Assembly: GCA_041917855.1 (NCBI GenBank)
Contig: JAYRWT010000072.1
Coordinates: 1-42,912, forward strand
Source: Patescibacteria group bacterium
GTDB taxonomy: Bacteria; Patescibacteriota; UBA1384; CAILIB01
Reading direction: 5' to 3'
Length of the DNA stretch: 42,912 bases
Shown here: piece by piece, positions 1-42,912 of the stretch
Position numbering within the stretch: position 1 is the first letter of the stretch
Layout of the letters: every line of letters begins with the position of its first letter
Program-made: the position numbers and the translations under genes
Notes under the pieces: generated by a model
Seen by the model: only the letters and a program-made list of their open reading frames with translations
What the model was told of the DNA's origin: nothing
Database searches by the model: none

Positions 1-24
1 AATCCGTCGAAAGGCGGATTTTTT
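1..24 (+). terminator. Rho-independent terminator of an off-window upstream + strand transcript
   Basis: An 8-bp stem, AATCCGTC/GGCGGATT, encloses a GAAA tetraloop (9-12) and runs into a T tract ending at 24. Confidence 0.5.
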
Positions 25-338
25 GTGTGTTTTACTCTGATAAATCGGCTGCCAGTATTAAGGGAGGAAGGAACGGATTCCGTGGTGCTATCGGCGTATT
101 TTAGAGGATTAGGTTCCATGTGTTCGTGCAGTCTGCAAGTTACCAGAATCCCCTATTTAGCTCGTCTTATATCTGTTGGATATCCCACTCGAAGGGTTCC
201 TGTTCCGTGGTGGCTTAGTTCTCAAAAAGGCCAAAAAATGCTAGGATGCACCTGACAGGGAAAAATCTCATCGACACGGTGTATCAAGGCTTTATTGCCC
301 CGGGGACGCCGTCCCTCGGCGAGAAAGGGGGTGTTAAT

Positions 339-512
339 ATGTCGAACCGCACAGTGGCCAAAACTGGTCAGCCTGCGCCAGTCTCGGGACAATACCGAGC
401 GGTAGGTGGTAATACTGAGGTTACTCTAACCAAAGGAAAAACCACTCCACCAAACAACACTGGAGTACGGCAACAGTTTGTTCTCGTTGACAAGACGAAG
501 CACAAGGCTTAA
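339..512 (+). CDS. Small YjzC-like protein (57 aa)
   Basis: In-frame ATG at 339 inside the 246..512 ORF, preceded by AAGGGGGTG. The peptide has the GQPAPVSGQY motif recalled for YjzC-like small proteins. A strong terminator follows at 520-549. Confidence 0.5.
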   Translation: MSNRTVAKTGQPAPVSGQYRAVGGNTEVTLTKGKTTPPNNTGVRQQFVLVDKTKHKA

Positions 513-519
513 GCAGTGA

Positions 520-549
520 GACAGGGTGCCCCCACCCTGTCTTTTGTTT
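520..549 (+). terminator. Rho-independent terminator
   Basis: GACAGGGTG (520-528) pairs with CACCCTGTC (533-541) around a CCCC loop, followed by TTTTGTTT. Confidence 0.8.
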
Positions 550-582
550 ACTTACTTTTAGTATACGACCAATAACCGCTTG

Positions 583-1881
583 TCACCTAGCTACATCCTG
601 TAACACAAGCAGTCCGTCCTTCACTCTAAACTGGCTCCGCACATACAGCAGCACTCCTCTCTTCTCCTCATCCGTCCCATTCTCCAGCGTGAACTTAAAG
701 TAATTAAAGAGTGAATCCCGACCAATCGATTCAATTTCCTCACTCGTTTTTCCCGAAACCATTGCTGTCAGCTGCGAAAGCCGCCGCATCTCGCTATTTA
801 CCTTCTTTGCCAGCTCAATCTCATCAAGTTTCAGAAGGTGCAAACTTGCCATCAGGCTTTCGGTCAACCGATCCTCCCGCAAGTACTTTGACCGACAGTT
901 GTTCACCCCATTCTGGTTTGTGCAGTGGTAGTACACGTAGCGCACGGTCTTCCCTGTTCGGAAGGTCTTAATCTTTTCAGAGGCAGTAATGCCGTGTCCG
1001 CAGTGGCCGCACTTGAGAATTCCCACATAAATAAACCGCTTGTCGCCGTAGATCGATTTCACGGGCGCGGAGATTCTGGCGCGGGCAGCAAGAAACAGTT
1101 CCTTAGTTATGAGCGGCTCATGCTTGCCCTGGTAGAACTTCCCACTCCCTTTCGGATACTCAAACTCGCCGTAATAGAACGGGTTCTTGAGCATGTTGTA
1201 GACCATGGAAAGCGTCAGCTTTTTCTCGTTGCGGGTGCGGAAGAGCTTTTCTTCATTCATCCAATTGAGAAGACGCCTGCCAGTGAGGTCGTGATAGGCA
1301 AACTGCTCGAACATTTCTTTGATGATCGGTGCGCGAACTGGATCAATGTAGATTACCTGTGAGCCTCTCGGTGCATATTTCTGGTTGATATACCCAAGCG
1401 GCGTCATGCACGGCCGCCAGCCCATCTCGCACTTGTTCTTCTGCCCGCGCAGCACGTTCTTGGTTCGGTTGTCGTTCTCAAGCTTGGCTTGGGAACAGAG
1501 GATCATGAGCAGGAACTTCTCATTTGGGTTATTAGAGAAACTCTGGCCCGGAGTGCGGATTTCCACCAGCTTTCCGGAGTCCATAAGGTCAACGATTGAA
1601 CCCAAGTCCCCTGCATTACGAGAAAGCCGGTCTGGTGCCCAGGTGAGGATTGCGTTATATTTGCCCGCCTGCAGCTCAGCTATGAGTTCGTTGTATTCCG
1701 GCCGCTGCCCCGATGCCTTGGCGCTGTGACTCTCCCGCTTTACCGCAACAATCTTGAGCTTATACTGCGCCGCGATGTCGTGCATTTCCTTGATTTGAGA
1801 GTCAATGGAAAGGGCTTGACGCTCGTCTGATTCGGATGACTTGCGGGCGTAGAGGCAGTATTTGAGTTGTGCTGTTTCCAT
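583..1881 (-). CDS. Large serine recombinase A (resolvase catalytic domain, recombinase domain and zinc ribbon)
   Basis: N-terminal YARKSSESDERQ..SIDSQ catalytic-serine motif, WAPDRLSRN, and a Cys cluster CGHCG..YYHC. The ATG at 1881 (METAQLKY...) is preferred over the TTG at 1890. Paralog of 24451-25737. Confidence 0.92.
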   Translation of the reverse strand: METAQLKYCLYARKSSESDERQALSIDSQIKEMHDIAAQYKLKIVAVKRESHSAKASGQRPEYNELIAELQAGKYNAILTWAPDRLSRNAGDLGSIVDLMDSGKLVEIRTPGQSFSNNPNEKFLLMILCSQAKLENDNRTKNVLRGQKNKCEMGWRPCMTPLGYINQKYAPRGSQVIYIDPVRAPIIKEMFEQFAYHDLTGRRLLNWMNEEKLFRTRNEKKLTLSMVYNMLKNPFYYGEFEYPKGSGKFYQGKHEPLITKELFLAARARISAPVKSIYGDKRFIYVGILKCGHCGHGITASEKIKTFRTGKTVRYVYYHCTNQNGVNNCRSKYLREDRLTESLMASLHLLKLDEIELAKKVNSEMRRLSQLTAMVSGKTSEEIESIGRDSLFNYFKFTLENGTDEEKRGVLLYVRSQFRVKDGLLVLQDVAR

Positions 1882-1924
1882 ACAACACAATCAATGTCGG
1901 AACCTCGTAGTGAAGTCTAGTAAA

Positions 1925-1954
1925 TGAAAATGCCACCCGATTTCTCGGATGGCA
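1925..1954 (-). terminator. Terminator of the sigma-factor gene (minus strand)
   Basis: TGCCACCCGA (1931-1940) pairs with TCGGATGGCA (1945-1954) with one mismatch. The A run at 1927-1930 is the T tract on the minus strand. Confidence 0.6.
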
Positions 1955-1990
1955 TGAGATTTTGAATAGAGCGTACCTTTCAGAAACAGA

Positions 1991-3457
1991 TCAGCAACAG
2001 AGGTCGAGCTCAAGTGATTCCTTACCATTCTGCTTAACAACGAGATGTGGGTACCCTCGTCGATAGAGCCCGGCTCCTTCCTGAAGGATGACGCCTCTAG
2101 CAATAAGTGCGCAGCTTATCAGGTGAACTCGTCCAACTGCTAGTTCTGCTTCTTTTGCCACTTGCTCAAAGTCAAGGTTAACCGACCTTTCTTCAGTGAG
2201 TTGCATCCAAGCCGCAGCAGCCACTGCATACTCCTGCTCAGAAAGTTGCAATCGCTTGAAGGCACCTTCTGAGATTTTCGGCTTTGATTGCACCAATTGA
2301 TCGGAATCAGCACTGACCACCTCTCTCTTGGTTGAGATCACCTGAACAATAATTGGCTTCCGAGCTTTTGGCTCTTGAACCTTTCTTTCTGGTGGAACCT
2401 TAAGCCGAGGTGCCTTGGGAGCACGAGTACGTCGTACTCGCATCTTTACCGATGGAGGAAGTCGAAGCTTAGCACGACCATACACCCGCACTTCTTCAAC
2501 AACCTTTGTTAATCGTTCAACAAAGGTCTTCCAGTCAATACCGTGTACCGCAACCAGGTCTTCACCGTCATCCTTATGCTTGTAAGGAAGTCGGATCGAC
2601 GTAATTGGGAGATCGGCACCCACACCTAGTGCAAGGCGGAGTCTCTTAATACCCATCGCAATGATCTGCCTAACTCGCTCTCTCGTTACACTGTAGTGAC
2701 GACCGATAGTCTCTAACGTCGCATCCGACGCAGAAAGCAAGATCATCTGACGTGTACGCACAGGTAGCTCATCAAGAGCAGTCTGCAGCTGACCAGTAGT
2801 CACATCAGGAGCATATTTTTCAAGTAGCTCACCAAAGGTGACTGGCTGTTTAGCGAGCATTTGCTCAAGGGCATCGGGAGTTGCTTCGTCAGCGATGAAA
2901 TCGCCGAGTTCACTTCCACCTTCAGAATCCAAGAGTATGTTACTCGATACCACAGGTGTGGGAGTGCAAAGCTCAGTGAGCTCTACTACAGCCTCTACAG
3001 GTAGACCAAGAAAAGTAGCCATCTCCTCAGTACTTGGAAAATGCCCTTCTTGTTGGAAGAATGCAATTTCAGCTTTCCTAATTTTTGCACCCATTTCACC
3101 CACATGGATGGGAATCCGAATAGGGTTTCGTGTGTTGGCGATATGCCGTGAAATCGCCTGGCGAATCCAGTAAGGTGCATACGTGCCAAAGCTAAACCCC
3201 TTAGTAGGATCGAAAAGCTCAATCGCCCTAAGTAGACCAATGGAGCCTTCTTGCACCAGTTCCTGACGAACCTCTTCATTCTCAGTCAAAGATTTTGAAA
3301 TCCGATGCGTCAGCGTCCAGTAAACAAGCCTCTGATTCATCTCGGCGATTTTGTTGCGCAGCGTTAGATCAGTTGGATTGGCCCAGTAAGCCTCCCACAA
3401 CCGAGCCTGCTCTACAGGGACGATAGTTTCCGTGGTTACGGGAGTTTCTTGTTCCAT
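1991..3457 (-). CDS. Sigma-70 family RNA polymerase sigma factor A with a C-terminal extension of about 200 aa
   Basis: Region 2 (GSIGLLRAIELFDPTKGFSFGTYAPYWIRQAISRHI), region 3 (IRIPIHVGEM) and the region 4 HTH (LETIGRHYSVTRERVRQIIAMGIKRLR) are present. They are followed by a K/R/P-rich linker and an extra domain not found in ordinary sigma factors. Confidence 0.9.
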   Translation of the reverse strand: MEQETPVTTETIVPVEQARLWEAYWANPTDLTLRNKIAEMNQRLVYWTLTHRISKSLTENEEVRQELVQEGSIGLLRAIELFDPTKGFSFGTYAPYWIRQAISRHIANTRNPIRIPIHVGEMGAKIRKAEIAFFQQEGHFPSTEEMATFLGLPVEAVVELTELCTPTPVVSSNILLDSEGGSELGDFIADEATPDALEQMLAKQPVTFGELLEKYAPDVTTGQLQTALDELPVRTRQMILLSASDATLETIGRHYSVTRERVRQIIAMGIKRLRLALGVGADLPITSIRLPYKHKDDGEDLVAVHGIDWKTFVERLTKVVEEVRVYGRAKLRLPPSVKMRVRRTRAPKAPRLKVPPERKVQEPKARKPIIVQVISTKREVVSADSDQLVQSKPKISEGAFKRLQLSEQEYAVAAAAWMQLTEERSVNLDFEQVAKEAELAVGRVHLISCALIARGVILQEGAGLYRRGYPHLVVKQNGKESLELDLCC

Positions 3458-3497
3458 ATTGTCGAAGTCCTGACGACACGAATTGTGCCGATAGTTC

Positions 3498-3526
3498 TAT
3501 ATAGCAGAATAGAGTAGTTGTATCAA
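3498..3526 (-). promoter_or_regulatory. Candidate sigma-70 promoter for sigma factor A
   Basis: On the minus strand: TTGATA (3526-3521), a 17-nt spacer, then TATATA (3503-3498). Confidence 0.45.
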
Positions 3527-3544
3527 CCACCAATCTTTAGAGAC

Positions 3545-3572
3545 TTGAATATTTCTTGGTTTCTGGTATAGT
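3545..3572 (+). promoter_or_regulatory. Candidate sigma-70 promoter for the helicase gene
   Basis: TTGAAT (3545-3550), a 16-nt spacer, then TATAGT (3567-3572). The 5' UTR contains the hairpin GGGTTACT-ttcg-AGTAACCC. Confidence 0.5.
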
Positions 3573-3637
3573 CCTGAAAGCAAATTGAAAAGGGTTACTT
3601 TCGAGTAACCCCACCTTGAAAACACGGAATTGAAATT

Positions 3638-6298
3638 ATGAAGATACACGGCACAACTGGCAGTCTCGCCTCCGATGGCGTACTGACTCCTAAAGAGCTC
3701 TCTGAGCTTAATGAGTCACAACTCAACGATGTCAGAGCCGTACAGGCATACTGGCAACAAAACGGATATGAAGAGCCGTATCCCCTCGTCATCAAGCCAA
3801 CTGGTTACGGGAAGGGGCGTGTCATTGACGCTCTCCTCCACCCCAACCAAGAACCTGGCGTCGCCCTGCTGATCGTCGGGACAAAGAACATTCTGGTGGA
3901 ACAGAATCAGGAAGGTCTCCGTTCTCTCGTTCTCGAGGAAACTGGAGAATCCCGATTCAGCATTCTTCCAGATACCTCTGGACCCGTCATCGTCGCCACA
4001 TGGCAATCAATTGAGGCATACTGGAAGAAATTCCACACACCTCCAGAGATTGACCTGGCGATCGTCGATGAAGCGCACAATGCAGGCACGAAAAAACGTC
4101 TGCGCGCATTGAAGTGGCTACAGCCCAAGAAAGTTGTCGGTCTAACTGCTACTGCTTACCGGGCAAGTGGTGACTTACGCGCACCTGAGCACTATGGCTT
4201 TCAGCCTATTGAAGAGATCACCGACACACTCCCCGCGTGCATTGAGCGCCGCTGGCTCTCACCGCTCATGGGTCTGTGTATAGATACGGAAATTGTCCTT
4301 CCGCGAGATGTAATGACCGGAGGCACTATCTCTGGAAAGAAACTTTACCGCGAAATGCGACACCATCCAGACCTCTTTGCGGGGATTGCTCAAGAGATTA
4401 GCACACGATTCCTACCAAGTGGCATGAAGACCATTGTGGTCGTCAACCGCGTGCTGGAGGAAGCGTGCGTTATCTACAAGCACCTCGAAAACATGGGTTT
4501 CACCGTTGGGTTAGCAGTCAACCAGAGTGCTTCGCGCATGCTGGAAAACTCATACGTCACGAATGGCAGTATCGAAAGGTACAAGCTTCCTCATGACGAC
4601 CCCAACTCAATCCAGGTTCTGATCTCACCCCAGGTGATTGGCGAGGGCTTTGATGCTCCAGCAACGGAATGTGTGGTCTGGGCATCACCTACCCACTCAA
4701 GCCTGCGTTACACACAGGTTATGGGAAGAGGTGCTCGCCGCTGTCCTGGCAAGGCATACTGCTTGGTCGTCGACTTCGTCTACATGATCGAAGGCTACGG
4801 CTACAGCATGAACTTTGCTCAGTTCTTCAAGCGGAATGAGATTAAGGAGCTTGAAGGAGGATTCATGTACGTGGGTCCAACTGACGGCTCATCGCCAACA
4901 ATAATCCCTGAAACTTTCACGAGAGGTGGAAGGGTTGTTGCTATTGCTAACCTGGATAGGCCAATAGTACGCGATGCGGGTGACTGGCTCGTAAGGGGTC
5001 AAATGGCCAAAATACTAGGAAAATCTCTTTCATGGGTTACCAGTCAACTGATTGGCCTAGCAATAGAAGGTGAGGAACGACTGGACTGCATAGGCCGACC
5101 TCAACTTCATTATCCGCCAAAGACCCTCGAGGTTTTACAAGCTGTGATTTCTTCCCTACCAGATGCGGGCGGCTGGATCCCAGCCGCCAACCTTGCATCA
5201 GAAGTAGGAAAAAGTCAGAGTTGGATCACCTCAGTACTTCGCCAACTCGGGATTACCTCTGAAAAACGGGTTTCTCCCACGCGGAGGGAATACGACTATT
5301 ATCCTCCAAATGTGGTTAAAATCCTGAAAGAAGAGGCTAACCGCTATCAGCCTGCTGGTGATTGGTTAACTGCGTTCCGTATCGCTGAAAGAGTCGGAAA
5401 GACACAGAAATGGGTCATTCCAGAACTTAAGCGTCTCGGTATTAAGCCCGAACAGCGTTGGTCTTCCAACGGTCACTTGAACAGTTATTACCCACCGACA
5501 GCAGTGGATCAGCTTGAAAAAGTTATTTCCGCTGCTCCAACCCAAGGTAAGTACATCACAATCCAGAAGGCAAGCGACACCCTGGGTGTAGCAAAGCAAA
5601 GGGTTAAAAAGATCCTGGATGAACTTAAGATAAAAGGGGAAGATCGATGGGTTCAAGGACAGTTGAGGAAGCATTTCTCACCACAAGAGATTGCACAGGT
5701 GAAGGCAGCGCTGGATAGCTACCCTCTCCAAGGAAACTTCCTAACACTGGTCGAACTCGCTCGAGAAGTAGGAAAGAGCACATGCTGGTGTGAGCGAAAT
5801 CTCAAGCCACTTGGGGTAAAAACTGAAGAAAGATGGACGGATAACGGATTCAAAACCTGCTATCCACCTTCGACAGTCACATCACTTAAAGAACTCTCCA
5901 CATCAGTTCCCGAGTCAGGTGACTGGCTAACTGCGGACGAGATAAGTGTGGCAATTGGCGTCAGTCCAAGATGGGTTCAACCTCGTCTTCCCGCAGAACT
6001 CGCCGAGAAGCGACTCTCAAAGAAGAAGGGTGTCTTTACTCACTACCCACCGGAAACAATTCAGATGCTGAAGTCTGAACTAGAAAGTATTCCGGCAGCC
6101 GGTGATTGGAAAACAATCAGCGGCATGGCAACTGAACTGGGCGTTGCTCATAACTGGGTTACGGCCAGGCTCGGGTCGTACCAAGATCATTGCCAGGTTC
6201 GAAGAGCAGATGACAATCGGATGTTTAATCACTACCCGCCACATGTGCTTGAGGATCTCCGTCGCCAATGGAACGAATACAAAAAGTCCCGCAAATAG
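3638..6298 (+). CDS. SF2 (DEAH / type III restriction Res-like) helicase fused to seven tandem HTH-like repeats
   Basis: Motif I is KPTGYGKGR (GKG instead of GKT/S). Motif II is IVDEAHNAG, motif III is GLTATAY and motif VI is QVMGRGARR. The C-terminal 440 aa are repeats (see the repeat feature). Confidence 0.9.
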   Translation: MKIHGTTGSLASDGVLTPKELSELNESQLNDVRAVQAYWQQNGYEEPYPLVIKPTGYGKGRVIDALLHPNQEPGVALLIVGTKNILVEQNQEGLRSLVLEETGESRFSILPDTSGPVIVATWQSIEAYWKKFHTPPEIDLAIVDEAHNAGTKKRLRALKWLQPKKVVGLTATAYRASGDLRAPEHYGFQPIEEITDTLPACIERRWLSPLMGLCIDTEIVLPRDVMTGGTISGKKLYREMRHHPDLFAGIAQEISTRFLPSGMKTIVVVNRVLEEACVIYKHLENMGFTVGLAVNQSASRMLENSYVTNGSIERYKLPHDDPNSIQVLISPQVIGEGFDAPATECVVWASPTHSSLRYTQVMGRGARRCPGKAYCLVVDFVYMIEGYGYSMNFAQFFKRNEIKELEGGFMYVGPTDGSSPTIIPETFTRGGRVVAIANLDRPIVRDAGDWLVRGQMAKILGKSLSWVTSQLIGLAIEGEERLDCIGRPQLHYPPKTLEVLQAVISSLPDAGGWIPAANLASEVGKSQSWITSVLRQLGITSEKRVSPTRREYDYYPPNVVKILKEEANRYQPAGDWLTAFRIAERVGKTQKWVIPELKRLGIKPEQRWSSNGHLNSYYPPTAVDQLEKVISAAPTQGKYITIQKASDTLGVAKQRVKKILDELKIKGEDRWVQGQLRKHFSPQEIAQVKAALDSYPLQGNFLTLVELAREVGKSTCWCERNLKPLGVKTEERWTDNGFKTCYPPSTVTSLKELSTSVPESGDWLTADEISVAIGVSPRWVQPRLPAELAEKRLSKKKGVFTHYPPETIQMLKSELESIPAAGDWKTISGMATELGVAHNWVTARLGSYQDHCQVRRADDNRMFNHYPPHVLEDLRRQWNEYKKSRK
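4973..6295 (+). repeat. Seven tandem protein-level repeats of about 62 aa (about 186-192 nt) inside the helicase ORF
   Basis: Units start near 4973, 5162, 5354, 5540, 5726, 5912 and 6095. Consensus: aGDWlt..eiA..vGks..WV...L..LGi..E.R.......YYPP..v..Lk.....P. The units are diverged at DNA level. Confidence 0.85.
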
Positions 6299-6319
6299 CA
6301 GATAAGGAAGAATCTCTGA

Positions 6320-6347
6320 AGCCCCGGCAGTCCCGGGGCTCTTTTTG
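6320..6347 (+). terminator. Rho-independent terminator after the helicase gene
   Basis: AGCCCCGG pairs with CCGGGGCT around a CAGTC loop, followed by CTTTTTGTT. Confidence 0.8.
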
Positions 6348-6389
6348 TTATTCATACTTTAGTAATCTTTTGGTTATGCTAAGCTATTG

Positions 6390-6520
6390 ATGTCTGGATC
6401 GATAACATGCGATACCCATAGCCACATGGCGATGGTTTGCTCTCACACAAGGGCAACCATCGACAAATAGCGGGAGCAATCCTGTTATCGGTCCAGACAA
6501 CCTAGATGGTTGTCCTTTTG
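6390..6520 (+). ncRNA. Structured cis-regulatory leader RNA, copy 1 (unclassified attenuator/riboswitch-like element)
   Basis: Outer stem of 17 bp (6391-6407/6483-6499). Inner hairpin 6430-6440/6453-6462. Terminator hairpin 6496-6502/6508-6514 plus a T tract. Segment 6505-6515 can alternatively pair with 6451-6461. Compensatory changes relative to copy 2 at 25954-26090. Confidence 0.6.
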
Positions 6521-6545
6521 TTTATATAAACCTAAAAGCACCCGT

Positions 6546-7163
6546 ATGCTTACTTTAATTATCGGGATTCTCTGGACTCTCTTGATCGTTGGACTTATTA
6601 GCCCAAGCTTCTTTAGTAAGATGTTTAAGGGAGAATATACCCGCAAGAAGATTGTCCTTATCTTAGTTCCCGCAATGGTTGTAATAGGAATTATCGGAGC
6701 TGCCCTTAGTCCAAAGGAAACAACAACAGACCAAGTAACGCAAACTTCCACAACGCCAACTCCAACCTCCACACCGGTTAACGTGCTTTTTGATCTATCT
6801 AACGCAAAAGGTAAAACACCTGAAGAAATCGTAGCAGCATTGGGTGAGCCAACGAAAAAATTTGAACCCAACAACACGCAGAAAGAACTAGCACAAAGTG
6901 GACAATTTAAGTATGACGTTGACTATGAATGGCACAAAGAAGACCAAATTCTCTATATGAGTTTTGACTATACAACGAAGGTTGTTAGAGATTTCTTTCT
7001 TGATTGCAGAGGTGATGGTTACGAAGGTAGCTGTAAGAATACTGAGCAAGTAATCAATCGCCTTAAAGCTCAATTGAACGCAGATACCAGCGGTATGAGA
7101 GTAGAAGCTGTCAGGGTCCTCAAAGACCCCACTAGTATTACTGGTATTAAGCTGATTCCGTAG
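6546..7163 (+). CDS. Membrane-anchored secreted protein, unknown function
   Basis: The ATG at 6546 lies downstream of the leader terminator, whereas the track start at 6510 lies inside the terminator hairpin. It has two N-terminal hydrophobic segments, a T/P-rich linker and a globular C-terminal domain. Confidence 0.7.
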   Translation: MLTLIIGILWTLLIVGLISPSFFSKMFKGEYTRKKIVLILVPAMVVIGIIGAALSPKETTTDQVTQTSTTPTPTSTPVNVLFDLSNAKGKTPEEIVAALGEPTKKFEPNNTQKELAQSGQFKYDVDYEWHKEDQILYMSFDYTTKVVRDFFLDCRGDGYEGSCKNTEQVINRLKAQLNADTSGMRVEAVRVLKDPTSITGIKLIP

Positions 7164-7701
7164 GTTCCTTAATTCCTAAAAGCTGACTCAACAACCGGCC
7201 ATTTTGCTCCAGCTGCTCTTTCACCTCAGCTTTAGCCTCAATATCGCGGAGGAACAGCTGATCCTTCGGTCGCATGAGGTTCATATCCATGCGCTCTAGA
7301 ATGAACTTAGCGGCGGCAAGATCCCCTGCCGCAACAGCCGAAGCCAGTAGCCCATAAGAAGCTGCAACAAGACTGTCTTTCTCCGCTGTTACCTCCACAC
7401 CAACACGCTCGGGCGGCAACTTATACTCCCCATCCCGCCGCGACAGGTGGTAGCGAATCGCCCACGACTCCCCTTGGTCAATCTTCTGCAGCAGACGAGA
7501 ACGCGCCAAATCGTTCACTTCTTGGGTGCCGAGCATATGTGCCTCATCTGCCGCTTCCTTAAATGTCGGGTCGTCCTTGTACCAGCGGTAGTACTGGGCT
7601 TTGGACAGACCCGCCCGCTTGCATGCCGCACTCACAATCCCGTGCTTCGAGAGCTCCTCAAGCAGCGCTTTGGTCACCGATTTGCGCTGCCGCTGGTTCA
7701 T
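7147..7701 (-). CDS. Terminase small subunit-like HTH protein A
   Basis: N-terminal HTH (GIVSAACKRAGLSKAQYYRWYKDDPTFKEA) of the type seen in phage TerS / phBC6A51-type HTH proteins. Its start overlaps the upstream stop (ATGA). Paralog of 28502-28945. Confidence 0.6.
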   Translation of the reverse strand: MNQRQRKSVTKALLEELSKHGIVSAACKRAGLSKAQYYRWYKDDPTFKEAADEAHMLGTQEVNDLARSRLLQKIDQGESWAIRYHLSRRDGEYKLPPERVGVEVTAEKDSLVAASYGLLASAVAAGDLAAAKFILERMDMNLMRPKDQLFLRDIEAKAEVKEQLEQNGRLLSQLLGIKEPTESA

Positions 7702-9026
7702 GGCAGCAGCACCGCTTTCTCACCCGTCAGCTTTTCCCACCTCGCTCGGATGACCTCGGCATAAACCGGCGACTTTTCCATGATGCAGCAGCGGCGCTTC
7801 ATCTTGGTAGCTGCCATGAGGGTAGAGCCCGAACCGCCAAACGGCTCGAGGATTAAGTCTCCCCGCTTCGTTAGCACCTTGATGTACGGGATGAGAATCT
7901 CCAAGGGCTTCGTGCCGAAGATTACCCCCTGCCCCGAGCTTTTCTCATCGCTTGCGCGGTATTCAATGAAGTCGGTGGGACAAAGACCTGAACCTTTGAC
8001 GTAGTTTTCCCAGTGCGGCTTGCCGGTGATGGCAAAGAGGGCGGTTTCATACTCTTGTTGTAGCCCGTCTTCTTCCGGCTCATGGTTGTACTCAATATCT
8101 TCGGTCTTGCTAGCACCTACCATGGCAATGTCGTGTTTAGAGAAGAACTTGCGCTTGGCCGAGAAGCCTTGGTGGCGGTTCTCAATGTGCCAGACGATCA
8201 TGTTCTTCACCTTCCAGTACTTCTCCATCTCTCCCCAGATGACGCGGAGGTTCTTCCAGTTCTCATAAACGATGATGGAGAAGTGCTCTTTGGCAGCAGC
8301 ATGCACGTTCGCCATCCAGAGCTCGGTGAAGTTGTCTGGGAGGGAATCAGTTTCGAGGTAGCGGCGATTCTTCTTGGCGCCAAACCCCTCTACCCGACTC
8401 TCCCCTTTATTCACCTTGCCGTGCAGGTAGTCCAAGATATACGGTGGGTCGGTCAGGCACATGTCCGCCTTTTCGCCCTGCATGAGCTTTTCCATGTCGG
8501 CTGGCACGGTTGAGTCACCTACCAGAAGTCGGCTTTCGCCAAACGCCCAGAGCTGCCCTTTCTGCATTTCTTGCTCTTGAATGCCCAGCTTTTCTAACTC
8601 TTTCTTGAGGTCAAACTGCTCGACGTTGTGCTCAAAATCAAAGATGAGATCGAGCTCGGAAGACTTAAAGCCGATGTCAGCCAGAAAGGTTTCGTCAAAA
8701 GAGGCTAATTTTTGGTAGTCGAACTCGCCCAGGTTCTTGTTGAGCCGAATATTGAGCTCTTTCTCCTTTTCCTCAGTGAGCGAGACGAAGACGACCGGGA
8801 CTTCGGTGAAGCCAAGCTCCTTGGCGATTTCCAGGCGGAAGTGCCCGCCGATGACGATATTCTCCCGCTCAGGGTTCTTGTTGACGATGAGCGGATCGAC
8901 CATACCGAACCGCTGGATGGATTCGGTTAGTTTTTTCTTTTCTTCCTCACCCCATTTGCGCGGGTTGTATACAGCGGGGTTGAGGGTTTCGACGGGAACG
9001 TGGGTAATTTTAAGTTCAGGTTTCAT
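7698..9026 (-). CDS. ParB-like N-terminal domain fused to a beta-class N6-adenine/N4-cytosine DNA methyltransferase (A)
   Basis: YNPRKW and GGHFRL ParB/Srx-type motifs. DPPY motif IV (CLTDPPYILDY) precedes the C-terminal SAM motif I (FGGSGSTLMAA). Confidence 0.9.
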   Translation of the reverse strand: MKPELKITHVPVETLNPAVYNPRKWGEEEKKKLTESIQRFGMVDPLIVNKNPERENIVIGGHFRLEIAKELGFTEVPVVFVSLTEEKEKELNIRLNKNLGEFDYQKLASFDETFLADIGFKSSELDLIFDFEHNVEQFDLKKELEKLGIQEQEMQKGQLWAFGESRLLVGDSTVPADMEKLMQGEKADMCLTDPPYILDYLHGKVNKGESRVEGFGAKKNRRYLETDSLPDNFTELWMANVHAAAKEHFSIIVYENWKNLRVIWGEMEKYWKVKNMIVWHIENRHQGFSAKRKFFSKHDIAMVGASKTEDIEYNHEPEEDGLQQEYETALFAITGKPHWENYVKGSGLCPTDFIEYRASDEKSSGQGVIFGTKPLEILIPYIKVLTKRGDLILEPFGGSGSTLMAATKMKRRCCIMEKSPVYAEVIRARWEKLTGEKAVLLP

Positions 9027-9282
9027 AAGTTCGCATTAAATAAAAAATGCGCACCGACCACAGTAAAACAAACCTCCAAAAGAGGAATATCTAATGTGGG
9101 CATCGTGCGACACTTCTCAGTTCATACAACTTACGGCTCACGCTCCCATGGCGAGGAGGGTCCAATAATGTGAATCTGGTTGTCGGAAGCCTAAGCTTCG
9201 GAATGCCAGCGGGATACTAAGGTACTAGTGCGTTACTTCTATTATAACAGCTCAAAAAGTGTGCTTTTCGGACCTAAAATCA

Positions 9283-10506
9283 CTACTTTTTCGGGATATA
9301 CACCTTTGAGTTTACATATTGATAGAAAAATTGCTTCTTTTTTTCGTCATAGCCCATCTCTGGCGGCAACATCGCCTTTTCCTTAAGCACCTTATTTAAC
9401 ATCTCTTCTTTCTTTTTTATTACGGGGAGCAATGACTTATAGAGAAAGTCGCGCGCACGTTTATACTCTAAACCATGCCTTGAAGGATCCCCCCAGCGAA
9501 CCATATTGAAATATATTGAAGAAATTGCGGGATATGAACCTTGCTGAAGGCTCTTATCAATTTGTTCCCAAATTTGATTTAATAAAGCTTCTCTAATTTG
9601 TGAAGTTGAGTTATTACCTTCATCCAACACGTGACCGAAGGTCATTTCAGCTATTTGCCTTGCATCCTCATGCTCAGATTGTCTGCTTAGTACGTCTAAA
9701 AATTCAAAGGCTCTAAGACAGAGTGAGCCCGAGAAGTTATTGCCAAAAACGTTATCAAATTGAGGAATAACTTCTGAAGAAACAAGCCCATTCTTTTCAA
9801 TAGAAGCTCCATAGATATCAATAGATTTTTGAAAAACACTCCCGATGTCACCTAAAAATTTTCTGACGAGAACTTTTACCTCATTTGACACGTTTTCCGT
9901 ATCAGGCAAAAAACTTGCAAAGACTATTAGATTACTAAAGCCGTTTGAGAAAAACCTTGCAGTTCCAAAATTGCCCTGCGAACTTTTAGCTTCACAATAT
10001 GCCCGAACAGCTTTTTCTAAGGCCGTCGTATAAGTACTGAGGTAGTTTTCTCCATAAATATTGCTAGTCACGTTAAATGGGTAAGTATACCTTTCCCATA
10101 TGAACCCAATCTCTAGATTCAAAAAGATCTTTGGCTCAGAAAATACTGCATCAACAACAGATGCATATGAATCTATACCTCGAAAGGAAGGGGCATGTTG
10201 TAAATAAAAAAATGATTCTGGCACCCTAAATAAGTTGCCTACCATATTATTTAGAGCATCAACTGCAAACGTCTTATTCTTCACTTTGTTATCTGTAAAA
10301 CAGCTCAGCAGAAGAAAACAAAATCTTCTATGTTTTTTAACTAAATATTCTGCAATATGTCGCTCTGATGTAACACAATTCAGTAGCGCCGATGCAAATT
10401 CTGCTGACTTCGCATCTTCTGACAATCTAGCCATTGCAGGCACGTTTTGTTCTACAATCTCTAAAATTACTTCTGCGTCAGTATTTGAAAGCTCAGAAAG
10501 AAGCAC
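9283..10506 (-). CDS. Hypothetical soluble protein (407 aa) in the AT-rich cassette
   Basis: Long ORF in markedly AT-rich DNA with no motif I recognise. The annotated start is a GTG that overlaps the upstream gene by 40 nt; the next in-frame ATG is 24 codons downstream. Confidence 0.65.
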   Translation of the reverse strand: MLLSELSNTDAEVILEIVEQNVPAMARLSEDAKSAEFASALLNCVTSERHIAEYLVKKHRRFCFLLLSCFTDNKVKNKTFAVDALNNMVGNLFRVPESFFYLQHAPSFRGIDSYASVVDAVFSEPKIFLNLEIGFIWERYTYPFNVTSNIYGENYLSTYTTALEKAVRAYCEAKSSQGNFGTARFFSNGFSNLIVFASFLPDTENVSNEVKVLVRKFLGDIGSVFQKSIDIYGASIEKNGLVSSEVIPQFDNVFGNNFSGSLCLRAFEFLDVLSRQSEHEDARQIAEMTFGHVLDEGNNSTSQIREALLNQIWEQIDKSLQQGSYPAISSIYFNMVRWGDPSRHGLEYKRARDFLYKSLLPVIKKKEEMLNKVLKEKAMLPPEMGYDEKKKQFFYQYVNSKVYIPKK

Positions 10507-11075
10507 AAAATAAAATCTTTCTGCATACTTTTTACTAAAAAACTTTTACGGAAAAGGCCAACTACTACGTAGTAAATTAGTCCAGATAAAAAGCATACGT
10601 AGGCTAATACTTCCCATAATATGGGATAAGACCATTTTGGGGCCGAAATAATTCCTAAAGAGGGAAATATCGAAGCAAAAAGTGCACAAATCAACCCAAC
10701 TACACACATTCCCCAAAGAATCATTTCTGAGTATTTCCACAAGATTCGGTGCCTAATCTTCCATTTCTTGTCTGAAAGCTGATAGGCAGCAAACAAAAGA
10801 CCAACTGCTGCCAGCGCGCCACCTAAATCAAAGTAAACAGTAGGGTTCTGAGGATTATAAATACAACCACGAACAAAACTATAGGTAGAGAAAAAGCATG
10901 TCTGCCATGGGGTATTTACCGCTCCAGGAAATATTTCTGTAATGCTTTGCATTACTTTAAGAATAGCAATGCTACATAGGAATGATAGTCCATCCCACTG
11001 TCTCATTTGTCTCAGTATCAGAGTAGCTCGAAGGTTCCACAACATACCGCAACCCCCGTGATTCATCTCTGGCAC
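10467..11075 (-). CDS. Hypothetical multi-pass membrane protein (202 aa) in the AT-rich cassette
   Basis: Several hydrophobic helices. The GTG at 11075 lies 7 nt after GGAGG. Confidence 0.6.
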   Translation of the reverse strand: MPEMNHGGCGMLWNLRATLILRQMRQWDGLSFLCSIAILKVMQSITEIFPGAVNTPWQTCFFSTYSFVRGCIYNPQNPTVYFDLGGALAAVGLLFAAYQLSDKKWKIRHRILWKYSEMILWGMCVVGLICALFASIFPSLGIISAPKWSYPILWEVLAYVCFLSGLIYYVVVGLFRKSFLVKSMQKDFILCFFLSFQILTQK

Positions 11076-11096
11076 AGAATCCCCTCCAGAGTTCCC

Positions 11097-11156
11097 AGAC
11101 CGTCAAGCTCTATCGCATAGGAACAGCATCGAACCTCCCTGCTTACTCTGAAGAAC
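11097..11156. repeat. Intergenic repeat copy c1 (tRNA-fragment-like)
   Basis: AGACCGTCAAGCTCTAT...CATCGAACCT...CTTACTCTGAAG aligns along about 60 nt with copy c2. It contains a T-loop-like GGTTCGAT on the minus strand. Confidence 0.7.
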
Positions 11157-11292
11157 CTTTAGATAATACTGATAAGGTAGGTTCCACATTCACTCCGTTT
11201 TACCTAAAAGGCTTTACCAATATTACGCACAGCACAATGGGTAAAGGATACTTAAAACCGTCTTTCCCTATGCCACATGTGTTAACAGGGCG

Positions 11293-11327
11293 TTGACAAA
11301 CCAGGTTAAAACATGTATGTTTTAACC
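11293..11327 (+). promoter_or_regulatory. Near-consensus promoter overlapped by a 24-nt palindrome
   Basis: TTGACA (11293-11298), a 17-nt spacer, then TATGTT (11316-11321). The palindrome GGTTAAAACAT-gt-ATGTTTTAACC spans 11304-11327. It points toward the 3' end of the NYN gene and a bidirectional terminator-like hairpin at about 11338-11378. Confidence 0.4.
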
Positions 11328-11385
11328 ATCACCACGAAAAGGGATCCGAACGGTTAATTGCCTAAGGAGCCCTTTTCTTTTTGTA

Positions 11386-11925
11386 TTAGCGACGTATTTT
11401 CTTTTGAACCTCAGCCGCGTCTAAGGCATCAAAATATTCTGAGCCCAGTTTTTTATACAATGATGAAGCTTTGCGTTTTTCCGGGAAGAGAACTTTCGCC
11501 AACTTCTTCTGCTCAATAAGAAAATCAACGAGAAGCTTATAATCGCCATCACCAGAAACCAGTACGATCCCATCAAACTTCTCCCTCAGATACAGCCGTT
11601 TCATGACATGGAAAATAATGTCGGAATCGACATTCCCCTTTTTCTTGCCAATCATGGTTGAACTATGCTCACGAAACATGAGCACAAATCCTGCACGTTG
11701 AATCTGCTCGTACAAATCTTGGTATTCCTCATGCACTACGCCCAAAAAGTAGTACGCTGTTTCTACGTGGTACTTGTCATTAAGGTATGTCCGAAACCGA
11801 GCGAGGTCTAATTTCCAAGCATCTTTTTCACGCTTAGCAGTACCCATGTGCAGGTTCTGCCCGTCGATGAACGCAAGGTTTGATACGCTTGGTTTTTGCT
11901 TATTCATATGGTTTGAATGTACCAC
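11386..11925 (-). CDS. NYN (LabA/DUF88-like) domain protein
   Basis: FIDGQNLHMG near the N-terminus, NVDSDIIFHV, and VLVSGDGDYKLLVDFL, which are typical NYN/LabA acidic motifs. Confidence 0.8.
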   Translation of the reverse strand: MVHSNHMNKQKPSVSNLAFIDGQNLHMGTAKREKDAWKLDLARFRTYLNDKYHVETAYYFLGVVHEEYQDLYEQIQRAGFVLMFREHSSTMIGKKKGNVDSDIIFHVMKRLYLREKFDGIVLVSGDGDYKLLVDFLIEQKKLAKVLFPEKRKASSLYKKLGSEYFDALDAAEVQKKIRR

Positions 11926-12018
11926 TTTCGCGGTTTCTACGCCAGGTTCGGAGGTAAACCGTAAGACTTAGAAAACAGAGCAAGTATCTAAAGAAGCGCC
12001 AAATCACCAAAACCAATC

Positions 12019-12078
12019 AAGACCGTCACGCTCTATTTATGAAGAATGGTATCGAACCTTCTCCTTTACTCTGAAACA
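12019..12078. repeat. Intergenic repeat copy c2 (tRNA-fragment-like)
   Basis: AAGACCGTCACGCTCTAT...GGTATCGAACCTTCTCCTTTACTCTGAAAC. It shares the 17-nt core with c3 and about 60 nt with c1. Confidence 0.7.
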
Positions 12079-12202
12079 ATCGCCATATATTCCTCCAGAC
12101 GGGTTCTAGTTATATTCCGTGCACTATTGAATTCAAGTAAAAAGTCAGGAGTTATCGAGTCGATTATTGCTTCTCAAGCCGTACTCCCCCATTCGGAATT
12201 CC

Positions 12203-12211
12203 TGCTAGAAT
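12203..12211 (+). promoter_or_regulatory. Extended -10 element giving a probable leaderless CYTH mRNA
   Basis: TGCTAGAAT ends 6 nt before the ATG at 12218, and there is no Shine-Dalgarno sequence. Confidence 0.4.
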
Positions 12212-12217
12212 ACCTGT

Positions 12218-12817
12218 ATGCAAATAGAAATCGAGGCCAAGTTTACCGATATCAATCCCGCTGACCTACGGGAAAAACTCAATAGCGTAGGCGCAAGCCT
12301 TGTCCATGAAGAGCGTCTCATGCGTCGTAAGAATTACGACTACCCAGACCATAGCTTAGAGGCAAAAGGTGGATGGATTCGCGTACGAGACGAAGGTGAT
12401 CAGGTGACGCTTGCTTACAAACAACTTAATGACCGGACTCTCCACGGCACTCAGGAAGTGTCGCTTGTCGTGGAAGATTTTGACCGCATGGGACTATTTC
12501 TTACATCGGTAGGGTTCGAACTTACCGCCTATCAAGAAACCAAGCGCGAGAAGTGGATGCTCCATGATGTTGAAATAACCATCGACACCTGGCCATGGAT
12601 CCCTTCATTTTGCGAACTAGAGGGGCCAAGTGAAGATAAGGTAAAAGCTGTAGCGGCTACTTTAGGCTTTGTGTGGCAAAATGCCATGCATGGGAGCGTA
12701 GAGAACGTCTACGTCATGCACTATGCTGTAACTGAACTTGAGGTATGCAGCTGGCCAAAGATTACTTTTGATCCCGTGCCTACTGAAGTTGAGGCAAAGC
12801 GAATTACCCGATCTTAG
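12218..12817 (+). CDS. CYTH-domain protein (class IV adenylate cyclase / triphosphate tunnel metalloenzyme family)
   Basis: N-terminal EIEAKF (ExExK) signature and overall CyaB/CYTH-like length and pattern. Confidence 0.8.
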   Translation: MQIEIEAKFTDINPADLREKLNSVGASLVHEERLMRRKNYDYPDHSLEAKGGWIRVRDEGDQVTLAYKQLNDRTLHGTQEVSLVVEDFDRMGLFLTSVGFELTAYQETKREKWMLHDVEITIDTWPWIPSFCELEGPSEDKVKAVAATLGFVWQNAMHGSVENVYVMHYAVTELEVCSWPKITFDPVPTEVEAKRITRS

Positions 12818-12900
12818 CTCATATAAGGTTCTATCCGATACTTTAAGGCTTGGAATACGCTTTATATATCTATGGAAGCCCCAAACCCGTCAATTCAGTC

Positions 12901-12917
12901 AAGACCGTCACGCTCTA
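12901..12917. repeat. Intergenic repeat copy c3 (17-nt core only)
   Basis: AAGACCGTCACGCTCTA is identical to the c2 core. On the minus strand the flank reads like a degenerate tRNA 5' half (GCGGAAC..GGTAGAGCGTGACGGTCTTGA). Confidence 0.65.
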
Positions 12918-12968
12918 CCAAATTGCAATTAGTTCCGCATTCCCATTTGCTATCAGGGAAAACGAGAG

Positions 12969-12996
12969 GCTCCGAGAAATCGGGGCTTTTCGTTTT
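12969..12996 (+). terminator. Rho-independent terminator
   Basis: GCTCCGA-gaaa-TCGGGGC (7 bp including one G-U), followed by TTTTCGTTTTT. Confidence 0.65.
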
Positions 12997-13196
12997 TAAC
13001 CTGATTTTGCTCCTGATAAATGACTTAACTTCCGAGTTAGTTGAGCCATATTATCAAGTTCTGAAAAGTTCGATTCCCTTTCCCTGTAAGGCCTAGTTTG
13101 CCTATTTGGTTCCACCCGCACTCTTTGCTTGAAGCCACATAATACAAGGTAGACGTATCCACCTAAATCAGCCCCGCACCAACCTTACCCTCAGTT

Positions 13197-13586
13197 CTAG
13201 ACCGCTTTCCTTTCCTTGATATCCATCAGTGAAGCCAGCGGGACGAGAATTGTCAGCTGCATCAGGGGAAGCAGCCCTACGCCTCCGATCATCGGCATAT
13301 TGGAGCTGTACGACCACATTCCCAAGCCTTGGGCGGCCAATTCAAAAAATAATGCCGTCACCCCTCCCCCAATTCCAAGCACGCACAGCTTAAATGGCGT
13401 ACCGCCCTTCATCTTATTAACTATCGCCAAGAGAACCACGGTAACTACCGCATCAACAAGCGATGCCAGCAGGTGCATGGGAACATGCGCCCAAAACCCT
13501 TCATAACCCGCATAGAGGGGCATTTGGCTATTTTCCCATACAAAGTTAAGCAAGTAGGCAATAACAAACGTCCTACCCAATTTCAT
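13197..13586 (-). CDS. Hypothetical integral membrane protein (129 aa)
   Basis: Four hydrophobic segments. It is the last gene of the minus-strand copper cluster. Confidence 0.6.
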   Translation of the reverse strand: MKLGRTFVIAYLLNFVWENSQMPLYAGYEGFWAHVPMHLLASLVDAVVTVVLLAIVNKMKGGTPFKLCVLGIGGGVTALFFELAAQGLGMWSYSSNMPMIGGVGLLPLMQLTILVPLASLMDIKERKAV

Positions 13587-13589
13587 GCC

Positions 13590-13781
13590 CTAGTTATTCC
13601 GCTTATTTACCCGGAACATTCCCCAGGCATGCAGCACTAAGCCTATGGCCATGATTACGATTGCCCAGGTCTGGTTGAAGTACTGCTGCAGCAGGATGCC
13701 AAGCCCGAAGGCGATAAAGCTTGCCCCAAAGACCGAGGCTTCGTATTCAAAGGTGGTCGCGTGAGTAAGGTGGTTTTTCAT
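13590..13781 (-). CDS. Small two-TM membrane protein (63 aa)
   Basis: Two hydrophobic helices. Its start overlaps the stop of the upstream mini-ORF (ATGA). Confidence 0.55.
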   Translation of the reverse strand: MKNHLTHATTFEYEASVFGASFIAFGLGILLQQYFNQTWAIVIMAIGLVLHAWGMFRVNKRNN

Positions 13782-13882
13782 GATACGAGTTTAATTACGA
13801 TATAAATTCCTAAACCGATAAGAACAATCCAGCAGAACCAGTACATGAACTGCTCGTAGGTGGTGCGCTTCCCTTTCGCCAT
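13778..13882 (-). CDS. Mini-ORF encoding a 34-aa single-TM peptide (not in the ORF track)
   Basis: Reads MAKGKRTTYEQFMYWFCWIVLIGLGIYIVIKLVS. AGGAGGAAT lies directly upstream of the ATG at 13882, and its stop overlaps the next ATG. Confidence 0.5.
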   Translation of the reverse strand: MAKGKRTTYEQFMYWFCWIVLIGLGIYIVIKLVS

Positions 13883-13903
13883 ATTCCTCCTTTGTTAGGT
13901 TTG

Positions 13904-16039
13904 TTAAATCGCCGCTAAGCTGCGCTCAGACCGTTTCAGAAGCACGGCATTGGTCGCCACGATAATCGATGAGACGCTCATCAGCAGGGCCGCAACCTCA
14001 GGCCTGAGCATGACGCCGAAGTTCGGGTACAGGAGGCCCGCGGCGATAGGGATAGCCAGCAAATTATAAATGGAGGCCCAGAAGAGGTTCTGCTTCATCT
14101 TGGCAACTGTCGCTTTTGACAGCACGATGGCCCGCAGGATGTCCTTTGGATCGGATTTCATCAGTACCACCTTGGCCGTCTCGATGGCCACGTCAGTTCC
14201 CGCTCCGATGGCGATGCCAATATTGGCCTGGGCCAAGGCCGGGGCATCGTTTACCCCGTCGCCCACCATGGCCACGAACTTACCCTCGTCCTGCAGCTTC
14301 TTCACGTAGCTCGCCTTATCGGCAGGCATTACCTCTGCAAATACACGCTTAATCCCCAGTTCCTTAGCTACCCGATCTGCTGTCTTCTGGTTGTCGCCGG
14401 TAATCATGGCCGTCTCAATACCCAGCTCGTGCAGCTTGGCGATAGCCTCCTTTGCTGACGGCTTTATGGGGTCGGACGCCCCCACTACTCCGGCAGCGTT
14501 CCCCTCAACCGCGAGGATCATCAGCGTCTCACCCTTTCCAAGCAGCTCATTGATACTGCTTTCCAGCTCCGAGATCTCCACACCGTTTTCTTTCATGAGA
14601 CGGGTAGTGCCGATAAGGACGGATCGGCCGTCCACTACCGCCTTCACGCCTAGCCCCGAGAGATTCTCAAAGTTTTCAACACTCTCGTAGAGGTCCAAGC
14701 GCCGCCGCTCTACTTCTTCCAGCACCGCTTTACTCAGTGGATGCCCCGACTTGGCCTCGGCGCCTCCCACCAGCCTCAAAAGTTCGTTGTCCGTGGTCTT
14801 GCCAACCGAGAATACGCTCGTGACCTTGGGCTTGCCTTCGGTCAGCGTCCCGGTTTTGTCGAGCACCACGGCCTGGACTTTTGAAACTTGCTCAAGGGTT
14901 GGCGCGTCTTTAATTAAGATGTTGTGCTTGGCTCCGATTCCCGTCCCAACTGCCACAGCAGTCGGGGTTGCCAACCCCAAGGCATCCGGACAGGCGATGA
15001 CCACGGTAGCAATGGCAAAGGTAAGCGCGGTCATTACCTCCGCTCCTGAGAAATACCAGATGAGGAAGGTAAGGAGTCCGCCTCCTACCGCCACGATCAC
15101 TAGGTATTTTGCCCATTGGTCGGCCAGTTTCTGTCCCGGCGCTTTGGAATTCTGGGCGGTTTCCACCATCTTCACGATCTGGGCGAGCGCCGTGTCTTCC
15201 CCGACCTTGGTCGCCTTGAATGTGACCGAACCGGTCTGGTTGATCGATCCTCCGGTTACCGAATCACCTGGTTTCTTAGCAACGGGCACAGACTCGCCGG
15301 TTACCAACGACTCATCAATCGAGGTCTCGCCTTCAATGATTTCTCCGTCCACCGGCACCTTATCTCCAGGCTTGAGGATTACGTGATCGCCAAGCAGTAC
15401 CTCGGCGGTAGGAACCATGATTTCTTTGCCGTCCCTATGCACCCTGGCCTGAGGCGGCACCAAGGAAAAGAGTGCCTGTAGGGCGTCGGTAGTTCCCCGG
15501 CGCGACTTCATCTCCATCCAGTGGCCAAAGAGCACGAAGGTAGTCAGCATGGCCGCCGCCTCGTAGTAGGACTCCTCGCTTCCCAAAAGCGTCAGCACGA
15601 TGCTGAAGAAGTACGCCGCCGAGATTCCTACCGCAATCAGCACCGACATGTTGAGGTTCTTTTCCTTGAGCGCGAAATAGCTCGAATACAGGAAAAGCCA
15701 GCCGGCATAGAAGAACACCGGGGTAGCGAGTAAAAAGAGGAGCCAGGGCACCGGAATGGGACTTGGCAGCTGCAGGCCCAGGAGCATCGAGCCCATAGGC
15801 GAGTACAAAACGATTGGAACGGTCAGGATAAGCGAGAAAAAGAACTTGCGGCGAATATCCTCTTCCATCATTTTGGCCATTTCTCTCCCCGCCAAACCGG
15901 TATGGTCCATCCCCATGGTCATGGTCATGCTCGCCTTGAACCTGCCCCACCAACCGGTGGGAGTCTCCATATGGTGATGGTGCCCCGAATGGGAAGGCTC
16001 TACCTCATGATGATGCTGGCTGTGATCGTGGTGCTCCAT
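13904..16039 (-). CDS. copB: P1B-type heavy-metal ATPase, CopB-like, with a His-rich N-terminus and a CPD transmembrane motif
   Basis: The N-terminus is MEHHDHSQHHHEVEPSHSGHHHH. DKTGTLT, GDGVNDAPAL and TGES are present. The TM6 motif reads ACPDALGLATP (codons at 14984-14992). GGAGGA precedes the ATG. Confidence 0.9.
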   Translation of the reverse strand: MEHHDHSQHHHEVEPSHSGHHHHMETPTGWWGRFKASMTMTMGMDHTGLAGREMAKMMEEDIRRKFFFSLILTVPIVLYSPMGSMLLGLQLPSPIPVPWLLFLLATPVFFYAGWLFLYSSYFALKEKNLNMSVLIAVGISAAYFFSIVLTLLGSEESYYEAAAMLTTFVLFGHWMEMKSRRGTTDALQALFSLVPPQARVHRDGKEIMVPTAEVLLGDHVILKPGDKVPVDGEIIEGETSIDESLVTGESVPVAKKPGDSVTGGSINQTGSVTFKATKVGEDTALAQIVKMVETAQNSKAPGQKLADQWAKYLVIVAVGGGLLTFLIWYFSGAEVMTALTFAIATVVIACPDALGLATPTAVAVGTGIGAKHNILIKDAPTLEQVSKVQAVVLDKTGTLTEGKPKVTSVFSVGKTTDNELLRLVGGAEAKSGHPLSKAVLEEVERRRLDLYESVENFENLSGLGVKAVVDGRSVLIGTTRLMKENGVEISELESSINELLGKGETLMILAVEGNAAGVVGASDPIKPSAKEAIAKLHELGIETAMITGDNQKTADRVAKELGIKRVFAEVMPADKASYVKKLQDEGKFVAMVGDGVNDAPALAQANIGIAIGAGTDVAIETAKVVLMKSDPKDILRAIVLSKATVAKMKQNLFWASIYNLLAIPIAAGLLYPNFGVMLRPEVAALLMSVSSIIVATNAVLLKRSERSLAAI

Positions 16040-16047
16040 TCATCCTC

Positions 16048-16425
16048 CTAGTAACCCCACTGGTTCTGCCATTCGCGCATCTGGGAGATTTCCTTCTGCT
16101 GAGCAGAAATAATGTCGTCAGCCATCTTCTTGATCTCGTCGTGCTTGGCGTTCTTCTGGGCTTCCTTGGCCATCTCGACCGCACCCTGGTGGTGCTCGAT
16201 CATGGAGGAGAGGAAGGACTTGTCGAATTCATCACCAGACTTGCCCTTGAGCGTACCCATCATGTCGCCCATGCTCATGTCCATATGGCTGCCAGCGTTG
16301 CCACCGTTTTCATGCATCCCCATCATTCCCATCATGCCGTTATGGTTGAGTGAGGTCACGGCCAGGGTCAGGATGACGCCAGCCAGTAAGCCGATGATTC
16401 CGTAGAGTGCAGATTCCTTGTTCAT
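16048..16425 (-). CDS. DUF305-family protein with an N-terminal TM helix and a Met/His-rich segment
   Basis: The C-terminal IEHHQGAVEMAK...DIISAQQKEI pattern is DUF305-like. The segment MMGMMGMHENGGNAGSHMDMSMGDMMG suggests Cu(I) binding. Confidence 0.75.
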   Translation of the reverse strand: MNKESALYGIIGLLAGVILTLAVTSLNHNGMMGMMGMHENGGNAGSHMDMSMGDMMGTLKGKSGDEFDKSFLSSMIEHHQGAVEMAKEAQKNAKHDEIKKMADDIISAQQKEISQMREWQNQWGY

Positions 16426-16492
16426 GGTAATTTTTATTAGTTGTAATGCTAGTTCCAGTATACGCCGTTGGCCTGAAGCTGCTCCAGTGGCC

Positions 16493-17176
16493 CTACTTCG
16501 CCAGTTCCGCCTCGATAGCGTCGCGCAGCCCCTGGGTATACTTCACCTGCTTCCCGTTCACATAGAATGACGGTGTTCCTGTCACTCCCAAGGCCTCACC
16601 GTCGGCCAAATCACGGGAGAAGGTGTCGTTGTACCGGTTCTCATCGATTGCTTTTCGAACCTCATCCGCATTAATGCCCAACTCGCGGGCATATCCCACA
16701 ATGATATCTTCAGCCTGCTGCTTGGTTTTAGGGGTTGGCCCATCGGCACTCCACTGCTCCTGGTTCTCGAACAGCTTGTGGTGCATCTCCCAGAACTTGC
16801 CCTGCTTGCCGGCCTCTTCGGCGGCATTGTGCGCAATCTGGGCGTTCTTGTGGCTTGGAAGCGGGAAATTGCGGAAGACGAACTTCACGCTTTTGTCCTT
16901 ATACTCCTCCTCGATTTGTGTCACCTGGCCAAAGGCGAACTTGCAGGCCGGACACTGGTAATCGGCAAATTCAACTACCGTCACCTTGGCGTCTTTCGGC
17001 CCCAGGAAGTAACTGTCATCTCGCACTAACTGCCCGGCGTCGGCAAGGTCGGTAGCCGCTGAAGCCGGTCCGCTCGGATTGCTCTTTTCTGACTTAGCGG
17101 CGAACATAACCGCTCCGCCGATGAGAAGGACACAAAGTGCCCCGACTATACTTACTATCTTAACTTCGTTTGTCAT
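16493..17176 (-). CDS. DsbA/BdbD-type thiol:disulfide oxidoreductase (membrane-anchored)
   Basis: Thioredoxin-fold CPAC active site (YQCPACKF) and an N-terminal anchor. Confidence 0.85.
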   Translation of the reverse strand: MTNEVKIVSIVGALCVLLIGGAVMFAAKSEKSNPSGPASAATDLADAGQLVRDDSYFLGPKDAKVTVVEFADYQCPACKFAFGQVTQIEEEYKDKSVKFVFRNFPLPSHKNAQIAHNAAEEAGKQGKFWEMHHKLFENQEQWSADGPTPKTKQQAEDIIVGYARELGINADEVRKAIDENRYNDTFSRDLADGEALGVTGTPSFYVNGKQVKYTQGLRDAIEAELAK

Positions 17177-17615
17177 ATGGTTTGTTTAGGTAAATTGATA
17201 AGCCCATGGCGACTGTAATGAAGACGAAGGCCACGAGCGAGAGGAATGGAATGCTGATAAAGCCGAGCCACTCAATATATTTGGTCGTGCAGGACACCCC
17301 GAGGCTGCAGGGCGAGAGGGATTCAGTAATTACGCCCCAGGTCAGCAGGTTCTGGTACAGGGCAATGCCGGTACCGACAACTCCGAGTGGCAGAACATAG
17401 TACGGAAGGCGCTGGTCCCTCAGGATAATTCCTACCGCCATAATGAAGACGATCGGGTACATGAAGATCCGCTGCCACCAGCAGAGCGTACAGGGCGGGA
17501 AGTGCAAGATCTCGCTGAAATAAAGGCTCCCCAGCATCGAGGCGATGGCCGTAGCCCAGGAAAGGTACAGCAGCACCTTGATGACTAGCGCTTTGTTCTT
17601 CAGAATCCACTCCAC
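17160..17615 (-). CDS. DsbB/BdbC-type disulfide bond formation protein
   Basis: CTLCWWQR motif in the first loop, four TM helices and a second Cys pair (SPCSLGVSC). Confidence 0.85.
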   Translation of the reverse strand: MEWILKNKALVIKVLLYLSWATAIASMLGSLYFSEILHFPPCTLCWWQRIFMYPIVFIMAVGIILRDQRLPYYVLPLGVVGTGIALYQNLLTWGVITESLSPCSLGVSCTTKYIEWLGFISIPFLSLVAFVFITVAMGLSIYLNKPYDKRS

Positions 17616-17833
17616 TACGCCTCCTCTGGAAGATGGACGGTGTATTCCCCCAGCTCTTCGACCTCTTTCTTGAACGTCTGCCAGTCAACCGACCCGTCGT
17701 GTTCTATGAGGGTATTTCCACTCTCAAAGTCGACGGTGATCGATTGGATACCATGTTGCTCGCCTCCTACTTCTTCGATAAGCATCTTGCAGGCCTTGCA
17801 GTGGGTTCCTTGGATATGCAGTTCAGTTTTCAT
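17615..17833 (-). CDS. copZ: Heavy-metal-associated (HMA) copper chaperone, CopZ-like
   Basis: A 72-aa ferredoxin-like HMA domain with a GTHCKAC metal-binding loop. Confidence 0.8.
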   Translation of the reverse strand: MKTELHIQGTHCKACKMLIEEVGGEQHGIQSITVDFESGNTLIEHDGSVDWQTFKKEVEELGEYTVHLPEEA

Positions 17834-17843
17834 GGGTAATAAG

Positions 17844-19679
17844 TTAGCTAATGGTAATGTCGGCGACCGGTACGCCCATTGGGCAGGTAAGGTTCAGCTC
17901 GCCGGTCTTGGTCGGGGTGAAGTTGATCTGGTTCTTGCCCATCTTCAGCCGCTGGCCGATGTCGTAGTCAGAACCAACCACCGTATCCATGCAGCCGCTT
18001 ACGTCGGCCTGCACGTCAATCTCCAGGATGACGGGAATGCCTTTCTTAACCTTGAAGGTATTCGGGTAGAAGCCCCGCTCGTAAGTCACGGTCATGTTCA
18101 GCTTCTGCACCTCGCCGCTCGCTGCCGCTGGTGCGCTTGAGGCGGAAGGTAGGGGGGAAGCCGGGGTGTAATTCAGAGGAGTGGCACTAGCTGCCGCATC
18201 CGTGGTAGCCACGACGGTGATAGCAGCCCCTCTTGTGGTCATTCCCATCGAGCAGCTAAACGGGAAAGTACCTGTCTTATCAGGAGTAAACTCGACCGTC
18301 TTCGTGCCGCTTCGAGGCAGGACAGCAGAGATGTCAAACCCATCAGCTACCAGGCTTCTGGCACATCCCGCTGCCCCACTCCCCTCGATTCGCCACTCCA
18401 CCGGTACTCCTTGCCGGACGGTAAACTTGGCCGGTTCGTACTGGTAACCCTTCACCTTCATGGTGATGACCTGCTTGCCATTCTCCATTGGTGGAAGATC
18501 GGAAGCAGCAGTAGCCTGCTCCGAAGCCGTAGTGTTGGCCAGAATCGTTCCCAGGCTAATATTCGTACCAGCCAGAGCGAGTCCGTTCCCGATATTCGAG
18601 AGCCCAAGCAGCACCACGACCACCCCTGCGAAGCGGAAGAAATGCCGCTGAGTCGCACCCTTCAGGAAACTGGACAGCGCCGAAAGCGACATCAGGGCCG
18701 GAAGCGTCCCGAGGGAGAAGAAGAACATGGTCAGCGCTCCCACCGTAAAGCTACCCTGCGAAAGCACGTACAACTGCAGGGCCTGGGTAAAGCCGCAGGG
18801 CAGGAAGAAGGTGGCAGCCCCCAGGCCGAACGGTGCCGCCGGATGGTCGGAATTGCTGGAAGCGTCATGGACCCGGTGGGCGATGAACTTAGGCATCTTA
18901 GGCTGGAAACGGCGGAGCTGCGGGAAGATATTCAGAAGCTGGAAGCCCAGGAACACCATGATAAGGCTGGCGGCGATGGTCATCACTCCAGTCATGCGGG
19001 TGGAGAGGGTAAAGACCGATCCTACCGCCCCCACCAATCCTCCGAAAACGGTGTAGCCGATCACCCGACCAGCATTGAAGTAGAGGTGCGGCCGAAACTT
19101 CTTTATCCCCTCCATCTCGGGATGGGCTTCGGCGTAGCGTCCGGCTACGGCGAGCAGCAGGCCGCCAGTCACGGCAATACAGCTGGAAACCGCCGCCACC
19201 AAACCGATAAGAAACACAAAGCCGTAACTCATGTTCTCGCCCACGCTCAAGCCCTCAGGAATGAGCCTGAACTTGCTCAGGATTAGGTATGCACCCATCA
19301 CGATCAGGAATACCCAGAAGGTTTCCTTGTAGTCCTGGGCAGTCGTTTTGTGGACAGCCGGTTTCTTCTCACCTGGCCTCTGCTGGAAGGACGTTACGGT
19401 ATACTCGGTACCCTCTAACGCTTCCTGGAGCTGGTTAAGGTGCGGACGGCGGGAGTACCCCACGTCCACCCTGCCGGTAGCATGGTTGACCTTTACCGAA
19501 TCGATTCCCTCGATTTTCTTGAACTTTCTCTCAATGAGCACCTCGCAGCTGGCGCAGTGGGTACCGTGAACGGAAACGCACATCGTCCCGGGGCTTTCCT
19601 CCTGGGAGTAGTAGGCGCTTGGTTCCTGGTAGCTGACCTGCTGTCTGTGCTTTTTCTTGTGTCGATGTTTCTTGCTCAT
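17844..19679 (-). CDS. Fusion protein: HMA domain, TauE/SafE- or DsbD_2-type membrane domain, and two cupredoxin-like domains
   Basis: HMA loop GTHCASCE, about 7 TM helices, and two C-terminal repeats ending in SCSMGM and TCPMGV. The ATG at 19679 (MSKKHRHKKKH) is preferred over the TTG at 19706. Confidence 0.8.
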   Translation of the reverse strand: MSKKHRHKKKHRQQVSYQEPSAYYSQEESPGTMCVSVHGTHCASCEVLIERKFKKIEGIDSVKVNHATGRVDVGYSRRPHLNQLQEALEGTEYTVTSFQQRPGEKKPAVHKTTAQDYKETFWVFLIVMGAYLILSKFRLIPEGLSVGENMSYGFVFLIGLVAAVSSCIAVTGGLLLAVAGRYAEAHPEMEGIKKFRPHLYFNAGRVIGYTVFGGLVGAVGSVFTLSTRMTGVMTIAASLIMVFLGFQLLNIFPQLRRFQPKMPKFIAHRVHDASSNSDHPAAPFGLGAATFFLPCGFTQALQLYVLSQGSFTVGALTMFFFSLGTLPALMSLSALSSFLKGATQRHFFRFAGVVVVLLGLSNIGNGLALAGTNISLGTILANTTASEQATAASDLPPMENGKQVITMKVKGYQYEPAKFTVRQGVPVEWRIEGSGAAGCARSLVADGFDISAVLPRSGTKTVEFTPDKTGTFPFSCSMGMTTRGAAITVVATTDAAASATPLNYTPASPLPSASSAPAAASGEVQKLNMTVTYERGFYPNTFKVKKGIPVILEIDVQADVSGCMDTVVGSDYDIGQRLKMGKNQINFTPTKTGELNLTCPMGVPVADITIS

Positions 19680-19745
19680 AAAAATTACGCTTAATGAAAT
19701 TAGCAAAAGGAGCCTCTTACCAAAGAGGTCTCAGTCTGTAATTCC

Positions 19746-20186
19746 TTAAGCGTAGAGCAGCGGCTGAGCCTTGCCGGCCGCTAAGAAGAGAGCGAAGTAG
19801 TCGTGAAGGTTATCGTCAGGCGGATCCTTGCTTCCGTGAACGAAGCGAACATACAGCAGCGACTTGATATCAAACGGTGCGAAGATGAGCGTCGCAACCA
19901 AGATAGCGGCAAATAGTGCCAACATTCCCAGGATCGAACTGCTGCCTGGGATTCCGGTAAATGTACTCTGCCACCAGGCCAGATGCTCCCCTACTTGCAT
20001 TGGACAGATCCGAGGCGCTCCGCCGTGGGCCTCGTGGCTTGCGGTAGATGCCATCGAGCAGGCCACTTCGACATTGGCCATTCCTCCCATGTCCAGGCTG
20101 ACCAGGCCAACCAGCAGGAAAGCTGCCGCCGTGAATGCGGCAAGCGACCTTACGAACTTAAGTTTACTGGCAATGCGGTTAAACAT
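19746..20186 (-). CDS. Hypothetical membrane protein with a Cys/His/Met-rich loop
   Basis: Two TM segments flank ACSMASTASHEAHGGAPRICPMQ. It lies within the copper cluster. Confidence 0.6.
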   Translation of the reverse strand: MFNRIASKLKFVRSLAAFTAAAFLLVGLVSLDMGGMANVEVACSMASTASHEAHGGAPRICPMQVGEHLAWWQSTFTGIPGSSSILGMLALFAAILVATLIFAPFDIKSLLYVRFVHGSKDPPDDNLHDYFALFLAAGKAQPLLYA

Positions 20187-20224
20187 GGAAAGTATTTTGT
20201 TGGCCCTATTATACCACCTTTTGC

Positions 20225-20443
20225 CTAGGCCTGCTTCTTTTCCGTATCCGAGTGGCAGTCTTCGTGACCGTTTTTATTCATGAAAACCATTCCTATGAGC
20301 ATCGAGACCGGACAGATGGCTAGCACCGCAAAGGGAGCGAGAGCCACGATGCCGCTCCGCACCCCTGGGAATAGAAGGTAGCCGAGGGCAAGCGCAAGGC
20401 CTGCCCCGATAGCTACTTTGATCATGGTTTTTGGACTGCACAT
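20225..20443 (-). CDS. Small membrane protein, DUF2933-like
   Basis: A 72-aa protein with two TM helices, an internal CP motif and a His/Cys tail (GHEDCHSD), as recalled for DUF2933 proteins in metal-resistance loci. Confidence 0.55.
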   Translation of the reverse strand: MCSPKTMIKVAIGAGLALALGYLLFPGVRSGIVALAPFAVLAICPVSMLIGMVFMNKNGHEDCHSDTEKKQA

Positions 20444-20453
20444 ATACCCTCCT

Positions 20454-23400
20454 TTACTTAGCTAATGCGGTTTGCTGCGGCATCTGGAAGCCAGTCCCCA
20501 CGAAGTGCATGGAATCCAGGTCGGTCTTAGTCTCGGGAAGCACTCCAGCCACGATTACGTCCTGGCCGAAGAACCCTCGGATGATGTCGCCCTCATTTTT
20601 GAACAGCTTCTCATCCTGCATCATCTTCGCCTCCTTGGCTCCGATGTAGACCGGTACCAGGCGGGCCGATCCGACCGCTACGGGCTGGAGTCCGGCTTCG
20701 CTTACGTTTCCGGCGAGCTTCTCGGGAACGTTGCCGCCATTCACGATGTAGAACAGCTTGGGAACGCCCTGGTTAAGCAGTACCGGCAGATCGGCAGACG
20801 CCTGTATCTTCCCGTAGGTGGACTTACCCATGATGTGGTAGCTGTCGATCTCGGTTCCCGTAGGCTCCAGGATGCCGACCACCTTCATGCTAGGTACTCC
20901 GAAGAAGTTCTGGATGGTATCGCCAGGCCCCTTGATAAGGCCTTCCTCTATCATCATGGCCGCTTCAGATGAACCGATTATCATTTCGTCGTTATCAGAA
21001 AGCTTGGTCGTGCCCTCCTTCGCCTTCATGATCTGGGTATCGATCGTTTCCGTACCAAGGAACAGCTTAGGAGTGCCTTCGGCGAACGCGACTTTGCTCT
21101 GGCCAGCAGTAAGGTAGTTGCCCGCCTGCCTAATGGTCTTTGCAGAAGCAACCACAGTACCCATACCTCCCTCATCCATGCGGGAGCTGAACCGGGCGAA
21201 CTCGAAGAACATGCCGGAGAAGGCAATCACCATTACGAGCGGGGCAAGCTGGGATACCCAGTTGCGGCGTCCCGGCCGGTAATAGCGGAGGGTCAGTGAG
21301 TTGGCCACCACCGAGATCGAAGAAAGGGCCATGGCCAGTCCTGCCAGCTCCGGCTTCAATACCAGACCGAAGGCGGCAAACACGCGGGCGGCAATCGGAA
21401 TGCCCATCACGTTGTAGAAGAGGGCGAAGAACATGTTCTGCTTGATCTTGGCCATCGTCTCTTTAGACAGCCGAATGGCGTTCACCACGTCGTTCAGATC
21501 GTTCTTGATTATGACGATTCCGCCGGCCTCCATGGCTACGTCGGTACCTGAGCCCATGGCAATGCCGAGGTCTGCTTGGGCAAGGGCTGGAGCATCATTA
21601 ATGCCGTCCCCTACCATGGCGACTTTCTTACCTGCAGCCTGTAGTTTCTTGACTTCGTTGGCCTTGTCCTCAGGCAGCACTTCGGCCAGGACGTTCCTGA
21701 TGCCGACTTGCGAGGCAATGGCCTCGGCCGTGCGCCGGTTGTCTCCGGTAATCATATAAACCTCGATTCCCATCTTCTGGAGCTTGGCTACCGCCTGGGC
21801 AGACGTATCCTTTACCGTATCGGCTACAGCCACCACCCCGATCACCTCTTCTTTCGTAGAGAGGATCATGGCGGTCTTGCCCTGCTCCTCAAGCCGGGTC
21901 ACCTTGCGGGAGATGCGGCTCAGGTCATGGTTCAACACCTCCTCGGCAAGCCTGCGGTTGCCAAAGTAATAGAGAGTTCCGTTTACAATGCCTTGCACGC
22001 CATGGCCGGGTATTGCCTGGAAGTCGGTAACCTCATCAAGCGTTACGCCTTCTTCGCCCGCATAGGAATAGATGGCTTCGGCCAAAGGGTGCTCGGACGA
22101 CTTTTCAAGCGAAGCGGCAACCGTGAGCACCTCGTCCTCGTCGCTTGATCCGAAGCTTAGGATATCGGTCACCTCGGGCTTTCCCTTGGTGATGGTGCCG
22201 GTCTTGTCGAATATGACGGCGTTCACCCGGTAGGCAGTTTCCAGCGGCTCGCCTCCTTTTACCAAGATGCCGTGCTCAGCACCTTTACCCGTGCCTACCA
22301 TGATGGCAGTAGGAGTGGCCAAGCCTAGGGCGCAAGGGCAGGCGATCACGATCACCGCCGTGAAGGCCATGAGGGCGAATCCAATACTTGCGCCTAGCAG
22401 GAAGTACCATACTAGGAAGGTAAGGATGGCTACGCCGATAACGGCCGGGACGAACCAGGAGGATATCTTGTCGGCAAATGCCTGGATTGGTGCCTTTGAT
22501 CCCTGGGCATCCTCAATCAGCCGAATGATCTGGGCCAGAGCGGTTTCCGACCCTACCCGGGTTGCCCGGAATTCGAAGCTTCCCGTCTTGTTTATGGTCG
22601 CACCGGTTACGGTGTCGCCTTCCCGCTTCTCAACGGGCATGGACTCGCCGGTAAGCATGGACTCGTCCACGGCCGATGAACCCTTGGTGACCACGCCGTC
22701 TACCGGCACCTTTTCCCCTGGCCGTACCAACACGATGTCCCCCTCGACTACCTCTTCAACCGAGATGTCGTAGGTTTCGCCATCCCGGATAACCCGGGCC
22801 GTCTTGGCTTGCAGTCCCATCAGCCGCTTGATGGCGTCAGAGGTGCGGGCCTTGGCCTTCAGCTCGAGCAGCTTACCAAGCAGCACGAAGGTAATGAGGA
22901 AGGCGGCCGTTTCGAAATAGATTTCCGGAATCTTCCCGGCAAGCCCTATCAAGGAGTTATATTTGAACACGTAGGCCAAGAAGTTGAAGAGACTGTAAAA
23001 GTAGGCGGTGGATGTTCCAATGGCGATTAAAGAGTCCATGTTAAAGGTACGCATCCGCAGTGCCGACCACATGCCCTTGTAGAATCCCACCCCGGCAATA
23101 AATTGGACTGGCGTCGCAAGGATCAGGGAGATTATCGCGAAGTACGGAGCAATCGAGGCGGTACCGGGTAACCACTTAAAGAAGTCGGTAAACATGAAGT
23201 ACAGCATCGGCAGAGAGAAGAGGAAACTGAACCAGAACTTGCCCTGCAGCTTCTTCAGTTCGAATGCTCGCTTACGGTTTTCGAATTCGCTATCCTTTTC
23301 CTCAAGTACTGCAGCCTTGTAGCCAGCTTTCTGAACAGCGGCAGTAAGGTCGCTTAACGAAGCAGAATTCTCATCAAAGATTACGGCAGCCTTCTCGGCG

Positions 23401-24026
23401 GCAAAGTTAACGTTGGCCTGAGAAACCCCTGGCACCTTTTTCAGACCACGCTCAATGAGCGTGGCACAGGAAGAGCAGTGCATTCCAGATAATGAGAGTG
23501 CAACTTTACGGCGAGGATTCTTTTCTTCCGAATCGTTATCTTCGTGGGTGACCACATGGCCTGCGCCCTCTTCTTTTTGGGGCGCACCGAGTGAGCGCTC
23601 AATAGCCGTAGGAACACTAAGCAGCTGTACTAGCCGATCCAATACCCCTTTAGCGGAAGACGGCTGAATATCCAGACTCTTCTCGTTCTTTATTTCCCCA
23701 TCAAAATAGGGGTTTCCTCCCGCGTCGGTTCGGACAACCCCCTTTGCTTCAATGGTAGATTCAAGCCGGATCGACACCTGCTCGGCAGGTTCTTCGGTAT
23801 GTTGCTCAACGGACTGCACCTTGGCCGTGTAGCCGGTATCCTTGATGGCGGCCAAAACTTCTTTTTCCGAGGTGAGGTCTGAGTTTACGCTGACGGTTCC
23901 CGATCCTCCGGGAACGTCGACAGTAACTTCCCCTACTCCGGGAAGCTCGGAGAGGCTGCGCTTGATGAGCTTCTCGCAGGAGGAGCAGTGCATGCCTTCG
24001 ATTGATAATGTAAGGGTCTGGGTCAT
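20454..24026 (-). CDS. copA: Copper-translocating P1B-1 ATPase CopA with two N-terminal HMA domains and a C-terminal extension of about 270 aa
   Basis: GMHCSSCE occurs twice. [17 protein letters not shown] and [10 protein letters not shown] are present. After the last canonical TM there is an extra TM and a duplicated soluble module (20457-21269). Confidence 0.93.
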
Positions 24027-24040
24027 ATGTTCCTTACCTA

Positions 24041-24057
24041 TACCTATGGTGTGGGTA
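24041..24057 (-). promoter_or_regulatory. Imperfect CsoR-type operator just upstream of copA
   Basis: TACCTATGGTGTGGGTA differs at 2 positions from the palindrome at 24401-24417 and ends 15 nt before the copA ATG. Confidence 0.4.
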
Positions 24058-24102
24058 CGATTATGGGTAAATAAAATGGGTTAGAAAGATTCATCGCTCG
24101 GC

Positions 24103-24375
24103 TTACTTGTTTGCGAGCTTAGTGACCTGGAGGATCTCGGCGATCATCGCCTGCTTCCGCTCAGGAGTGTCTGCCTCGACGGATTCGCGCAGGCAGTGGT
24201 TCAGGTGGTTCTCCAAAAGGGTTGAGTGGGCGGACCGAAGGAGGCCGAGCACAGCCAGGTTCTGCTGAATGATATCGATGCAGTACTCGTCTTCCTCTAC
24301 CATTTTTATTACTTTTCCAAGGTGGGTATGTGCCTTCTTGAGGGCGGTCATAATCCGTTCGTCAGGTTGATGCAT
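24103..24375 (-). CDS. csoR: CsoR/RcnR-family metal-sensing transcriptional repressor
   Basis: A 90-aa all-helical protein with Cys (YCIDI) and the ...NHLNHC pattern, matching the CsoR C-H-C ligand set. It lies directly upstream of copA. Confidence 0.85.
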   Translation of the reverse strand: MHQPDERIMTALKKAHTHLGKVIKMVEEDEYCIDIIQQNLAVLGLLRSAHSTLLENHLNHCLRESVEADTPERKQAMIAEILQVTKLANK

Positions 24376-24400
24376 GGGGTGAGTGTTAGTTTGTATATAC

Positions 24401-24417
24401 TACCTATACCATAGGTA
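24401..24417 (-). promoter_or_regulatory. Palindromic operator 1 in the csoR promoter
   Basis: TACCTAT-acc-ATAGGTA, with perfect 7-bp arms. Confidence 0.55.
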
Positions 24418-24430
24418 TGGGTTATTTGCA

Positions 24431-24449
24431 ATACCTACCCCCTAGGTAT
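24431..24449 (-). promoter_or_regulatory. CsoR-type operator 2 (inverted repeat around a C5 tract)
   Basis: ATACCTA-CCCCC-TAGGTAT. This is the TACC..G/C tract..GGTA architecture recalled for CsoR operators. A TTGCAA -35-like hexamer on the minus strand lies at 24429-24424. Confidence 0.6.
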
Positions 24450-24450
24450 C

Positions 24451-25737
24451 CTAGCTAAGTATTACTTTCCCTCCTAATAACTTTAGCTGGGCCTGAAGCA
24501 TTCCAAGAATATCCTTCCGCTCCTCATGGCTTCCCTGAGATAGAACGAACCGGGCGTAATTTCTATAGTTCTCAATGCCGAGTTCACTCTTCAATTCCTG
24601 ATTTGCACTAAATACGCCGGAGGTGAACATGGAAAACCGCTTCATCTCGCCCATCAGCTTTGACTTCATGGCCGCCTCGTCAAATGGTACCTGGTCAATA
24701 AGCTCCAGCAATTGTTTCGATAATTCTTCTTCCCTGATATATGGTTCCCTGCACGGAGTTTCTCCTTTGTTTGTACAGTGGTAGTAGATATACTTCGATA
24801 CCGACCCGTTCTTCAGCTTCTTATGCTTTTCCGAGGCCGTGATGCCGTAGCCGCAGTTTCCGCAGCGCATGAATTTGGTGAAGGCAAACTCCCGACTTCC
24901 TGGCCGGAGCTTCGGAGCGGTAGTTAAGGCCTGCCTCGCCTGCAAGAAGAGCTCCTTGGTAATGATCGGGTCGTGGCTGCCCTTGTACAGCTTCCCGCTT
25001 CCTACCGGGTATTCGAACTCGCCGTGGTAGAAGGGGTTCTCCAGTATCTTGTAGACCATCGAGAGGCAGAGCTTCTTATCATTTTTGGTGCGGAGCAATC
25101 TTTCTTGATTCAAGAATCTAAGCAAGGGTCTACCGGTCACCCCCTCGTAGGCAACCTTCTCGAACATTTCCCTGATGATCGGTGCCCTTGCCGGATCCAC
25201 AAGAACCGTCTTCGACCCTCTCGGAGCATACCGCTGATTTAAGTAGCCGATGGGAGCCTGACAGGGGCGCCAGCCGTTCTCGCACTTGGTCTTCATGCCT
25301 CTTAGGATATTCTTCGCCCGGTTGTCGTTCTCTAATTTTGCCTGACTGCAGAGGATCATGAGAAGGAACTTGTCATTAGGAGTGTTCCTGAAAACCTGCC
25401 CCGGCGTCTGGATGGCCAAGAGCTTTCCCGAATCCATCAGGTCTACCAGCATCCCGAGGTCCCCGGCATTTCTAGAGAGCCGGTCAGGCGCCCAGGTGAG
25501 AATGGCATTAAACTTTCCCGCTTTTACGTCCGCTACCACCGTATTGAATACCGGACGATTACCTGATGCCTTAGCCGAGTGGCTTTCCTGCCTGGTTTCA
25601 ATGACATTCAGACCCTGCTGCTCGGCGACTACTCCCATCTCCTTGATCTGCGAATCGATGGAGAGCATCTGGCGCTCTTCCGATTCGCTGCTCTTCCTCG
25701 CGTAGAGGACATACTTTAACTCTGGCTCTTCCGGCAT
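24451..25737 (-). CDS. Large serine recombinase B
   Basis: YARKSSESEERQ..SIDSQ, WAPDRLSRN and CGNCG..YYHC. The ATG at 25737 (MPEEPELKYVLYARK) aligns with the start of paralog A; the GTG at 25857 would add 40 unmatched residues. Confidence 0.92.
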   Translation of the reverse strand: MPEEPELKYVLYARKSSESEERQMLSIDSQIKEMGVVAEQQGLNVIETRQESHSAKASGNRPVFNTVVADVKAGKFNAILTWAPDRLSRNAGDLGMLVDLMDSGKLLAIQTPGQVFRNTPNDKFLLMILCSQAKLENDNRAKNILRGMKTKCENGWRPCQAPIGYLNQRYAPRGSKTVLVDPARAPIIREMFEKVAYEGVTGRPLLRFLNQERLLRTKNDKKLCLSMVYKILENPFYHGEFEYPVGSGKLYKGSHDPIITKELFLQARQALTTAPKLRPGSREFAFTKFMRCGNCGYGITASEKHKKLKNGSVSKYIYYHCTNKGETPCREPYIREEELSKQLLELIDQVPFDEAAMKSKLMGEMKRFSMFTSGVFSANQELKSELGIENYRNYARFVLSQGSHEERKDILGMLQAQLKLLGGKVILS

Positions 25738-25920
25738 ATGGCTTTGCTTACTTCTAGCTATACCAATCAATGCCCTGAAGGACTTACTAAGTCCAGGCAA
25801 ATTCCAGGTTGGAACCGCCTTTTGTGACCCTACAACTCGATCGCTTAGTACCTCCACCCCGCCCTAACAGCCAATACAATAGGAAGGGTGCAATTAAAGC
25901 TCCTACAGGTTAAAAAGATT

Positions 25921-25948
25921 TTGATATGGGTCACATATCTGCTACGAT
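25921..25948 (+). promoter_or_regulatory. Candidate promoter of leader RNA copy 2
   Basis: TTGATA (25921-25926), a 16-nt spacer, then TACGAT (25943-25948). The predicted start near 25955 coincides with the first base of the outer stem. Confidence 0.4.
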
Positions 25949-25953
25949 ACAAG

Positions 25954-26090
25954 TGTCTGGATCAACAACTTGTTGTAAACACCTACCCATCTTTTGGGAG
26001 TGGTTGTAGCCAAAAACGGGCAACCACTCAACAAGCATCAGGCTACAACCTGTTGTTGGTCCAGACAACCTAGAGTGGTTGTCCTTTTTA
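25954..26090 (+). ncRNA. Structured cis-regulatory leader RNA, copy 2
   Basis: Outer stem 25954-25969/26052-26067 (16 bp). Inner hairpin 25998-26006/26021-26029. Terminator 26064-26070/26077-26083 plus TTTTT. The alternative pairing 26018-26029/26073-26084 is also possible. Confidence 0.6.
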
Positions 26091-26119
26091 TTTATTCGTA
26101 ACCAAAGAAAGGAGCCTAT

Positions 26120-26578
26120 ATGGCAGATGGAGAAAAGAAACCAATTTACAAGAAGTGGTGGTTCTGGGTACTGGCCGTGCTAATACTCGGAGCGATCGCT
26201 TCAAGCAGTAACAAAAGCAATACCGAAACGGTGACCAGCACCGGAGAGAAGACCACTACCAGTTCGGGTGAGCAGACGGCTGCTTCTACCGGGACCCCAG
26301 TACCAGCTAAGGAGAAGATAACTATCTCCAACAGCGCCTACAAGGACAAGGGGTACGGCATGTATACCGTCGTCGGAGAAGCCACCAATAACGACTCGAC
26401 CAAGCATACTATGACACTGAAGGCCACCTTCTACGACGCGAATGGGAAGATCCTCGGCACCGCCTCGGGAGCCCTTAACGACCTGGAAGCCGGCCAGACC
26501 AAGACATTTGAACTGCTGACTACCGATACTGTCACTGGTTACAAGGACATGAAGGTCCAGGTAGACAGCCTGTTCTAG
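26120..26578 (+). CDS. FxLYD-domain membrane-anchored protein
   Basis: N-terminal TM helix, S/T-rich linker, and a C-terminal beta-rich domain with TFYDANGKILG...GQTKTFEL, typical of FxLYD domains. AGGAG lies 7 nt upstream of the ATG. Confidence 0.75.
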   Translation: MADGEKKPIYKKWWFWVLAVLILGAIASSSNKSNTETVTSTGEKTTTSSGEQTAASTGTPVPAKEKITISNSAYKDKGYGMYTVVGEATNNDSTKHTMTLKATFYDANGKILGTASGALNDLEAGQTKTFELLTTDTVTGYKDMKVQVDSLF

Positions 26579-26585
26579 TCAAACG

Positions 26586-26617
26586 AAAAAGAGCCATTTG
26601 AATGCAGGCTCTTTTTC
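26586..26617. terminator. Bidirectional rho-independent terminator
   Basis: AAAAAGAGCC pairs with GGCTCTTTTT around a 12-nt loop, between convergent genes. Confidence 0.75.
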
Positions 26618-26621
26618 GTGC

Positions 26622-26837
26622 TCAGATCCGTGGGAACGGCAGACTTACCATCAGGTTGTTGACCTTCTGGAAAAGACGCTCCGTCTCGTAGGCCGGTCCC
26701 GCAACTTGCTCGGGGAACTCCTGGTCCCACGGCAGTTCGGATCTGAGCACTGCCAACCTTTTTCCCATGTACTCCAGGTTCGCTACCACGTCCTCCAGGC
26801 AGTGCCTGAGGGTCTCGATATCCGGTTCTTTTTCCAT
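26622..26837 (-). CDS. Hypothetical small protein (71 aa)
   Basis: AAAGGAGAG lies upstream of the ATG. It sits downstream of terL on the same strand. Confidence 0.5.
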   Translation of the reverse strand: MEKEPDIETLRHCLEDVVANLEYMGKRLAVLRSELPWDQEFPEQVAGPAYETERLFQKVNNLMVSLPFPRI

Positions 26838-26919
26838 ATCTCTCCTTTCGCTGGTTAATTATTGATCACTACAACAGGTGCCAGGAAGGGCTGGTGAAGT
26901 CCAGCCCTGTCCCGGTTTC

Positions 26920-28497
26920 CTAGCCAATCATCCTATTCCAGGTCCTGCCCGATCGCCGCCTGCCAAAGGTGAGCGGCCTATGGTCGATTCCGAAGCTCAG
27001 GCGGTCGTCACGGTCTGCCCAATCCTCGTCATCGTCGTCCCGATCGAAGGGTACGAAGAAGATGCCGAAGCTACTGCCCTTGTTCTCCTCGATCGCCTTA
27101 AGCACCAGGATGGCGAAGGCATCGGCCAGGTCGTCGTGCTTTTCCACCCCGAAGCCGGTCAGCTGCTCGATCAGGCGCTCGCAGCCGGTCCTCGGGAACT
27201 TTACCCCTCCCGACTGGATGAGCGAGGTGGTAAGAGCCAGTCGGCTCCGCTTGTCGCTTGTTCCCACCTGCACCCCTTCGGCGTCGAAGTCCTCGAGCTC
27301 AAGCTGCTGGATGAAGGCCTTCTGGTAGCCTACCTCCTCAATGTACAGCTTGGTCTTCTCGCCCCTGCCCAAGGTCACCGATACCGCCTTCGCCCGCTTG
27401 AGTGTCTCCGGAAAGTCCATCCGCTCGTTCACCGGATTGGGGACGATGTAGATTACCTGCTCCGTGCCATACCCGAAGGTGTGCCCCGACACCATCGCCG
27501 TGTAGTCCGCCGACGCCTTCTCGGAGATCGCAAGGTCGATACCCGTGGCCGAGTAGTTCAAAGTAACGCCGGAGCCTGGAGCTGGAAGCTCGTCGTAGTA
27601 CTGTATCCACTCGGGTCTGATTACCCGGTCCTCATCGGCGATGATCCGAAGCAAATACTCCCGCTGCCACGCCGACTCCGAGCCGGTGTTCCGGCGCATC
27701 TCGTCAATCAGGTCCTGGGTTCCGTACTTTCCCGGCCAGAGGCTGATCCCGTCGTTATCCAGTAGCGGATAGCCTTTGAACACACCGTCCATCAGGTTTT
27801 CCTCGATCCGCTTGCGAAGCCGCATCAGCAAGGAATCCTCATGCAGCAAATTTCCAACAATAACTCTTTTCGTATTCTGGTCGCCGCAGGGAATCACCTC
27901 TCCCGTTAACCAGTCATAGGTCTTGTTCCTGCCCTCTCTCGTCTTTACCGACTGCAGGTCCTCCACGTCATCGCAGATGATCAAATCAGGCCTATACTGC
28001 CCGTGTTTGATTCCCCGAATGCTCGTTTCCGAAGATGCGGCCATGATCTTTGCCCCGAACTTCGGCAGTACCAAGGCGGTCACGCCCCACTCGTCTGACT
28101 GGTACTCAAACGGACCCAGGTCGGCCCTTAAGAGTTCGTTCGTTTCCAATTCTCTTTTCAAATTGACCAGGTGCTGCCTGGCCTGCTGCTGGGTCTGGGA
28201 CAATATTAGTACGAATTTTTTCCCTTGCTTGCCCGTAACCGCCCAGATGGGGTAGCTGAGGGTGAATATCGTGCTTTTGGCCGATCCTCGGAAAGCCACA
28301 ATCACGGCAGTTTTCAGGTCCCGGTTTTCCGTAATCTCGAACATCTCCCGTTGGAACGGGGCGGTCTCATGGGTGACGTACTGGGAGAAGTAGAGGTGGA
28401 AGAACCAGTAATGGCTCTGGGCCGCTACCTCTTTCCTGACTTTGCGCTGGGTCCTGATCTGCTCCAAGGCCGGTGCGGGCAATAGTGTGTTTTCCAT
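26920..28497 (-). CDS. Phage terminase large subunit (TerL)
   Basis: Walker A-like FRGSAKST, Walker B LIICDDVED, and a C-terminal RNaseH-like nuclease region with DDLADAF. Confidence 0.85.
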   Translation of the reverse strand: MENTLLPAPALEQIRTQRKVRKEVAAQSHYWFFHLYFSQYVTHETAPFQREMFEITENRDLKTAVIVAFRGSAKSTIFTLSYPIWAVTGKQGKKFVLILSQTQQQARQHLVNLKRELETNELLRADLGPFEYQSDEWGVTALVLPKFGAKIMAASSETSIRGIKHGQYRPDLIICDDVEDLQSVKTREGRNKTYDWLTGEVIPCGDQNTKRVIVGNLLHEDSLLMRLRKRIEENLMDGVFKGYPLLDNDGISLWPGKYGTQDLIDEMRRNTGSESAWQREYLLRIIADEDRVIRPEWIQYYDELPAPGSGVTLNYSATGIDLAISEKASADYTAMVSGHTFGYGTEQVIYIVPNPVNERMDFPETLKRAKAVSVTLGRGEKTKLYIEEVGYQKAFIQQLELEDFDAEGVQVGTSDKRSRLALTTSLIQSGGVKFPRTGCERLIEQLTGFGVEKHDDLADAFAILVLKAIEENKGSSFGIFFVPFDRDDDDEDWADRDDRLSFGIDHRPLTFGRRRSGRTWNRMIG

Positions 28498-28501
28498 AGG
28501 G

Positions 28502-28945
28502 TTATTCGTTACTAATAGATGGTTCGTTAGTTAAGCTCGCAAGCCGCAATGCCTGCATCACGGTTTCCGCCTGCTCAGGAGTCAGTTCTTCGGGAACCGA
28601 CTTCAGGTGGGCGTTCACCTCCACCTTGGTGGCGTAGGCCGGGTGGTGGTGCTTGAGCCAGAAGATGATGGCGGTCAGGTTCTTGTCCCGGATCGCCGCC
28701 ATCAGCTGAGACTCGGCCATGTCGTTTACAAGCAAGTTTCCATCGAGCAACGCTTCGTCCACCTTCTCTCCAAACTCCTTGTCTTCCTTCTTCCAGCGGT
28801 AAAACGAGGTTCTGCCGATCCCCACTTTCTCGCAGGCCACCTGGACTATGGGAGTCTTTTTTAATTGCTCCAACAGGGCCGCTTTGGCAGTTTCCTGCTT
28901 TTGCTCCACCACGCCCTTCGGTGGGACTTCGCGGGAAGTATTCAT
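28502..28945 (-). CDS. Terminase small subunit-like HTH protein B
   Basis: HTH IVQVACEKVGIGRTSFYRWKKEDKEFGEKV. It lies directly upstream of terL, and its start overlaps the upstream stop (ATGA). Confidence 0.6.
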   Translation of the reverse strand: MNTSREVPPKGVVEQKQETAKAALLEQLKKTPIVQVACEKVGIGRTSFYRWKKEDKEFGEKVDEALLDGNLLVNDMAESQLMAAIRDKNLTAIIFWLKHHHPAYATKVEVNAHLKSVPEELTPEQAETVMQALRLASLTNEPSISNE

Positions 28946-29724
28946 ACTCCCTCCTTCCTGGCCTTGATCCCGGTGGCCTTCTCAAACCGGTCTATAATTA
29001 CCCGGCAGTATCCCGGGTCAAGCTCGGCCATCAGGCACTTTCGCTTGGTATCCTCACAGGCGATAAGAGTTGAGCCTGAGCCGCCGAAGCAGTCGTACAC
29101 CGTGGCTCCCACCTTGGTGCTGTTCAAGATCAGTCTCCTGAGAAGTCCTACCGGCTTGATGGTCGGATGGACCTTGTTCTTGGTAGGCTTCGGATAAATC
29201 AGGATCGATTTGTCCTTGGCTTTCCGGAATTCGTGGGTCCCGATCCAGCCGTAGGCCAGGAGCTCGTGCTGCGGTAAGTAGTCGAGCCTACCCACTACTG
29301 CTTGCGTCTTAAGCCAGATCAAAAGCTGGGCGAAGTGGCACCCCGCGTCCAGCATTCCGTCCCTCAGGGCGAACAGCATCTTGTCCGAGTTGAAGACGTA
29401 GATACTGTTCTTCTTGGAGAGGTAAGGCTTGACCGCTTCCAGCCAGTCTTTGGTGAATTTGCGGTAGTCGGCGTCGCTCTGGAGGTGGTCGCCGGCGATT
29501 ACTTTGTGGGAACTGGTGTGATCCCCGAAGCCTTTCTTTCCCTCCACCACGGCAACTCCGTAGGGAGGGTCTGAGAGGATAAGGTCGACTTTGGCATCGC
29601 CAACCAGTTTCGCTATTACGGCAGGATCAGTCGCGTCGCCGCAGATAAGCCTGTGCACACCAAGTGTGAACACATCACCCGGGCTGATTAACAATTTTTC
29701 CTTGGTTTGGGTTAGAGTTTTCAT
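28942..29724 (-). CDS. Beta-class DNA methyltransferase (N6-adenine or N4-cytosine)
   Basis: LSDPPYGV motif IV precedes the C-terminal DCFGGSGSTLIACE motif I. Confidence 0.88.
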   Translation of the reverse strand: MKTLTQTKEKLLISPGDVFTLGVHRLICGDATDPAVIAKLVGDAKVDLILSDPPYGVAVVEGKKGFGDHTSSHKVIAGDHLQSDADYRKFTKDWLEAVKPYLSKKNSIYVFNSDKMLFALRDGMLDAGCHFAQLLIWLKTQAVVGRLDYLPQHELLAYGWIGTHEFRKAKDKSILIYPKPTKNKVHPTIKPVGLLRRLILNSTKVGATVYDCFGGSGSTLIACEDTKRKCLMAELDPGYCRVIIDRFEKATGIKARKEGV

Positions 29725-29729
29725 AGTAG

Positions 29730-31025
29730 TTACTTACTGATCAGCTTTGGCTTAATACCAGTCGCTTCCTCAAAACGCTCCAAAATGACCTGGCAGAATA
29801 CAGGATCGAGCTCGCAGGTGTAGCACGTCCGCTTCATCTGCTCGCAGGCAATCAGGGTGGAGCCTGATCCGGCAAAGAGGTCGAGTACGATGTCGCCCAC
29901 CTTGGTGCATCTGCGGAGCGGCTTCTCATGGAGCGTCACCGGTTTTTCCGTGGGGTGGATATACTCCTGCCCTGGCAGCCGCTTCACCAGCCAGATATTC
30001 AAGAGGTCCAGGATGTCGTCGATAGCCCGGTTTCCTGTGTCGACCTCCTTGTTCAGGATCTCTGTTAAGTTCTGGGCCTTATTCGAGAGAAATGGTTTAC
30101 CACGGGTTCCGTACACCACCGGCTCGTAGAGTTTGTTGAATGCCACCTGTGGGGTCATATTGAGATTATTTTTCACCCAGAGGCAGACCCGCTTGCTCGA
30201 TATGCCGAGTTCTTCATAGAGGCCCTGCACCATGCCGATATACGTCTCGTCACAGTAGTAGAAGTAGTGAGCATCGGCTTCCGATACCGCCAGGGCGTTC
30301 TCAATAGTTTTCTTCAGAAACTCTCGATACTCTGCAGAAGTCTTTTTGTCCTGCTCCTGGCCGCCGTACTTGCCGGAGGTGGAAATGCCCTTCGAATAGT
30401 CCAGCTTGATGTTGTACGGGGGGTCGGAGTAGACCATGCTGGCTTTCTTGCCGCCCATCAGGCGCTCTATTTGCCCTAAGTCTGTGGAGTCGCCGCAGAG
30501 CAAAAAGTGTGAACCGAGAGCATAGAGGTCGCCGAGCTTCACGGTCGGGCTCTTGATCTCCTTCAGCTTTTTCTCCAAATCAAATCCGTCCGCTTCCGTC
30601 TCAAGCTGGTCCCAAATGGGGGCCAGGTCCGAGTCGTCGAAGCCCACATCTAAAAGAAGGTTGATGTCGAATTCTTTCAGAAGCTCGAAGTCCCACTGGC
30701 CGGTGTTTCGGTTGAGCCGCAGGTTCAGCTCCCTCTCCTTTTCCAGGTCTGGAATTTTCACGTAGACGACTGGCACTTCTGAATATCCCAACTCCTTGGC
30801 CACGAAGAGCCGGAAGTGGCCGCCAATCACGACGTTTTCCCTGCCTGGTGCACGGTTCACGATTACCGGATCGATGATGCCGAAGCGGGTAATGCTTTCC
30901 TTAAGCTGGCTGATGGACGCCTGGTCCCACTTCCTGGGGTTGTACTCCGCACTCCTTAGCTCACCGATCTTCACATAGCTGACGGAGAGCCTATCGTCAG
31001 CTGCCGATTGCAAGGTCTTTTCCAT
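29730..31025 (-). CDS. ParB-like N-terminal domain fused to a beta-class DNA methyltransferase (B)
   Basis: YNPRKW, GGHFRL, SDPPYNIKLDY and DLFAGSGSTLIACE. The ATG at 31025 follows AGGAAAGGA; the track start at 31061 lies inside the upstream terminator. Confidence 0.9.
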   Translation of the reverse strand: MEKTLQSAADDRLSVSYVKIGELRSAEYNPRKWDQASISQLKESITRFGIIDPVIVNRAPGRENVVIGGHFRLFVAKELGYSEVPVVYVKIPDLEKERELNLRLNRNTGQWDFELLKEFDINLLLDVGFDDSDLAPIWDQLETEADGFDLEKKLKEIKSPTVKLGDLYALGSHFLLCGDSTDLGQIERLMGGKKASMVYSDPPYNIKLDYSKGISTSGKYGGQEQDKKTSAEYREFLKKTIENALAVSEADAHYFYYCDETYIGMVQGLYEELGISSKRVCLWVKNNLNMTPQVAFNKLYEPVVYGTRGKPFLSNKAQNLTEILNKEVDTGNRAIDDILDLLNIWLVKRLPGQEYIHPTEKPVTLHEKPLRRCTKVGDIVLDLFAGSGSTLIACEQMKRTCYTCELDPVFCQVILERFEEATGIKPKLISK

Positions 31026-31050
31026 ATATTTCCTTTCCTGGTTACTTACT

Positions 31051-31077
31051 AAAAAACTCACCTTCTTATGAGGTGAG
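31051..31077 (-). terminator. Rho-independent terminator (minus strand)
   Basis: CTCACCT (31057-31063) pairs with AGGTGAG (31071-31077). The A6 run at 31051-31056 is the T tract on the minus strand. Confidence 0.65.
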
Positions 31078-31112
31078 CCTAACCTAGGTGGTTTGGGGAA
31101 TAACAGGAACTT

Positions 31113-31754
31113 TTAGGGAATCTTGGGGAATTCTTTCAGTTGGACTGTGTCCTTCAGGTATACCCTGCCTCCCCGACAACGGAGCTTTCCCTGTAACTTC
31201 GTGGTCTTCTTAATGGCCTTTAAGGATTCGTGTAATAGGATGGTGGCCTCGGCTGAGTTCGGCTTGATTCCCAGGTAACCAAGCGCCTCTTCACGCGGCA
31301 TTGAACCGCTAGCTACCAAATGGGCGAAGAACTGCCCGTAGGTAGGGTTAGAGAAGTAGAAATCCTTCCCATTTATCGAGCCTTCTGCAGTTACCGGAGA
31401 GTACGTATTAGCCGGAAGCTGAGGCAGCAGGATCTGTCCGCTTGGCTGGACCGCCACTCGTGGTCCCACTTCTTGGCCCGGCGGGATGGCCGGCAACTGC
31501 TCCAGGACGATCCGCATGGTGGGAAGCGTAACCCGCAAGGCTTCGGACAGCTGGACGGCGATCCGCTCCTGCCACTGGCGCATGGCCTCAACCATACGCA
31601 TGATCGGCTCGGCAACGATCCTGGCCCAATCCACCATCTTGATGATCTGCTGTGCCCACCCCTCAATCCGCCGGTGCAGAATCACCAGGTGCTCTATGTC
31701 CCTTGGGGAAAGAACGTAGCGGTCAGTCCGGACTGTTAGGGATGAGGTAGTCAT
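31113..31754 (-). CDS. Hypothetical protein (213 aa), divergent from the repressor gene
   Basis: Long ORF with no recognised motif. It appears to be leaderless, with TACCAT ending 6 nt before the ATG. Confidence 0.6.
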   Translation of the reverse strand: MTTSSLTVRTDRYVLSPRDIEHLVILHRRIEGWAQQIIKMVDWARIVAEPIMRMVEAMRQWQERIAVQLSEALRVTLPTMRIVLEQLPAIPPGQEVGPRVAVQPSGQILLPQLPANTYSPVTAEGSINGKDFYFSNPTYGQFFAHLVASGSMPREEALGYLGIKPNSAEATILLHESLKAIKKTTKLQGKLRCRGGRVYLKDTVQLKEFPKIP

Positions 31755-31760
31755 ACCGCT

Positions 31761-31789
31761 ATGGTACTACAATACGGCCCTGCTGTAAA
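31761..31789 (-). promoter_or_regulatory. Leftward promoter of the divergent switch region (leaderless)
   Basis: On the minus strand: TTTACA (31789-31784), a 17-nt spacer, then TACCAT (31766-31761), then 6 nt to the ATG at 31754. Confidence 0.5.
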
Positions 31790-31800
31790 CGACTTTTACA
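31784..31800. promoter_or_regulatory. Palindromic operator candidate
   Basis: TGTAAA-cgact-TTTACA. Its left arm is the -35 of the leftward promoter. Confidence 0.5.
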
Positions 31801-31807
31801 CACGTTA

Positions 31808-31836
31808 TTCACAAGTTGTACACACCCTGCTATAGT
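31808..31836 (+). promoter_or_regulatory. Rightward promoter of the repressor-CBASS operon (leaderless)
   Basis: TTCACA (31808-31813), a 17-nt spacer, then TATAGT (31831-31836), then 6 nt to the ATG at 31843, with no Shine-Dalgarno sequence. Confidence 0.55.
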
Positions 31837-31842
31837 TAGCTC

Positions 31843-32484
31843 ATGAACACCATCCAAGACCGCCTCCTCTCCCTTGCGAGCCAGCACGACCTCAGCAAAC
31901 TGAGCCTTAGACAGATCGCCAAGATGGCAGGCGTCGAGCACGCCCAGACCGTCAAATACCACCTGAAAAAGCTGGTGGACGCTGGGAAGATCCGAAGCGT
32001 AGGCGGTGCGATCAAGGTGGTAAGCCGAGGGGTTGAGGGAAGCCTCCTTTCCCTACCAATACTTGGGAGCGCTAACTGCGGGACTGCTGCACGATTCGCT
32101 GAAGAGCAGGTAGAAGGCTTCATCCAGGTATCCTCCAGGCTGCTGCCGTCCAGCCGAGACCTGTTCGTAGTCCGGGCCGTCGGCAATTCCATGAACCAGG
32201 CAGATATTTCCGGTCGCACGATTGAGGACGGCGACTACGTGGTGGTGAAGAATACCACCGAGGCTCCCTGCAATGGTGACTATGTCCTCTCGATCATTGG
32301 CGGCTGCGCCAACATAAAGCGGTTTTACCAGGATACCACCCACGAAACCGTCCTGCTCATCTCAGAATCAACTGAGAAGGAGCTACACCCACCTATCGCC
32401 ATCCACCCCGAGGACGATTATATAGTGAACGGCAGGGTCGTGAATGTGATCAAGATGCAGGCAGTGGCCGGAGGGGAAGCATGA
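31843..32484 (+). CDS. LexA/CI-type repressor (winged-helix DNA-binding domain plus S24 self-cleaving peptidase)
   Basis: N-terminal LexA-type wHTH (LSLRQIAKMAGVEHAQTVKYHLKKLVDAGKI), a linker (PILGSANCGTAARFAEE), the Ser nucleophile motif GNSM and the Lys motif ANIKRF. Confidence 0.85.
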   Translation: MNTIQDRLLSLASQHDLSKLSLRQIAKMAGVEHAQTVKYHLKKLVDAGKIRSVGGAIKVVSRGVEGSLLSLPILGSANCGTAARFAEEQVEGFIQVSSRLLPSSRDLFVVRAVGNSMNQADISGRTIEDGDYVVVKNTTEAPCNGDYVLSIIGGCANIKRFYQDTTHETVLLISESTEKELHPPIAIHPEDDYIVNGRVVNVIKMQAVAGGEA

Positions 32485-33407
32485 CCGAGGCCGAATTTGA
32501 AGCATTGCTCAGGAATTGGTCAGGACCCTCAAGCGACACCGAGCAGGAGAAGCAGGAAAACGCCGAACGTCTTATCGGGGAAGCCATCCGTGAGCATGAA
32601 GGATTGGCTGCAAGGAACGTCCAGGTATTTGCCCAAGGCTCATACCGCAACAATACCAACGTAAGGCAGGACAGCGACGTCGACATCTGTGTCTGCCTGT
32701 ACGATTCGTTCTTTTACGACCACTCCTCCCTGCCCGCATTCAGCACCAGCGAGGCAGGCATATCGGACAATCCCTACCCTTATAACCAGTTCAGGACGGA
32801 CGTACATACCGCACTTATCGACAAGTTCGGCAGACCATCAGTAAAGAACGGGAACAAGGCGTTCGACGTCAAGGAATCCTCAACTCGGATCGCCGCGGAC
32901 GTCGTACCCTGCTTCGAGTACCGCGAGTACACCTTCCGCGATTATAACGGCGTTTATTCTTACGAATCTGGGACCCAGCTCATCACGGGTGAAGGGCAGG
33001 TCATCATCAACTGGCCTGAGCACCATTACCGGAACGGCGTTGCGAAGAACAACGTCACGGGAAAGCGTTTCAAGTCCGTGGTCCGGATTTTGAAGCGACT
33101 GCGCTACCGCATGGCAGACCAGGGAGTATACGCTGCGGACCGGGTTCCTTCCTACCTGGTTGAGTGCCTTGTCTGGAATGTATCTGACGATCTTTTCAAT
33201 GACACCTACCTATCAAAAGACGTTTACAACGTGCTTGCTATTCTAAAGGTCTTCTTGGCAAACCCATACAATTATCCTCACGTAAACAACTTCATGGAGG
33301 TGAATGGCCGCAAGCGCCTCTTCGACCCAGGCCAATCGTGGACACGGGAAGACGCCCTCGCATTCATAAATGCCGCTTACGCCGAATTTGCTAGGATGGC
33401 GCCATGA
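32481..33407 (+). CDS. cdnE: CD-NTase (SMODS nucleotidyltransferase), CdnE-like
   Basis: QGSYRNNTNVRQDSDVDICV (GS...DxD; Asp codons at 32676-32684), a third acidic motif AADVVPCFEY, and later NWPEHHYRNGVAKN and PSYLVECLVWNV, as recalled for clade E cyclases. The start overlaps the repressor stop (ATGA) after GGAGGGGA. Confidence 0.8.
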   Translation: MTEAEFEALLRNWSGPSSDTEQEKQENAERLIGEAIREHEGLAARNVQVFAQGSYRNNTNVRQDSDVDICVCLYDSFFYDHSSLPAFSTSEAGISDNPYPYNQFRTDVHTALIDKFGRPSVKNGNKAFDVKESSTRIAADVVPCFEYREYTFRDYNGVYSYESGTQLITGEGQVIINWPEHHYRNGVAKNNVTGKRFKSVVRILKRLRYRMADQGVYAADRVPSYLVECLVWNVSDDLFNDTYLSKDVYNVLAILKVFLANPYNYPHVNNFMEVNGRKRLFDPGQSWTREDALAFINAAYAEFARMAP

Positions 33408-34033
33408 AGAGCAGCCCAATAACACCCCTTGCCCAAAAGGCCTCGCTATTCTTTTTTGCCCTTTTGTGGGCGGCATTCGTTATCTATAAAAACGAAAGCC
33501 TTACCTTCAACGCTGATTCTCTTATGCAGCTACCTGCCGCCTACGGCGTCTATGTTATATGTACAGAAATCTTCAAAAGGTGGCTGTGGCGCTTGTCCTT
33601 CCTGCGAGGGTGGATAGTTAGGATTCCCAATATCCAGGGAACCTGGTCCGGAACCCTCCAGACCACCTGGAAAGACGCGGACGGCAATACCCCAGGTCCT
33701 ATACCTATTACATTTGCCGTTCGACAAACCTTGGACTCGGTAAGCTGCCGTCTCTATACCCAGGAATCGGGCAGCTACAGCACGTCAGCCCAGATCGAAG
33801 AGGATGACGCGAGTGGCATTTTCCGACTGCATTTCTCCTACCTCAATACCCCGAAGTCATCCGTGCAGCATCGGAGCGAGATCCATGCGGGTGCCGCAGA
33901 CCTGCAGATAATCGAGAAGCCGTCCAAACGTCTCGCTGGCAATTACTGGACGAGCCGAAAGTCCACCGGGGATATGGAGCTGACTTTCAAGTCATCTGAG
34001 ATCGCTCAGCAATTTGAAGATGAATTAGCATAA
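33404..34033 (+). CDS. cap15: Cap15-type (S-2TMbeta) CBASS effector: two N-terminal TM helices plus a beta-rich C-terminal domain
   Basis: The TM helices are ASLFFFALLWAAFVIY and LPAAYGVYVICTEIF. The C-terminal region has GTWSGTL...AGNYWTSRKSTGDMELTF. The start overlaps the cyclase stop (ATGA). Confidence 0.7.
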   Translation: MKSSPITPLAQKASLFFFALLWAAFVIYKNESLTFNADSLMQLPAAYGVYVICTEIFKRWLWRLSFLRGWIVRIPNIQGTWSGTLQTTWKDADGNTPGPIPITFAVRQTLDSVSCRLYTQESGSYSTSAQIEEDDASGIFRLHFSYLNTPKSSVQHRSEIHAGAADLQIIEKPSKRLAGNYWTSRKSTGDMELTFKSSEIAQQFEDELA

Positions 34034-34148
34034 CGCCTTACCGGTCCTAATTAATGCTAGAGCCGCCTGAAAGCGACTTTACTTCTATCCCCGAACCAAG
34101 CTACAACAGAGTACGACCTGGAGGCCAGGTTCCAGCCTAGTAGCTTAT

Positions 34149-34394
34149 ATGGATCACAAAACAAGAGAAATCCACCAAAAAATAATCCGCGTCACCCATT
34201 TCCTGCAGATTGCGGAGCGGCATATGTCTAAACTCTACGAGCTCGTGGGAACTGAAGCAATGGAAAGCCACTTGGAGCTGCTGGGAAAAATCACCGACAT
34301 CTACGAGGATGAGCTGTCAGCTCTCATTACCGGTACTAGGCCTTCGACTTCACCGCCTTCTTCTGAGCCATCGCCGCTAACTCTTCCTCAATGA
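34149..34394 (+). CDS. Possible small helical protein (81 aa)
   Basis: Open frame only. There is no RBS, and its last 59 nt overlap the convergent gene. Confidence 0.3.
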   Translation: MDHKTREIHQKIIRVTHFLQIAERHMSKLYELVGTEAMESHLELLGKITDIYEDELSALITGTRPSTSPPSSEPSPLTLPQ

Positions 34395-34896
34395 CGGCTG
34401 CAAAATTGGGATTCTCTTTTCTCAGAAATACCAGTTCCCCACTCTTGGGGATTATTCGGGCTTTGAGCTTTCCCTGCCTCACCAGCTTCTTGAGCGTTAC
34501 CGTCCGGATGTCTAGCTTCCAGGCCAGAGTGGAGCCGAGGATATGCTCCTTGTTGTCTTTATCTTTTATGACCGAGGCCGGCACTATCCTCTTGTCGATC
34601 GCTTCCTGGCAAGCCAGGCATTTCATTCCGTGCTTGTCGTACCACATCGGCTGGTCTTGAGAGCTGTGGCAAAGAGCACATGTCCGGCCCTCGCCCTGCA
34701 TTTGAAATCCATTGGGATGGTCTTTTAACTTAGCTTTTCGACGCTGTTCTTCTTGGTCTATTTCAATGAAAACCTCGAACAGCCTTACTAACTTCTCCGC
34801 TGATTCCCTGGCCTCTGAGTCACTCTTGAATTCTATTCCTTTCTCCTTGGCAATTTCTTTGAATTCTTCCATCAGCTCGTCGCTTATCCTGGCCAT
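34336..34896 (-). CDS. Zinc-ribbon protein with a C-terminal HTH-like region (186 aa)
   Basis: The ATG at 34896 follows GAAAGGAG. It has CALC...CLAC four-Cys spacing. The track start at 34953 adds 19 residues without an RBS. Confidence 0.65.
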   Translation of the reverse strand: MARISDELMEEFKEIAKEKGIEFKSDSEARESAEKLVRLFEVFIEIDQEEQRRKAKLKDHPNGFQMQGEGRTCALCHSSQDQPMWYDKHGMKCLACQEAIDKRIVPASVIKDKDNKEHILGSTLAWKLDIRTVTLKKLVRQGKLKARIIPKSGELVFLRKENPNFAAVIEEELAAMAQKKAVKSKA

Positions 34897-35101
34897 GCTA
34901 CTCCTTTCTGTATTAGGTATTTGATGGCTTGAAGATAGCAGAAATCGGAACACTTCTTTTTTTATAGTGTTCCGCGTGTTCCATTTTTTACTGCCGAAAG
35001 GTTCCAGAAACGACCGTTTCCCATCCGAAATCCCCCTATTCTATAGGGGTACCCAAACCGTCCCGAAAGTGGCGAGACCGCGATGCTCTACCAAAGAAAA
35101 G

Positions 35102-35130
35102 GCCCGACTTTCCGTCCGGGCTTTTTCTTT
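35102..35130 (+). terminator. Orphan terminator-like hairpin
   Basis: GCCCGAC-tttcc-GTCCGGGC (one bulge), followed by TTTTTCTTTT. No annotated gene ends here on either strand. Confidence 0.5.
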
Positions 35131-35259
35131 TGACACAATTATCAAATACATAAATTAAAATATAGTTCACACATATCAAAATCTCATTGACATTTTGCTT
35201 ATTTTCAGGTAAAAGGAGGAAGTCTTCGCTGAGGAGACGAAATCTAAAAACGGGAGAAG

Positions 35260-36276
35260 GTGCTACCTACTACTATGTCCGCTAAAAGTGATTCCTATAC
35301 TTCGCGGGAGACATGGTTACAGTACCGTGCATCTCCCTCTGATAAGCTGCGCAACGAAATTGCCCAGCAAAACTACCGCTTGGTTCCTCTCGTTCTGAGT
35401 CGCGCTTTTAGTCAAATCCCTATTGAGTGGCAAGAAGATTTGCTGCAAGAAGGATGGATTGGACTACTACGTGCGGTGGAACGATATGATTGTGACGATG
35501 AGAGCCAGGCGTCTTTTTCGACCTTTGCTTTCTACGTGATTCGTCAAAGTATGGGCCGCTACCTTGATAACACAAGAAGCACCATACGCCTACCTGTTCA
35601 TATCAGTGATCAGATTCGCCGAGTCGAAAGACTTCGGACAATCTATATCCATCAAAATGGTTCGGTTCCCAGTTTGGAGGAATTATCAGAGTTCACAGGG
35701 ATCCCGGAACTTAAACTCTTTGAGTTATCCCTGGCAGCAGATACTAGTAATCCTGGCTCACTTGAGGCCCCCATGGGCAGCGAGGACTCAGTCACACTCT
35801 ACGACCTACTGCAGAATCCTGATGCCACCGACCCGCTAACAGAACTACTCAGCAAAGGTGCGCAACACCTCCCTGACGACGTAAGCCTGGAAGCACTCTC
35901 GATGGTTCTCCGGGAGCTATCTACCGAAGAGTACGAAATCCTCATCCGCCGCGCCAATGAAGAAACTCTTGCTTTGATTGGACAACGATTTGGTTACACC
36001 CGTGAGTACATACGACAAAAAGAGAGTAGAGCCCTAGCCTATGTCCGTGGCCGCTTTGGCTACCGACTCATTGGTAAGGAAATCGTAAAGTGGGAGGAAG
36101 TTGCTCCTGTTGTGGTAAAAATCACACAGGAAACAAAGCCACCCACTAGATCTGAGTACTCAAAATCAAGCAATGAAAAGGTAGGACAACCAAAAAATCG
36201 CGTCCAACCAAAACCAAAGCGAGGATTGCGCTCAGAACTACGACGAGCCCTCGACAGGCTCAAACACAGGAAATGA
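35260..36276 (+). CDS. Sigma-70 family RNA polymerase sigma factor B
   Basis: Region 2 (EGWIGLLRAVERYD...FSTFAFYVIRQSMGRYL), region 3 (IRLPVHISDQIRRV) and the region 4 HTH (LALIGQRFGYTREYIRQKESRALAYVR), plus a K/P-rich tail. The start is either the GTG at 35260 or the ATG at 35275. Confidence 0.88.
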   Translation: MLPTTMSAKSDSYTSRETWLQYRASPSDKLRNEIAQQNYRLVPLVLSRAFSQIPIEWQEDLLQEGWIGLLRAVERYDCDDESQASFSTFAFYVIRQSMGRYLDNTRSTIRLPVHISDQIRRVERLRTIYIHQNGSVPSLEELSEFTGIPELKLFELSLAADTSNPGSLEAPMGSEDSVTLYDLLQNPDATDPLTELLSKGAQHLPDDVSLEALSMVLRELSTEEYEILIRRANEETLALIGQRFGYTREYIRQKESRALAYVRGRFGYRLIGKEIVKWEEVAPVVVKITQETKPPTRSEYSKSSNEKVGQPKNRVQPKPKRGLRSELRRALDRLKHRK

Positions 36277-36277
36277 A

Positions 36278-37285
36278 ATGACGATGATTACGATACAAGG
36301 AGCCAGCCTGCTTAAGCAGCATGGGGCGACCGTATATTCTTTCAAAATTAGCGCTGCAGAGTTCCTAGGCCGAGGAAATGTTGAGCGGTTGAGTGAAGGA
36401 AATCGGGAGGATGCCATACAACGGGACCTCATTGAGAACCATGCACTCAACATTGCTGCTGCGATGCTTGACCCCTCGGTCCTTTGGCCAGATTCTCTGG
36501 TCATTGCACTGAGTCACGAGCCCAAGGTTAAGAATGGCCAACTCAGCCTTCCCGACGTCTACTCATTCTTGGTAGATGATGGCCAACATCGCTTGTATGG
36601 CCTACGCATCATACAAGAAATGGGAGACAAGATCCCTGATATTGAGTTCCAGGTGTTCGCCACTTTTGGGCTTAGTGTCGAGGAGCGAGTTCAACTCTTC
36701 AAACTGCAGACTAAGCGTAAGGCCGTCACGCGAGACTTCAGTCTTGCGCTGTCGGACAAAGCGAATAGTCACAAGAATGAAGCTGAGGCTCGTGCGTACG
36801 CGGTTGTCATGATACTGGCCAAAAATAGTGATTCACCGCTACAAAGCCACATTGCCCTGCCTGGTCGGTCTAAGCAGATCGGTCAGCAGACCTGCTGGCT
36901 CAGCACCTCGGTTGTTGTTACCATGCTCCGCCCCATGTTTGCCCCAAAGGCACCCTGGACAGAGCTCAGTAATGATGAAGCAGCCAGGGCTCTCATGTGC
37001 TACTTCGACGAGCTCCTCAACATGTGGTCAAACGCATGGAGAAACCCCGACGAGTATGTACTATGTGGCAACCGGGCCATATGCGCACTCATCACAATGC
37101 TCACAGCCAAGCGTTCGCGTATTCATATTCGGTCATTCCGAGACGAAGCCGCGATACGCCAATTCGCTCGACTCTTTTCAGGGTTCAAGTGGAGCAAAAG
37201 CGTACGACAGAGAAACACCACACGCCAGATGGAGAACGCACTGTTCACTTTTCTGGAGGGATCGATCGAACGAGGTCAATCCTGA
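36278..37285 (+). CDS. DGQHR-domain protein (DndB-like, ParB/Srx superfamily)
   Basis: Exact DGQHR motif (FLVDDGQHRLYGL). The ATG lies 1 nt after the sigma factor stop. Confidence 0.8.
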   Translation: MTMITIQGASLLKQHGATVYSFKISAAEFLGRGNVERLSEGNREDAIQRDLIENHALNIAAAMLDPSVLWPDSLVIALSHEPKVKNGQLSLPDVYSFLVDDGQHRLYGLRIIQEMGDKIPDIEFQVFATFGLSVEERVQLFKLQTKRKAVTRDFSLALSDKANSHKNEAEARAYAVVMILAKNSDSPLQSHIALPGRSKQIGQQTCWLSTSVVVTMLRPMFAPKAPWTELSNDEAARALMCYFDELLNMWSNAWRNPDEYVLCGNRAICALITMLTAKRSRIHIRSFRDEAAIRQFARLFSGFKWSKSVRQRNTTRQMENALFTFLEGSIERGQS

Positions 37286-37289
37286 ACGG

Positions 37290-37328
37290 GAAGGAGGCTT
37301 ATCACACCGACAAGCCTCCTTCTTTTTG
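37290..37328 (+). terminator. Rho-independent terminator
   Basis: An 11-bp stem, GAAGGAGGCTT/AAGCCTCCTTC, followed by TTTTT. Confidence 0.85.
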
Positions 37329-37420
37329 TATACAGAGTTAACCCTAGAAGCTTACCAATTCATAACCGAGATCTGAATCTGCAGAACACTCGCTATACCG
37401 GTCCAGATACAGTAGACCAC

Positions 37421-37446
37421 GGCGATTAGCTCCTTGTGGCTGCCAG
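37421..37446. repeat. 26-bp perfect direct repeat, left copy (intergenic)
   Basis: GGCGATTAGCTCCTTGTGGCTGCCAG is identical to 38299-38324. Confidence 0.9.
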
Positions 37447-37531
37447 CTTTTTCCTTTTTCCCTTTCAAATCTGCTAAAGTGACTCCAGCATCACATATTG
37501 TGCTGCCGGACATTGAATCCAGGAGGAAGAC

Positions 37532-37945
37532 ATGCCAGAATACAGTCCTGATCAACAATCATTCACTGAAAGAGTCCTTGCCTATATGAGAGCAGAAATG
37601 AATGAGATGGCAGCAGGCGGACTCTTATTCACCCTAGTTGATGCCAAGGAACTTGCTCCAGGCTTAATCGCCACAATCGACTCAGATGGTGACAGCACCA
37701 TTTGCTACGACCCCACGCTGTACGACCTCATCCCAGCATTAGCCGGACTAAAGGACGACCCTAATCGTCACCCACGAACTAGTGCCTTTGGCATTGCCAT
37801 GCTCGAGCCAGGTGAACTGGGGAAAAAGACAGACAGTCCGATTACCCTGCTACGCGAGCTCGCCGAAAAGTATATTGTGAGCCTCAACCCTGGCTCACAC
37901 ACAATCGAGTTCTTCCCTGAACCGAAGTCCCTTGCCCTAGAGTAA
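37532..37945 (+). CDS. Hypothetical protein (137 aa)
   Basis: AGGAGGA lies 6 nt upstream of the ATG. No motif was recognised. Confidence 0.6.
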   Translation: MPEYSPDQQSFTERVLAYMRAEMNEMAAGGLLFTLVDAKELAPGLIATIDSDGDSTICYDPTLYDLIPALAGLKDDPNRHPRTSAFGIAMLEPGELGKKTDSPITLLRELAEKYIVSLNPGSHTIEFFPEPKSLALE

Positions 37946-37989
37946 GTTTTTGCTATCATGCTCAAGCGACTCGCTCGCAGCATAAAGCA

Positions 37990-38139
37990 ATGAAACTAGG
38001 CAAAATATTCTCCATCGCTCTCTTGATTACCATCACTGGAGTACTACTCGCTTCATGCGAACCCCCCATTAAGGGTGAAAGTGAACAGCTCCAGCAACAG
38101 AGAAGTGAAAACCAAAGAAAACTCCTCGACGACAACTAG
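37990..38139 (+). CDS. Small lipoprotein (49 aa, not in the ORF track)
   Basis: Reads MKLGKIFSIALLITITGVLLASC... with an LLASC lipobox. It is followed by the terminator at 38157-38189. Confidence 0.5.
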   Translation: MKLGKIFSIALLITITGVLLASCEPPIKGESEQLQQQRSENQRKLLDDN

Positions 38140-38156
38140 CAAGGTTGTCAAAAAGC

Positions 38157-38189
38157 AACCCCCGAACCTTTAGTGGTACGGGGGTTTTT
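38157..38189. terminator. Bidirectional rho-independent terminator
   Basis: AACCCCCG pairs with CGGGGGTT, with an A run upstream and TTT downstream, between convergent genes. Confidence 0.75.
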
Positions 38190-38220
38190 CTAAGAGTCTG
38201 GCTACCAGCTAAGCAAGTAG

Positions 38221-39999
38221 TTACTCCCCTACACTCTCTGGCTTCTCCTCGTCTGAGTGCTGCTGCGCCTCCCATAAATCGGCGTATTTGCCCTTCTTGG
38301 CGATTAGCTCCTTGTGGCTGCCAGATTCTACTACAGCCCCTTTTTCAAGTACGAATATGCGATCGCTCTCTACGATTGTGGACAGCCGGTGGGCAATAGC
38401 AATAGTCGTGCGGCCTTCTGCGGCTTGCTTGAGGGCGCCAACGATTTCTTTTTCAGTATGCGTGTCCAGGCTGCTGGTAGCTTCATCAAACACCAGAATA
38501 CGTGGCTCACGTACAACGGCACGGGCAATAGCCACACGCTGACGCTCTCCACCCGATAGCTTCACGCCACGTTCACCAACAATAGTTTTTAGACCATCAG
38601 GCAAACGCTCAAGCAATCCATCGAGCTGGGCAATAGTTGCAGCACGCTCTACCTGCTTGTCGGTAGCATTTGGGTCGCCAAAGCGAATGTTATCGGCAAT
38701 TGTACCGTGGAAGAGTACCGGGTCTTGGGGCACAACGGCGAGCAAGCTACGCAGCTGATCAGAAGAAATGTCACTGACCGATACGTCATCAATGAGTACG
38801 CTACCCGCGTTTGGATAGTACAGCCTAAAGAGCAGCTTAAGCACAGTACTTTTACCGGCACCTGAACCACCAACAAAGGCAACGCGCTCACCTGGTTTAA
38901 TCGCCAGATCAAGGCCGTTCAGGATTGGTCGTTCATCGTAGCTGAATGAAACGTCCTTAAAGATTACGCCTCCCTTTGGCTTTTCAATGGTTACCGGGTG
39001 TACTGGATCTTCAATGGTAAGGGGCTCTTTAATGAGCTGGTCAGCACCTGCTAAATCGGTCAGACCATCCTTAAGCATGCGGTAAATAGCGCCAAAGAAG
39101 CCGAGTGGAGCCGCAATGCGGATGATGTAGCCAGACAGTGCAACTAGATCACCTGAGCTCAAACTACCGGCAGCAGCTTCTCTAATAGCAAACCAGAGCA
39201 CCGCCACGGTACCGGCCAGTAGAATCAGGGTTTGGCCTGCTAGCACCACACTAAACAACTGGTTACTCTTTACGTTTGCACTCTCGCGCTTAGCCAGGAG
39301 CGGCTCGTACTGAGCAATCTGCTGCTCTTCGGCGTGAAAGAGCTTAACCACATCGATTGAGCCAAGGGCAGTAACCTCCTGGGCGCCAACCGATTCGTCA
39401 GTTTCAATCGCCATCAAGCGCCACTTCTGGCGCTTCTCGGTGGCATACACCATAAAGGCAATGTAGAGAACAATAGTACCAACAATCAGTAATGCGTACA
39501 TGCCTCCAAATACACGCGTAAGGATTACGGCGGTGGCGACCAACTCAATTACTGTGGGTAGCATGCTGATCACCAGCATGTCCAAAATAAAGGTTACGGA
39601 ACGGCTTGCACGGGTAATGCGCTGGGCAACCGCACCAATACGCTGATCATTATGAAAAGAAACGGGCAAACGTAGCAGGTGACCAAATACCTGACGGGAC
39701 ATACTCCGGGCAACTCCCATTTCTACCTTGGCAAAGGTAACATCACGCACTAAATCTCCAACCAGAATACTCAGGCGGAAGATAGCCAGTGTGGTCAGTG
39801 CGCTCAGCGCAACAGCAATACCACCTCCAGCAGGGCCAAGCGCATCTACAATGCGACCCAGCCAGATAGGTTCAAATACGGAAGCGACACGGGCAACAAT
39901 CAGAGCGATCAGCGCGAGAGCAGTGAGTCCCCACAGTCCTTTTAGGTGCTGTGTGACAAAGCGAATGGGCGCGCCCGTTGGTTTTTCGGGATTAATCAT
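38221..39999 (-). CDS. ABC exporter, fused permease and ATPase (MsbA/ABCB-type)
   Basis: Six-TM N-terminal half, Walker A GGSGAGKST, signature LSGGERQR and Walker B ILVFDEATS. Confidence 0.92.
   Translation of the reverse strand: MINPEKPTGAPIRFVTQHLKGLWGLTALALIALIVARVASVFEPIWLGRIVDALGPAGGGIAVALSALTTLAIFRLSILVGDLVRDVTFAKVEMGVARSMSRQVFGHLLRLPVSFHNDQRIGAVAQRITRASRSVTFILDMLVISMLPTVIELVATAVILTRVFGGMYALLIVGTIVLYIAFMVYATEKRQKWRLMAIETDESVGAQEVTALGSIDVVKLFHAEEQQIAQYEPLLAKRESANVKSNQLFSVVLAGQTLILLAGTVAVLWFAIREAAAGSLSSGDLVALSGYIIRIAAPLGFFGAIYRMLKDGLTDLAGADQLIKEPLTIEDPVHPVTIEKPKGGVIFKDVSFSYDERPILNGLDLAIKPGERVAFVGGSGAGKSTVLKLLFRLYYPNAGSVLIDDVSVSDISSDQLRSLLAVVPQDPVLFHGTIADNIRFGDPNATDKQVERAATIAQLDGLLERLPDGLKTIVGERGVKLSGGERQRVAIARAVVREPRILVFDEATSSLDTHTEKEIVGALKQAAEGRTTIAIAHRLSTIVESDRIFVLEKGAVVESGSHKELIAKKGKYADLWEAQQHSDEEKPESVGE
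38299..38324. repeat. 26-bp perfect direct repeat, right copy (inside the ABC exporter gene)
   Basis: Identical to 37421-37446. It encodes GSHKELIA on the minus strand. Confidence 0.9.
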
Positions 40000-40066
40000 G
40001 GGTAGGTTTAGGAATCAGGTTACAGTCTAGCGGAAAGTACTCACAAAACCTACCACCCGGCAGTGC

Positions 40067-41266
40067 TTAGACAATGAGACGCTCAATAGCCACCATAAAA
40101 GCAGCATCAGTCAGGCAAACATTACGCTCACCTGCCACTTCAAGCACATTGGCAACTGCCTGCTGCATGTAGGTAGTAAGCTTTGCATTAACCTGCTCCT
40201 CTGTCCAAGATTTCCCCTCTAGATTCTGCAGCCACTCTAGGTAGCTCACAATTACGCCACCAGCATTTGCCACAATATCTGGCAGGATTACTGCTCCGCG
40301 CTTATCTAGTACATCATGGGCAGCGGCAGAAACTGGACCATTGGCAAGCTCCAGAATAAAATCAGCCTGCACTTCAGCTGCGTTGTTATCGGTAACGGCA
40401 TCACCTAAGGCGGCCAAAACTAAGACATCAACATCGAGCGCAAGTAGATCTTCATTAGTTAGTTGCTCGGCCTCGGCGTAATCACTGAACTTACCCTTTC
40501 CCTCTTTAAAACTCAGTAGGCCAGCGATATCTAGGCCATCACTGCTATAAATTGCAGCGGCAGAATCACTCACGGCCACTATCTTCCAGTGTGGGTACTG
40601 CTCAGCCGCAACCTTGGCAAAAAATGAACCAACATTACCAAAGCCTTGCACGGCAATGGTGATTGGCGTTGCCAACATTCCCTTGCTCTCAAGTAGCGAC
40701 GCCAAAGCAATAACACCACCACGGCCGGTAGCGGCGTCACGACCCAGACTCCCGCCGCCCGCAATACTTTTACCAGTAAAGCTGGCATGAGTGGTGTCCC
40801 CGGTTAGGGTTGCGTACTCATCTACCATCCAGTCGATGATACGCGAATCAGTGTTTACATCTGGTGCCGGCACATCTTTATCTGGTCCAATATGTGCATG
40901 CAGGTGACGCACATAGGCACGGCTCAATTCCTCTAGCTCCTCCAACGATAGTTCCTTGGGGTTGACCACTACACCGCCCTTACCGCCGCCTAATGGAATA
41001 TTTACGGCTGCGGTTTTTAAGCTCATTAAGGTAGCCAGGGCGCGCACCTCATCCAAATCAACCTCATGATGAAAACGAATACCACCTTTATACGGACCAC
41101 GCTTATTACTGTGCTGTACCCGGTATGCCTGGAGCACCTTACCGGTACTCAAACCAATTTCAAATTGATGCTCTTTGTCAGTCGCTAAAATGCTAGCAAT
41201 TTCAGAATCCGAAAGACCAAGATTTTTTCCGGCACGCGTAATAAAGGTGTGGGCTGTGTCAAGCAT
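40067..41266 (-). CDS. Glu/Leu/Phe/Val dehydrogenase family enzyme, most likely glutamate dehydrogenase
   Basis: KGGIRFH...IPLGGGKGGV catalytic-Lys region and the GFGNVG Rossmann motif. Confidence 0.88.
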   Translation of the reverse strand: MLDTAHTFITRAGKNLGLSDSEIASILATDKEHQFEIGLSTGKVLQAYRVQHSNKRGPYKGGIRFHHEVDLDEVRALATLMSLKTAAVNIPLGGGKGGVVVNPKELSLEELEELSRAYVRHLHAHIGPDKDVPAPDVNTDSRIIDWMVDEYATLTGDTTHASFTGKSIAGGGSLGRDAATGRGGVIALASLLESKGMLATPITIAVQGFGNVGSFFAKVAAEQYPHWKIVAVSDSAAAIYSSDGLDIAGLLSFKEGKGKFSDYAEAEQLTNEDLLALDVDVLVLAALGDAVTDNNAAEVQADFILELANGPVSAAAHDVLDKRGAVILPDIVANAGGVIVSYLEWLQNLEGKSWTEEQVNAKLTTYMQQAVANVLEVAGERNVCLTDAAFMVAIERLIV

Positions 41267-41275
41267 AGTGTTTGA

Positions 41276-41722
41276 TTAGTGCATTTCTTTGTCGCCGTAG
41301 AGCGTTTGAATGTAGGCAATCTGTCCCAGGTGGTACATTAGATTCCAGTAGGCGTAGCTAGACACCTGCAGCAGACTCATGTGCCCCCATGGCAGGGTTA
41401 CCATAACGGCCAGGTCTTCATCGCTCAAGGAGGCGTTCTGTTCGCAGAATTTTTTTACCTCCACACGATGCATTTCTTCTAGTTCTTGTAGAGATTTTGC
41501 CGAGAGGTCTCCCCAGGCAAAATCTTTTGGCTCGTCCTTGGCTTCCAAACAAGCAGTGGTGTAGCCAAGGGTGTTAGCAAGTTCTTCAAGTAATTCGCGT
41601 GTAGAGCGGCTGGTTTCCTCTGGCTTCCAGCTAATTTTATCCTCTGGCATGGCCGCAACATTGCGCCACAAACTTTCGGTACCATCTTCCATCATCTTGC
41701 TTAACGCTTCTGCGTAGGTCAT
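41276..41722 (-). CDS. DinB-family (four-helix bundle) protein
   Basis: Size and pattern (ISWKP..., C-terminal YHLGQIAYIQ) are typical of DinB_2 proteins. Confidence 0.7.
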   Translation of the reverse strand: MTYAEALSKMMEDGTESLWRNVAAMPEDKISWKPEETSRSTRELLEELANTLGYTTACLEAKDEPKDFAWGDLSAKSLQELEEMHRVEVKKFCEQNASLSDEDLAVMVTLPWGHMSLLQVSSYAYWNLMYHLGQIAYIQTLYGDKEMH

Positions 41723-41818
41723 ACGTAAGGTTACTGATTTCTTTTTTCAGCATAGCAAATTTGGGAATTTGCCAAGCCCTGCCGTATACTGAGGCTAATC
41801 AAATAGCTCACCCTTTAT

Positions 41819-42883
41819 ATGGACACGTCACTCCTAGAATCTACCGCTCGTCAGCTCGTGCGCGAGGGACATGGTTTGCTCGCAGCTGATGACAGCAGCA
41901 AAAGCACCGCAAAGCGTTTCGCTGATGTACATGTAGAGAATACGGAGGAAATGCGCCGTATCTATCGTCAGCTACTCATGACTGCACCAAAAGCCAAGGA
42001 GGTGCTAAGTGGTGTAATTCTGTTTGAAGAAACCTTCAACCAAAAAGTTGATGGCGGCCAAACCTTTCCCGAATATTTAGCCAGCGTTGGCATTTTGCCT
42101 GGCATAAAATTAGACCAAGGTCTACAAGATCTGCAGGGATTCCCTGGTGAAAAAATTACTGCCGGACTAGACTCTCTACCTGAACGCGCTGAATCCTTTT
42201 CTAAGGGCGGCGCTCGCTTTGCCAAGTGGCGTAATGTGATTGCAATTGGCGATGGCATCCCAACGGACGAGTGCATTGGTGCTAACACCTACATTCTGGC
42301 TCGTTATGCCCGAATCTGCCAGGAATACAATATTGTACCTATCGTTGAGCCCGAAGTACTGATGGACGGCACACACTCTTCAGAAGATTGCGAACGAGTA
42401 ACTGCTCGTGTGTACGACATCATGTTTCAAACGCTTCGTGCATTCCGCGTGCACCTACCAGGCTGCGTCATGAAAACTGCCATGGTGCTACCTGGCAAAC
42501 AGGGTGAGCAGCATATGGATCCTGATGACGTAGCCGAGCGAACAGTACGCGTACTACACGATCACGTACCTCAGGAGTTAGGTGGCGTAGTATTCCTATC
42601 TGGCGGGCAAAGCACTGGTCAAGCATTGGTTAACCTTAACCGTATTGAGCAGCGCGCTATTAGTCAGCTACCGTTTGGCGTAACCTTCTCTTATTTACGC
42701 TCACTCCAAGACCCAGCACTTAAGCAGTGGGCCGCAGAGCCTACAAATGTAATAGCAGCACAAGATGTTCTAGATGATTTGCTTACTAAGGCATCTGCCG
42801 CTCGTAATGGCCAGCTAGACGAAAACTCCCTCCACCCGGATCATATGGAAGGTAATAAAGAGGGCGGTTTTTGGGAGTACTAA
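41819..42883 (+). CDS. fba: Class I fructose-bisphosphate aldolase
   Basis: LAADDSSKSTAKRF, PGIKLDQG, the region IVEPEVLMDG and the Schiff-base region VMKTAMV match the class I (glycolytic-type) FBA pattern. Confidence 0.88.
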   Translation: MDTSLLESTARQLVREGHGLLAADDSSKSTAKRFADVHVENTEEMRRIYRQLLMTAPKAKEVLSGVILFEETFNQKVDGGQTFPEYLASVGILPGIKLDQGLQDLQGFPGEKITAGLDSLPERAESFSKGGARFAKWRNVIAIGDGIPTDECIGANTYILARYARICQEYNIVPIVEPEVLMDGTHSSEDCERVTARVYDIMFQTLRAFRVHLPGCVMKTAMVLPGKQGEQHMDPDDVAERTVRVLHDHVPQELGGVVFLSGGQSTGQALVNLNRIEQRAISQLPFGVTFSYLRSLQDPALKQWAAEPTNVIAAQDVLDDLLTKASAARNGQLDENSLHPDHMEGNKEGGFWEY

Positions 42884-42912
42884 ATGGCCCTCCCCTCACT
42901 CGCCAAACTAGC

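Follow-up and report, generated by a model that had tools for sequence, protein, structure and literature searches.

The window analysed here is a whole metagenomic contig of 42,912 nucleotides from a bacterium of the Patescibacteria group, and it carries two units of the mobile-element type, here termed elements A and B, each with a large serine recombinase (LSR), a sigma-70-family factor, a TerS-like protein and a fusion of ParB with a methyltransferase (MTase). Element A, of the tRNA-Trp type, begins at the contig start and reaches 24450 at the most, with a core at 1-9026, and element B is of the tRNA-Glu type and occupies 24451 to 37448. The following features were recognized:

1-212: tRNA-side non-coding arm of element A, with a terminator hairpin at 1-25; 81% identical to 12316-12527 of locus L110
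339-512 (+): small YjzC-like gene (weak Pfam YjzC match), cargo between LSR A and the tRNA
583-1890 (-): LSR A (Resolvase, Recombinase, Zn_ribbon_recom; likely start 1881)
1991-3457 (-): sigma-70-family factor A (with regions 2-4 and an extension at the C-terminus; PHROG 351, E = 3e-44)
3638-6298 (+): SF2 helicase (ResIII and Helicase_C; PHROG 16 DNA helicase, E = 3e-35; PHROG 323, D5-like)
6391-6519 (+): structured leader A (closing stem and terminator)
6510-7163 (+): membrane or exported protein A, 65% identical to L110 8418-9026
7147-7701 (-): TerS-like HTH protein A (weak Pfam HTH_Tnp_1_2 and PHROG terminase-small-subunit matches)
7698-9026 (-): ParB-N6/N4 methyltransferase fusion A (PHROG 498, E = 7e-80)
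9283-11075 (-): two low-GC (38%) genes with no Pfam, PHROG or PADLOC match
11097-11112 (+): first copy of the imperfect palindrome AGACCGTCAAGCTCTA, repeated at 12020-12035, 12902-12917 and 35075-35090
11386-11925 (-): NYN gene, between two copies of the palindrome
12218-12817 (+): CYTH gene, likewise between two copies
13904-24375 (-): copper/redox cargo (csoR, P-type ATPase with HMA domains, HMA-DsbD-cupredoxin, DsbB, DsbA, DUF305, second ATPase; GC 53-59%)
24376-24450: csoR promoter and operators in the region of the A/B junction, with palindromes at 24401-24422 and 24431-24449
24451-25857 (-): LSR B (Resolvase, Recombinase, Zn_ribbon_recom; likely start near 25740)
25954-26088 (+): structured leader B, matching leader A
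26120-26578 (+): membrane protein B (PHROG 8545 and 4980), resembling superinfection-exclusion (Sie) proteins
26920-28497 (-): terminase large subunit, TerL (PHROG 38, E = 9e-79)
28502-28945 (-): TerS-like HTH protein B (weak matches of the same two kinds as in A)
28942-29724 (-): second MTase (profile match)
29730-31061 (-): ParB_N and N6_N4_Mtase fusion B (profile match)
31843-34033 (+): operon with a LexA/CI-like S24 repressor gene and, behind it, type I CBASS (CD-NTase, Cap15 2TM effector)
34336-34953 (-): Cys-rich protein, recurring upstream of ParB-MTase in L035, L049 and L094
35260-36276 (+): sigma-70-family factor B (profile match)
within 35260-37285 (+), after sigma factor B: DndB/DpdB-like protein
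37421-37448: right end of the island, a 27-nt copy of bases 38299-38325 of an ABC-transporter gene; junction at 37448/37449

The paired genes on which the original prediction of two recombinase modules was based are all present, and both LSRs contain the three expected domains, score above the Pfam gathering thresholds of PF00239, PF07508 and PF13408, and are 56% identical over 426 aa. A five-sequence family alignment of A, B and three relatives revealed that both retain all invariant residues, including the catalytic serine motif YxRxSxxxQ, which is present as YARKSSES(D/E)ERQ, and by these features the two proteins are large serine recombinase integrases. They would be expected to catalyse attP x attB recombination with a 2-bp crossover, for which the repeat-bounded units beside tRNAs and the loose correlation of LSR similarity with the neighbouring tRNA give only indirect evidence. 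The 55-65% identity that had been estimated for the protein pairs holds for the LSRs only, as the sigma factors are 32% identical, the TerS-like proteins (HTH-type matches that are weak in both elements) 36% over 91 aa and the ParB-MTase fusions 35%. Similarly, the proposed shared unit of a leader RNA with an exported protein is retained in its RNA part, since 26049-26088 of leader B matches 6481-6519 of leader A at 92.5%, but the two proteins downstream have no detectable homology. The leader, for which Rfam returned no match, has a closing stem of 15-16 bp that overlaps an intrinsic terminator and in which pairing is kept through two compensatory changes. TerL, the second MTase and the DndB/DpdB-like protein had escaped the original prediction, as had the LexA/CI-like repressor, the type I CBASS and the helicase.

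The gene types common to both elements agree in order and strand, as would be expected of a single element of which a part had been duplicated internally. On the other hand, the A/B pairs are only 32-56% identical and each LSR is closer to LSRs of other genomes than to its neighbour: LSR A is 95% identical to that of L110 (P0121) and 82% to that of L119, and for LSR B the values are 64-65% with L114 and L116, so that internal duplication is effectively refuted. The available sequence data, with each LSR having its own closest relatives elsewhere, support the view that the region is foreign mobile-element DNA consisting of two diverged LSR elements that evolve independently, and not a recent duplication, as had been supposed from the sequence alone. 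Taking all observations together, the region is best read, with a probability of roughly 0.6, as two distinct elements that have come to lie next to each other and that both belong to a large family of integrative mobile elements found in Patescibacteria (CPR bacteria).

Element A has a sister in L110, where LSR, ParB-MTase and TerS are 95%, 94% and 93% identical at the protein level and 82-86% at the nucleotide level, and Logan contig L118 contains a 432-aa form of LSR A. Both L110, which is bounded, and L119 are found at tRNA-Trp. The distance between tRNA-Trp(cca) and the L110 segment that matches window 1-212 is 46 nt, window 41-5 is matched by L119 8674-8710 beside the tRNA-Trp of that locus, and the contig therefore starts approximately 46 nt short of the position that tRNA-Trp takes in these sister elements. 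A left boundary at about 547, as had been placed, is not tenable, because window 1-212 is homologous to the interior proximal arm of L110; it represents element A's own arm, and the island continues beyond the contig start. A reading of the small gene at 339-512 as host flank was rejected, the same slot of L110 being occupied by SocA_Panacea and a 139-aa gene. Sigma factor A has no counterpart in L110. The helicase at 3638-6298, whose middle region is D5-like and whose C-terminus is KorB-like, is a candidate for the replication function of A.

At the other side of the island, the predicted right end at 37446 proved essentially exact, as homology to the island-free relatives L106 and L107 (99% nucleotide identity) starts at 37448/37449; the comparison with island-free genomes that had been recommended thus fixes the right boundary, and the left end at 547 is no boundary. 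In these relatives the right flank continues into tRNA-Glu(ttc) and tRNA-Lys(ctt), the empty site of B type in L106 is the 3' flank of tRNA-Glu, and L114 and L116, the closest relatives by LSR B, are located beside tRNA-Glu(ttc). The host flank is 77-78% identical to MAGs of Berkelbacteria and Patescibacteria. Within element B the order TerS, MTase, ParB-MTase is the same as in L009-L012 and about 20 metagenome loci, and TerL is 45-58% identical to LSR-linked TerL genes in more than 20 loci. The type I CBASS was identified by PADLOC (cyclase, E = 8.5e-106; 2TM effector, E = 6.3e-63) and by Pfam (Cap15_CD_rec, E = 3.6e-22), and it consists of a CD-NTase cyclase with an adjacent 2TM/Cap15 effector, Cap2/Cap3 and further ancillary genes being absent; the trio that it forms with the repressor is also found in L069 and L105. 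No recognisable primase-replication module was found in B.

The junction between the two elements is non-canonical. The csoR operator palindrome at 24431-24449 does abut the LSR B stop codon (24451-24453), as had been noted, yet no tRNA-derived repeat was found at 24376-24450, no att repeat at any junction in the window, no tRNA-Trp-derived repeat marking the distal end of A across 9027-24450, and no tRNA or tRNA 3' fragment anywhere inside the window. Since LSRs of A type are found at tRNA-Trp and those of B type at tRNA-Glu, and no tRNA or tRNA fragment lies between the elements, a picture of two elements that share a single integration site is not supported, at least not as a simple same-site tandem. 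Given that canonical junction repeats are absent both between A and B and at the right end of B, the pair probably owes its present form to a secondary rearrangement that fused or remodelled it, and element B is probably no longer excisable.

The copper/redox cargo beside this junction is collinear with that of L110 (csoR, DsbD/cupredoxin, DUF305, ATPase; 28-56% aa identity), and its owner is uncertain and leans to element A. In L110 and L116, the closest relatives of A and B, copper genes lie distal to and upstream of their own LSR, an arrangement that places the cluster of the window with A. In L082, an LSR is followed after a 54-nt gap by csoR, DUF305 and the tRNA, which is the arrangement that ownership by B would give, and in L116 7 kb of metal-related cargo separates the LSR from tRNA-Glu. 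These two loci, together with the unusually large size of the cluster in the window, its two ATPase paralogues and the occurrence of copper genes in both kinds of element elsewhere, are compatible with element A lying inside the tRNA-proximal cargo of B, the copper operon then being B's, or with homologous recombination (inversion or deletion) between copper cargos of islands at different tRNA loci, a rearrangement that would explain the lack of internal att remnants. This origin is nevertheless considered quite unlikely in view of the position of the copper genes in L110 and L116 and of the missing tRNA-Trp-derived repeat at the distal end of A.

It could also be argued that A and B are contiguous only through an assembly artefact, elements of a tRNA-Trp locus and a tRNA-Glu locus being separate in the genome or derived from different strains. 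The different tRNAs of the two types, the lack of a tRNA or att remnant between them and the origin of the window as one metagenomic contig agree with such an error, as does the fact that contigs of relatives break exactly at these loci; furthermore, independent contigs from the same sample cover window 105-6107, 36890-38474 and 38466-42731 only, and the A/B join is outside these intervals. However, neither 24376-24460 nor any other part of the stretch between the modules shows a repeat by which an assembler might have been misled, and a metal-resistance operon 44-75 nt after an LSR is a natural arrangement in L082 and L116, which makes a false join very unlikely.

The two elements belong to a group that extends well beyond this contig. 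In total 4,172 proteins match the LSR at E <= 1e-120, an LSR profile search of metagenomes returned more than 565 relatives, and the source names of the relatives include Peregrinibacteria, Gracilibacteria, Colwellbacteria and "Patescibacteria group". The layout that recurs comprises a LexA/CI-like repressor (often present, and divergent from the packaging operon), ParB-MTase, in some cases a further MTase, TerS, in roughly two thirds of units TerL, cargo, the LSR, cargo and a convergent tRNA, in a unit of typically 10-13 kb with cargo slots on both sides of the LSR gene. In 42 loci the sequence upstream of the LSR extends over 4 kb or more; ParB-MTase and TerS were present on one strand in 20 of them, 14 of which also had TerL, and the first tRNA downstream of the LSR was convergent in 39 of 39 loci. 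Only the LSR, MTases, TerS, TerL and LexA recur, and the remainder is variable cargo that includes type I and type III-like R-M, MmeI-like enzymes, CBASS, reverse transcriptase and copper genes; the islands of this family carry defence and copper-resistance genes between tRNA sites. The similarity of LSRs is only loosely related to the neighbouring tRNA (nearest-neighbour agreement 13/39, permutation p = 0.0005), and LSRs that are 84% identical can adjoin different tRNAs. Units bounded by repeats were found in L085 (48 nt), L067 (44 nt), L092 (22 nt), L114 (15 nt) and L110 (13 nt), L073 being an array of repeat-bounded units (two with an LSR and one without) and L114 holding a complete unit beside a decayed one. 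The assumption that att sites of these integrases share only a few bases is therefore contradicted by the bounded members, which have direct repeats of the tRNA 3' end of 13-48 nt. Extended direct repeats of this kind are usually the mark of a tyrosine integrase and would be atypical of an LSR, which speaks against the proposed role of the LSRs in these units. Among the proteins scanned, no Phage_integrase match was obtained.

The gene content of the modules, with TerL, TerS, ParB-MTase, a CI/LexA-like repressor, a Sie-like protein and LSR integrases, is typical of prophages, and it has to be considered whether they are decaying remnants of two temperate phages (grounded prophages) that lost structural and lysis genes, with no satellite-like class being involved. 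Among the ORFs scanned from the window and from L085 and L067, both repeat-bounded, neither Pfam nor PHROGs returned a match to capsid, portal, tail or lysis genes; many of the ORFs are unannotated. The ends of B without canonical att repeats are compatible with decay, and in L105, a 55.9 kb IMG/VR contig, the same block is located next to LysM and amidase endolysin genes, on account of which some family members may be parts of full prophages and L105 is a candidate helper-like prophage with the same packaging block. Against remnants stands the fact that compact units of this layout, devoid of structural genes, are seen in about 20 independent loci, with L085, L067 and L110 (10-13 kb) being repeat-bounded at tRNA 3' ends, as random decay would not produce recurrent compact bounded units. 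Moreover, the 93-95% aa identity of A and L110 at 82-86% nt identity indicates strong purifying selection on core genes. Distant TerL homologues on the viral contigs L013-L018 are followed by a conserved gene of about 740 aa, whereas LSR-linked TerLs are followed directly by cargo or the LSR and never by such a gene; downstream of TerL B in the direction of transcription come the Sie-like gene, which is on the other strand, and the LSR, unlike in a complete prophage. The best GenBank phage matches were only 27.5% (TerL) and 27.6% (LSR) identical. Decay of two phages is thus judged unlikely, and two members of a mobile-element family remain the preferred reading.

This mobile-island family is apparently undescribed and may be satellite-like or tycheposon-like. 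It resembles PICIs/SaPIs and phage satellites in its compact size of 10-15 kb, site-specific integration and accessory cargo including defence genes, in the repressor divergent from an operon with the small terminase subunit, in the occasional tandem arrangement and in that no virion structural genes were detected. In contrast to PICIs/SaPIs, the integrase is an LSR instead of a tyrosine recombinase, most members encode a full TerL and a ParB-methyltransferase, the hosts are Patescibacteria, and B is without a recognisable primase-replication module. An integrase accompanied by att borders is found in L085, L067, L110 and L114, and in the window only the right border is seen; for redirection of packaging, the TerS-like proteins are weak HTH-type matches, while the assignment of TerL B is solid. 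PLEs are likewise satellites with a large serine recombinase as integrase (PMC6002521), and they act as anti-phage islands. PLEs share the LSR integrase with the present family but have no sequence relationship to it beyond the LSR superfamily and another gene repertoire. They integrate into repeat elements of the Vibrio superintegron and are not known to do so beside tRNA genes.

Tycheposons of Prochlorococcus are tRNA-associated integrative elements, their borders carrying full as well as partial tRNA genes, and are modular (an integration/replication module plus cargo) with tandem repeat junctions; some of them are PICI-like and have TerS or a capsid gene, and LSRs are in the minority, tyrosine recombinases being present in 910 of 937 (Hackl et al., bioRxiv 10.1101/2020.12.28.424599). 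All members of the family studied here have an LSR, their block of ParB-MTase, TerS and TerL is no tycheposon hallmark, the host phylum differs, and family units have cargo whereas PICI-like tycheposons are without extra cargo; a partial tRNA at the far border is seen in relatives, and the window has neither a tRNA nor a fragment. Temperate phages of the phiC31, Bxb1, TP901-1 and A118 type likewise combine a three-domain LSR as integrase with phage-type packaging genes, but they are complete, with structural genes, which were not detected in the family units, and their att sites have a short core and lie mostly in protein-coding genes instead of at tRNA 3' ends with repeats of 13-48 nt. Staphylococcal SCC (Ccr) are also direct-repeat-bounded cargo islands of serine recombinases that accrete in tandem at one site, yet they target the rlmH 3' end, have no packaging genes, use other recombinase subfamilies and reside in Firmicutes.

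Gene content suggests satellite behaviour of the family units, and a mechanism can be outlined in which the serine recombinase would integrate and excise the unit at its tRNA site and the S24 repressor would silence the packaging operon. Upon induction or infection by a helper phage, TerS, with or without TerL, might send element DNA into helper capsids, as in phage satellites, the methyltransferases could protect element DNA, and the cargo (CBASS, the Sie-like protein, copper export and disulfide/redox genes) would benefit the host. A wider proposal, put forward tentatively and at rather less than even odds, is that these units constitute a Patescibacteria-wide, undescribed class of phage satellites, mobilised by LSRs that target tRNA 3' ends with extended identity (unusual for LSRs), provided with their own TerS, TerL and ParB-methyltransferase but no capsid genes, and serving as a principal vehicle for defence (R-M, CBASS, reverse transcriptases) and metal resistance in minimal genomes; two such satellites, with different tRNA specificities, would here have been fused by chromosomal rearrangement and immobilised.

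Two short sequences recur in the island. A 13-nt box at 35172-35184, upstream of sigma factor B, is shared with the intergenic region between LSR B and its leader (25916-25928), and the palindrome AGACCGTCAAGCTCTA has four matches in the window versus 0.26 expected and is also present at 1605-1619 of L110, near the distal repeat of that element.

The window is a complete metagenomic contig of 42,912 bp, and scans of all its substantial ORFs with Pfam, PHROG and PADLOC bore out the gene types on which the original prediction had built two tandem serine-recombinase modules, A in the left part and B from 24451 to the right end, each with its own large serine recombinase (LSR). The protein pairs had been put at 55-65% identity, a value that stands for the LSRs and for none of the other four:

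Genes paired between modules A (first position) and B (second position)
583-1890 (-) and 24451-25857 (-): LSR, 56% identity over 426 aa
1991-3457 (-) and 35260-36276 (+): sigma-70-family protein, 32% identity
7147-7701 (-) and 28502-28945 (-): small terminase subunit (TerS)-like HTH protein, 36% identity over 91 aa
7698-9026 (-) and 29730-31061 (-): ParB-methyltransferase fusion (ParB-MTase), 35% identity
6510-7163 (+) and 26120-26578 (+): "exported" protein, homology undetectable

Several genes had been missing from the earlier list for module B, namely a solid large terminase subunit (TerL; PHROG 38, E = 9e-79), a second methyltransferase, a Sie-like membrane protein, a DndB/DpdB-like gene, and an operon in which a LexA/CI-like S24 repressor is joined to a type I CBASS defence system (CD-NTase and Cap15); module A carries an SF2/D5-like helicase. 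The repressor gene is translationally coupled to the CBASS genes (31843-34033), and two further elements (L069, 357-2457; L105, 8205-10615) have these three genes arranged alike, which suggests that CBASS control is linked to the repressor. The distal-end genes of unknown function in A were compared with those in B and are not homologous. Two overlapping genes at 9283-11075, with 38% GC against about 50% in their flanks, are compositionally the most foreign part of the island and gave no match in Pfam, PHROGs or PADLOC.

Relatives of these modules are found across Patescibacteria (the candidate phyla radiation, CPR). LSR homologues number more than 4,000 at E<=1e-120; those with a named source belong to Peregrinibacteria, Gracilibacteria, Colwellbacteria and the "Patescibacteria group", and a metagenome scan with an LSR profile returned >565 relatives. 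When all ORFs of 80 metagenome loci taken from these were clustered, the only recurrent genes were those for the LSR, methyltransferases, TerS, TerL and a LexA-like repressor, all others being variable cargo that includes type I and type III-like restriction-modification (R-M), MmeI-like enzymes, CBASS, PPDK-like genes, copper genes and a reverse transcriptase with an HNH nuclease. The sequence upstream of the LSR extends for 4 kb or more in 42 loci, of which 20 have ParB-MTase and TerS on the LSR strand; since TerL accompanies them in 14 of these 20, the TerL-less module A is a normal variant. The block of ParB-MTase, methyltransferase, TerS, TerL and LSR also recurs on four IMG/VR contigs at 50-58% amino-acid identity; LSR B as a single-protein query found no match in IMG/VR, exact-protein look-ups of the ABC transporter, a 57-aa gene, csoR and one form of LSR A returned none, and GenBank phages reach only about 27% identity at closest. 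More distant TerLs on LSR-less viral contigs (L013-L018) are followed by a conserved gene of about 740 aa, which the LSR-linked TerLs lack.

In this family a tRNA was found downstream of the LSR in 39 loci, and in every one of them the first tRNA met in that direction is oriented convergently to the LSR, 0.1-8.4 kb away. Several units are bounded by direct repeats ending within the tRNA 3' end:

Units bounded by direct repeats
L085: 48-nt repeat, tRNA-Ser T-loop, unit of 13.2 kb
L067: 44-nt repeat, tRNA-Asn
L092: 22-nt repeat, tRNA-Asp
L110 (sister of A): 13-nt repeat, tRNA-Trp
L114 (among the nearest to B): 15-nt repeat, tRNA-Glu, one complete unit and one decayed
L073, 6640-14283: four repeat copies of 15-22 nt, the same at each junction, tRNA-Ser, three units

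These bounded units indicate that the LSR does not stand at the extreme end of the unit, that cargo lies on both sides of it, and that unit arrays are a property of the family. An element ending immediately 3' of its LSR was considered as a rule and rejected, as in bounded relatives the LSR and the tRNA are separated by 0.3-8 kb of cargo. The L073 array comprises two minimal units (2.6-2.9 kb, little beyond the LSR) and one LSR-less unit of 2 kb, and L077 is alike. LSRs with 84% identity adjoin different tRNAs in two of the metagenome loci L025-L104 (L091 and L058; Ser-gct and Asp-gtc), so either target specificity shifts fast in the family or the nearest tRNA is sometimes not the target. No virion structural genes were matched by PHROGs among the scanned ORFs of the bounded L085 and L067 units.

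The right border of the island was located exactly. Contigs of four other samples (L106-L109) were reached through a 99%-identical GDH homologue. Two of them, L106 and L107, align to the window with 99% nucleotide identity leftwards from 42912, and homology breaks off precisely at 37448; the proposed right end at 37446 is thus correct. The single exception within this match is an HD_3-domain gene (700 bp; L106 11194-11893) that lies between the GDH and ABC genes and is absent from the window (40036-40073), which makes it a small indel of the host flank at strain level. Beyond the breakpoint both contigs continue through a 33-nt terminator-like spacer into tRNA-Glu(ttc), which identifies the tRNA-Glu 3' flank as the unoccupied site, and then into tRNA-Lys(ctt) and a DUF4430 gene, with a partial tRNA-Arg(tct), read by eye, at the contig end. 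The nearest LSR B relatives (L114 and L116; 64-65% identity) likewise adjoin tRNA-Glu(ttc). A canonical distal junction is missing at the island's right end, where the tRNA-derived repeat and the 33-nt spacer are both absent, and this end is read as a remodelled junction. Bases 37421-37447, the last 27 nt of the island, repeat without mismatch codons of the ABC gene 850 bp away (38299-38325; GSHKELIA), and homology to the island-free contigs sets in directly behind them; this copy may be filler templated where an illegitimate junction formed. The ABC transporter of the host flank is 77-78% identical to Berkelbacteria and Patescibacteria MAG proteins; its relatives in GTDB genomes (L002-L004, 77-78%) share no synteny with the window and therefore give no empty site.

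At the other end the predicted boundary, 547, is wrong. An LSR A homologue with 95% identity lies on a 301-kb contig (L110), which reads as follows:

Order of features on L110, in the direction of the LSR
1: M23 peptidase gene (host)
2: repeat TTGGCAGGGGTAG
3: csoR, DsbD/cupredoxin, HMA, DUF305, cupredoxin, Cu-ATPase
4: ParB-MTase (94% amino-acid identity to A), TerS (93%)
5: exported protein (65%) with the same leader
6: 241-aa gene, then LSR
7: SocA and a 139-aa gene
8: 212-nt non-coding stretch, 46-nt spacer, tRNA-Trp(cca) containing a second TTGGCAGGGGTAG copy

The 212-nt stretch, part of the tRNA-Trp-proximal arm of L110, is 81% identical to window 212-1, and L119 (LSR 82%), also at tRNA-Trp, has a terminator in common with window 5-41. 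On this evidence window 1-212 and the small gene at 339-512, in the SocA slot, belong to element A; the contig ends about 46 nt short of the expected tRNA, and the left border lies beyond it. L110 has neither the sigma gene of A nor the helicase nor the genes at 9283-13586, all of which are thus accessory.

A-type elements, then, are found at tRNA-Trp and B-type elements at tRNA-Glu, and the ends of the window match these two sites. No tRNA gene was found in the whole window, nor either tRNA 3' end as a fragment, and a window-wide search for direct repeats of att type that could mark the ends of the island gave only chance-level 11-13-mers besides the ABC 27-mer and the leader. Of the proposal that two related elements integrated side by side, the two related elements are upheld, but not their same-site arrangement, since two tRNA specificities without an internal tRNA fragment do not make a simple array at one att site. 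Element A could be nested in the tRNA-proximal cargo of B; two islands could have been fused by deletion or inversion, for example via homologous copper cargos; or the contiguity of A and B could be an assembly join, and independent contigs of the same sample span only window 105-6107 and 36890-42731. The recombinase B stop codon (24451) does touch the csoR operator palindrome (24431-24449), as had been pointed out, and ownership of the copper operon is ambiguous between A and B. Element A is favoured by L110 and L116, the nearest relatives of A and B, each with copper genes on the upstream side of its LSR and oriented towards it, and by the collinearity of the window cluster with that of L110, but it is disfavoured by an amino-acid identity of only 28-56% to the L110 genes; B is favoured by L082, in which csoR follows the LSR after a 54-nt gap. 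The view drawn from L082 that the operon is necessarily B cargo is weakened by L110 and L116.

The architecture combines a serine integrase with an S24 repressor in divergent orientation, a packaging operon in which no virion genes were detected, and cargo for defence or resistance, and it most resembles phage satellites (PICIs, PLEs) and tycheposons. Like the elements described here, PLEs use an LSR, while tRNA targeting and array formation are shared with tycheposons. In such a scheme, the LSR would integrate and excise the element at a tRNA site, the LexA-like protein would repress it, and TerS, with or without TerL, would direct helper-dependent encapsidation. The elements are a variant of satellite-like tRNA-targeting islands that is LSR-driven, TerL-carrying and CPR-wide. 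On L105 (IMG/VR UViG_3300025154_002045, 55.9 kb), a block in 1-20615 with ParB-MTase, methyltransferase, TerS, TerL, type I R-M and LSR, convergent with LexA-CBASS, adjoins LysM and amidase endolysin genes and is circularly permuted relative to module B; L105 could be a helper-like full phage or a sign that some members are prophage parts.

Patescibacteria have genomes of about 1 Mb and are mostly without cultured representatives, and to our knowledge their mobile elements are barely characterised. A survey of Patescibacteria islands described genomic islands, among them one with type I R-M, and named no recombinase, packaging gene or terminase (PMC12455944); no description of an LSR-tRNA element family was found in the literature searched. 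Much of the horizontal traffic in genes for defence and metal resistance in CPR could be due to one recognisable family. If it is one family, island borders in CPR MAGs would be predictable from the LSR, the convergent tRNA and sometimes a tRNA 3' copy, phage-satellite biology would gain a test case beyond the usual model phyla, and its many serine integrases that target tRNAs, with att sites defined in part, would be of interest for genome engineering. The interest of the window stems more from this family and its unusual LSR-tRNA association than from the two-module layout, the map of which is corrected to an exact right border, a left border off the contig and two tRNA specificities.

Both modules had also been credited with a leader RNA and exported-protein unit, which is upheld for the leaders, related through a 40-nt stretch of 92.5% identity, and not for the exported proteins; the conserved leader stands upstream of membrane proteins that are non-homologous to each other.

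Copies of the structured leader
Window 6391-6519 (+)
Window 25954-26088 (+)
L110 9045-9190 (-)
L119 about 1728-1822

The leader is about 130 nt long, with a closing stem of 15-16 bp whose pairing survives two compensatory changes, an overlapping intrinsic terminator and a conserved internal region GGGCAACCA...ACAA, and it looks like a riboswitch-type or attenuator element. An Rfam search gave no match, for the leaders or otherwise, whether at the gathering threshold or with E<=5, and it detected no tRNA fragments; exact-pattern searches of other loci did not retrieve the leader. An imperfect-palindrome box, AGACCGTCACGCTCTA (AGACCG-N3-CGCTCT), lies inside a repeat of about 100 nt and has four copies in the window, where 0.26 would be expected:

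Copies of the box
Window 11097-11112
Window 12020-12035
Window 12902-12917
Window 35075-35090
L110 1605-1619, a single copy near the distal repeat

These repeats were also considered as tRNA fragments, attC-like sites or structured RNA and rejected, no tRNA being recognised and no conserved fold found. The boxes lie mostly directly upstream of genes, and the box is probably an operator or promoter rather than a border. The NYN gene and the CYTH gene are each flanked by two copies, and a terminator hairpin immediately precedes two of the five (window 35075 and L110).

Follow-up and report, generated by a model that had tools for sequence, protein, structure and literature searches.

A Patescibacteria SF2 helicase carrying a fast-evolving array of predicted winged-helix units

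The 42,912-nt stretch of Patescibacteria DNA analysed here (the window) encodes an 886-aa protein in which a superfamily 2 (SF2) helicase motor is followed by seven head-to-tail units, raising the question of what these units are and what they do for the motor. A first-pass annotation described them as HTH-like and suggested that they recognise an iterated DNA site, such as an origin, a pac-like site or iterons on the element. The window is rich in mobile-element genes, namely two large serine recombinases, a large terminase, and two modules that each combine a small-terminase-like HTH with a ParB-methylase. It also contains methylases and a CBASS-like pair, and Rfam detected no RNA family within its 42,912 nt.

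The helicase gene and its motor

The gene and its flanking signals are as follows.

3545..3572, plus strand: candidate sigma-70-type promoter of the helicase gene (TTGAAT, 16-nt spacer, TG-extended TATAGT), matched by consensus scan only
3591..3612, no strand assigned: perfect 8-bp inverted repeat GGGTTACT / AGTAACCC, ~25 nt before the start codon, read in the sequence and found by hairpin scan
3638..6298, plus strand: complete ORF of 886 aa, SF2 helicase/translocase with seven predicted winged-helix repeats
3638..4972, plus strand: SF2 motor, aa 1–445 (Pfam ResIII and Helicase_C; PHROG 16)
3797–3817, 4067–4078, 4145–4153 and 4715–4741, plus strand: motor motif I, DEAH, TAT and motif VI
6320..6350, plus strand: intrinsic-terminator-like hairpin with T-run, directly 3′ of the helicase stop codon

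The promoter-like elements (TTGAAT and TA.AAT) are kept upstream of orthologues at two other loci, L003 and L021, where the inverted repeat has no counterpart. The downstream hairpin has an 8-bp stem with seven G-C pairs, followed by CTTTTTGTTA. The helicase gene thus appears to have its own conserved promoter-like site and a putative terminator, which we counted toward core-gene status.

The motor had been read as a complete SF2 engine with motifs I, II, III and VI, and comparison with 11 orthologues bears this out, with the qualification that motif I is atypical. Motifs II (DEAH, aa 144–147), III (TAT, aa 170–172) and VI (QVMGRGARR, aa 360–368) are kept in the orthologues. In motif I (PTGYGKG, aa 54–60) the lysine is invariant in the alignment and is followed in most sequences by G or S. 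The window protein has GKG, lacking the usual Ser/Thr at the position that follows the lysine, which leaves its ATPase activity in some doubt. The helicase family also carries a conserved N-terminal motif of its own, G.TG....DGVL, together with the GKG/GKS Walker A.

Pfam ResIII matches the protein at 37.2 bits (cut-off 22.5) and Helicase_C at 22.1 bits, slightly below its cut-off of 23.5, while PHROG 16 ("DNA helicase") matches the motor with an E-value of 3e-35. Among solved structures, those closest to the motor in sequence are 7clg (deposited as "Putative helicase"), RadD, Hef and XPB/Rad25, with E-values of 2e-17 (NCBIfam) and 3e-12 (PDB 6jde) against RadD and 2e-4 against XPB. The motor shares its motifs with the ResIII-type SF2 DNA motors RadD, XPB (Rad25, SSL2), Hef and PHROG 16. 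It is not a RadD equivalog, since the equivalog model NCBIfam NF053632 scores 62.6 bits against a curated cut-off of 720. Phage and plasmid helicases related to the motor at 25–29% identity lack the repeat region. In PADLOC-DB 2.0, parts of the motor (~60–260 residues) match the Type IV methyl-directed restriction enzyme and PbeA models; no full-length defence-helicase match and no partner genes nearby were found. Proteins of this kind are currently labelled "DEAD/DEAH box helicase family protein" or "hypothetical protein", and some source annotations read "superfamily II DNA or RNA helicase".

Sequence and predicted fold of the array

The motor is followed without interruption by seven units of 61–67 aa, all in frame and at the positions given by the first-pass annotation.

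4973..5161, plus strand: predicted winged-helix unit 1, aa 446–508 (independent HMM i-E 6e-24; AF2 array model, pLDDT >90)
5162..5353, plus strand: predicted winged-helix unit 2, aa 509–572 (i-E 1e-23; AF2 array model)
5354..5539, plus strand: predicted winged-helix unit 3, aa 573–634 (i-E 2e-25; single-unit AF2 model and Foldseek)
5540..5725, plus strand: predicted winged-helix unit 4, aa 635–696 (i-E 3e-13; AF2 array model)
5726..5911, plus strand: predicted winged-helix unit 5, aa 697–758 (i-E 6e-19; AF2 array model)
5912..6094, plus strand: predicted winged-helix unit 6, aa 759–819 (i-E 3e-22; AF2 array model)
6095..6295, plus strand: predicted winged-helix unit 7, aa 820–886 (i-E 4e-24; AF2 array model)

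A profile HMM built from units of other proteins alone, with the window excluded, recovered all seven units (i-E 3e-13 to 2e-25) and gave a total of 433.8 bits, whereas 200 shuffled versions of the C-terminal region reached at most 5.0 bits. A six-frame scan of the window with the HMM found the repeat in the helicase ORF only. The units are 18–39% identical to one another in protein and 33–51% (mean 42%) in nucleotide sequence, and Tandem Repeats Finder (TRF) detected no repeat in the ORF DNA. The sequence pattern proposed by the first-pass annotation proved to be the family consensus over 626 units: G-D-W-L-T, A..LGKs..WV..RL, E.R and HYPP..v..L. GDW, W21 and HYPP form the unit signature, and a proline-rich linker is likewise conserved. 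Unit 4 is the most diverged, with GKY replacing GDW, HFSP replacing HYPP and a net charge of +5.

Basic residues are conserved family-wide at positions 17 (K/R, 69%), 25 (R, 60%), 36 (R, 78%) and 42 (K/R, 54%); these positions precede the recognition helix, fall within it or belong to the wing. The array as a whole has a pI of 9.3 and a net charge of +12, compared with a pI of 6.2 for the motor; units 1 and 6 each carry a net charge of −1. Units of one protein differ at the exposed positions of the recognition helix, which are hypervariable.

The ~63-residue unit belongs to no named sequence family by Pfam, NCBIfam and PDB profiles, in agreement with the first-pass annotation, which had not recognised it as a named domain. 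NCBIfam gave no match to the unit, PDB sequence profiles gave no significant one, and a Pfam scan of the whole protein found no HTH_17, MerR_1, KorB or HTH_ParB domain above the gathering threshold. When 116 units were scanned one by one in Pfam (counting E<0.1), HTH_23 was touched by seven, the most for any single HTH model, KorB by six and HTH_17 by three, all with E-values of 2e-4 or weaker and none above threshold.

AlphaFold modelled the seven-unit array with a pLDDT of 93.4, including linkers above 90, and unit 3 by itself with a pLDDT of 88.8 and a pTM of 0.71. DSSP assigns the same topology to all seven units and to the single-unit model: strand, helix, turn, helix, beta-hairpin wing, helix. 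In unit 7 the final helix runs on to the C-terminus (residues 433–450 of the array model). The top of the Foldseek list for a single unit consists almost entirely of dsDNA binders of the MerR/Xis type: RacA-DNA, BldC-DNA, HiNmlR, CarH, GlnR, SoxR, CueR, CvkR, Pukovnik Xis and RdfS, and further the DNA-binding domains of Mu transposase and repressor, lambda gpNu1, TraN and pSK1 Par. RacA-DNA is matched with probability 1.0 and TM 0.63, Pukovnik Xis with TM 0.68, and pSK1 Par with TM 0.76 and rmsd 2.1. Across RacA, BldC, Xis, Par and the MerR family, probabilities are 0.9–1.0, TM-scores 0.5–0.76 and rmsd values 2.1–4.4 Å. The Foldseek E-values are weak (0.04 or higher) because the domain, at 63 residues, is short, and the fold was assigned from the probability, the TM-score and the consistency of the list. 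The HTH-like character claimed at first pass is thereby sharpened: in these models each unit is a winged helix-turn-helix of the MerR/excisionase/BldC structural type. The module probably binds DNA, and the seven-unit covalent array is probably rigid. Tandem winged-helix proteins, UFL1 and the SelB type, gave the best matches to the whole array, at low TM; its scaffold matches (UFL1, TFIIH and Pol III subunits) have TM ~0.1.

The structural relatives are organised differently. MerR proteins dimerise through a long coiled-coil helix, in most cases also have an effector domain, and bind palindromes in their dimeric form (PMC5859096). MerR regulators (CueR, SoxR, HiNmlR, CarH, GlnR, CvkR) share the N-terminal winged-helix topology with the unit, but here the coiled coil and effector domain are missing and the next unit follows at once in the AF2 models; the Pfam MerR and HTH_17 models stay below threshold on this protein. 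BldC of Streptomyces (PDB 6amk, 6ama) is a 68-residue MerR-like winged-helix protein that, with this domain alone, forms head-to-tail multimers on DNA direct repeats and extended protein–DNA filaments, and RacA and Xis are its architectural relatives (PMC5859096). BldC and the unit are of the same fold class (Foldseek probability 0.9–0.97, TM 0.5–0.66), although BldC has no significant sequence-profile similarity to the unit and is missing from the PDB profile matches. Its filament is the non-covalent counterpart of the covalent head-to-tail array. BldC is a small single-domain oligomeriser that assembles cooperatively, whereas up to nine units are joined within one chain here and, in this 886-aa protein, are fused to a motor.

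The best single-unit structural matches, RacA, Xis (lambda, Pukovnik, RdfS), pSK1 Par, lambda gpNu1 and the Mu repressor and transposase domains, are architectural or site-organising dsDNA binders, several of which act on arrays of sites. Unlike the helicase-fused array, they stand alone or have other partners, and we know of no covalent array of 5–9 such units and no helicase fusion among RacA/Xis/Par-type domains. Some actinophages encode proteins in which two or three MerR-like HTH domains follow one another; these, like PHROG 323, have far fewer units, no motor and marginal sequence similarity. In BFVD, for example, an "HTH DNA binding protein" of Rhodococcus phage ChewyVIII aligns across two consecutive units (126 aa, target TM 0.60), and PHROG 323 matches aa 581–735 with E-values of 4e-7 (whole protein) and 2e-8 (array alone). 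A full-text literature search, including Saccharibacteria, WhiB and sigma factors, found no description of such a helicase.

Distribution, turnover and gene neighbourhoods

The module is present in 969 protein clusters (50% identity) with 2–9 copies per protein, so that homologues with different repeat numbers, which the first-pass annotation had proposed looking for, do exist. An exhaustive profile search was needed to find them: a word-indexed search returned two relatives only with the array and none with a single-unit profile. The module varies in what it is attached to. Its fusion partners are this helicase, N-termini resembling sigma-70 regions 2/4, and WhiB, which is reported to bind sigma region 4, and some module genes lie directly after dnaG-rpoD. 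By its sequence distribution, the winged-helix array is a portable module.

Motors that are 80% identical carry arrays that are only ~30% identical, and the number of units ranges from 2 to 7 across orthologues. When the units were scored one by one against those of eleven orthologues, no diagonal emerged in the matrices, and the idea of a conserved specificity per unit position was abandoned for this reason. In one orthologue (P0168, core identity 53%) three copies of PF18780 HNH_repeat stand in place of the array, and 25 more distant orthologues have 2–4 copies of another repeat of ~80 aa there. The latter was considered as a relative of the winged-helix unit and rejected, because hhalign gave a probability of 1%. 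Compared with the motor, the array evolves far more rapidly, and unrelated tandem repeats can take its place. The earlier description of an old, maintained array therefore stands as regards the divergence of the units from one another, but not as regards maintenance, given this rapid turnover between relatives.

Upstream of the helicase lies a second gene of interest.

1991..3457, minus strand: divergent sigma-70-family gene, 488 aa, with Pfam regions 2, 3 and 4 and a C-terminal extension of ~210 aa

The six-frame HMM scan detected no copy of the repeat in this extension. The divergent sigma–helicase pair, present in three genomes, also occurs at L003 (sigma factors 47% identical) and L021/L022, and is absent at L008, L009 and L023, that is, from three of the six orthologue neighbourhoods examined. 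The helicase and the divergent sigma factor may be functionally linked. The three sigma–helicase intergenic regions have promoter-like elements in common and contain no repeats.

Orthologue neighbourhoods consist of housekeeping genes (uvrA/rnhB; prfA-rplA-rplJ-rplL; a position within rpsL-rpsG-fusA-tuf). Orthologues with 78–80% core identity are among those in such contexts, and no recombinase or terminase genes are present there. A tblastn search with the array against 50,697 phage and 72,556 plasmid records gave no match to the repeat region. In IMG/VR, a degenerate DNA pattern over two units gave eight matches, none encoding the repeat, at an estimated sensitivity of ~15% per protein. The helicase is most likely chromosomal and specific to a Patescibacteria lineage (Saccharimonadales-type bacteria).

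Possible functions of the array

From the observed repeat, fold class, distribution, fusions, gene neighbourhoods and evolutionary rates, we infer DNA binding, its footprint, its sequence specificity or absence of specificity, and a link to transcription. The reading that we favour, and hold to be probable though far from assured, is that of a lineage-specific chromosomal SF2 DNA translocase that a fast-evolving covalent winged-helix array anchors to duplex DNA, with a possible link to transcription. The array would lie along the duplex with the starts of its recognition helices and its wings contacting the backbone, and by analogy with BldC, at ~9 bp per protomer head-to-tail, seven units might cover ~60 bp. 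Held or positioned by the array, the ATP-driven motor would translocate on, unwind or remodel adjacent DNA. Since the module is attached to sigma-like regions and WhiB and is encoded beside rpoD, the helicase may act on transcribed or promoter DNA or close to it, perhaps in concert with the divergent sigma factor. A bolder proposal, which we consider very doubtful, is that the array is a modular reader of extended DNA sequence, like zinc-finger or TALE arrays, delivering cargo to specific promoters. Each unit would use the hypervariable positions of its recognition helix to read a few base pairs, and the cargo in Saccharimonadales-type bacteria would be an XPB-like translocase, sigma-like domains or WhiB. 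Helicase and divergent sigma factor would together form an ATP-driven promoter opener or remodeller, a bacterial counterpart of TFIIH-XPB.

The original proposal, in which a mobile element supplies the iterated site read by the array and has the helicase as its motor for replication or packaging, draws on the recombinase, terminase and small-terminase-like HTH/ParB-methylase genes of the window, on the resemblance of the motor to PHROG 16 and to phage and plasmid helicases, and on structural relatives (Xis, gpNu1, pSK1 Par) that bind iterated sites. TRF and direct and inverted repeat searches of the window, however, found no iterated motif of suitable period in at least three copies, and the conserved upstream region of the helicase gene contains no iterated motif. 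Because the units differ from one another at exposed recognition-helix positions, identical iterated sites are not the expected target. Orthologues in housekeeping contexts free of recombinases and terminases, the lack of any match to the repeat region among the phage and plasmid records searched, and IMG/VR matches at chance level also speak against the proposal, which found no support and now seems very improbable. A defence or conflict factor, in which a conserved motor is steered by a fast-diversifying DNA-recognition array tracking changing foreign or host DNA targets, would fit several observations: arrays and motors differ sharply in identity, unit numbers vary without positional orthology, the C-terminal module is swapped for unrelated repeats, and the window holds methylases and the CBASS-like pair. 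The PADLOC matches also point this way, but they span generic helicase motifs only; Pfam finds no nuclease or other effector domain in the protein, and the gene sits in housekeeping clusters with a candidate sigma-70-type promoter. Fast divergence is equally expected if backbone contacts alone are constrained, and we regard a defence role as quite unlikely.

Winged helices also serve as protein–protein or RNA-binding modules, and tandem winged helices act as scaffolds in UFL1, cullins, ESCRT-II and TFIIE, TFIIF and Pol III subunits. The array could accordingly be a protein–protein scaffold through which the motor docks on RNA polymerase, on a sigma factor or on some other complex, and which binds no nucleic acid. 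Hypervariable exposed helix positions and the company that the module keeps (sigma-like domains, the sigma binder WhiB, rpoD neighbourhoods) are compatible with such docking. The resemblance of the whole array to scaffolds such as UFL1, TFIIH and Pol III subunits is found at TM ~0.1, whereas TM is 0.5–0.76 when one unit is compared with DNA-bound domains of the MerR/Xis type. The conserved basic residues sit where the fold contacts DNA, the array is basic, and the repeat that replaces it in one orthologue, HNH_repeat, is named for its association with homing endonucleases, all of which makes a scaffold without DNA binding unlikely. An RNA helicase or RNP remodeller, acting for example in ribosome biogenesis with the array bound to structured RNA, would suit the orthologues inside ribosomal-protein and translation-factor clusters, the source annotations that allow for an RNA helicase, and the presence among the array matches of SelB, whose four C-terminal winged helices bind SECIS RNA. 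We find this highly improbable, as the relatives of the motor are the DNA enzymes RadD, Hef, XPB and HsdR, along with 7clg, its motifs are DEAH/TAT/QxxGRxxR rather than DEAD-box, with no Q-motif-type match, and the close structural matches of the unit are dsDNA binders.

The module appears in Patescibacteria and especially in Saccharibacteria, which have tiny genomes, and to our knowledge little work has been done on their transcription and DNA-handling machinery. Here a fold known from loose monomers, dimers and non-covalent filaments (MerR, Xis, BldC, RacA) has been made into a covalent array, a large unnamed module joined to central DNA-transaction proteins: a conserved SF2 motor, sigma-like proteins and WhiB. 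Should DNA binding prove true of the array, as in the translocase reading that we favour, it would offer a simple test system for head-to-tail winged-helix filaments that read or coat DNA, a candidate for a new class of factors associated with the nucleoid or with promoters in these bacteria, and a case in which a conserved motor carries a targeting domain that evolves fast and can be swapped.

Seven tandem units in the helicase ORF

The repeat lies in a single reading frame:
3638..6298, + strand: helicase ORF, 886 aa (ORF reading)

All seven unit starts claimed in the first-pass annotation fall in frame, at aa 446, 509, 573, 635, 697, 759, and 820, and each begins a unit, 61–67 aa long, that shows the residue pattern it described. 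The units are 18–39% identical in protein and 33–51% (mean 42%) in nucleotide sequence, and Tandem Repeats Finder reported zero repeats in this ORF. A profile built solely from the units of other proteins recovered 7/7 window units (i-E 3e-13 to 2e-25), and the array totalled 433.8 bits vs. a maximum of 5.0 bits when the C-terminal region was shuffled 200 times, so the repeat is real and far above chance. An HMM scan of the window found the unit nowhere else, the helicase ORF being its sole carrier.

The unit had been recognized as no named domain, and the library searches bear this out. Signals for KorB, HTH_ParB, and HTH_23 in Pfam were all sub-threshold on the array; when single units were scanned, 7 of 116 matched HTH_23, the commonest HTH model, at E<0.1 and zero scored above threshold. 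NCBIfam gave no match to the unit, and profile searches of PDB sequences returned only marginal matches to the HTH part of assorted regulators. The predicted model of all seven units (aa 436–886; 71-sequence alignment) has a mean pLDDT of 93.4, with the linkers also above 90, and a pTM of 0.63; that of a single unit (116-unit alignment) has a pLDDT of 88.8 and a pTM of 0.71. In these models, every unit follows the order strand, helix, turn, helix, beta-hairpin wing, helix: a short W-L-T strand, a first helix of 8 residues, an LGKS turn, a second helix of 10 residues (..WV..RL), a wing (E.R ... HYPP), and a last helix of 12 residues that runs into the next unit via a conserved Y-P-P-A-G-D-W junction.

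With one unit as query, Foldseek retrieved from the PDB near-uniformly MerR/Xis-type winged-helix dsDNA binders at probability 0.9–1.0; the E-values (≥0.04) are weak owing to the small size of the domain. The unit resembles pSK1 Par on centromere DNA (TM 0.76, rmsd 2.1 Å), Pukovnik Xis (TM 0.68), and DNA-bound RacA (TM 0.63). Further matches include DNA-bound BldC, RdfS, the DNA-binding domains of Mu transposase and repressor, lambda gpNu1, TraN, and the MerR-family regulators HiNmlR, CarH, GlnR, SoxR, CueR, and CvkR. The tandem winged-helix proteins UFL1 and SelB (C-terminus) resemble the whole array only at TM ~0.1; in a viral structure library, two consecutive units are covered in alignments with a small number of ‘HTH DNA binding’ proteins of actinophages. 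The modelled winged helix-turn-helix and its structural matches support the original HTH reading. As modelled, the fold is an already known one; the libraries searched describe neither the sequence family of the unit nor the covalent linkage of several such units.

Several features hint indirectly that the array binds DNA. It is basic (pI 9.3, net charge +12; motor pI 6.2). Across 626 family units, the conserved non-core residues are basic and placed where the fold contacts DNA: K/R at unit position 17, ahead of the recognition helix (69%), R at position 25 within it (60%), R at position 36 in the wing strand (78%), and K/R at position 42 in the wing (54%). Variability is among the highest at positions 19, 20, and 23, which are exposed on the recognition helix. 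BldC, a Streptomyces MerR-like winged-helix protein that lines up head-to-tail along direct repeats in DNA, has the consensus AATTXXXX(C) per protomer, with four protomers held by a 36-mer, and RacA and Xis are named as its architectural relatives (PMC5859096). By analogy, a covalent head-to-tail chain of units would be the obvious fused version of the BldC arrangement, and seven units would cover roughly 60 bp.

The motor and its C-terminal repeats

SF2 motifs I, II (DEAH), III (TAT), and VI, noted at first pass, are present in the motor (aa 1–445) and kept in eleven orthologues. Motif I is atypical, reading GKG or GKS across the helicase family in place of GKT/S:
3797-3817, + strand: Walker A PTGYGKG, with invariant lysine and G or S as the next residue across the helicase family

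Pfam ResIII scored above threshold in the motor and Helicase_C slightly below its own, and PHROG 16 (‘DNA helicase’) matched at E 3e-35. The closest solved sequence relatives are 7clg (E 6e-13; its deposited name is ‘Putative helicase’), RadD, Hef, XPB/Rad25, and type I HsdR; the PADLOC model of a Type IV methyl-directed restriction enzyme partially matched the same region. The helicase is not RadD, since it scored 62.6 bits on the RadD equivalog model, whose cut-off is 720.

With the motor as the sole query, 51 relatives were retrieved, almost every one extended at its C-terminus. Motor identity declines gradually (80, 78, 66, 63, 55%); array identity in the closest pairs is already 28–39%, the level seen between units inside one protein, and unit-by-unit score matrices show no diagonal even where motors are 55–78% identical. 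The proposal of an old, maintained array therefore holds for the divergence of the units but not for their maintenance, as they are not individually conserved. Helicase fusions carry 2–7 units, the maximum occurring in the window protein and its relative P0005. One orthologue, P0168 (motor 53% identical), has three PF18780 HNH_repeat units instead of the array (E 4e-30), and 25 remoter orthologues (34–45% identity; among P0178-P0203) bear 2–4 copies of another, unnamed ~80-aa repeat (consensus ..DF.lt..sL...F.G...kl......L.ee.Pelfv.R.sG..iV.VvTDR..FIeeM...Ga.LK). The latter was rejected as a relative of the winged-helix unit (hhalign probability 1%). Because arrays diverge fast and orthologues bear unrelated repeats, what stays constant in the helicase family is a motor followed by tandem repeats of some kind at the C-terminus, and it is this repeat module that is labile.

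Distribution and genomic setting

In an exhaustive search, the unit profile matched 969 protein clusters at E ≤1e-3, 137 of them at ≤1e-30. Homologues with different repeat numbers, which the first-pass annotation had proposed to seek, do occur: family proteins have 2–9 units at a modal spacing of 63 aa. Among the best 150 of the 969 clusters, 11 have the same ~445-aa motor, and the largest class (60) shares an N-terminal region that in longer members matches sigma-70 regions 2 and 4. Genes of this large class lie directly after dnaG-rpoD, and one sigma-like fusion adjoins an ECF-type sigma gene. Repeat-only proteins (~436 aa, five units) are encoded immediately after dnaG-rpoD (loci L010/L011, 6001-7311). 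Another class has WhiB as its C-terminal domain (E 1e-19); a protein of four units plus WhiB (locus L005, 4301-5626) is encoded two genes downstream of rpoD, and a second WhiB gene follows it. According to abstracts, WhiB-like proteins occur only in Actinobacteria and their phages. The named helicase relatives are from ‘Candidatus Saccharimonadales bacterium’ and ‘Patescibacteria group bacterium’, and the sole genome match is to a MAG of an uncultured Candidatus Saccharibacteria member. The window itself makes up an entire NCBI contig of 42,912 bp.

Beside the helicase in the window, and transcribed divergently from it, lies a sigma-70-family gene (488 aa) with regions 2–4 and a ~210-aa C-terminal extension:
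1991-3457, - strand: sigma-70-family gene with extension (counterparts at L003 3901-5352 and L021 3382-4842)

The divergent pair recurs in the Saccharibacteria MAG locus L003 (helicase 55%, sigma 47% identical), where its flanking genes are uvrA and rnhB, and in L021/L022 (helicase core 78% identical); the extended sigma gene is always divergent from the helicase in the latter's closest relatives. The extension comprises a lysine/arginine/proline-rich stretch and a small HTH-like end, and the HMM scan of the window detected no copy of the repeat unit in it. Other helicase orthologues adjoin prfA, rplA, rplJ, and rplL, sit among metabolic genes, or, for the HNH_repeat variant (L023 4181-6133), lie inside an rpsL-rpsG-fusA-tuf cluster; none of the orthologue neighbourhoods examined is a mobile element. 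Ahead of the helicase gene is a promoter-like site (TTGAAT, 16 nt, TG-TATAGT), the elements of which are also seen in the upstream regions of two orthologues; the gene has a strong terminator-like hairpin directly 3′ of its stop codon. Its leader holds a perfect 8-bp inverted repeat (GGGTTACT TTCG AGTAACCC, window 3591-3612) ~25 nt before the ATG, not kept in L003 or L021.

Elsewhere in the window, an intergenic direct repeat (11040-12960; three copies of ~75–130 nt, ~900 nt apart; common core AGACCGTCA[A/C]GCTCTA; no Rfam match) brackets two genes in a cassette-like layout. A mobile-element mosaic occupies 583-1890, 7147-9026, 13904-24026, and 24451-31061, with a heavy-metal cassette between its parts (two P-type ATPases, HMA/cupredoxin/DsbD_2, and DsbA-like genes), and at 31843-34033 there is a CBASS-like pair in which the nucleotidyltransferase gene overlaps the Cap15 gene:
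583-1890 and 24451-25857: two large serine recombinases
7147-9026 and 28502-31061: small-terminase-like HTH_Tnp_1_2 gene plus ParB_N-N6/N4 methylase gene, module present twice
11386-11925, - strand: NYN-domain gene, between direct-repeat copies
12218-12817, + strand: CYTH-domain gene, between direct-repeat copies
26920-28497: large terminase
31843-32484: Peptidase_S24 (LexA-like) gene, ahead of the CBASS-like pair
32481-33407: SMODS/nucleotidyltransferase gene (SMODS match sub-threshold)
33404-34033: Cap15 cyclic-dinucleotide-receptor gene (E 4e-22)
35260-36276: second sigma-70-family gene, DndB-like gene directly after
36278-37285: DndB-like gene (sub-threshold, 26.5 bits vs. 29.1)

Alternative readings and proposed role

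The array had been proposed to read an iterated site such as an origin, a pac-like site, or iterons. Low-threshold TRF and direct/inverted repeat searches of the window found no DNA array of at least three copies fit for a seven-unit reader, the conserved region upstream of the helicase contains promoter-like elements and no repeats, phage and plasmid collections hold no relatives of the array, and scanning viral contigs with a pattern produced chance matches only. These negative searches, with the non-mobile neighbourhoods, leave that proposal unsupported, and we regard element-specific site recognition by the array as improbable; an extended, non-identical target would be compatible with these computed results. 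A role in conflict or defence, with the array as a diversifying reader, is slightly easier to entertain, though still quite unlikely. The window does carry mobile and defence genes, yet the pair of helicase and sigma genes looks like a piece of core chromosome lying beside them by chance. A protein scaffold is an unlikely role for the array, if the least unlikely of these alternatives, and RNA binding the most doubtful of them.

The best explanation, which we hold to be probable, is that a fast-evolving, portable winged-helix array anchors a chromosomal translocase to duplex DNA. The helicase would be a lineage-specific DNA translocase, its motor held on the duplex by covalently linked winged helices of the MerR/Xis/BldC type, and the array would be a module that the same organisms join to other proteins too. 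That it is joined to sigma-like proteins and WhiB as well points to the helicase working at transcribed or promoter DNA.

Follow-up and report, generated by a model that had tools for sequence, protein, structure and literature searches.

Two segments of about 130 nt in a 42,912-nt stretch of a contig from a Patescibacteria group bacterium (hereafter the window, i.e., the whole stretch of DNA analyzed) each precede a gene for a putative membrane-anchored protein, and an earlier note on this DNA had read them as two copies of a structured leader RNA with mutually exclusive pairings and a built-in terminator. The locus therefore raises the questions of whether such an RNA exists, which of its pairings are conserved, and whether it corresponds to a riboswitch, an attenuator, a small RNA or an element acting as DNA.

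Copy 1 (6391-6519) and copy 2 (25954-26089), both on the + strand, are genuine members of an unclassified structured RNA of ~130 nt. Both fold more stably than their dinucleotide shuffles (z = -5.1; 0 of 200 shuffles as stable), and the likeness between them begins at the -10 box and ends at the U-run, with unrelated flanks on either side. Every pairing listed in the earlier note was found in place when both sequences were read. In copy 1, the outer stem (P1, 6391-6407/6483-6499) has 17 bp with one G-U wobble (T6399-G6491), the A:B hairpin (6430-6440/6453-6462) has 10 bp and one bulge, and segment C (6505-6515), a near copy of A, pairs with B over 12 contiguous bp according to duplexfold; the D:C hairpin was called as an intrinsic terminator by the terminator scan in both copies. 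Copy 2 displays the same architecture (P1 at 25954-25969/26052-26067, terminator at 26064-26083), and the compensatory differences noticed between the two copies are real and extend to 31 further homologues. That first reading nevertheless overlooked the helix formed by segments A and E (P3), the extension of B:C into GGGC:GUCC and into A-run:U-run pairing, the promoter, and the diversity of the downstream genes.

Four covarying helices were recognized, namely P1, P3 (A:E), the A:B hairpin and the long-range B:C. Segment A can pair with B or E, B with A or C, and C with B or D; A:B excludes both A:E and B:C, and D:C uses the same C as B:C, while D overlaps the last 3-4 bp of P1. The unpaired linkers are A-rich and variable in length and sequence. 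The features of copy 1 are located as follows:

6377-6385, + strand: promoter, an extended -10 (TG-C-TAAGCT) ending 6 nt 5' of GTCT (sequence reading)
6391-6407, + strand: 5' strand of P1, partner 6483-6499 (sequence and fold)
6416-6435, + strand: P2, a variable small hairpin between P1 and A (constrained fold)
6430-6444, + strand: segment A, of which A1 (CGATGG) pairs with B, and 6434-6444 (GGTTTGCTCTC) with E (folds and alignment)
6450-6462, + strand: segment B (AGGGCAACCATCG), partner A in the hairpin or C in the long-range pseudoknot
6472-6482, + strand: segment E (GGGAGCAATCC), 3' strand of P3, partner 6434-6444 (sequence reading)
6483-6499, + strand: 3' strand of P1, whose terminal GACA (4 nt) doubles as the start of D (sequence and fold)
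6496-6514, + strand: local hairpin D:C (GACAACC/GGTTGTC; 6496-6502/6508-6514; terminator scan)
6505-6523, + strand: segment C and U-run (GATGGTTGTCC-TTTTGTTT), 3' strand of B:C and expected 3' end of the short RNA
6546-7163, + strand: downstream ORF of 205 aa with an N-terminal TM segment, its ATG 26 nt past the U-run

P2 is poorly conserved, with 49% of its cells paired in alignment columns and a lineage-variable length and sequence. B:C of copy 1 reaches -20.3 kcal/mol over 12 bp (16 bp with flanks), and D:C, followed by CTTTTGTTT, -10.5 kcal/mol; the downstream ORF gave no Pfam match. The corresponding features of copy 2, together with the neighboring recombinase gene, are:

24451-25857, - strand: large serine recombinase, divergent from copy 2 (Pfam Resolvase, Recombinase and Zn_ribbon_recom)
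25921-25948, + strand: promoter TTGATA, 16-nt spacer, TG-n-TACGAT (promoter scan)
25954-25969, + strand: 5' strand of P1, partner 26052-26067 (sequence, fold and alignment)
25998-26011, + strand: segment A (GAGTGGTTGTAGCC), of which 25998-26006 pairs with B and 26002-26011 with E (folds)
26012-26029, + strand: A-run and segment B (AAAAAC-GGGCAACCACTC)
26041-26050, + strand: segment E (GGCTACAACC), 3' strand of P3 (alignment and fold)
26052-26067, + strand: 3' strand of P1 (sequence and fold)
26064-26083, + strand: local hairpin D:C (terminator scan; -10.8 kcal/mol)
26073-26093, + strand: segment C and U-run (GAGTGGTTGTCC-TTTTTATTT; duplex energies)
26120-26578, + strand: downstream ORF of 152 aa with a TM anchor, 30 nt past the U-run (PHROG)

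Here the A-run and B pair with C and the U-run over 17 bp (-24.2 kcal/mol), and the PHROG matches of the downstream ORF are superinfection-exclusion (Sie-like) morons.

Homologues were collected by complementary searches. A structural pattern (P1 base, gap, P1 base) retrieved three loci in two MAGs, labeled Patescibacteria group and 'bacterium ADurb.Bin212'; a covariance model recovered a divergent copy beside a terminase homologue in viral contig L009; and a degenerate pattern run on the metagenome collection returned 52 loci, 30 of them real by the covariance model and the remaining 22 false positives in coding DNA. A pattern independent of P1 contributed one extra homologue, L085. Overall, 33 distinct sequences from Patescibacteria-type MAGs, metagenomes and viral contigs were integrated in alignments A4 (31 sequences) and A5. 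Scanning viral contigs for GGTCCAGACAACCTAGA returned coding-sequence false positives only, queries of viral contigs with the recombinase and the ParB-methylase gave nothing useful, and the terminase-linked viral loci other than L009 were without the RNA.

The RNA family is apparently undescribed. Consistent with the earlier note, in which no riboswitch class could be assigned, Rfam 15 gave no match at gathering across the whole window; at E<=10, copy 1 had chance-level matches only, located elsewhere within its 300-nt slice, and copy 2 a single match of 14 bits against a gathering score of 65.6. Across 13 homologous loci, Rfam recognized tRNAs only, BLASTN against GenBank phages and PLSDB plasmids found no similar DNA, and a literature search found no description of the RNA. 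The large terminase (TerL) encoded in the window is less than 28% identical to terminases of cultured phages.

The covariation proposed from two copies held up in the larger alignment. In A4, the structure comprising P1, P2, P3 and B:C has 90% of its cells paired vs 80% in shuffles, with double changes in 22 pairs, and none of 500 column shuffles reached the observed values; sliding the partners by 1-3 columns lowers pairing from 90% to 29-42%. P1 ranges from 15 to 20 bp across the family. Its basal 9 bp are 100% paired in A4, including an R:Y switch (16 A-U to 15 G-C), although sequence conservation at this base is partly circular, given that 31 of the 33 homologues were recruited with it fixed; L085, recruited independently of P1, retains GTCTAGAC with the U-G wobble moved by one position. 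The distal 6 bp of P1 are 84% paired and all covary. P3, in which A (GGTTGnnCC) pairs with E (GGnnCAACC), is 90% paired with double changes in 7 of 8 pairs.

Far from being a minor competitor of the terminator, B:C is the strongest and best-conserved helix. The 9 bp examined first are 96% paired in A4 columns, and alignment-free analysis found 9-13 contiguous bp in all 31 A4 sequences (at least 10 in 30 of them), with energies of -14 to -24 kcal/mol, all but one being -19.7 or stronger; when the flanks are included (A-run before B with U-run after C), the helix spans 9-20 bp, with a mean of 16. Native partners also form stronger duplexes than foreign ones in B:C (-19.9 vs -12.1 kcal/mol), A:E (-17.5 vs -10.6 kcal/mol) and A:B (-17.1 vs -11.3 kcal/mol), and since partner swapping weakens A:B, this hairpin is under selection as well. 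The 78% pairing of A:B in fixed A4 columns is an under-count, as the hairpin uses lineage-specific registers, e.g., UUCGA/UCGAA in the L044 group and UUAUUGGG/CCCUGAUAA in the L038 group. D:C is 98% paired in A4 columns. Most sequences give it ~-10 to -11 kcal/mol, but the L035 group has a weak version (-5.6), and in L039 and L071 (-3.0) a 1-nt deletion has abolished the hairpin and spared both the U-run and a B:C helix of 12 bp. Furthermore, A1, B and C change together across at least 7 lineage-specific sets (GAGU, CGAU, UGCG, CCGG and GCGU, among others). As in an attenuator or expression platform, A:B, A:E, B:C and D:C are conserved and covarying helices that share strands, the terminator strand included.

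Such symmetry could in principle be built at the DNA level, by an iteron or operator array of GGTTGY repeats, a recombinase att site, a pac site or a single-strand origin. Five GGTTGY/RCAACC motifs fall within 100 bp, the segment often adjoins a recombinase gene, and true tandem repeats of TTGGTTGTC exist in L078 and L081, two viral contigs that are unrelated. The non-Watson-Crick cells are, however, strand-specific, with G-U far exceeding A-C (48:7 in P1, 29:1 in B:C), which identifies the + strand as the folded molecule. Similarity resides in pair-specific partners (A with E, B with C) rather than in one shared motif, no enrichment of the P1 motif was observed in the rest of the window, promoter and U-run occupy fixed positions, and tRNA genes are found beyond the recombinase, where the att site is accordingly inferred. 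Taken together, folding of the + strand, the promoter and the U-run indicate RNA and not duplex DNA, and the iteron or att reading, largely refuted by the strand-specific G-U bias and the pair-specific similarity, is in our view very improbable. The repeats of L078 (~7048-7181) and L081 (~3518-3687) are AT-rich, with many TTGGTTGTC and GACAACCAAG units in both orientations and T-run ends; being iteron- or operator-like and only weak matches to the model, they were not accepted as members of the RNA family.

The limits of the RNA are those expected of a transcription unit. A TAnnnT hexamer precedes GTCT in 33/33 homologues, by 6 nt in 31 cases and 7 nt in 2, with a TG extension in 18; the -35 is weak (a mean of 3.1 matches out of 6), and a consensus promoter scan passed copy 2 and failed copy 1. 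Because this sigma-70-type -10 box stands at a fixed distance from P1, the predicted transcript start is the 5' base of P1. At the other end, segment C is followed by a U-run in all 33 homologues, where an intrinsic terminator is predicted. B:C also abuts the U-run and has a matching upstream A-run, i.e., the A-tract/stem/U-tract form of a terminator. A same-strand ORF follows the RNA in 29/29 loci, starting 5-49 nt (median 26) past the U-run in 26 of them, a distance that leaves no room for a separate promoter. A separate strong intrinsic terminator at 6320-6340 (AGCCCCGG..CCGGGGCT and a T-run) ends the helicase gene; since it lies just 5' of the copy 1 promoter, copy 1 would be insulated from upstream transcription. 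The possibility of a leader peptide was also considered, as an ATG or GTG at the start of P1 opens ORFs of 27 and 18 codons in copies 1 and 2, respectively; it was rejected for lack of conservation, many homologues having no start codon there.

Two alternative folds follow from these pairings. When B and C are blocked, free folding gives P1, P2 and P3 in every sequence printed. The nested P1 and P3 plus the B:C duplex average -66.7 kcal/mol before a pseudoknot penalty of several kcal/mol, and the best pseudoknot-free fold (P1 with A:B) averages -54.7 kcal/mol; in view of that penalty, the two folds are not far apart in energy. According to this modeling, the conserved ground-state fold is predicted to consist of P1, P3 and the long B:C pseudoknot.

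On these grounds we propose, with about an even chance of being right, that the RNA is a mobile-element leader acting as a conformational attenuator and also yielding a stable pseudoknotted small RNA. Each copy would be a self-contained transcription unit of a prophage-like or satellite-like element, in which a sigma-70-type promoter fires at the first base of the ~130-nt RNA, the U-run marks its end and a moron gene follows directly. Fold I, the first to form during transcription, would combine P1 with the A:B hairpin, sequestering B and the A-run and leaving C with D only, itself partly locked in P1. Segment E and the closure of P1 would then displace B from A, giving Fold II, the presumed ground state, in which P1 stacks on P3 and the freed B pairs over 12-18 bp with C and the U-run. 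We infer that Fold II terminates efficiently, setting free a highly stable RNA in which neither end is unpaired, and that a persisting Fold I, where both partners of C are occupied, would allow RNA polymerase to read through into the cargo gene. The leader would thus be a kinetic or factor-controlled attenuator setting the share of a strong constitutive promoter's output that reaches the accessory genes.

The assignment of B:C follows from general knowledge of intrinsic termination, where a stable helix reaching the U-tract should promote release, and from a single recent lineage (L039 and L071), which lost D:C and kept B:C and the U-run; we therefore think that B:C is the terminating helix and not an antiterminator. 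The reverse assignment made in the earlier note, with D:C as terminator and B:C as antiterminator, is possible. Termination might also be constitutive with simple leakage, A:B being only a folding intermediate; that C has two possible partners is compatible with this. Of the two functions suggested by the earlier note, the attenuator that we favor is the best fit to the data, and the riboswitch is not, given the unrelated downstream genes and the lack of an evident conserved pocket.

The mobile-element setting claimed for the two copies was confirmed and applies to the family, as the surrounding elements carry serine recombinases, small and large terminases (TerS/TerL) and ParB-methylases. The commonest neighbor of the RNA is a large serine recombinase, found within about 5 kb in 13 loci; with one exception it is upstream and divergent, and it lies at 0.1-3 kb in nearly all; no protein family co-occurred universally with the RNA in the neighbor survey of the loci. 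A tRNA gene lies just past the recombinase in L002 (5983-6054), and others were detected near the recombinase in L023 (9282-9353), L047 (1899-1970), L064 (11591-11661) and L072 (914-985), which suggests integration beside tRNA genes and would make the RNA the first inward-facing unit after the integrase.

The window itself contains two related mobile elements, with recombinases at 583-1890 and 24451-25857, each also carrying a ParB-methylase, a TerS-like gene and a sigma-70-family gene. In the second, element B (24451-37945), these are joined by TerL, by an S24 repressor-like gene and by a pair of CD-NTase and Cap15 genes. A scan of the large ORFs revealed neither capsid nor tail genes in the window, nor a portal gene in element B; with an integrase, TerS, TerL, methylases and a repressor-like gene in their absence, element B looks like a phage satellite or prophage remnant. 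Within 31843-34033, downstream of the S24 (LexA/CI-like) peptidase gene, the CD-NTase-like gene (SMODS/NTP_transf_2) and the gene for the Cap15 effector make up a compact CBASS-type defence pair within the element. The sigma-70-family genes are located at 1991-3457 (- strand, 488 aa) and 35260-36276 (+ strand, 338 aa), the longer protein having ~200 extra C-terminal residues without a Pfam match. Between the elements, a metal-resistance block (13904-24026) encodes two P-type ATPases (one with two HMA domains), a DsbD_2-cupredoxin-HMA fusion and a DsbA-like protein. Two direct repeats were also observed: one of 74 nt (11962-12035 and 12844-12917, 72% identical, shared end CAAGACCGTCACGCTCTA) around a CYTH-domain gene (12218-12817), which could be an insertion scar or cassette boundary, and a near-perfect one of 29 nt (37421-37449 and 38299-38327; GGCGATTAGCTCCTTGTGGCTGCCAG..) bracketing the ORF at 37532-37945 at the right edge of element B, which may be an att-type duplication.

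The ORFs downstream of the RNA encode unrelated small accessory proteins across loci: Sie-like (copy 2), Zn-ribbon with DUF4352, RDD, TM2, DUF805, GIY-YIG, bPH_2, SHOCT, ankyrin with DnaJ, and proteins of no known family. They do not form the coherent gene set of a metabolite riboswitch, which is not supported. Under a broader proposal, a small molecule or second messenger would stabilize one fold (e.g., the three-way junction with the pseudoknot) and control read-through as a new riboswitch class. The leader position, a pseudoknot sharing the terminator strand, near-isoenergetic folds, strong covariation and the lack of a match to any known class agree with it, and heterogeneous genes are indeed controlled by some signal-sensing riboswitches, such as the c-di-GMP classes. 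Conversely, the controlled genes share no pathway, the A-rich linkers, variable in length and sequence, offer no evident conserved pocket, P1 at 15-20 bp is far longer than ligand-gated P1 stems, and the family is confined to mobile elements; a new riboswitch class is thus quite doubtful.

The same exchange of cargo bears on whether the RNA acts mainly as a product in its own right, i.e., a stable small RNA, encoded by the mobile element, that acts in trans or binds protein and whose terminator leakage is exploited by the cargo. Conservation of the RNA contrasts with free exchange of the gene behind it, and the predicted ground state, where P1 encloses the 5' end and pairing of A-run and U-run the 3' U-tail, is typical of long-lived products. 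It might serve as a decoy or sponge, or as an immunity or incompatibility RNA resembling P4 CI or P1/P7 c4, with B targeting A and C in transcripts still being made, either by its own element or by a related one that is entering the cell. The A/B/C layout mirrors that of P4 seqA, CI (seqB) and seqC and also resembles IsrK (PMC4825925), and co-resident copies differ in the variable part of A/B/C, both in the window (CGAT vs GAGT) and between L002 and L003 of one MAG. However, extra A- or C-like targets elsewhere in the window occur at chance level, cargo ORFs only 5-49 nt downstream in nearly all loci argue for functional coupling, the downstream genes are accessory, whereas in P4 and P1 they serve lysis or replication, and Rfam C4 and IsrK are not matched. 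Overall, we regard a predominantly small-RNA function as the main rival of the attenuator, a real but minority possibility.

A more far-reaching extension of the attenuator, speculative and rather unlikely, would be a new sensor class or a self-acting immunity RNA of prophages and satellites, in which a ligand, an infection cue or the RNA itself, once accumulated, flips A:B to A:E/B:C and so gates an interchangeable membrane/defence cargo hotspot, via a pseudoknot doubling as terminator, in ultra-small Patescibacteria-type hosts.

These findings add a well-supported unclassified family of structured RNAs, with 33 members, four covarying helices and a pseudoknot; to our knowledge, almost no regulatory RNA has been described from candidate-phyla-radiation-type bacteria and their mobile elements. 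The architecture is unusual, since two upstream segments can pair with the 3' half of the terminator, the long-range pairing being terminator-stem-like, and it provides a clean test case for co-transcriptional folding. As the RNA sits before freely exchanged accessory genes beside the integrase, it may mark and control a cargo/defence hotspot of these elements, and the covariance model could be used to locate such hotspots.

Regarding known systems, type III toxin-antitoxin (ToxI-like) and AbiF-RCd22-like loci have tandem repeats or a conserved motif upstream of one toxin family (PMC12373285). Such an identity was rejected for the present RNA, a single unit with no tandem repeat and with downstream proteins of many families. 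In the countertranscript-driven attenuation of plasmid rep leaders (pT181, pIP501/pAMbeta1), as proposed here, alternative folds of a mobile-element leader decide termination ahead of an ORF. The plasmid systems depend on an antisense transcript of the other strand, for which promoter and terminator scans at both copies showed no conserved signals; the gene controlled here is also not a replication gene. The predicted combination of promoter, short terminated leader and downstream genes dependent on read-through also recalls lambda PR'-tR' ('6S') and StxS, where a constitutive phage promoter produces a short terminated leader that accumulates in lysogens. There, the Q protein acts at the promoter to drive read-through, and the leader lacks a conserved pseudoknot structure; a Q-like gene was not found here. 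The likeness to terminator/antiterminator leaders and to pseudoknot riboswitches of the ZTP, fluoride, preQ1-II and SAM-II types lies in a 5' leader with exclusive helices, a pseudoknot strand common to the expression platform and an intrinsic terminator just before the ORF. Unlike in those types, the pseudoknot uses the 3' half of the terminator instead of the 5' half, the long-range helix has the form of a terminator, there is no evident pocket, the genes are heterogeneous and P1 is very long.

By analogy, the nearest conceptual relatives would be the immunity RNAs P4 CI and P1 c4 and the IsrK RNA of Gifsy-1. Immunity RNAs of this type act in trans on nascent transcripts, undergo processing by RNase P and control lytic or replication genes, with P4 and P1 using a translation block and Rho. 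On P4/P1-type leaders, seqA, seqB and seqC lie on one transcript and seqB is complementary to sites both upstream and downstream of it, and IsrK is an sRNA whose short form is made at a terminator that lets part of the transcription continue into the genes beyond (PMC4825925). The present RNA has no sequence or structure match to C4 or IsrK. It precedes variable accessory genes instead of the replication or antirepressor genes of P4/P1, which argues against strict equivalence with P4 CI and P1 c4. Like P4 CI, P1/P7 c4 (Rfam C4, RF01695) and IsrK, it is encoded by prophages or satellites in the promoter-proximal leader of its own operon. A1, B and C change together across lineages, as the matching sequences do between heteroimmune elements of the P4/P1 type, and differ between the two copies in the window. 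As in P4 CI and P1 c4, an internal sequence is complementary to one upstream and one downstream site, and its choice of partner would decide transcription; unlike in P4/P1, all the pairings are possible in cis, as a pseudoknot ending in an intrinsic terminator, and, unlike those of P4, P1 and Gifsy-1, the hosts are uncultivated bacteria of the Patescibacteria type.

Follow-up and report, generated by a model that had tools for sequence, protein, structure and literature searches.

A candidate conditional terminator: structured leader RNAs with two alternative covarying folds ahead of cargo genes in integrative elements of Patescibacteria

Patescibacteria are ultra-small bacteria. One of their contigs (JAYRWT010000072.1, assembly GCA_041917855.1), analyzed here as a single stretch of 42,912 nucleotides (the window), contains two similar regions with extensive self-complementarity, each located just ahead of a co-oriented gene. 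This locus raises the question of whether the two regions represent a discrete RNA domain, as the original prediction held, or fortuitous DNA symmetry, and, if they encode an RNA, what that RNA does to the genes that follow it.

Both regions lie on the plus strand and are predicted to be members of one structured-RNA family. Copy 2 spans 135 nt from its predicted start to the end of its U-run (25955–26089), as traced by a covariance-model match (122.9 bits), fold stability against shuffled sequences (z = −5.0), and alignments. Copy 1 spans 128 nt (6392–6519) and was delimited by a covariance-model match (102.8 bits), fold stability (z = −5.2), and a terminator scan. The two share 76% identity, and in both cases, none of 200 shuffles folded as well. 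Copy 2 is back-to-back with the divergent gene for the large serine recombinase B (24451–25737, minus strand), which carries the Pfam domains Resolvase, Recombinase, and Zn_ribbon_recom and is 56% identical to recombinase A. On its other side lies a gene for an FxLYD-domain, membrane-anchored cargo protein (26120–26578, plus strand; NF038353 match at 47 bits against a cut-off of 23), which starts 30 nt past the U-run behind the Shine–Dalgarno sequence AGGAG (26110–26114). Copy 1 sits between a helicase gene (3638–6298) and a cargo gene (6546–7163, plus strand) whose product has two predicted transmembrane segments, no Pfam or NCBIfam match, and no relationship to the FxLYD protein (BLASTP E = 1.7). 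The original prediction had both neighborhoods right and erred on one dimension: it let copy 2 fill most of a ~380-nt gap, of which the RNA and its promoter take up about 45% (382 nt in total).

The family comprises about 25 distinct members of ~115–150 nt (typically ~130 nt), found in Patescibacteria genomes and in metagenomes: seven true homologues come from genome contigs whose titles name Saccharimonadia, Berkelbacteria, or Patescibacteria, and another 19 come from metagenomes. Most were retrieved with a pattern that fixed two segments of the RNA, named c and d below, and three divergent members were reached through neighboring recombinase or terminase genes, independently of the DNA pattern; the covariation of c with d rests on these three sequences. 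Between loci with unrelated flanks, the RNA is 90–99% identical and forms an island of identity. Locus-to-locus similarity ends at the U-run, and near-identical RNAs precede different genes. Within the window, the covariance model found no third copy, nor did it find additional copies in the homologous loci; its minus-strand matches are low-scoring and reflect symmetric helices. A model rebuilt with the divergent members found no new ones among 80 recombinase or terminase loci, and pattern scans of IMG/VR returned only chance matches or already-known members.

This leader RNA family is previously uncatalogued and undescribed. Rfam 15, whose families include c4 antisense RNA, the lysM-TM7, DUF805, and int-alpA motifs, 6S, SRP RNA, and known riboswitches, gave no match in the window at gathering thresholds. 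An E-value search of the copy 2 region stayed at chance level (no score above 14 bits, with the threshold at 65.6), the same search of the copy 1 region gave nothing meaningful on the RNA itself, and a search of 14 homologous loci yielded only tRNAs. The best match in the copy 1 region, MIR390 (25.7 bits against 77), falls on the terminator of the upstream helicase gene. Similarly, a literature search by topic and by sequence string returned no description of this RNA.

Five segments, in the order a, b, e, c, d, can be arranged into two mutually exclusive folds, each with compensatory changes. Fold I consists of an a:b hairpin and a c:d terminator hairpin followed by the U-run. Fold II combines the helices P1, P1a, and P2 (a:e), arranged as a three-way junction, with a 12-bp pseudoknot formed by b and d. 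In copy 2, the 5′ strand of P1 (25955–25969) pairs with its 3′ strand (26052–26066), whose last three bases (GAC) are common to the terminator stem. P1a, the variable hairpin arm of the junction, occupies 25983–26000 in constrained folds. Segment a (GAGTGGTTGTAGCC, 25998–26011) finds its partner in b (fold I) or e (fold II), and segment b (GGGCAACCACTC, 26018–26029) in a or d. Segment e (GGCTACAACC, 26041–26050), the 3′ strand of P2, was identified by an inverted repeat, covariation, and the choice made by RNAalifold. The terminator-like c:d hairpin (GACAACC/GGTTGTC, loop TAGAGT) and its U-run cover 26064–26089; segment d (26073–26084) extends through C26084, and the U-run follows at 26085–26089. 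The corresponding parts of copy 1 are P1 (6392–6407 with 6483–6498), a (6431–6444), b (6451–6461), e (6472–6482), c (6496–6502), d (6505–6515), and the U-run (6516–6519), likewise on the plus strand. The outer stem of copy 2 had been given as 16 bp: the start at 25955 stands, with 15 pairs, and the sixteenth (T25954:A26067) would exist only if transcription began one base earlier.

The covariation speaks for a discrete RNA domain. Across the ~25 homologues, 97.9% of the fold II cells hold standard pairs, and 23 of the 37 pairs show compensatory changes; none of 500 shuffles reached these values, and slid controls were ~40% paired. By helix, P1 has 98.9% of cells paired in the family alignment, with compensatory changes in nine of 15 pairs; P2 has them in eight of nine; and the b:d pseudoknot (98.6% of cells paired, mean duplex energy −20.1 kcal/mol) has five compensatory pairs. 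P1a is present in every one of the 25 constrained folds and varies in sequence and length. For fold I, the a:b hairpin has 81% of cells paired and compensatory changes in five to six pairs. The c:d hairpin is 100% paired, and its pairing survives substitutions in L102, L107, and L034, all divergent members, for instance, CAACC to CAGUC matched by GGUUG to GGCUG. The G-U pairs are strand-specific, one column pair (82/158) being G-U in 18 of 18 sequences and another (9/133) U-G in 13 of 18. Conversely, loops and linkers, including the a–b linker, vary even between copies that are 97–99% identical. No conserved ligand pocket is evident: outside the helices, conservation is limited to a few adenines of the A-rich linkers.

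The energetics place the two folds close to each other. A terminator scan recovers a terminator-like hairpin with a T-run at the end of both copies (26064–26083 and 6496–6514), and every member can adopt the terminator form, in which a 6–8-bp stem (−9 to −11 kcal/mol; mean −10.5 kcal/mol over 7 bp) precedes 4–7 U. In 19 of 25 members, imposing all seven terminator pairs raises the energy above that of the minimum free energy (MFE) structure by only 0.5 kcal/mol, the difference between the P1 foot and the full terminator. Formation of c:d excludes both b:d and the P1 foot, yet b:d, too, abuts the U-run. Partial transcripts of copy 2 are all dominated by the a:b hairpin once they reach 76 nt. 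Before a penalty for the pseudoknot is applied, fold II lies 3–15 kcal/mol lower than the nested MFE, and the two folds therefore appear roughly balanced.

Each leader seems to carry its own promoter. A consensus scan recovered the promoter originally predicted for copy 2 at 25921–25948 on the plus strand, with a −35 element TTGATA (25921–25926), a 16-nt spacer, and the hexamer TACGAT, and added a TG ahead of the hexamer, making an extended −10 (TGCTACGAT, 25940–25948). The same scan called no sigma-70-like promoter for copy 1, which carries the family's extended −10 (TGCTAAGCT, 6377–6385, plus strand) in the register of the family consensus, at the same distance from the stem as in other members. 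In nearly all members, the extended −10 (TGnTAnnnT) ends 6 nt ahead of the first stem base, across 25 distinct upstream regions; counted from the stem base, T−15 is conserved in 19, G−14 in 18, T−12 in 20, A−11 in 21, and T−7 in 23 of 25. This fixed distance supports the earlier proposal that transcription starts at the base of the stem.

A co-oriented open reading frame (ORF) follows the U-run in all 25 distinct members, at a distance of 11–114 nt, placing the RNA in a 5′ untranslated, leader-like position. The distance is at most 50 nt in 23 of 25, so there is no room for a separate cargo promoter; in the two exceptions, L004 and L007, the ORF starts 108–114 nt downstream and could have a promoter of its own. 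The proteins encoded by these genes belong to unrelated families (DUF805, DUF4352, RDD, SHOCT, CAP, FtsK-gamma, EEP nuclease, and FxLYD), and a set of downstream genes with no common function is unusual for a sensing leader. A crude hydropathy test predicts a transmembrane segment in 19 of the 24 proteins encoded first downstream (20 if the shorter hydrophobic stretch of the FxLYD protein is included), whereas the figure for the other ORFs at the same loci is 28%. The exported protein that had been paired with the RNA as a conserved partner is replaced by many unrelated genes.

The association with mobile elements is likewise looser than proposed. Upstream of the RNA there is usually a large serine recombinase gene, and it is usually divergent, which agrees with the view of the RNA as a conserved part of this family of elements. 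However, of 80 loci that carry homologous recombinase or terminase genes, only 4 have the RNA, and 14 of 29 RNA sites have a member of the recombinase cluster, 0.1–4.5 kb away and with other genes in between in many loci. Apart from the recombinase, the upstream divergent proteins have no Pfam family in common, even at E = 1, and form no clusters; no candidate RNA-binding partner emerged from among them. No second site or repeat was found after the cargo gene. Elsewhere in the window, matches to b or d with up to two mismatches occur at chance level.

In the reading that we favor, to which we give an even chance, the leader would be a cis-acting conditional terminator, similar to an attenuator, that controls cargo genes of integrative elements encoding a large serine recombinase. 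A sigma-70-type extended −10 promoter would start transcription at the first base of the 15-bp closing helix P1, and the RNA would end in the U-run, with a promoterless cargo ORF 11–114 nt beyond. Between these points, the segments form a chain of alternative partners, e-a-b-d-c. During transcription, the a:b hairpin would form first; in fold I, the 7-bp c:d hairpin would then abut the U-run as an intrinsic-type terminator, taking three bases from the P1 foot. In fold II, P1, P1a, and P2 would assemble into the junction, and the loop of P2, segment b, would capture the 3′ tail, segment d, in the 12-bp pseudoknot. The choice would be made by the partner that d meets, which depends on the exchange of a:b for a:e, and the leader would thereby set the number of polymerases that run on into the cargo gene. 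Switching at the RNA level had been favored in the original prediction; two mutually exclusive covarying pairings and a mini-ORF that is not conserved (see below) agree with it, and from the sequence, we infer that termination is conditional, that one of the folds would let polymerase pass, and that a trigger would select between them. Because no conserved unpaired pocket is evident beyond the A-rich linkers, a metabolite seems a less likely trigger than a protein factor or a signal of a kinetic kind (polymerase speed or pausing, for example). Neither hallmark of a metabolite riboswitch, a conserved pocket or downstream genes of a single pathway, is found in the family. One feature complicates the conditional terminator: segment d never lacks a partner (b or c, or, weakly, e), and therefore, a helix would abut the U-run in both folds. 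The b:d helix might itself terminate, in which case there would be no read-through state and control of termination would not be the point.

This last feature leads to a serious rival, possible though on the whole unlikely, in which the RNA is a stand-alone, stable small RNA (sRNA) of ~130 nt that terminates constitutively and either works in trans or binds an element- or host-encoded protein. The c:d hairpin would form first, b:d would then lock the 3′ end, the 5′ end would be buried in P1, and the cargo would be expressed by leakage; possible roles include a P4 CI-type immunity RNA or a partner of the recombinase, a sigma factor, or RNA polymerase. Termination that looks fail-safe suits this idea, as do the predicted promoter and terminator of the RNA itself, its island of near-identity amid unrelated flanks, and the functional disparity of the downstream genes. 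In addition, the complementarity of segment b to both a, which lies before it, and d, which lies after it, recalls the CI RNA of P4, in which seqB is complementary to seqA and seqC. However, a free-standing sRNA needs neither an invariably co-oriented, closely spaced ORF nor the lack of room for a promoter ahead of it, the window offers no additional complementary targets outside the RNA, and the c4/CI-type models of Rfam do not match. As for immunity, both window copies have the same 8-bp b:d core, which predicts cross-reaction rather than heteroimmunity.

We regard as distinctly unlikely a bolder version of the preferred reading, in which the leader would be a true sensor of a small molecule, an ion, or contact with the host. 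Toehold-driven strand exchange, with the pseudoknot capturing the 3′ strand of the terminator, would gate the surface and membrane cargo of episymbionts; in a variant, the RNA would act as a P4-like immunity RNA, with the triply covarying extension of a, b, and d setting specificity between co-resident elements.

Also quite improbable is a constitutive leader that does not switch, where P1 would block 5′-end-dependent decay, a weak terminator would damp or insulate the expression of possibly harmful membrane cargo, and the alternative hairpins would be mere co-transcriptional folding intermediates. The predicted start at the first paired base, which leaves no single-stranded 5′ end, the weakness of the terminator stem, and the heterogeneous, mostly membrane-directed cargo are in keeping with this idea. 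Yet, four helices, including a 12-bp pseudoknot, are kept by compensatory changes, far beyond what a stabilizer and a leaky terminator need, and the near-equal fold energies look tuned.

Very improbable is a DNA-level element, in which the serine recombinase would use as a recombination or cassette site either the conserved palindrome at the 3′ end (GACAACC-N5-GGTTGTC) or the folded strand as a whole. The arrangement would resemble an integron platform, with a recombinase (usually upstream and divergent), an outward promoter, an attachment site, and swappable promoterless genes, and the abrupt end of similarity at the U-run, with different genes beyond it, is in its favor. However, the strand-specific G-U pairs at 82/158 and 9/133 would be A-C mismatches on the opposite strand, the fixed-distance promoter and the U-run are RNA features, there is no second copy or half-site past the cargo gene, and the recombinase is often separated from the RNA by other genes. 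Integron integrases are tyrosine recombinases. An integron-like cassette platform is accordingly not supported, the enzyme here being a large serine recombinase rather than a tyrosine IntI.

Ribosome-mediated attenuation through a mini-ORF at the stem (MSGS…), left open by the original prediction, is hardly credible and was rejected: although both window copies do have, as described, an ATG or GTG two bases ahead of the stem and an open frame of 18–26 codons, a start codon is present in just 15 of 27 members (the others have AGG, CTG, GAG, TAG, TCG, or ACG), the frames range from 0 to 52 codons and are mostly 4–8, the shared MSGS residues are encoded by the conserved stem strand, with SGS being the translation of that stem, there is no Shine–Dalgarno sequence, and the conserved −10 sets the predicted start at or past the codon. 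What is conserved is the stems, which covary, and not the peptide.

Several known systems resemble parts of this leader. Pseudoknotted terminating riboswitches (fluoride/crcB, ZTP/pfl, and preQ1-I) are also covarying, multi-helix 5′ leaders; in them, as would be the case here, the pseudoknotted fold competes with an intrinsic terminator placed shortly before the ORF, and the base of the closing helix shares nucleotides with the terminator stem. In contrast, the pseudoknot described here takes the 3′ rather than the 5′ strand of the terminator, and the RNA lacks an Rfam match, a conserved pocket, and a common downstream pathway and is confined to mobile elements. In trp-type four-segment attenuators, 1:2 plus 3:4 versus 2:3 is mirrored by e:a plus b:d versus a:b; unlike them, this leader has no conserved leader peptide, its segment ‘1’ (e) lies between ‘3’ and ‘4’, which makes one state a pseudoknot, and a fifth segment, c, provides a second, local partner for d. 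Along the same lines, Gultyaev, Franch, and Gerdes reportedly revealed in 1997, from coupled covariations, a programmed folding pathway in mRNAs of the hok/sok family. There too, one segment covaries with two partners, and metastable local hairpins form first, before a stable fold in which a long-range pairing closes the 5′ end. However, no antisense RNA accompanies the leader, the downstream genes are not small toxins, except for two ORFs of 40–54 codons, and the proposed output is termination, whereas that of hok/sok is activation of translation after 3′ processing. The P4 CI and P1/P7 c4 RNAs are small RNAs in operon leaders of mobile elements, with a central sequence complementary to sequences up- and downstream and pairing tied to premature termination, but the leader matches no Rfam c4 model, all partners are within the same 130 nt, and the window holds no further targets. 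Finally, the PR′-6S RNA-tR′ region of phage λ, with Q, and the put RNA of HK022 share with the leader an RNA element directly after the promoter and, as predicted here, a short terminated transcript preceding genes whose expression would require read-through. For the leader, nothing resembling Q, N, or put was identified; the λ 6S RNA is not a conserved fold, and the genes here are single cargo genes instead of a late operon.

With ~25 members, a junction, a pseudoknot, two covarying folds, and a clear predicted transcription unit, the family is a ready candidate for the biochemistry of conditional termination. The five-segment chain is unusual in that its pseudoknot uses the 3′ strand of the terminator, and it could inform how strands are exchanged during transcription. 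No described regulatory RNAs were found in the literature for Patescibacteria, a very large, mostly uncultured, and host-dependent group; should the sensor reading be true, this could be the first class of regulatory RNA specific to mobile elements of the Candidate Phyla Radiation. More broadly, the leader appears as a portable promoter–leader unit placed ahead of very different, mostly membrane-anchored cargo, and it may show how these elements control surface display.

The two leader RNAs of the window (copy 1, 6392–6519; copy 2, 25955–26089; both on the plus strand) share 76% identity and already differ by two compensatory changes in P1, the closing helix. A pattern from their shared 3′ end retrieved seven true homologues in genome contigs, all from MAGs titled Saccharimonadia, Berkelbacteria or Patescibacteria (these titles are the basis for assigning the family to Patescibacteria), and three further matches due to chance; a slightly altered pattern matched 19 metagenome contigs, all of them true homologues. 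To avoid the bias of a DNA pattern, we also gathered 80 IMG/VR loci that encode a protein related to recombinase B or to the terminase-like protein (26920–28497). Divergent versions of the RNA occur in four of these loci and represent three distinct sequences (L102, identical to L103; L107; and L034). With a covariance model built on 22 distinct sequences, no copy beyond the known two was found in the window, and a rebuilt model found no further members among the 80 loci. Neither the window copies nor the homologous loci match any family in Rfam 15, and literature searches by topic and sequence string did not find the RNA described; judged by these searches, the family appears to be new.

The RNA can adopt two mutually exclusive folds, made from five segments that form a chain of alternative pairing partners, e-a-b-d-c. 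In copy 2, these are a (GAGUGGUUGUAGCC, 25998–26011), b (GGGCAACCACUC, 26018–26029), e (GGCUACAACC, 26041–26050), c (GACAACC, 26064–26070), and d (GAGUGGUUGUCC, 26073–26084). Fold II combines P1 with a hairpin arm that varies among members (P1a), with helix P2 (a:e), and with a pseudoknot of 12 bp in which segment b, the loop of P2, pairs with segment d, the 3′ tail. In the model-aligned set of 18 sequences, divergent members included, 97.9% of its pair cells hold standard pairs and 23 of 37 pairs have changed on both sides, including nine in P1, eight of nine in P2, and five in the pseudoknot (98.6% of cells paired). None of 500 shuffles reached the observed values, and slid controls were ~40% paired. 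Covariation was similar on a MAFFT alignment, and, as the pseudoknot is absent from the model's structure, its covariation count does not depend on how the sequences were aligned. Fold I comprises the a:b hairpin and a c:d hairpin just 5′ of the U-run. The former is 81–84% paired with both-side changes in five to six pairs, several of them in a 5′ extension of a that is unused in a:e. The latter is invariant across the pattern-derived members; in the three divergent members, pairing is kept despite one- or two-sided changes (CAACC/GGUUG becomes CAGUC/GGCUG in L102 and L107, and L034 is unlike either). RNAalifold, run on the same alignment, also recovered P1, P2, and a short c:d helix. At several pairs, most or all members have G-U, which would read as an A-C mismatch on the other strand; thus, the structure is that of the plus-strand transcript, not of duplex DNA. 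The two window copies have folding z-scores of −5.0 and −5.2, with none of 200 dinucleotide shuffles as good. Covariation, shuffles, and strand-specific pairs together bear out the original prediction of a discrete RNA domain rather than fortuitous DNA symmetry.

All four helices can form in 25 of 25 sequences, with mean energies of −10.5 (c:d), −20.1 (b:d), −16.2 (a:b), and −19.0 kcal/mol (a:e). P1 and a:b make up the nested minimum-energy fold, and partial transcripts of copy 2 contain a:b once they reach 76 nt. For fold II, summing the constrained nested fold and the b:d duplex gives an energy 3–15 kcal/mol below the nested optimum before the pseudoknot penalty is counted; such penalties are usually 7–10 kcal/mol, so the folds are roughly balanced. 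The c:d hairpin is weak and competes with the foot of P1: the final GAC of P1 also opens the terminator stem, and in 19 of 25 members the complete 7-bp terminator can be imposed at a cost of just 0.5 kcal/mol. In kinetic terms, the local hairpins (a:b, then c:d) are probably favoured; strand exchange would then lead to fold II as the more stable outcome, perhaps from single-stranded footholds in the apical part of a and in the loop of the terminator hairpin (d, 5′ part).

A consensus scan of 25700–26200 again found the promoter proposed for copy 2, TTGATA-16-TACGAT (25921–25948), as the sole sigma-70-like site, with TG preceding the −10 hexamer. When 25 distinct upstream regions were aligned with +1 at the G of GUCUGG, T at −15 (19/25), G at −14 (18/25), T at −12 (20/25), A at −11 (21/25), and T at −7 (23/25) defined an extended −10 box (TGnTAnnnT) with its 3′ end six bases ahead of the stem. 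This register places the predicted transcription start at −1 or +1, in agreement with the start previously predicted near 25955; copy 1 has its box (TGCTAAGCT, 6377–6385), missed by the simple scan, in the same register. The outer stem of copy 2, thought to have 16 bp, does start at 25955 but forms 15 pairs (25955–25969 with 26052–26066), the sixteenth (T25954:A26067) being valid only if transcription starts one base earlier. A terminator-like hairpin and T-run close both copies (26064–26083 in copy 2; 6496–6514 in copy 1). Copy 2 lies between recombinase B (24451–25737, minus strand; Resolvase, Recombinase, and zinc-ribbon domains; 56% identical to recombinase A) and its cargo, an FxLYD-domain protein gene (26120–26578); RNA and promoter together take up ~45% of this 382-nt gap, not most of it as had been claimed. 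Copy 1 was correctly placed between the helicase gene (3638–6298) and a membrane-protein gene (6546–7163; two predicted transmembrane segments). The two cargo proteins are unrelated. A 16-nt inverted repeat, TAACCAAAGAAAGGAG/CTCCTTTCGCTGGTTA (26099–26114 and 26842–26857), with the same ribosome-binding-site context, flanks a two-gene unit of the FxLYD gene and a small minus-strand ORF, split by a perfect 13-bp bidirectional terminator (26583–26619).

A co-oriented ORF, often with a Shine-Dalgarno sequence, begins 11–114 nt past the U-run in all 25 distinct members and within 50 nt in 23. In those 23, there is no space for a promoter of its own, so cargo transcription must pass the putative terminator. 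The exported-protein partner put forward earlier is not a single family: the downstream genes are mutually unrelated, encoding DUF805, DUF4352 (twice), RDD, SHOCT + DUF4429, CAP, FtsK-gamma, and FxLYD proteins, an endonuclease/exonuclease/phosphatase-family protein, a NucS-like fragment, and several products without a family. A crude hydropathy test predicts a transmembrane segment in 19 of 24 downstream proteins (20 with the shorter hydrophobic stretch of FxLYD), against 28% of other ORFs of the same loci, the cases not being phylogenetically independent. The first ORF of L017 (54 codons, 12 nt past the U-run) and that of L020 (40 codons, 24 nt past it) each encode a hydrophobic peptide of very small size, recalling type I toxins; elsewhere, downstream proteins have 90–330 residues.

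The RNA is an island of conservation: at four loci (L012, L022, L024, and L025), it is 95–99% identical, the flanks are unrelated, and the following genes differ. A large serine recombinase, mostly divergent and 0.1–4.5 kb away, is the commonest upstream neighbour (14/29 sites, i.e., nearly all with enough upstream sequence), and six sites have terminase-like, small HTH, and ParB-methyltransferase genes convergent downstream, as in the window. The RNA was thus rightly associated with these integrative elements, but it is a component of a subset of them: of the 80 related loci, just four carry it, so its association with the recombinase family is not obligate. At four RNA-bearing loci, a tRNA gene abuts or overlaps the recombinase 3′ end (L003, 1432–1503; L007, 5983–6054; L015, 5498–5566; L027, 7329–7400), a position that suggests tRNA genes as integration sites; none lies in the window itself. 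Two loci from one metagenome (L021, 4780–4953; L022, 256–434) share an identical 50-nt promoter region and carry RNA variants of 76% identity, with different a/b/d extensions and downstream genes, a pair that hints at recombination within or beside the RNA.

Each element module of the window also encodes a sigma-70-family factor (1991–3457 and 35260–36276), the second followed by a DndB/DpdB-like gene (36278–37285). A LexA/S24-like repressor gene (31843–32484) precedes a CBASS-type oligonucleotide cyclase (32481–33407; PADLOC E = 8.5e-106) and a 2TM effector (33404–34033; E = 6e-63), which indicate an anti-phage system inside the second module (31843–34033 region). Between the modules, translations point to a metal (copper-type) resistance island (13904–24375) with two P-type ATPases (13904–16039; 20454–24026, the latter with a C-terminal extension of ~300 residues), a CsoR-like repressor (24103–24375), and DsbA-like and VKOR/DsbB-like genes. 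The helicase, which has a weak KorB-domain match, carries in its C-terminal half ~8 tandem repeats of ~55 residues ('GDWL..VGKS..W....L....E.R......YPP') that may be a repeated DNA-binding module.

A cis-acting conditional terminator, attenuator-like or riboswitch-like, is the reading of the leader that best accounts for the co-orientation, the nearby promoterless ORFs, the terminator form, and the presence of two balanced, covarying folds. Were the long-range b:d helix inactive in the polymerase exit channel, fold II would read through and fold I would terminate; were b:d to terminate at least as well as the weak c:d, the logic would be reversed or termination constitutive. The main rival, a stable sRNA that stands alone and passes through the alternative hairpins only as intermediates of folding, explains why the RNA is so strongly conserved and why the pairing of d is fail-safe, but not why the downstream ORF keeps its orientation and spacing throughout. 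A DNA-level cassette site is unlikely, as the G-U pairs, the conserved promoter, and the U-run speak against it, and a second site, looked for 3′ of the cargo gene, is absent. Ribosome-mediated attenuation, already disfavoured in the original prediction relative to RNA-level action, is rejected because the mini-ORF at the stem is conserved in neither codon (only 15/27 sequences have a start codon at −2 to +1, the others AGG, CTG, GAG, TAG, TCG, or ACG), length (0–52 codons, mostly 4–8), nor peptide (the common 'SGS' is the translated stem, nothing more).

As a conditional terminator, the leader would follow the logic of the trp attenuator in its competition of e:a and b:d with a:b. Unlike the latter, it has no leader peptide, one segment is out of order, creating the pseudoknot, and a fifth segment (c) is a second, local partner for d. 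No conserved unpaired pocket was seen in the family, whose A-rich linkers contain just a small number of conserved adenines, of a kind suited to minor-groove contacts in a pseudoknot. With no such pocket and no common pathway of downstream genes, we consider a protein or a kinetic signal a more probable trigger than a metabolite. In summary, the RNA is a structured leader with a putative terminator, unusual in its five-segment pairing chain, in the capture of the terminator's 3′ strand by a pseudoknot, in a predicted start site placed exactly at the closing helix, and as a portable unit ahead of heterogeneous membrane-protein cargo in mobile elements of Patescibacteria.

Follow-up and report, generated by a model that had tools for sequence, protein, structure and literature searches.

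Organisation of the operon

The locus consists of three plus-strand open reading frames, at 31843–32484, 32481–33407 and 33404–34033 of the window (the whole 42.9-kb stretch of DNA that was analysed), exactly where the original prediction had placed them. They encode a LexA-type repressor with an S24 autoprotease domain (213 aa), a clade-E CD-NTase of the CdnE-like kind (308 aa) and a Cap15-type effector (209 aa), and they are genuine genes rather than chance ORFs. The predicted chaining by ATGA holds, with 4-nt start/stop overlaps at both junctions, 32481–32484 and 33404–33407. Such overlaps are frequent in bacterial operons; they are a sign of the operon organisation that had been proposed, but do not by themselves demonstrate translational coupling. 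The cyclase and effector genes each have a Shine-Dalgarno sequence of their own, GGAGG (which sits within the 3′ end of the S24 gene) and AGGA, respectively. In a scan of 31600–34400, the sole promoter-like site on the plus strand is that at 31808–31836, and there is therefore none inside the operon. The terminator scan found no canonical intrinsic terminator 3′ of the Cap15 gene, its only two candidates being weak and both lying inside that gene, and folding of 34020–34150, downstream of Cap15, gave no terminator support (z = −0.56). An Rfam search of the window returned no match, the window contains no tRNA genes, and an exact cluster look-up of its proteins returned no names.

The LexA-like S24 protein

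The first gene (31843–32484) had been predicted to combine a LexA-type winged helix with an S24 dyad, and the Pfam matches, the alignment to known structures, the AF2 model and the motifs all bear this out. The ORF matches Pfam Peptidase_S24 above the cutoff (3.3e-16) and TIGR00498 lexA at 2.4e-23 with 82.8 bits, under the curated cutoff of 110.95; judged by these profiles, the protein is LexA-like and not a LexA equivalog. It matches LexA structures by sequence at 4e-8, and structural alignments put its identity to those that have been solved at approximately 25%. The AF2 model (pLDDT 86) has full-length LexA as its top structural matches (3jso, E = 4e-12), and its C-terminal domain matches at a TM score of 0.87 and 2.1–2.3 Å. 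The repressors of lambda and 186 match the model less well, and via the S24 domain alone. No XRE-family HTH model is found among the Pfam matches to E = 1, and the weak N-terminal matches are mostly to winged-helix types.

The catalytic dyad is assigned to Ser116 (codon 32188–32190) in a GNSM motif and Lys159 (codon 32317–32319) in NIKR/KRF, which align with S119 and K156 of LexA. A putative cleavage site, Cys79–Gly80 (32077–32082), was located by alignment on A84–G85 of LexA; the same Cys–Gly pair forms the cleavage site of UmuD (Cys24–Gly25). None of the four residues (C79, G80, S116 and K159) varies among 90 homologues. The protein is thus like LexA in its winged-helix and S24 architecture, and like both LexA and UmuD in its Ser/Lys dyad and cleavage-site loop; if the palindrome described below is its operator, its gene would also, like lexA, be autoregulated through a palindromic box. 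It differs from LexA in falling below the equivalog cutoff, in having its gene on mobile DNA at the head of an immune operon, in having a box that occurs once in the window and in having a leaderless mRNA.

The cyclase and the Cap15 effector

Profile searches place the 308-aa product of the second gene (32481–33407) among the CBASS cyclases of CdnE type and not in a non-CD-NTase family. The PADLOC model for CBASS cyclases recognises it at 8.5e-106, and all five of its PDB matches are CdnE-type (7x4f, the best, at 4e-69; 7x4a, ClCdnE; 7x4c, EfCdnE; 6e0m; 6e0k). The GS..DxD..D active site that had been read from the translation is present, with G52–S53, a cluster of D64, D66 and D68 of which D66 and D68 form the motif, and D140. 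On the basis of the PDB matches rather than phylogeny, the enzyme is closest to characterised CdnE enzymes.

The third gene (33404–34033) likewise proves to encode a Cap15-type effector, with a beta-rich C-terminus, the cyclic-nucleotide-receptor beta-barrel (residues 73–194), and putative hydrophobic helices at its N-terminus. The protein matches Pfam Cap15_CD_rec (PF18153) at 3.6e-22 (79.4 bits, cutoff 31.2), the Cap15 structure 7n34 at 1e-6 over residues 62–192, and the PADLOC 2TM effector model at 6.3e-63, with the 2TM profiles aligning from residue 14. The first putative transmembrane segment (approximately residues 13–31) is clearly hydrophobic; the second (approximately 43–60) is weaker and lies under the hydropathy threshold used, and the match to Pfam Cap15_TM (15.6 bits) is below the cutoff of 28.2. 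Pfam, PADLOC and PHROG searches of the neighbouring genes found neither Cap2/Cap3 nor HORMA/TRIP13 nor any further ancillary signalling gene beside the operon, and we therefore assign the architecture to Type I, in agreement with the minimal core of cyclase and effector that had been described. The pair resembles known Type I systems with a clade-E CD-NTase and Cap15 in the identity of cyclase and effector, gene order, catalytic motifs and two-gene core, and these systems likewise do without Cap2/Cap3, HORMA/TRIP13 and other ancillary genes. None of its closest CdnE–Cap15 relatives, however, has the regulator gene that stands at the front of the window operon.

The promoter and the putative operator

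Upstream of the S24 gene, the elements follow in the order palindrome, 7 nt, −35 hexamer, 17 nt, extended −10, 6 nt and ATG. The palindrome, CTGTAAACGACTTTTACA, is 18 bp long (TGTAAA-N5-TTTACA; 31783–31800); the promoter scan identified the −35 hexamer TTCACA (31808–31813, plus strand; 10 of 12 matches with the 17-nt spacer), which keeps its position in homologues, and the extended −10 TGcTATAGT (31828–31836, plus strand). As the extended −10 ends 6 nt before the ATG, it implies a leaderless S24 mRNA. An in-frame TAG is found two codons 5′ of the ATG, and there is no Shine-Dalgarno sequence upstream of the gene. The claim of a leaderless repressor mRNA is thus supported by the upstream TAG, by the distance of the −10 from the ATG and by a geometry that homologues conserve: the same spacing is common to five of six homologues of 57–80% identity, and the sixth (L094) has identical elements plus a 19-nt insertion following the −10. 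The palindrome is kept in all six, although the surrounding DNA cannot be aligned. Across the wider S24 family, a −10 box lies 4–9 nt before the start in 31 of 77 genes, compared with about 7 in shuffled sequences.

We suggest that the palindrome is the operator of the S24 repressor. In its full form, CTGTAAA-N5-TTTACA, it is centred approximately 51.5 bp upstream of the ATG, which is also the presumed transcription start, and it spans −60 to −43, upstream of the −35 and clear of the core promoter. It is found once in the window at 0–1 mismatch; weaker matches are about as frequent as expected by chance. A second S24 subclade has a different palindrome, TGTCAAC-N-GTTGACA, which directly overlaps the −35 and fits the expectation for autorepression. 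On the minus strand, the promoter scan gave a weak match (31789–31761) that overlaps the window palindrome. A candidate second operator, a half-site-like direct repeat at 31789–31803 and 31811–31825, was rejected as a family feature because it is conserved in one homologue (L093) yet absent from the others.

The position of the palindrome upstream of the −35 means that repression is not the sole reading and that activation is possible. The LexA-like protein bound at −51.5 would then activate the leaderless promoter, and SOS self-cleavage would turn CBASS down, perhaps sparing the cell from autoimmune killing while its DNA is repaired, or allowing the element to escape. Apart from the operator lying upstream of the −35 and not on it, the imperfect −35 hexamers (TTCACA, TTGATT) would suit an activator. 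We nevertheless regard activation as quite unlikely, since the palindrome of the sister subclade overlaps the −35 in a manner typical of repression, proteins of the LexA family are classically repressors, and the regulators known from other immune operons (CapW, CapH/CapP and CapK/CapS) repress until DNA damage lifts the block. A site with its centre at −51.5 would also fit neither the class I nor the class II position usual for activators, as it falls between the two and on the opposite helix face. In E. coli, an expression survey reported defence systems to be negatively correlated with recA expression (bioRxiv 10.64898/2025.12.14.694197), as such an off-switch would have it; the same correlation counts against a model of induction by damage.

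Genomic setting

The operon is carried by a strain-variable region, the phage-derived part of which (24451–37448) was delimited using Pfam, PHROGs and sister contigs. This part contains genes for a serine integrase, TerL, TerS, two DNA methyltransferases and a sigma factor as well as a Sie-like and a DndB/DpdB-like gene. The right junction of the variable region is at 37448: the sister contigs are 99% identical to the window solely over 37448–42912 and then carry tRNA-Glu and tRNA-Lys. The prophage-like location that had been proposed is accordingly supported, in the sense of phage-derived, integrated and strain-variable DNA. Neither Pfam nor PHROGs revealed capsid or tail genes of the element in the window. 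A search of the island borders for att-like direct repeats shared by the integrase side and the right end found none of at least 10 nt, as expected for a serine integrase. A divergent ORF upstream of the S24 gene (31113–31754, minus strand, 213 aa) has no assigned function and no Pfam, PADLOC, PHROG or phage matches. It may share the regulatory region, but that it is part of the system is doubtful. It has no relatives in loci L001–L092, and the called neighbours of close S24 homologues are other genes. On the far side, the ORF at 34336–34953 has no Pfam, PADLOC or PHROG matches; beyond these two flanking ORFs, the next genes are methyltransferases and the sigma factor.

The original prediction likened this arrangement to cI-rexAB of phage lambda. 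The S24 protein would be the lysogeny repressor of the element, and CBASS a co-transcribed lysogenic-conversion ‘moron’ with a dosage that tracks the repressor. There is a partial likeness to PRM-cI-rexA-rexB, in that a leaderless mRNA for an S24 autoprotease repressor is co-transcribed with an abortive-infection module in integrated phage-derived DNA, here strain-variable and furnished with an integrase, TerS/TerL and the Sie-like gene. The divergent ORF upstream, PHROG matches of the S24 protein named ‘transcriptional repressor’ and ‘CI-like repressor’, and an operator 5′ of the −35, reminiscent of cI at OR2, point in the same direction. However, the protein would bind DNA through a winged helix of LexA type, whereas cI has a lambda-type HTH, and the lambda and 186 repressors match the protein more weakly than LexA does. 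In place of the OR/OL arrays of lambda, there is a single putative operator; multiple operators for divergent lytic and lysogenic promoters were not found, the palindrome occurring once in 42.9 kb and the divergent partner not being conserved. Close homologues have other neighbours on both sides, and their cargo and context vary. The family is also rare in viral collections (IMG/VR holds four loci, metagenomes more than 515; 7 of 50,697 phage records match, at no more than 31% identity), and capsid and tail genes are missing from the part of the element within the window. In the end, we consider a lysogeny repressor of this kind unlikely: the leaderless mRNA and the phage-derived setting survive from the comparison, but the DNA-binding fold, the lone operator, the varying neighbours and cargo and the rarity in phages do not fit it.

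Recurrence of the S24 family ahead of immune genes

The family was surveyed in 86 loci, for the most part metagenomic and in some cases near-duplicates, with heuristic gene calls; it apparently comes mainly from Patescibacteria (CPR)-type metagenomic contigs. S24 genes adjoin CBASS genes six times, across four CBASS architectures. The gene order in the P0123 contig is S24, SAVED and SMODS, with a 4-nt overlap; in L021, it is S24, patatin and SMODS-AGS_C; in L062, S24, SMODS and a ThiF/E1-like gene; in L010, S24 is divergent from CdnE and Cap15; and L016 has the order S24, CD-NTase and Cap15. The adjacency of S24 repressor and cyclase therefore recurs elsewhere, and the pairing in the window is no one-off but one instance of a recurrent pattern. 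Other cargo includes a PDC-M48B/LmuA-like MBL-fold protein (a candidate defence gene), type I HsdM, C5, N6 and N4 methyltransferases (many in restriction–modification systems), MazF, AAA_15/21 and TdeIII. Some members precede housekeeping-type genes (MscL, a glycosyltransferase), so not every S24 protein regulates defence. Several downstream genes in the surveyed loci belong to no known family.

The reverse comparison starts from the CBASS genes. Among the relatives examined, the CdnE–Cap15 pair is present in L001–L005 and in the P0002, P0007 and P0021 contigs, none of which has S24; a contig scan with the cyclase gave five distant relatives (35–38% identity), all with Cap15 and none with S24. 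S24 is thus no trait of this CBASS clade, and as the closest CdnE–Cap15 relatives do without it, the regulator is a modular addition. Close S24 homologues (57–80% identity), for their part, share the promoter, but their cargo differs and their neighbours are unrelated on both sides. Taken with the S24-less CBASS relatives, this argues for a modular regulator of immune operons; the S24 protein looks like such a portable regulator rather than the lysogeny repressor of the element.

It could be argued that the adjacency is incidental, the S24 protein being the host LexA or a paralogue that serves the SOS regulon, with the CBASS neighbourhood having no regulatory meaning. Many homologues of 40–50% identity are indeed named ‘LexA’ by their sources, and some lie in conserved, housekeeping-looking contexts, MscL being an example. 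The S24 gene of the window, though, is within strain-variable inserted DNA, its end and the start of the cyclase gene overlap by 4 nt and the operon contains no plus-strand promoter-like site, its palindrome has no second copy in the window, and the six adjacencies to CBASS are independent and involve unrelated CBASS types. We judge an incidental adjacency very improbable.

A different role is suggested by four loci in which the gene directly upstream of MazF, in the position of an antitoxin, encodes an S24 homologue that carries about 30 additional aa as a C-terminal tail; three of the four have a 4-nt overlap. By analogy, the window protein would neutralise the cyclase or effector post-translationally until cleavage freed them. 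We find this extremely improbable for the window operon, whose S24 protein has no such tail (its 213 aa are the family median); CBASS is controlled by signal production, which makes an antitoxin unnecessary, and the cargo of the family is too diverse for one protein–protein interface.

Proposed mechanism

The best explanation of the whole, with a probability of roughly 0.7, is a single-promoter three-gene immune operon on integrated mobile DNA of what is probably a Saccharimonadia (Patescibacteria) genome, in which a leaderless lexA-like gene is followed by a minimal Type I CBASS and the LexA-like repressor serves as a damage-linked autoregulator. The protein would dimerise via its S24 domain and its winged helices would bind CTGTAAA-N5-TTTACA just 5′ of the −35; bound there, it would control the whole operon, its own gene included, most likely as a repressor that keeps the toxic CBASS low. 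RecA–ssDNA filaments arising from DNA damage or phage replication would stimulate cleavage at Cys79–Gly80 by the Ser116/Lys159 dyad, splitting the DNA-binding from the dimerisation domain and derepressing the operon. We infer an anti-phage function: CdnE, triggered by infection, would make a cyclic oligonucleotide, which the closest solved relatives suggest is probably pyrimidine-containing, and binding of the nucleotide to the beta-barrel of Cap15 would lead Cap15 to disrupt the membrane and so abort the infection.

Relation to other regulators of immune operons

The regulators of CBASS named in the original prediction, those of the CapW and CapH/CapP types, are indeed the known ones, with CapK/CapS since added; none is LexA-like. 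All three share with the S24 protein a position at the head of the operon and many unrelated defence partners (PMC9122588; bioRxiv 10.1101/2022.04.27.489752; PMC13373217), and a palindromic operator in the promoter and a response to DNA damage or ssDNA would be expected of the S24 protein as well. The protein families are unrelated and the resemblance is functional only. Pfam and PADLOC found no WYL domain, separate metallopeptidase or kinase in the operon or its neighbours. The sensor of the S24 system would instead be host RecA*, with self-cleavage within one polypeptide as the output, and, in a further difference from these regulators, the family is seemingly concentrated in Patescibacteria-type metagenomic contigs.

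A LexA-like gene placed first in a CBASS operon, with relatives ahead of many defence systems, points to an undescribed link between immune expression and DNA damage. In the searchable literature, subscription-only papers and supplementary tables aside, we found no description of an S24/LexA-like regulator of CBASS or other defence operons. The family looks like a cargo-independent regulator that heads immune operons. Going further, we tentatively propose, at somewhat less than even odds, that S24 autoproteases form a fourth, undescribed class of such regulators beside CapW/BrxR, CapH/CapP and CapK/CapS, widespread in Patescibacteria/CPR. They would tie RecA* directly to CBASS (in at least four architectures), restriction–modification and other defences; the tailed forms would be self-cleaving MazF antitoxins; and the regulator with its leaderless promoter and operator would constitute a portable ‘head’ behind which cargo is exchanged.

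The silencing of abortive-infection systems and their later activation are under active study. Three DNA-damage-responsive classes of regulator have been described since 2022, none of which uses the classical RecA–LexA route. If our proposal is correct, the SOS switch can travel in a copy of its own within mobile defence cassettes, as a sensor that consists of a single protein and is easily tested, and the S24 operons give an early view of defence regulation in the largely uncultivated Patescibacteria. The combination of a conserved regulator with variable cargo could also be used as a handle in the search for new defence genes.

The operon and its products

The three genes lie on the forward strand exactly where the original prediction placed them, joined by ATGA overlaps at 32481-32484 and 33404-33407, and their database matches mark all three as well-supported genes. 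ORF1 (31843-32484, 213 aa), a LexA-type repressor, matches Pfam Peptidase_S24 over the cutoff (3.3e-16). It falls below the cutoff of the LexA equivalog model TIGR00498 (2.4e-23; 82.8 bits against 110.95), and identity as a LexA equivalog was rejected. ORF2 (32481-33407, 308 aa), a clade-E CD-NTase, matches the PADLOC CBASS cyclase model (8.5e-106), has as its best solved relative the ‘cyclic dipyrimidine nucleotide synthase’ 7x4f (4e-69), also matches other solved clade-E enzymes (ClCdnE, EfCdnE, 6e0m and 6e0k), and carries the expected active-site pattern (G52-S53, the D64/D66/D68 cluster and D140). ORF3 (33404-34033, 209 aa) is a Cap15-type effector by its matches to Pfam Cap15_CD_rec (3.6e-22, over the cutoff), the PADLOC 2TM effector model (6.3e-63) and the Cap15 structure 7n34 (1e-6); of its two predicted N-terminal transmembrane helices, the first is clear and the second weaker. 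The LexA/S24, clade E cyclase and Cap15-like assignments made from the sequence alone therefore hold. No ancillary Cap genes were found among the flanking genes scanned beside the cyclase-Cap15 pair, and the core is thus a Type I CBASS, as had been proposed. The overlaps had also been read as translational coupling; since ATGA overlaps are common in operons, and the cyclase and Cap15 genes each have their own Shine-Dalgarno sequence, we take them to indicate an operon but not to prove coupling.

Structure of the repressor

An AlphaFold2 model of ORF1 built from 90 homologues (pLDDT 86, pTM 0.71) has three helices and a beta-hairpin wing, then a beta-rich C-terminal domain; the low-confidence residues 81-83 come directly after Cys79-Gly80. 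Its top structural matches are full-length LexA structures (3jso, 3k2z, 1jhh and 8trg; E ~1e-11 to 1e-12), on which the C-terminal domain superposes with a TM score of 0.87 and 2.1-2.3 Å, and the lambda and 186 repressors match more weakly, through the S24 domain only. In alignment with E. coli LexA, Cys79-Gly80 corresponds to the Ala84-Gly85 cleavage site and the dyad to the catalytic pair (Ser116: Ser119, Lys159: Lys156), and all four ORF1 residues are invariant across the 90 homologues. UmuD is itself cleaved at a Cys-Gly site. Because of the LexA-like model and the alignment and invariance of the cleavage site and dyad, we suggest that ORF1 is a LexA-type autoproteolytic repressor that looks cleavage-competent.

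Promoter and putative operator

ORF1 is preceded on the forward strand by a sigma-70-type promoter, with a -35 TTCACA (31808-31813), a 17-nt spacer and a TG-extended -10 TATAGT (31831-31836) ending 6 nt before the ATG. A TAG in frame two codons ahead of the ATG excludes a longer ORF, and no Shine-Dalgarno sequence was found upstream of ORF1. Given these three features, its mRNA should be leaderless, as originally claimed, and the geometry is kept in close homologues. Comparison of six upstream regions (the window and the loci L006, L007, L008, L093 and L094; 57-80% identity) revealed one block of fixed spacing in otherwise unalignable flanks: the palindrome CTGTAAA-N5-TTTACA (31783-31800 in the window), 7 nt, the -35, 17 nt, CTGnTAnnnT, 6 nt and the ATG, the sole exception being L094, which has a 19-nt insertion after the -10. 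The palindrome occurs once in the 42.9-kb window at 0-1 mismatch, weaker matches being at chance level. Across the wider family, a -10 box (at least 5/6 matches) ends 4-9 nt before the start in 31 of 77 non-redundant genes, exactly 6 nt in 18, against about 7 (maximum 15) in shuffled controls; a Shine-Dalgarno-like motif precedes just six of the 77.

A second subclade (L010, L013, L015, L017, L023 and L028) carries another palindrome, TGTCAAC-N-GTTGACA, in which the -35 forms the right arm; a palindrome over the -35 is the classical geometry of autorepression. The centre of the palindrome in the window's clade is near -51.5, which makes the sign of regulation less certain than in the second subclade; such a position also allows the S24 protein to be an activator that damage would turn off. 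DnaA-box-like motifs (TGTGGATAA / TTATCCACA) recur just upstream of many 40-50% identical homologues (L040-L043, L045, L048, L052, L053, L056-L058, L061, L069-L071) and could be genuine DnaA boxes or serve as that subclade's operators.

Recurrence of the regulator

The window protein heads CdnE and Cap15 with 4-nt overlaps, and its close homologues head other cargo: P0123 (76% identity) a SAVED gene (4-nt overlap), SMODS, a 216-aa ORF, an EcoRI-type methylase and GmrSD; P0122 (L008, 80%) an overlapping MBL-fold gene that is PDC-M48B/LmuA-like (1.5e-44); P0125 (L006, 71%) a small ORF, then type I HsdM (5e-104); and P0124 (L093, 72%) a 280-aa protein with a faint DUF5677 match. The upstream neighbours of P0122-P0125 likewise vary. 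We surveyed 84 further loci (80 metagenomic, 4 viral) whose homologues are 34-50% identical. In about two-thirds of them a gene on the same strand begins -11 to +300 nt from the S24 stop, often within a few nt, and the downstream genes form 69 clusters. Among 82 downstream proteins, Pfam and PADLOC identified methylases (eight C5, four N4/N6, four Eco57I-type, two type I-like N6, one Dam-type and one MT-A70), toxins (four MazF/PemK), CBASS-type proteins (three SMODS cyclases, one patatin and one Cap15), other defence-type proteins (two AAA_15/21 ATPases and one TdeIII endonuclease) and non-defence proteins (MscL, a glycosyltransferase, AdoHcyase and a P-type ATPase).

Adjacency of S24 and cyclase genes, which the original prediction proposed looking for elsewhere, does recur. 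Counting the window there are six S24-CBASS adjacencies in four effector/ancillary architectures: the window, the P0123 contig, L016 (S24, CD-NTase, Cap15; cyclase 27% identical to the window's), L010 (S24 divergent from CdnE and Cap15; cyclase 41% identical), L021 (S24, patatin, SMODS-AGS_C) and L062 (S24, SMODS, ThiF/E1-like). That the S24 and CBASS genes adjoin merely by chance is, beside these six, unlikely. In eight relatives of the cyclase (35-38% identity in five, 52-54% in three) the CdnE-Cap15 pair is always retained, one of these pairs lying within a type I R-M locus, and none of the eight has an S24 gene beside it. Because S24 homologues head varied cargo and the cyclase relatives stand without S24, we regard the association as a property of the regulator family, not of this CBASS lineage; regulator, promoter and operator appear to work as a portable head with interchangeable defence cargo.

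We note that in L095 (1458-9604) a 53%-identical CdnE-Cap15 pair interrupts a type I R-M operon, flanked by hsdS on one side and an HSDR_N/hsdR gene on the other, and that a HicAB pair lies upstream; we read this arrangement as a nested defence island that lacks an S24 regulator. In four loci the homologue lies directly 5' of MazF/PemK (L030 500-1572, L053 2139-3298, L068 6001-7128 and L087 897-1999), separated from it by -4 to 9 nt (the genes overlap by 4 nt in three loci), and no MazE-like ORF was seen between the two genes. These proteins are 239-248 aa long against a family median of 213, and those of L030 and L053 have a common C-terminal tail (…QNASAQDILKDLGPISKKEVEYYENL). They could be self-cleaving LexA-like antitoxins: direct, antitoxin-like inhibition is plausible for the MazF-linked variants and unlikely for the window protein.

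Proposed mechanism

The best-supported model is an autoregulated operon, and we give a dedicated S24 regulator a probability of roughly 70%. A LexA-like dimer on the palindrome would keep transcription of its own gene, CdnE and Cap15 low; RecA-ssDNA filaments arising from DNA damage or phage replication would induce cleavage at Cys79-Gly80 and release repression, although for RecA-dependent derepression specifically we put the odds at about even. CdnE, activated by infection, would then make a cyclic oligonucleotide (dinucleotides with a pyrimidine are the products of the solved enzymes nearest to it) that would activate Cap15, and the membrane would be disrupted.

The CBASS core is ordinary among Type I CdnE-Cap15 systems, and the S24 protein is an ordinary kind of repressor. 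Known regulators of immune operons are CapW/BrxR (PMC9122588, PMC9122601) and the pairs CapH/CapP (bioRxiv 10.1101/2022.04.27.489752) and CapK/CapS (PMC13373217). These papers do not mention a LexA/S24-type regulator, which bears out the earlier statement that CapW and CapH/CapP are not LexA-like. Our full-text literature search found no description of such an immune-operon regulator; supplementary tables may hold prior art. Some defence genes are reported inside the host LexA regulon, a different matter from a LexA-like regulator borne by the operon. DNA-damage-linked transcriptional control of immune operons is already known; as far as can be told, the class of regulator is new, and so are the combination of S24 with CBASS and its recurrence across defence systems. 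The original observation is confirmed and its interpretation partly supported, and we find the locus more interesting as a representative of a LexA-like regulator family attached to defence cargo than as a lone operon.

Genomic context

Left of the operon are a divergent 213-aa ORF without relatives and a block (24451-31061) of a serine integrase (24451-25857), a Sie-like gene, TerL (PHROG 9.5e-79), TerS, an N4/N6 MTase and a ParB-MTase; heavy-metal P-type ATPases, a second ParB-MTase, a helicase and a second sigma factor are found beyond this block, and on the right the operon is followed by a 205-aa ORF, a sigma factor and a DndB/DpdB-like gene. Sister-genome contigs are 99% identical to the window in 37448-42912 only, and past the 37448 junction carry tRNA-Glu and tRNA-Lys (L099 14481-14680), so we interpret 1-37448 as strain-variable DNA adjoining a tRNA cluster, its left end lying beyond the window. 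The predicted prophage-like location is supported by the integrase, TerL, TerS and strain-variable DNA, but no capsid, portal or tail genes were seen around the operon and the integrase-TerL block; this block is a prophage remnant or else a satellite-like island. The accompanying comparison with lambda cI-rexAB, in which a lysogeny repressor carries a moron, is plausible in part; the winged-helix fold, the single operator in the window and the varied genomic contexts of the homologues argue against it, and we continue to favour a dedicated operon regulator. Phages seldom carry members of the S24 family (4 IMG/VR loci; 7 of 50,697 GenBank phage records, at ≤31% identity), weak evidence because CPR phages are poorly sampled. 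Several S24 homologues bear Patescibacteria names, and the flanking glutamate dehydrogenase is nearest to proteins named Candidatus Saccharimonadales (61-65%); the host probably belongs to the Saccharimonadia/Patescibacteria.

The 205-aa ORF (34336-34953, reverse strand) is convergent with Cap15 and has CxxC…CxxC zinc-ribbon-like motifs and no family matches. The DndB/DpdB-like (DGQHR-type) gene (36278-37285; Pfam DndB 4e-6, below cutoff; PADLOC DpdB 1.2e-10) directly follows the sigma factor gene, and no other dnd/dpd genes are visible in the window. Sigma-70 family genes occur twice (1991-3457 and 35260-36276), as do ParB_N-N6_N4 methylase fusions (7698-9026 and 29730-31061), and this partial duplication (1991-9026 versus 29730-37285) suggests two related mobile elements, tandem or nested; the helicase (3638-6298) has a KorB-like C-terminus. 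Within the variable region, a metal-resistance block (13904-24026) encodes a 620-aa DsbD_2-cupredoxin-HMA protein and two heavy-metal P-type ATPases, one of 711 aa and one of 1190 aa that has HMA domains. The sole ORF scanned in 9001-12000 (9283-10506, 407 aa) has no Pfam match; this segment has a GC content of 38-42%, against about 50-55% elsewhere, and is probably separately acquired DNA.
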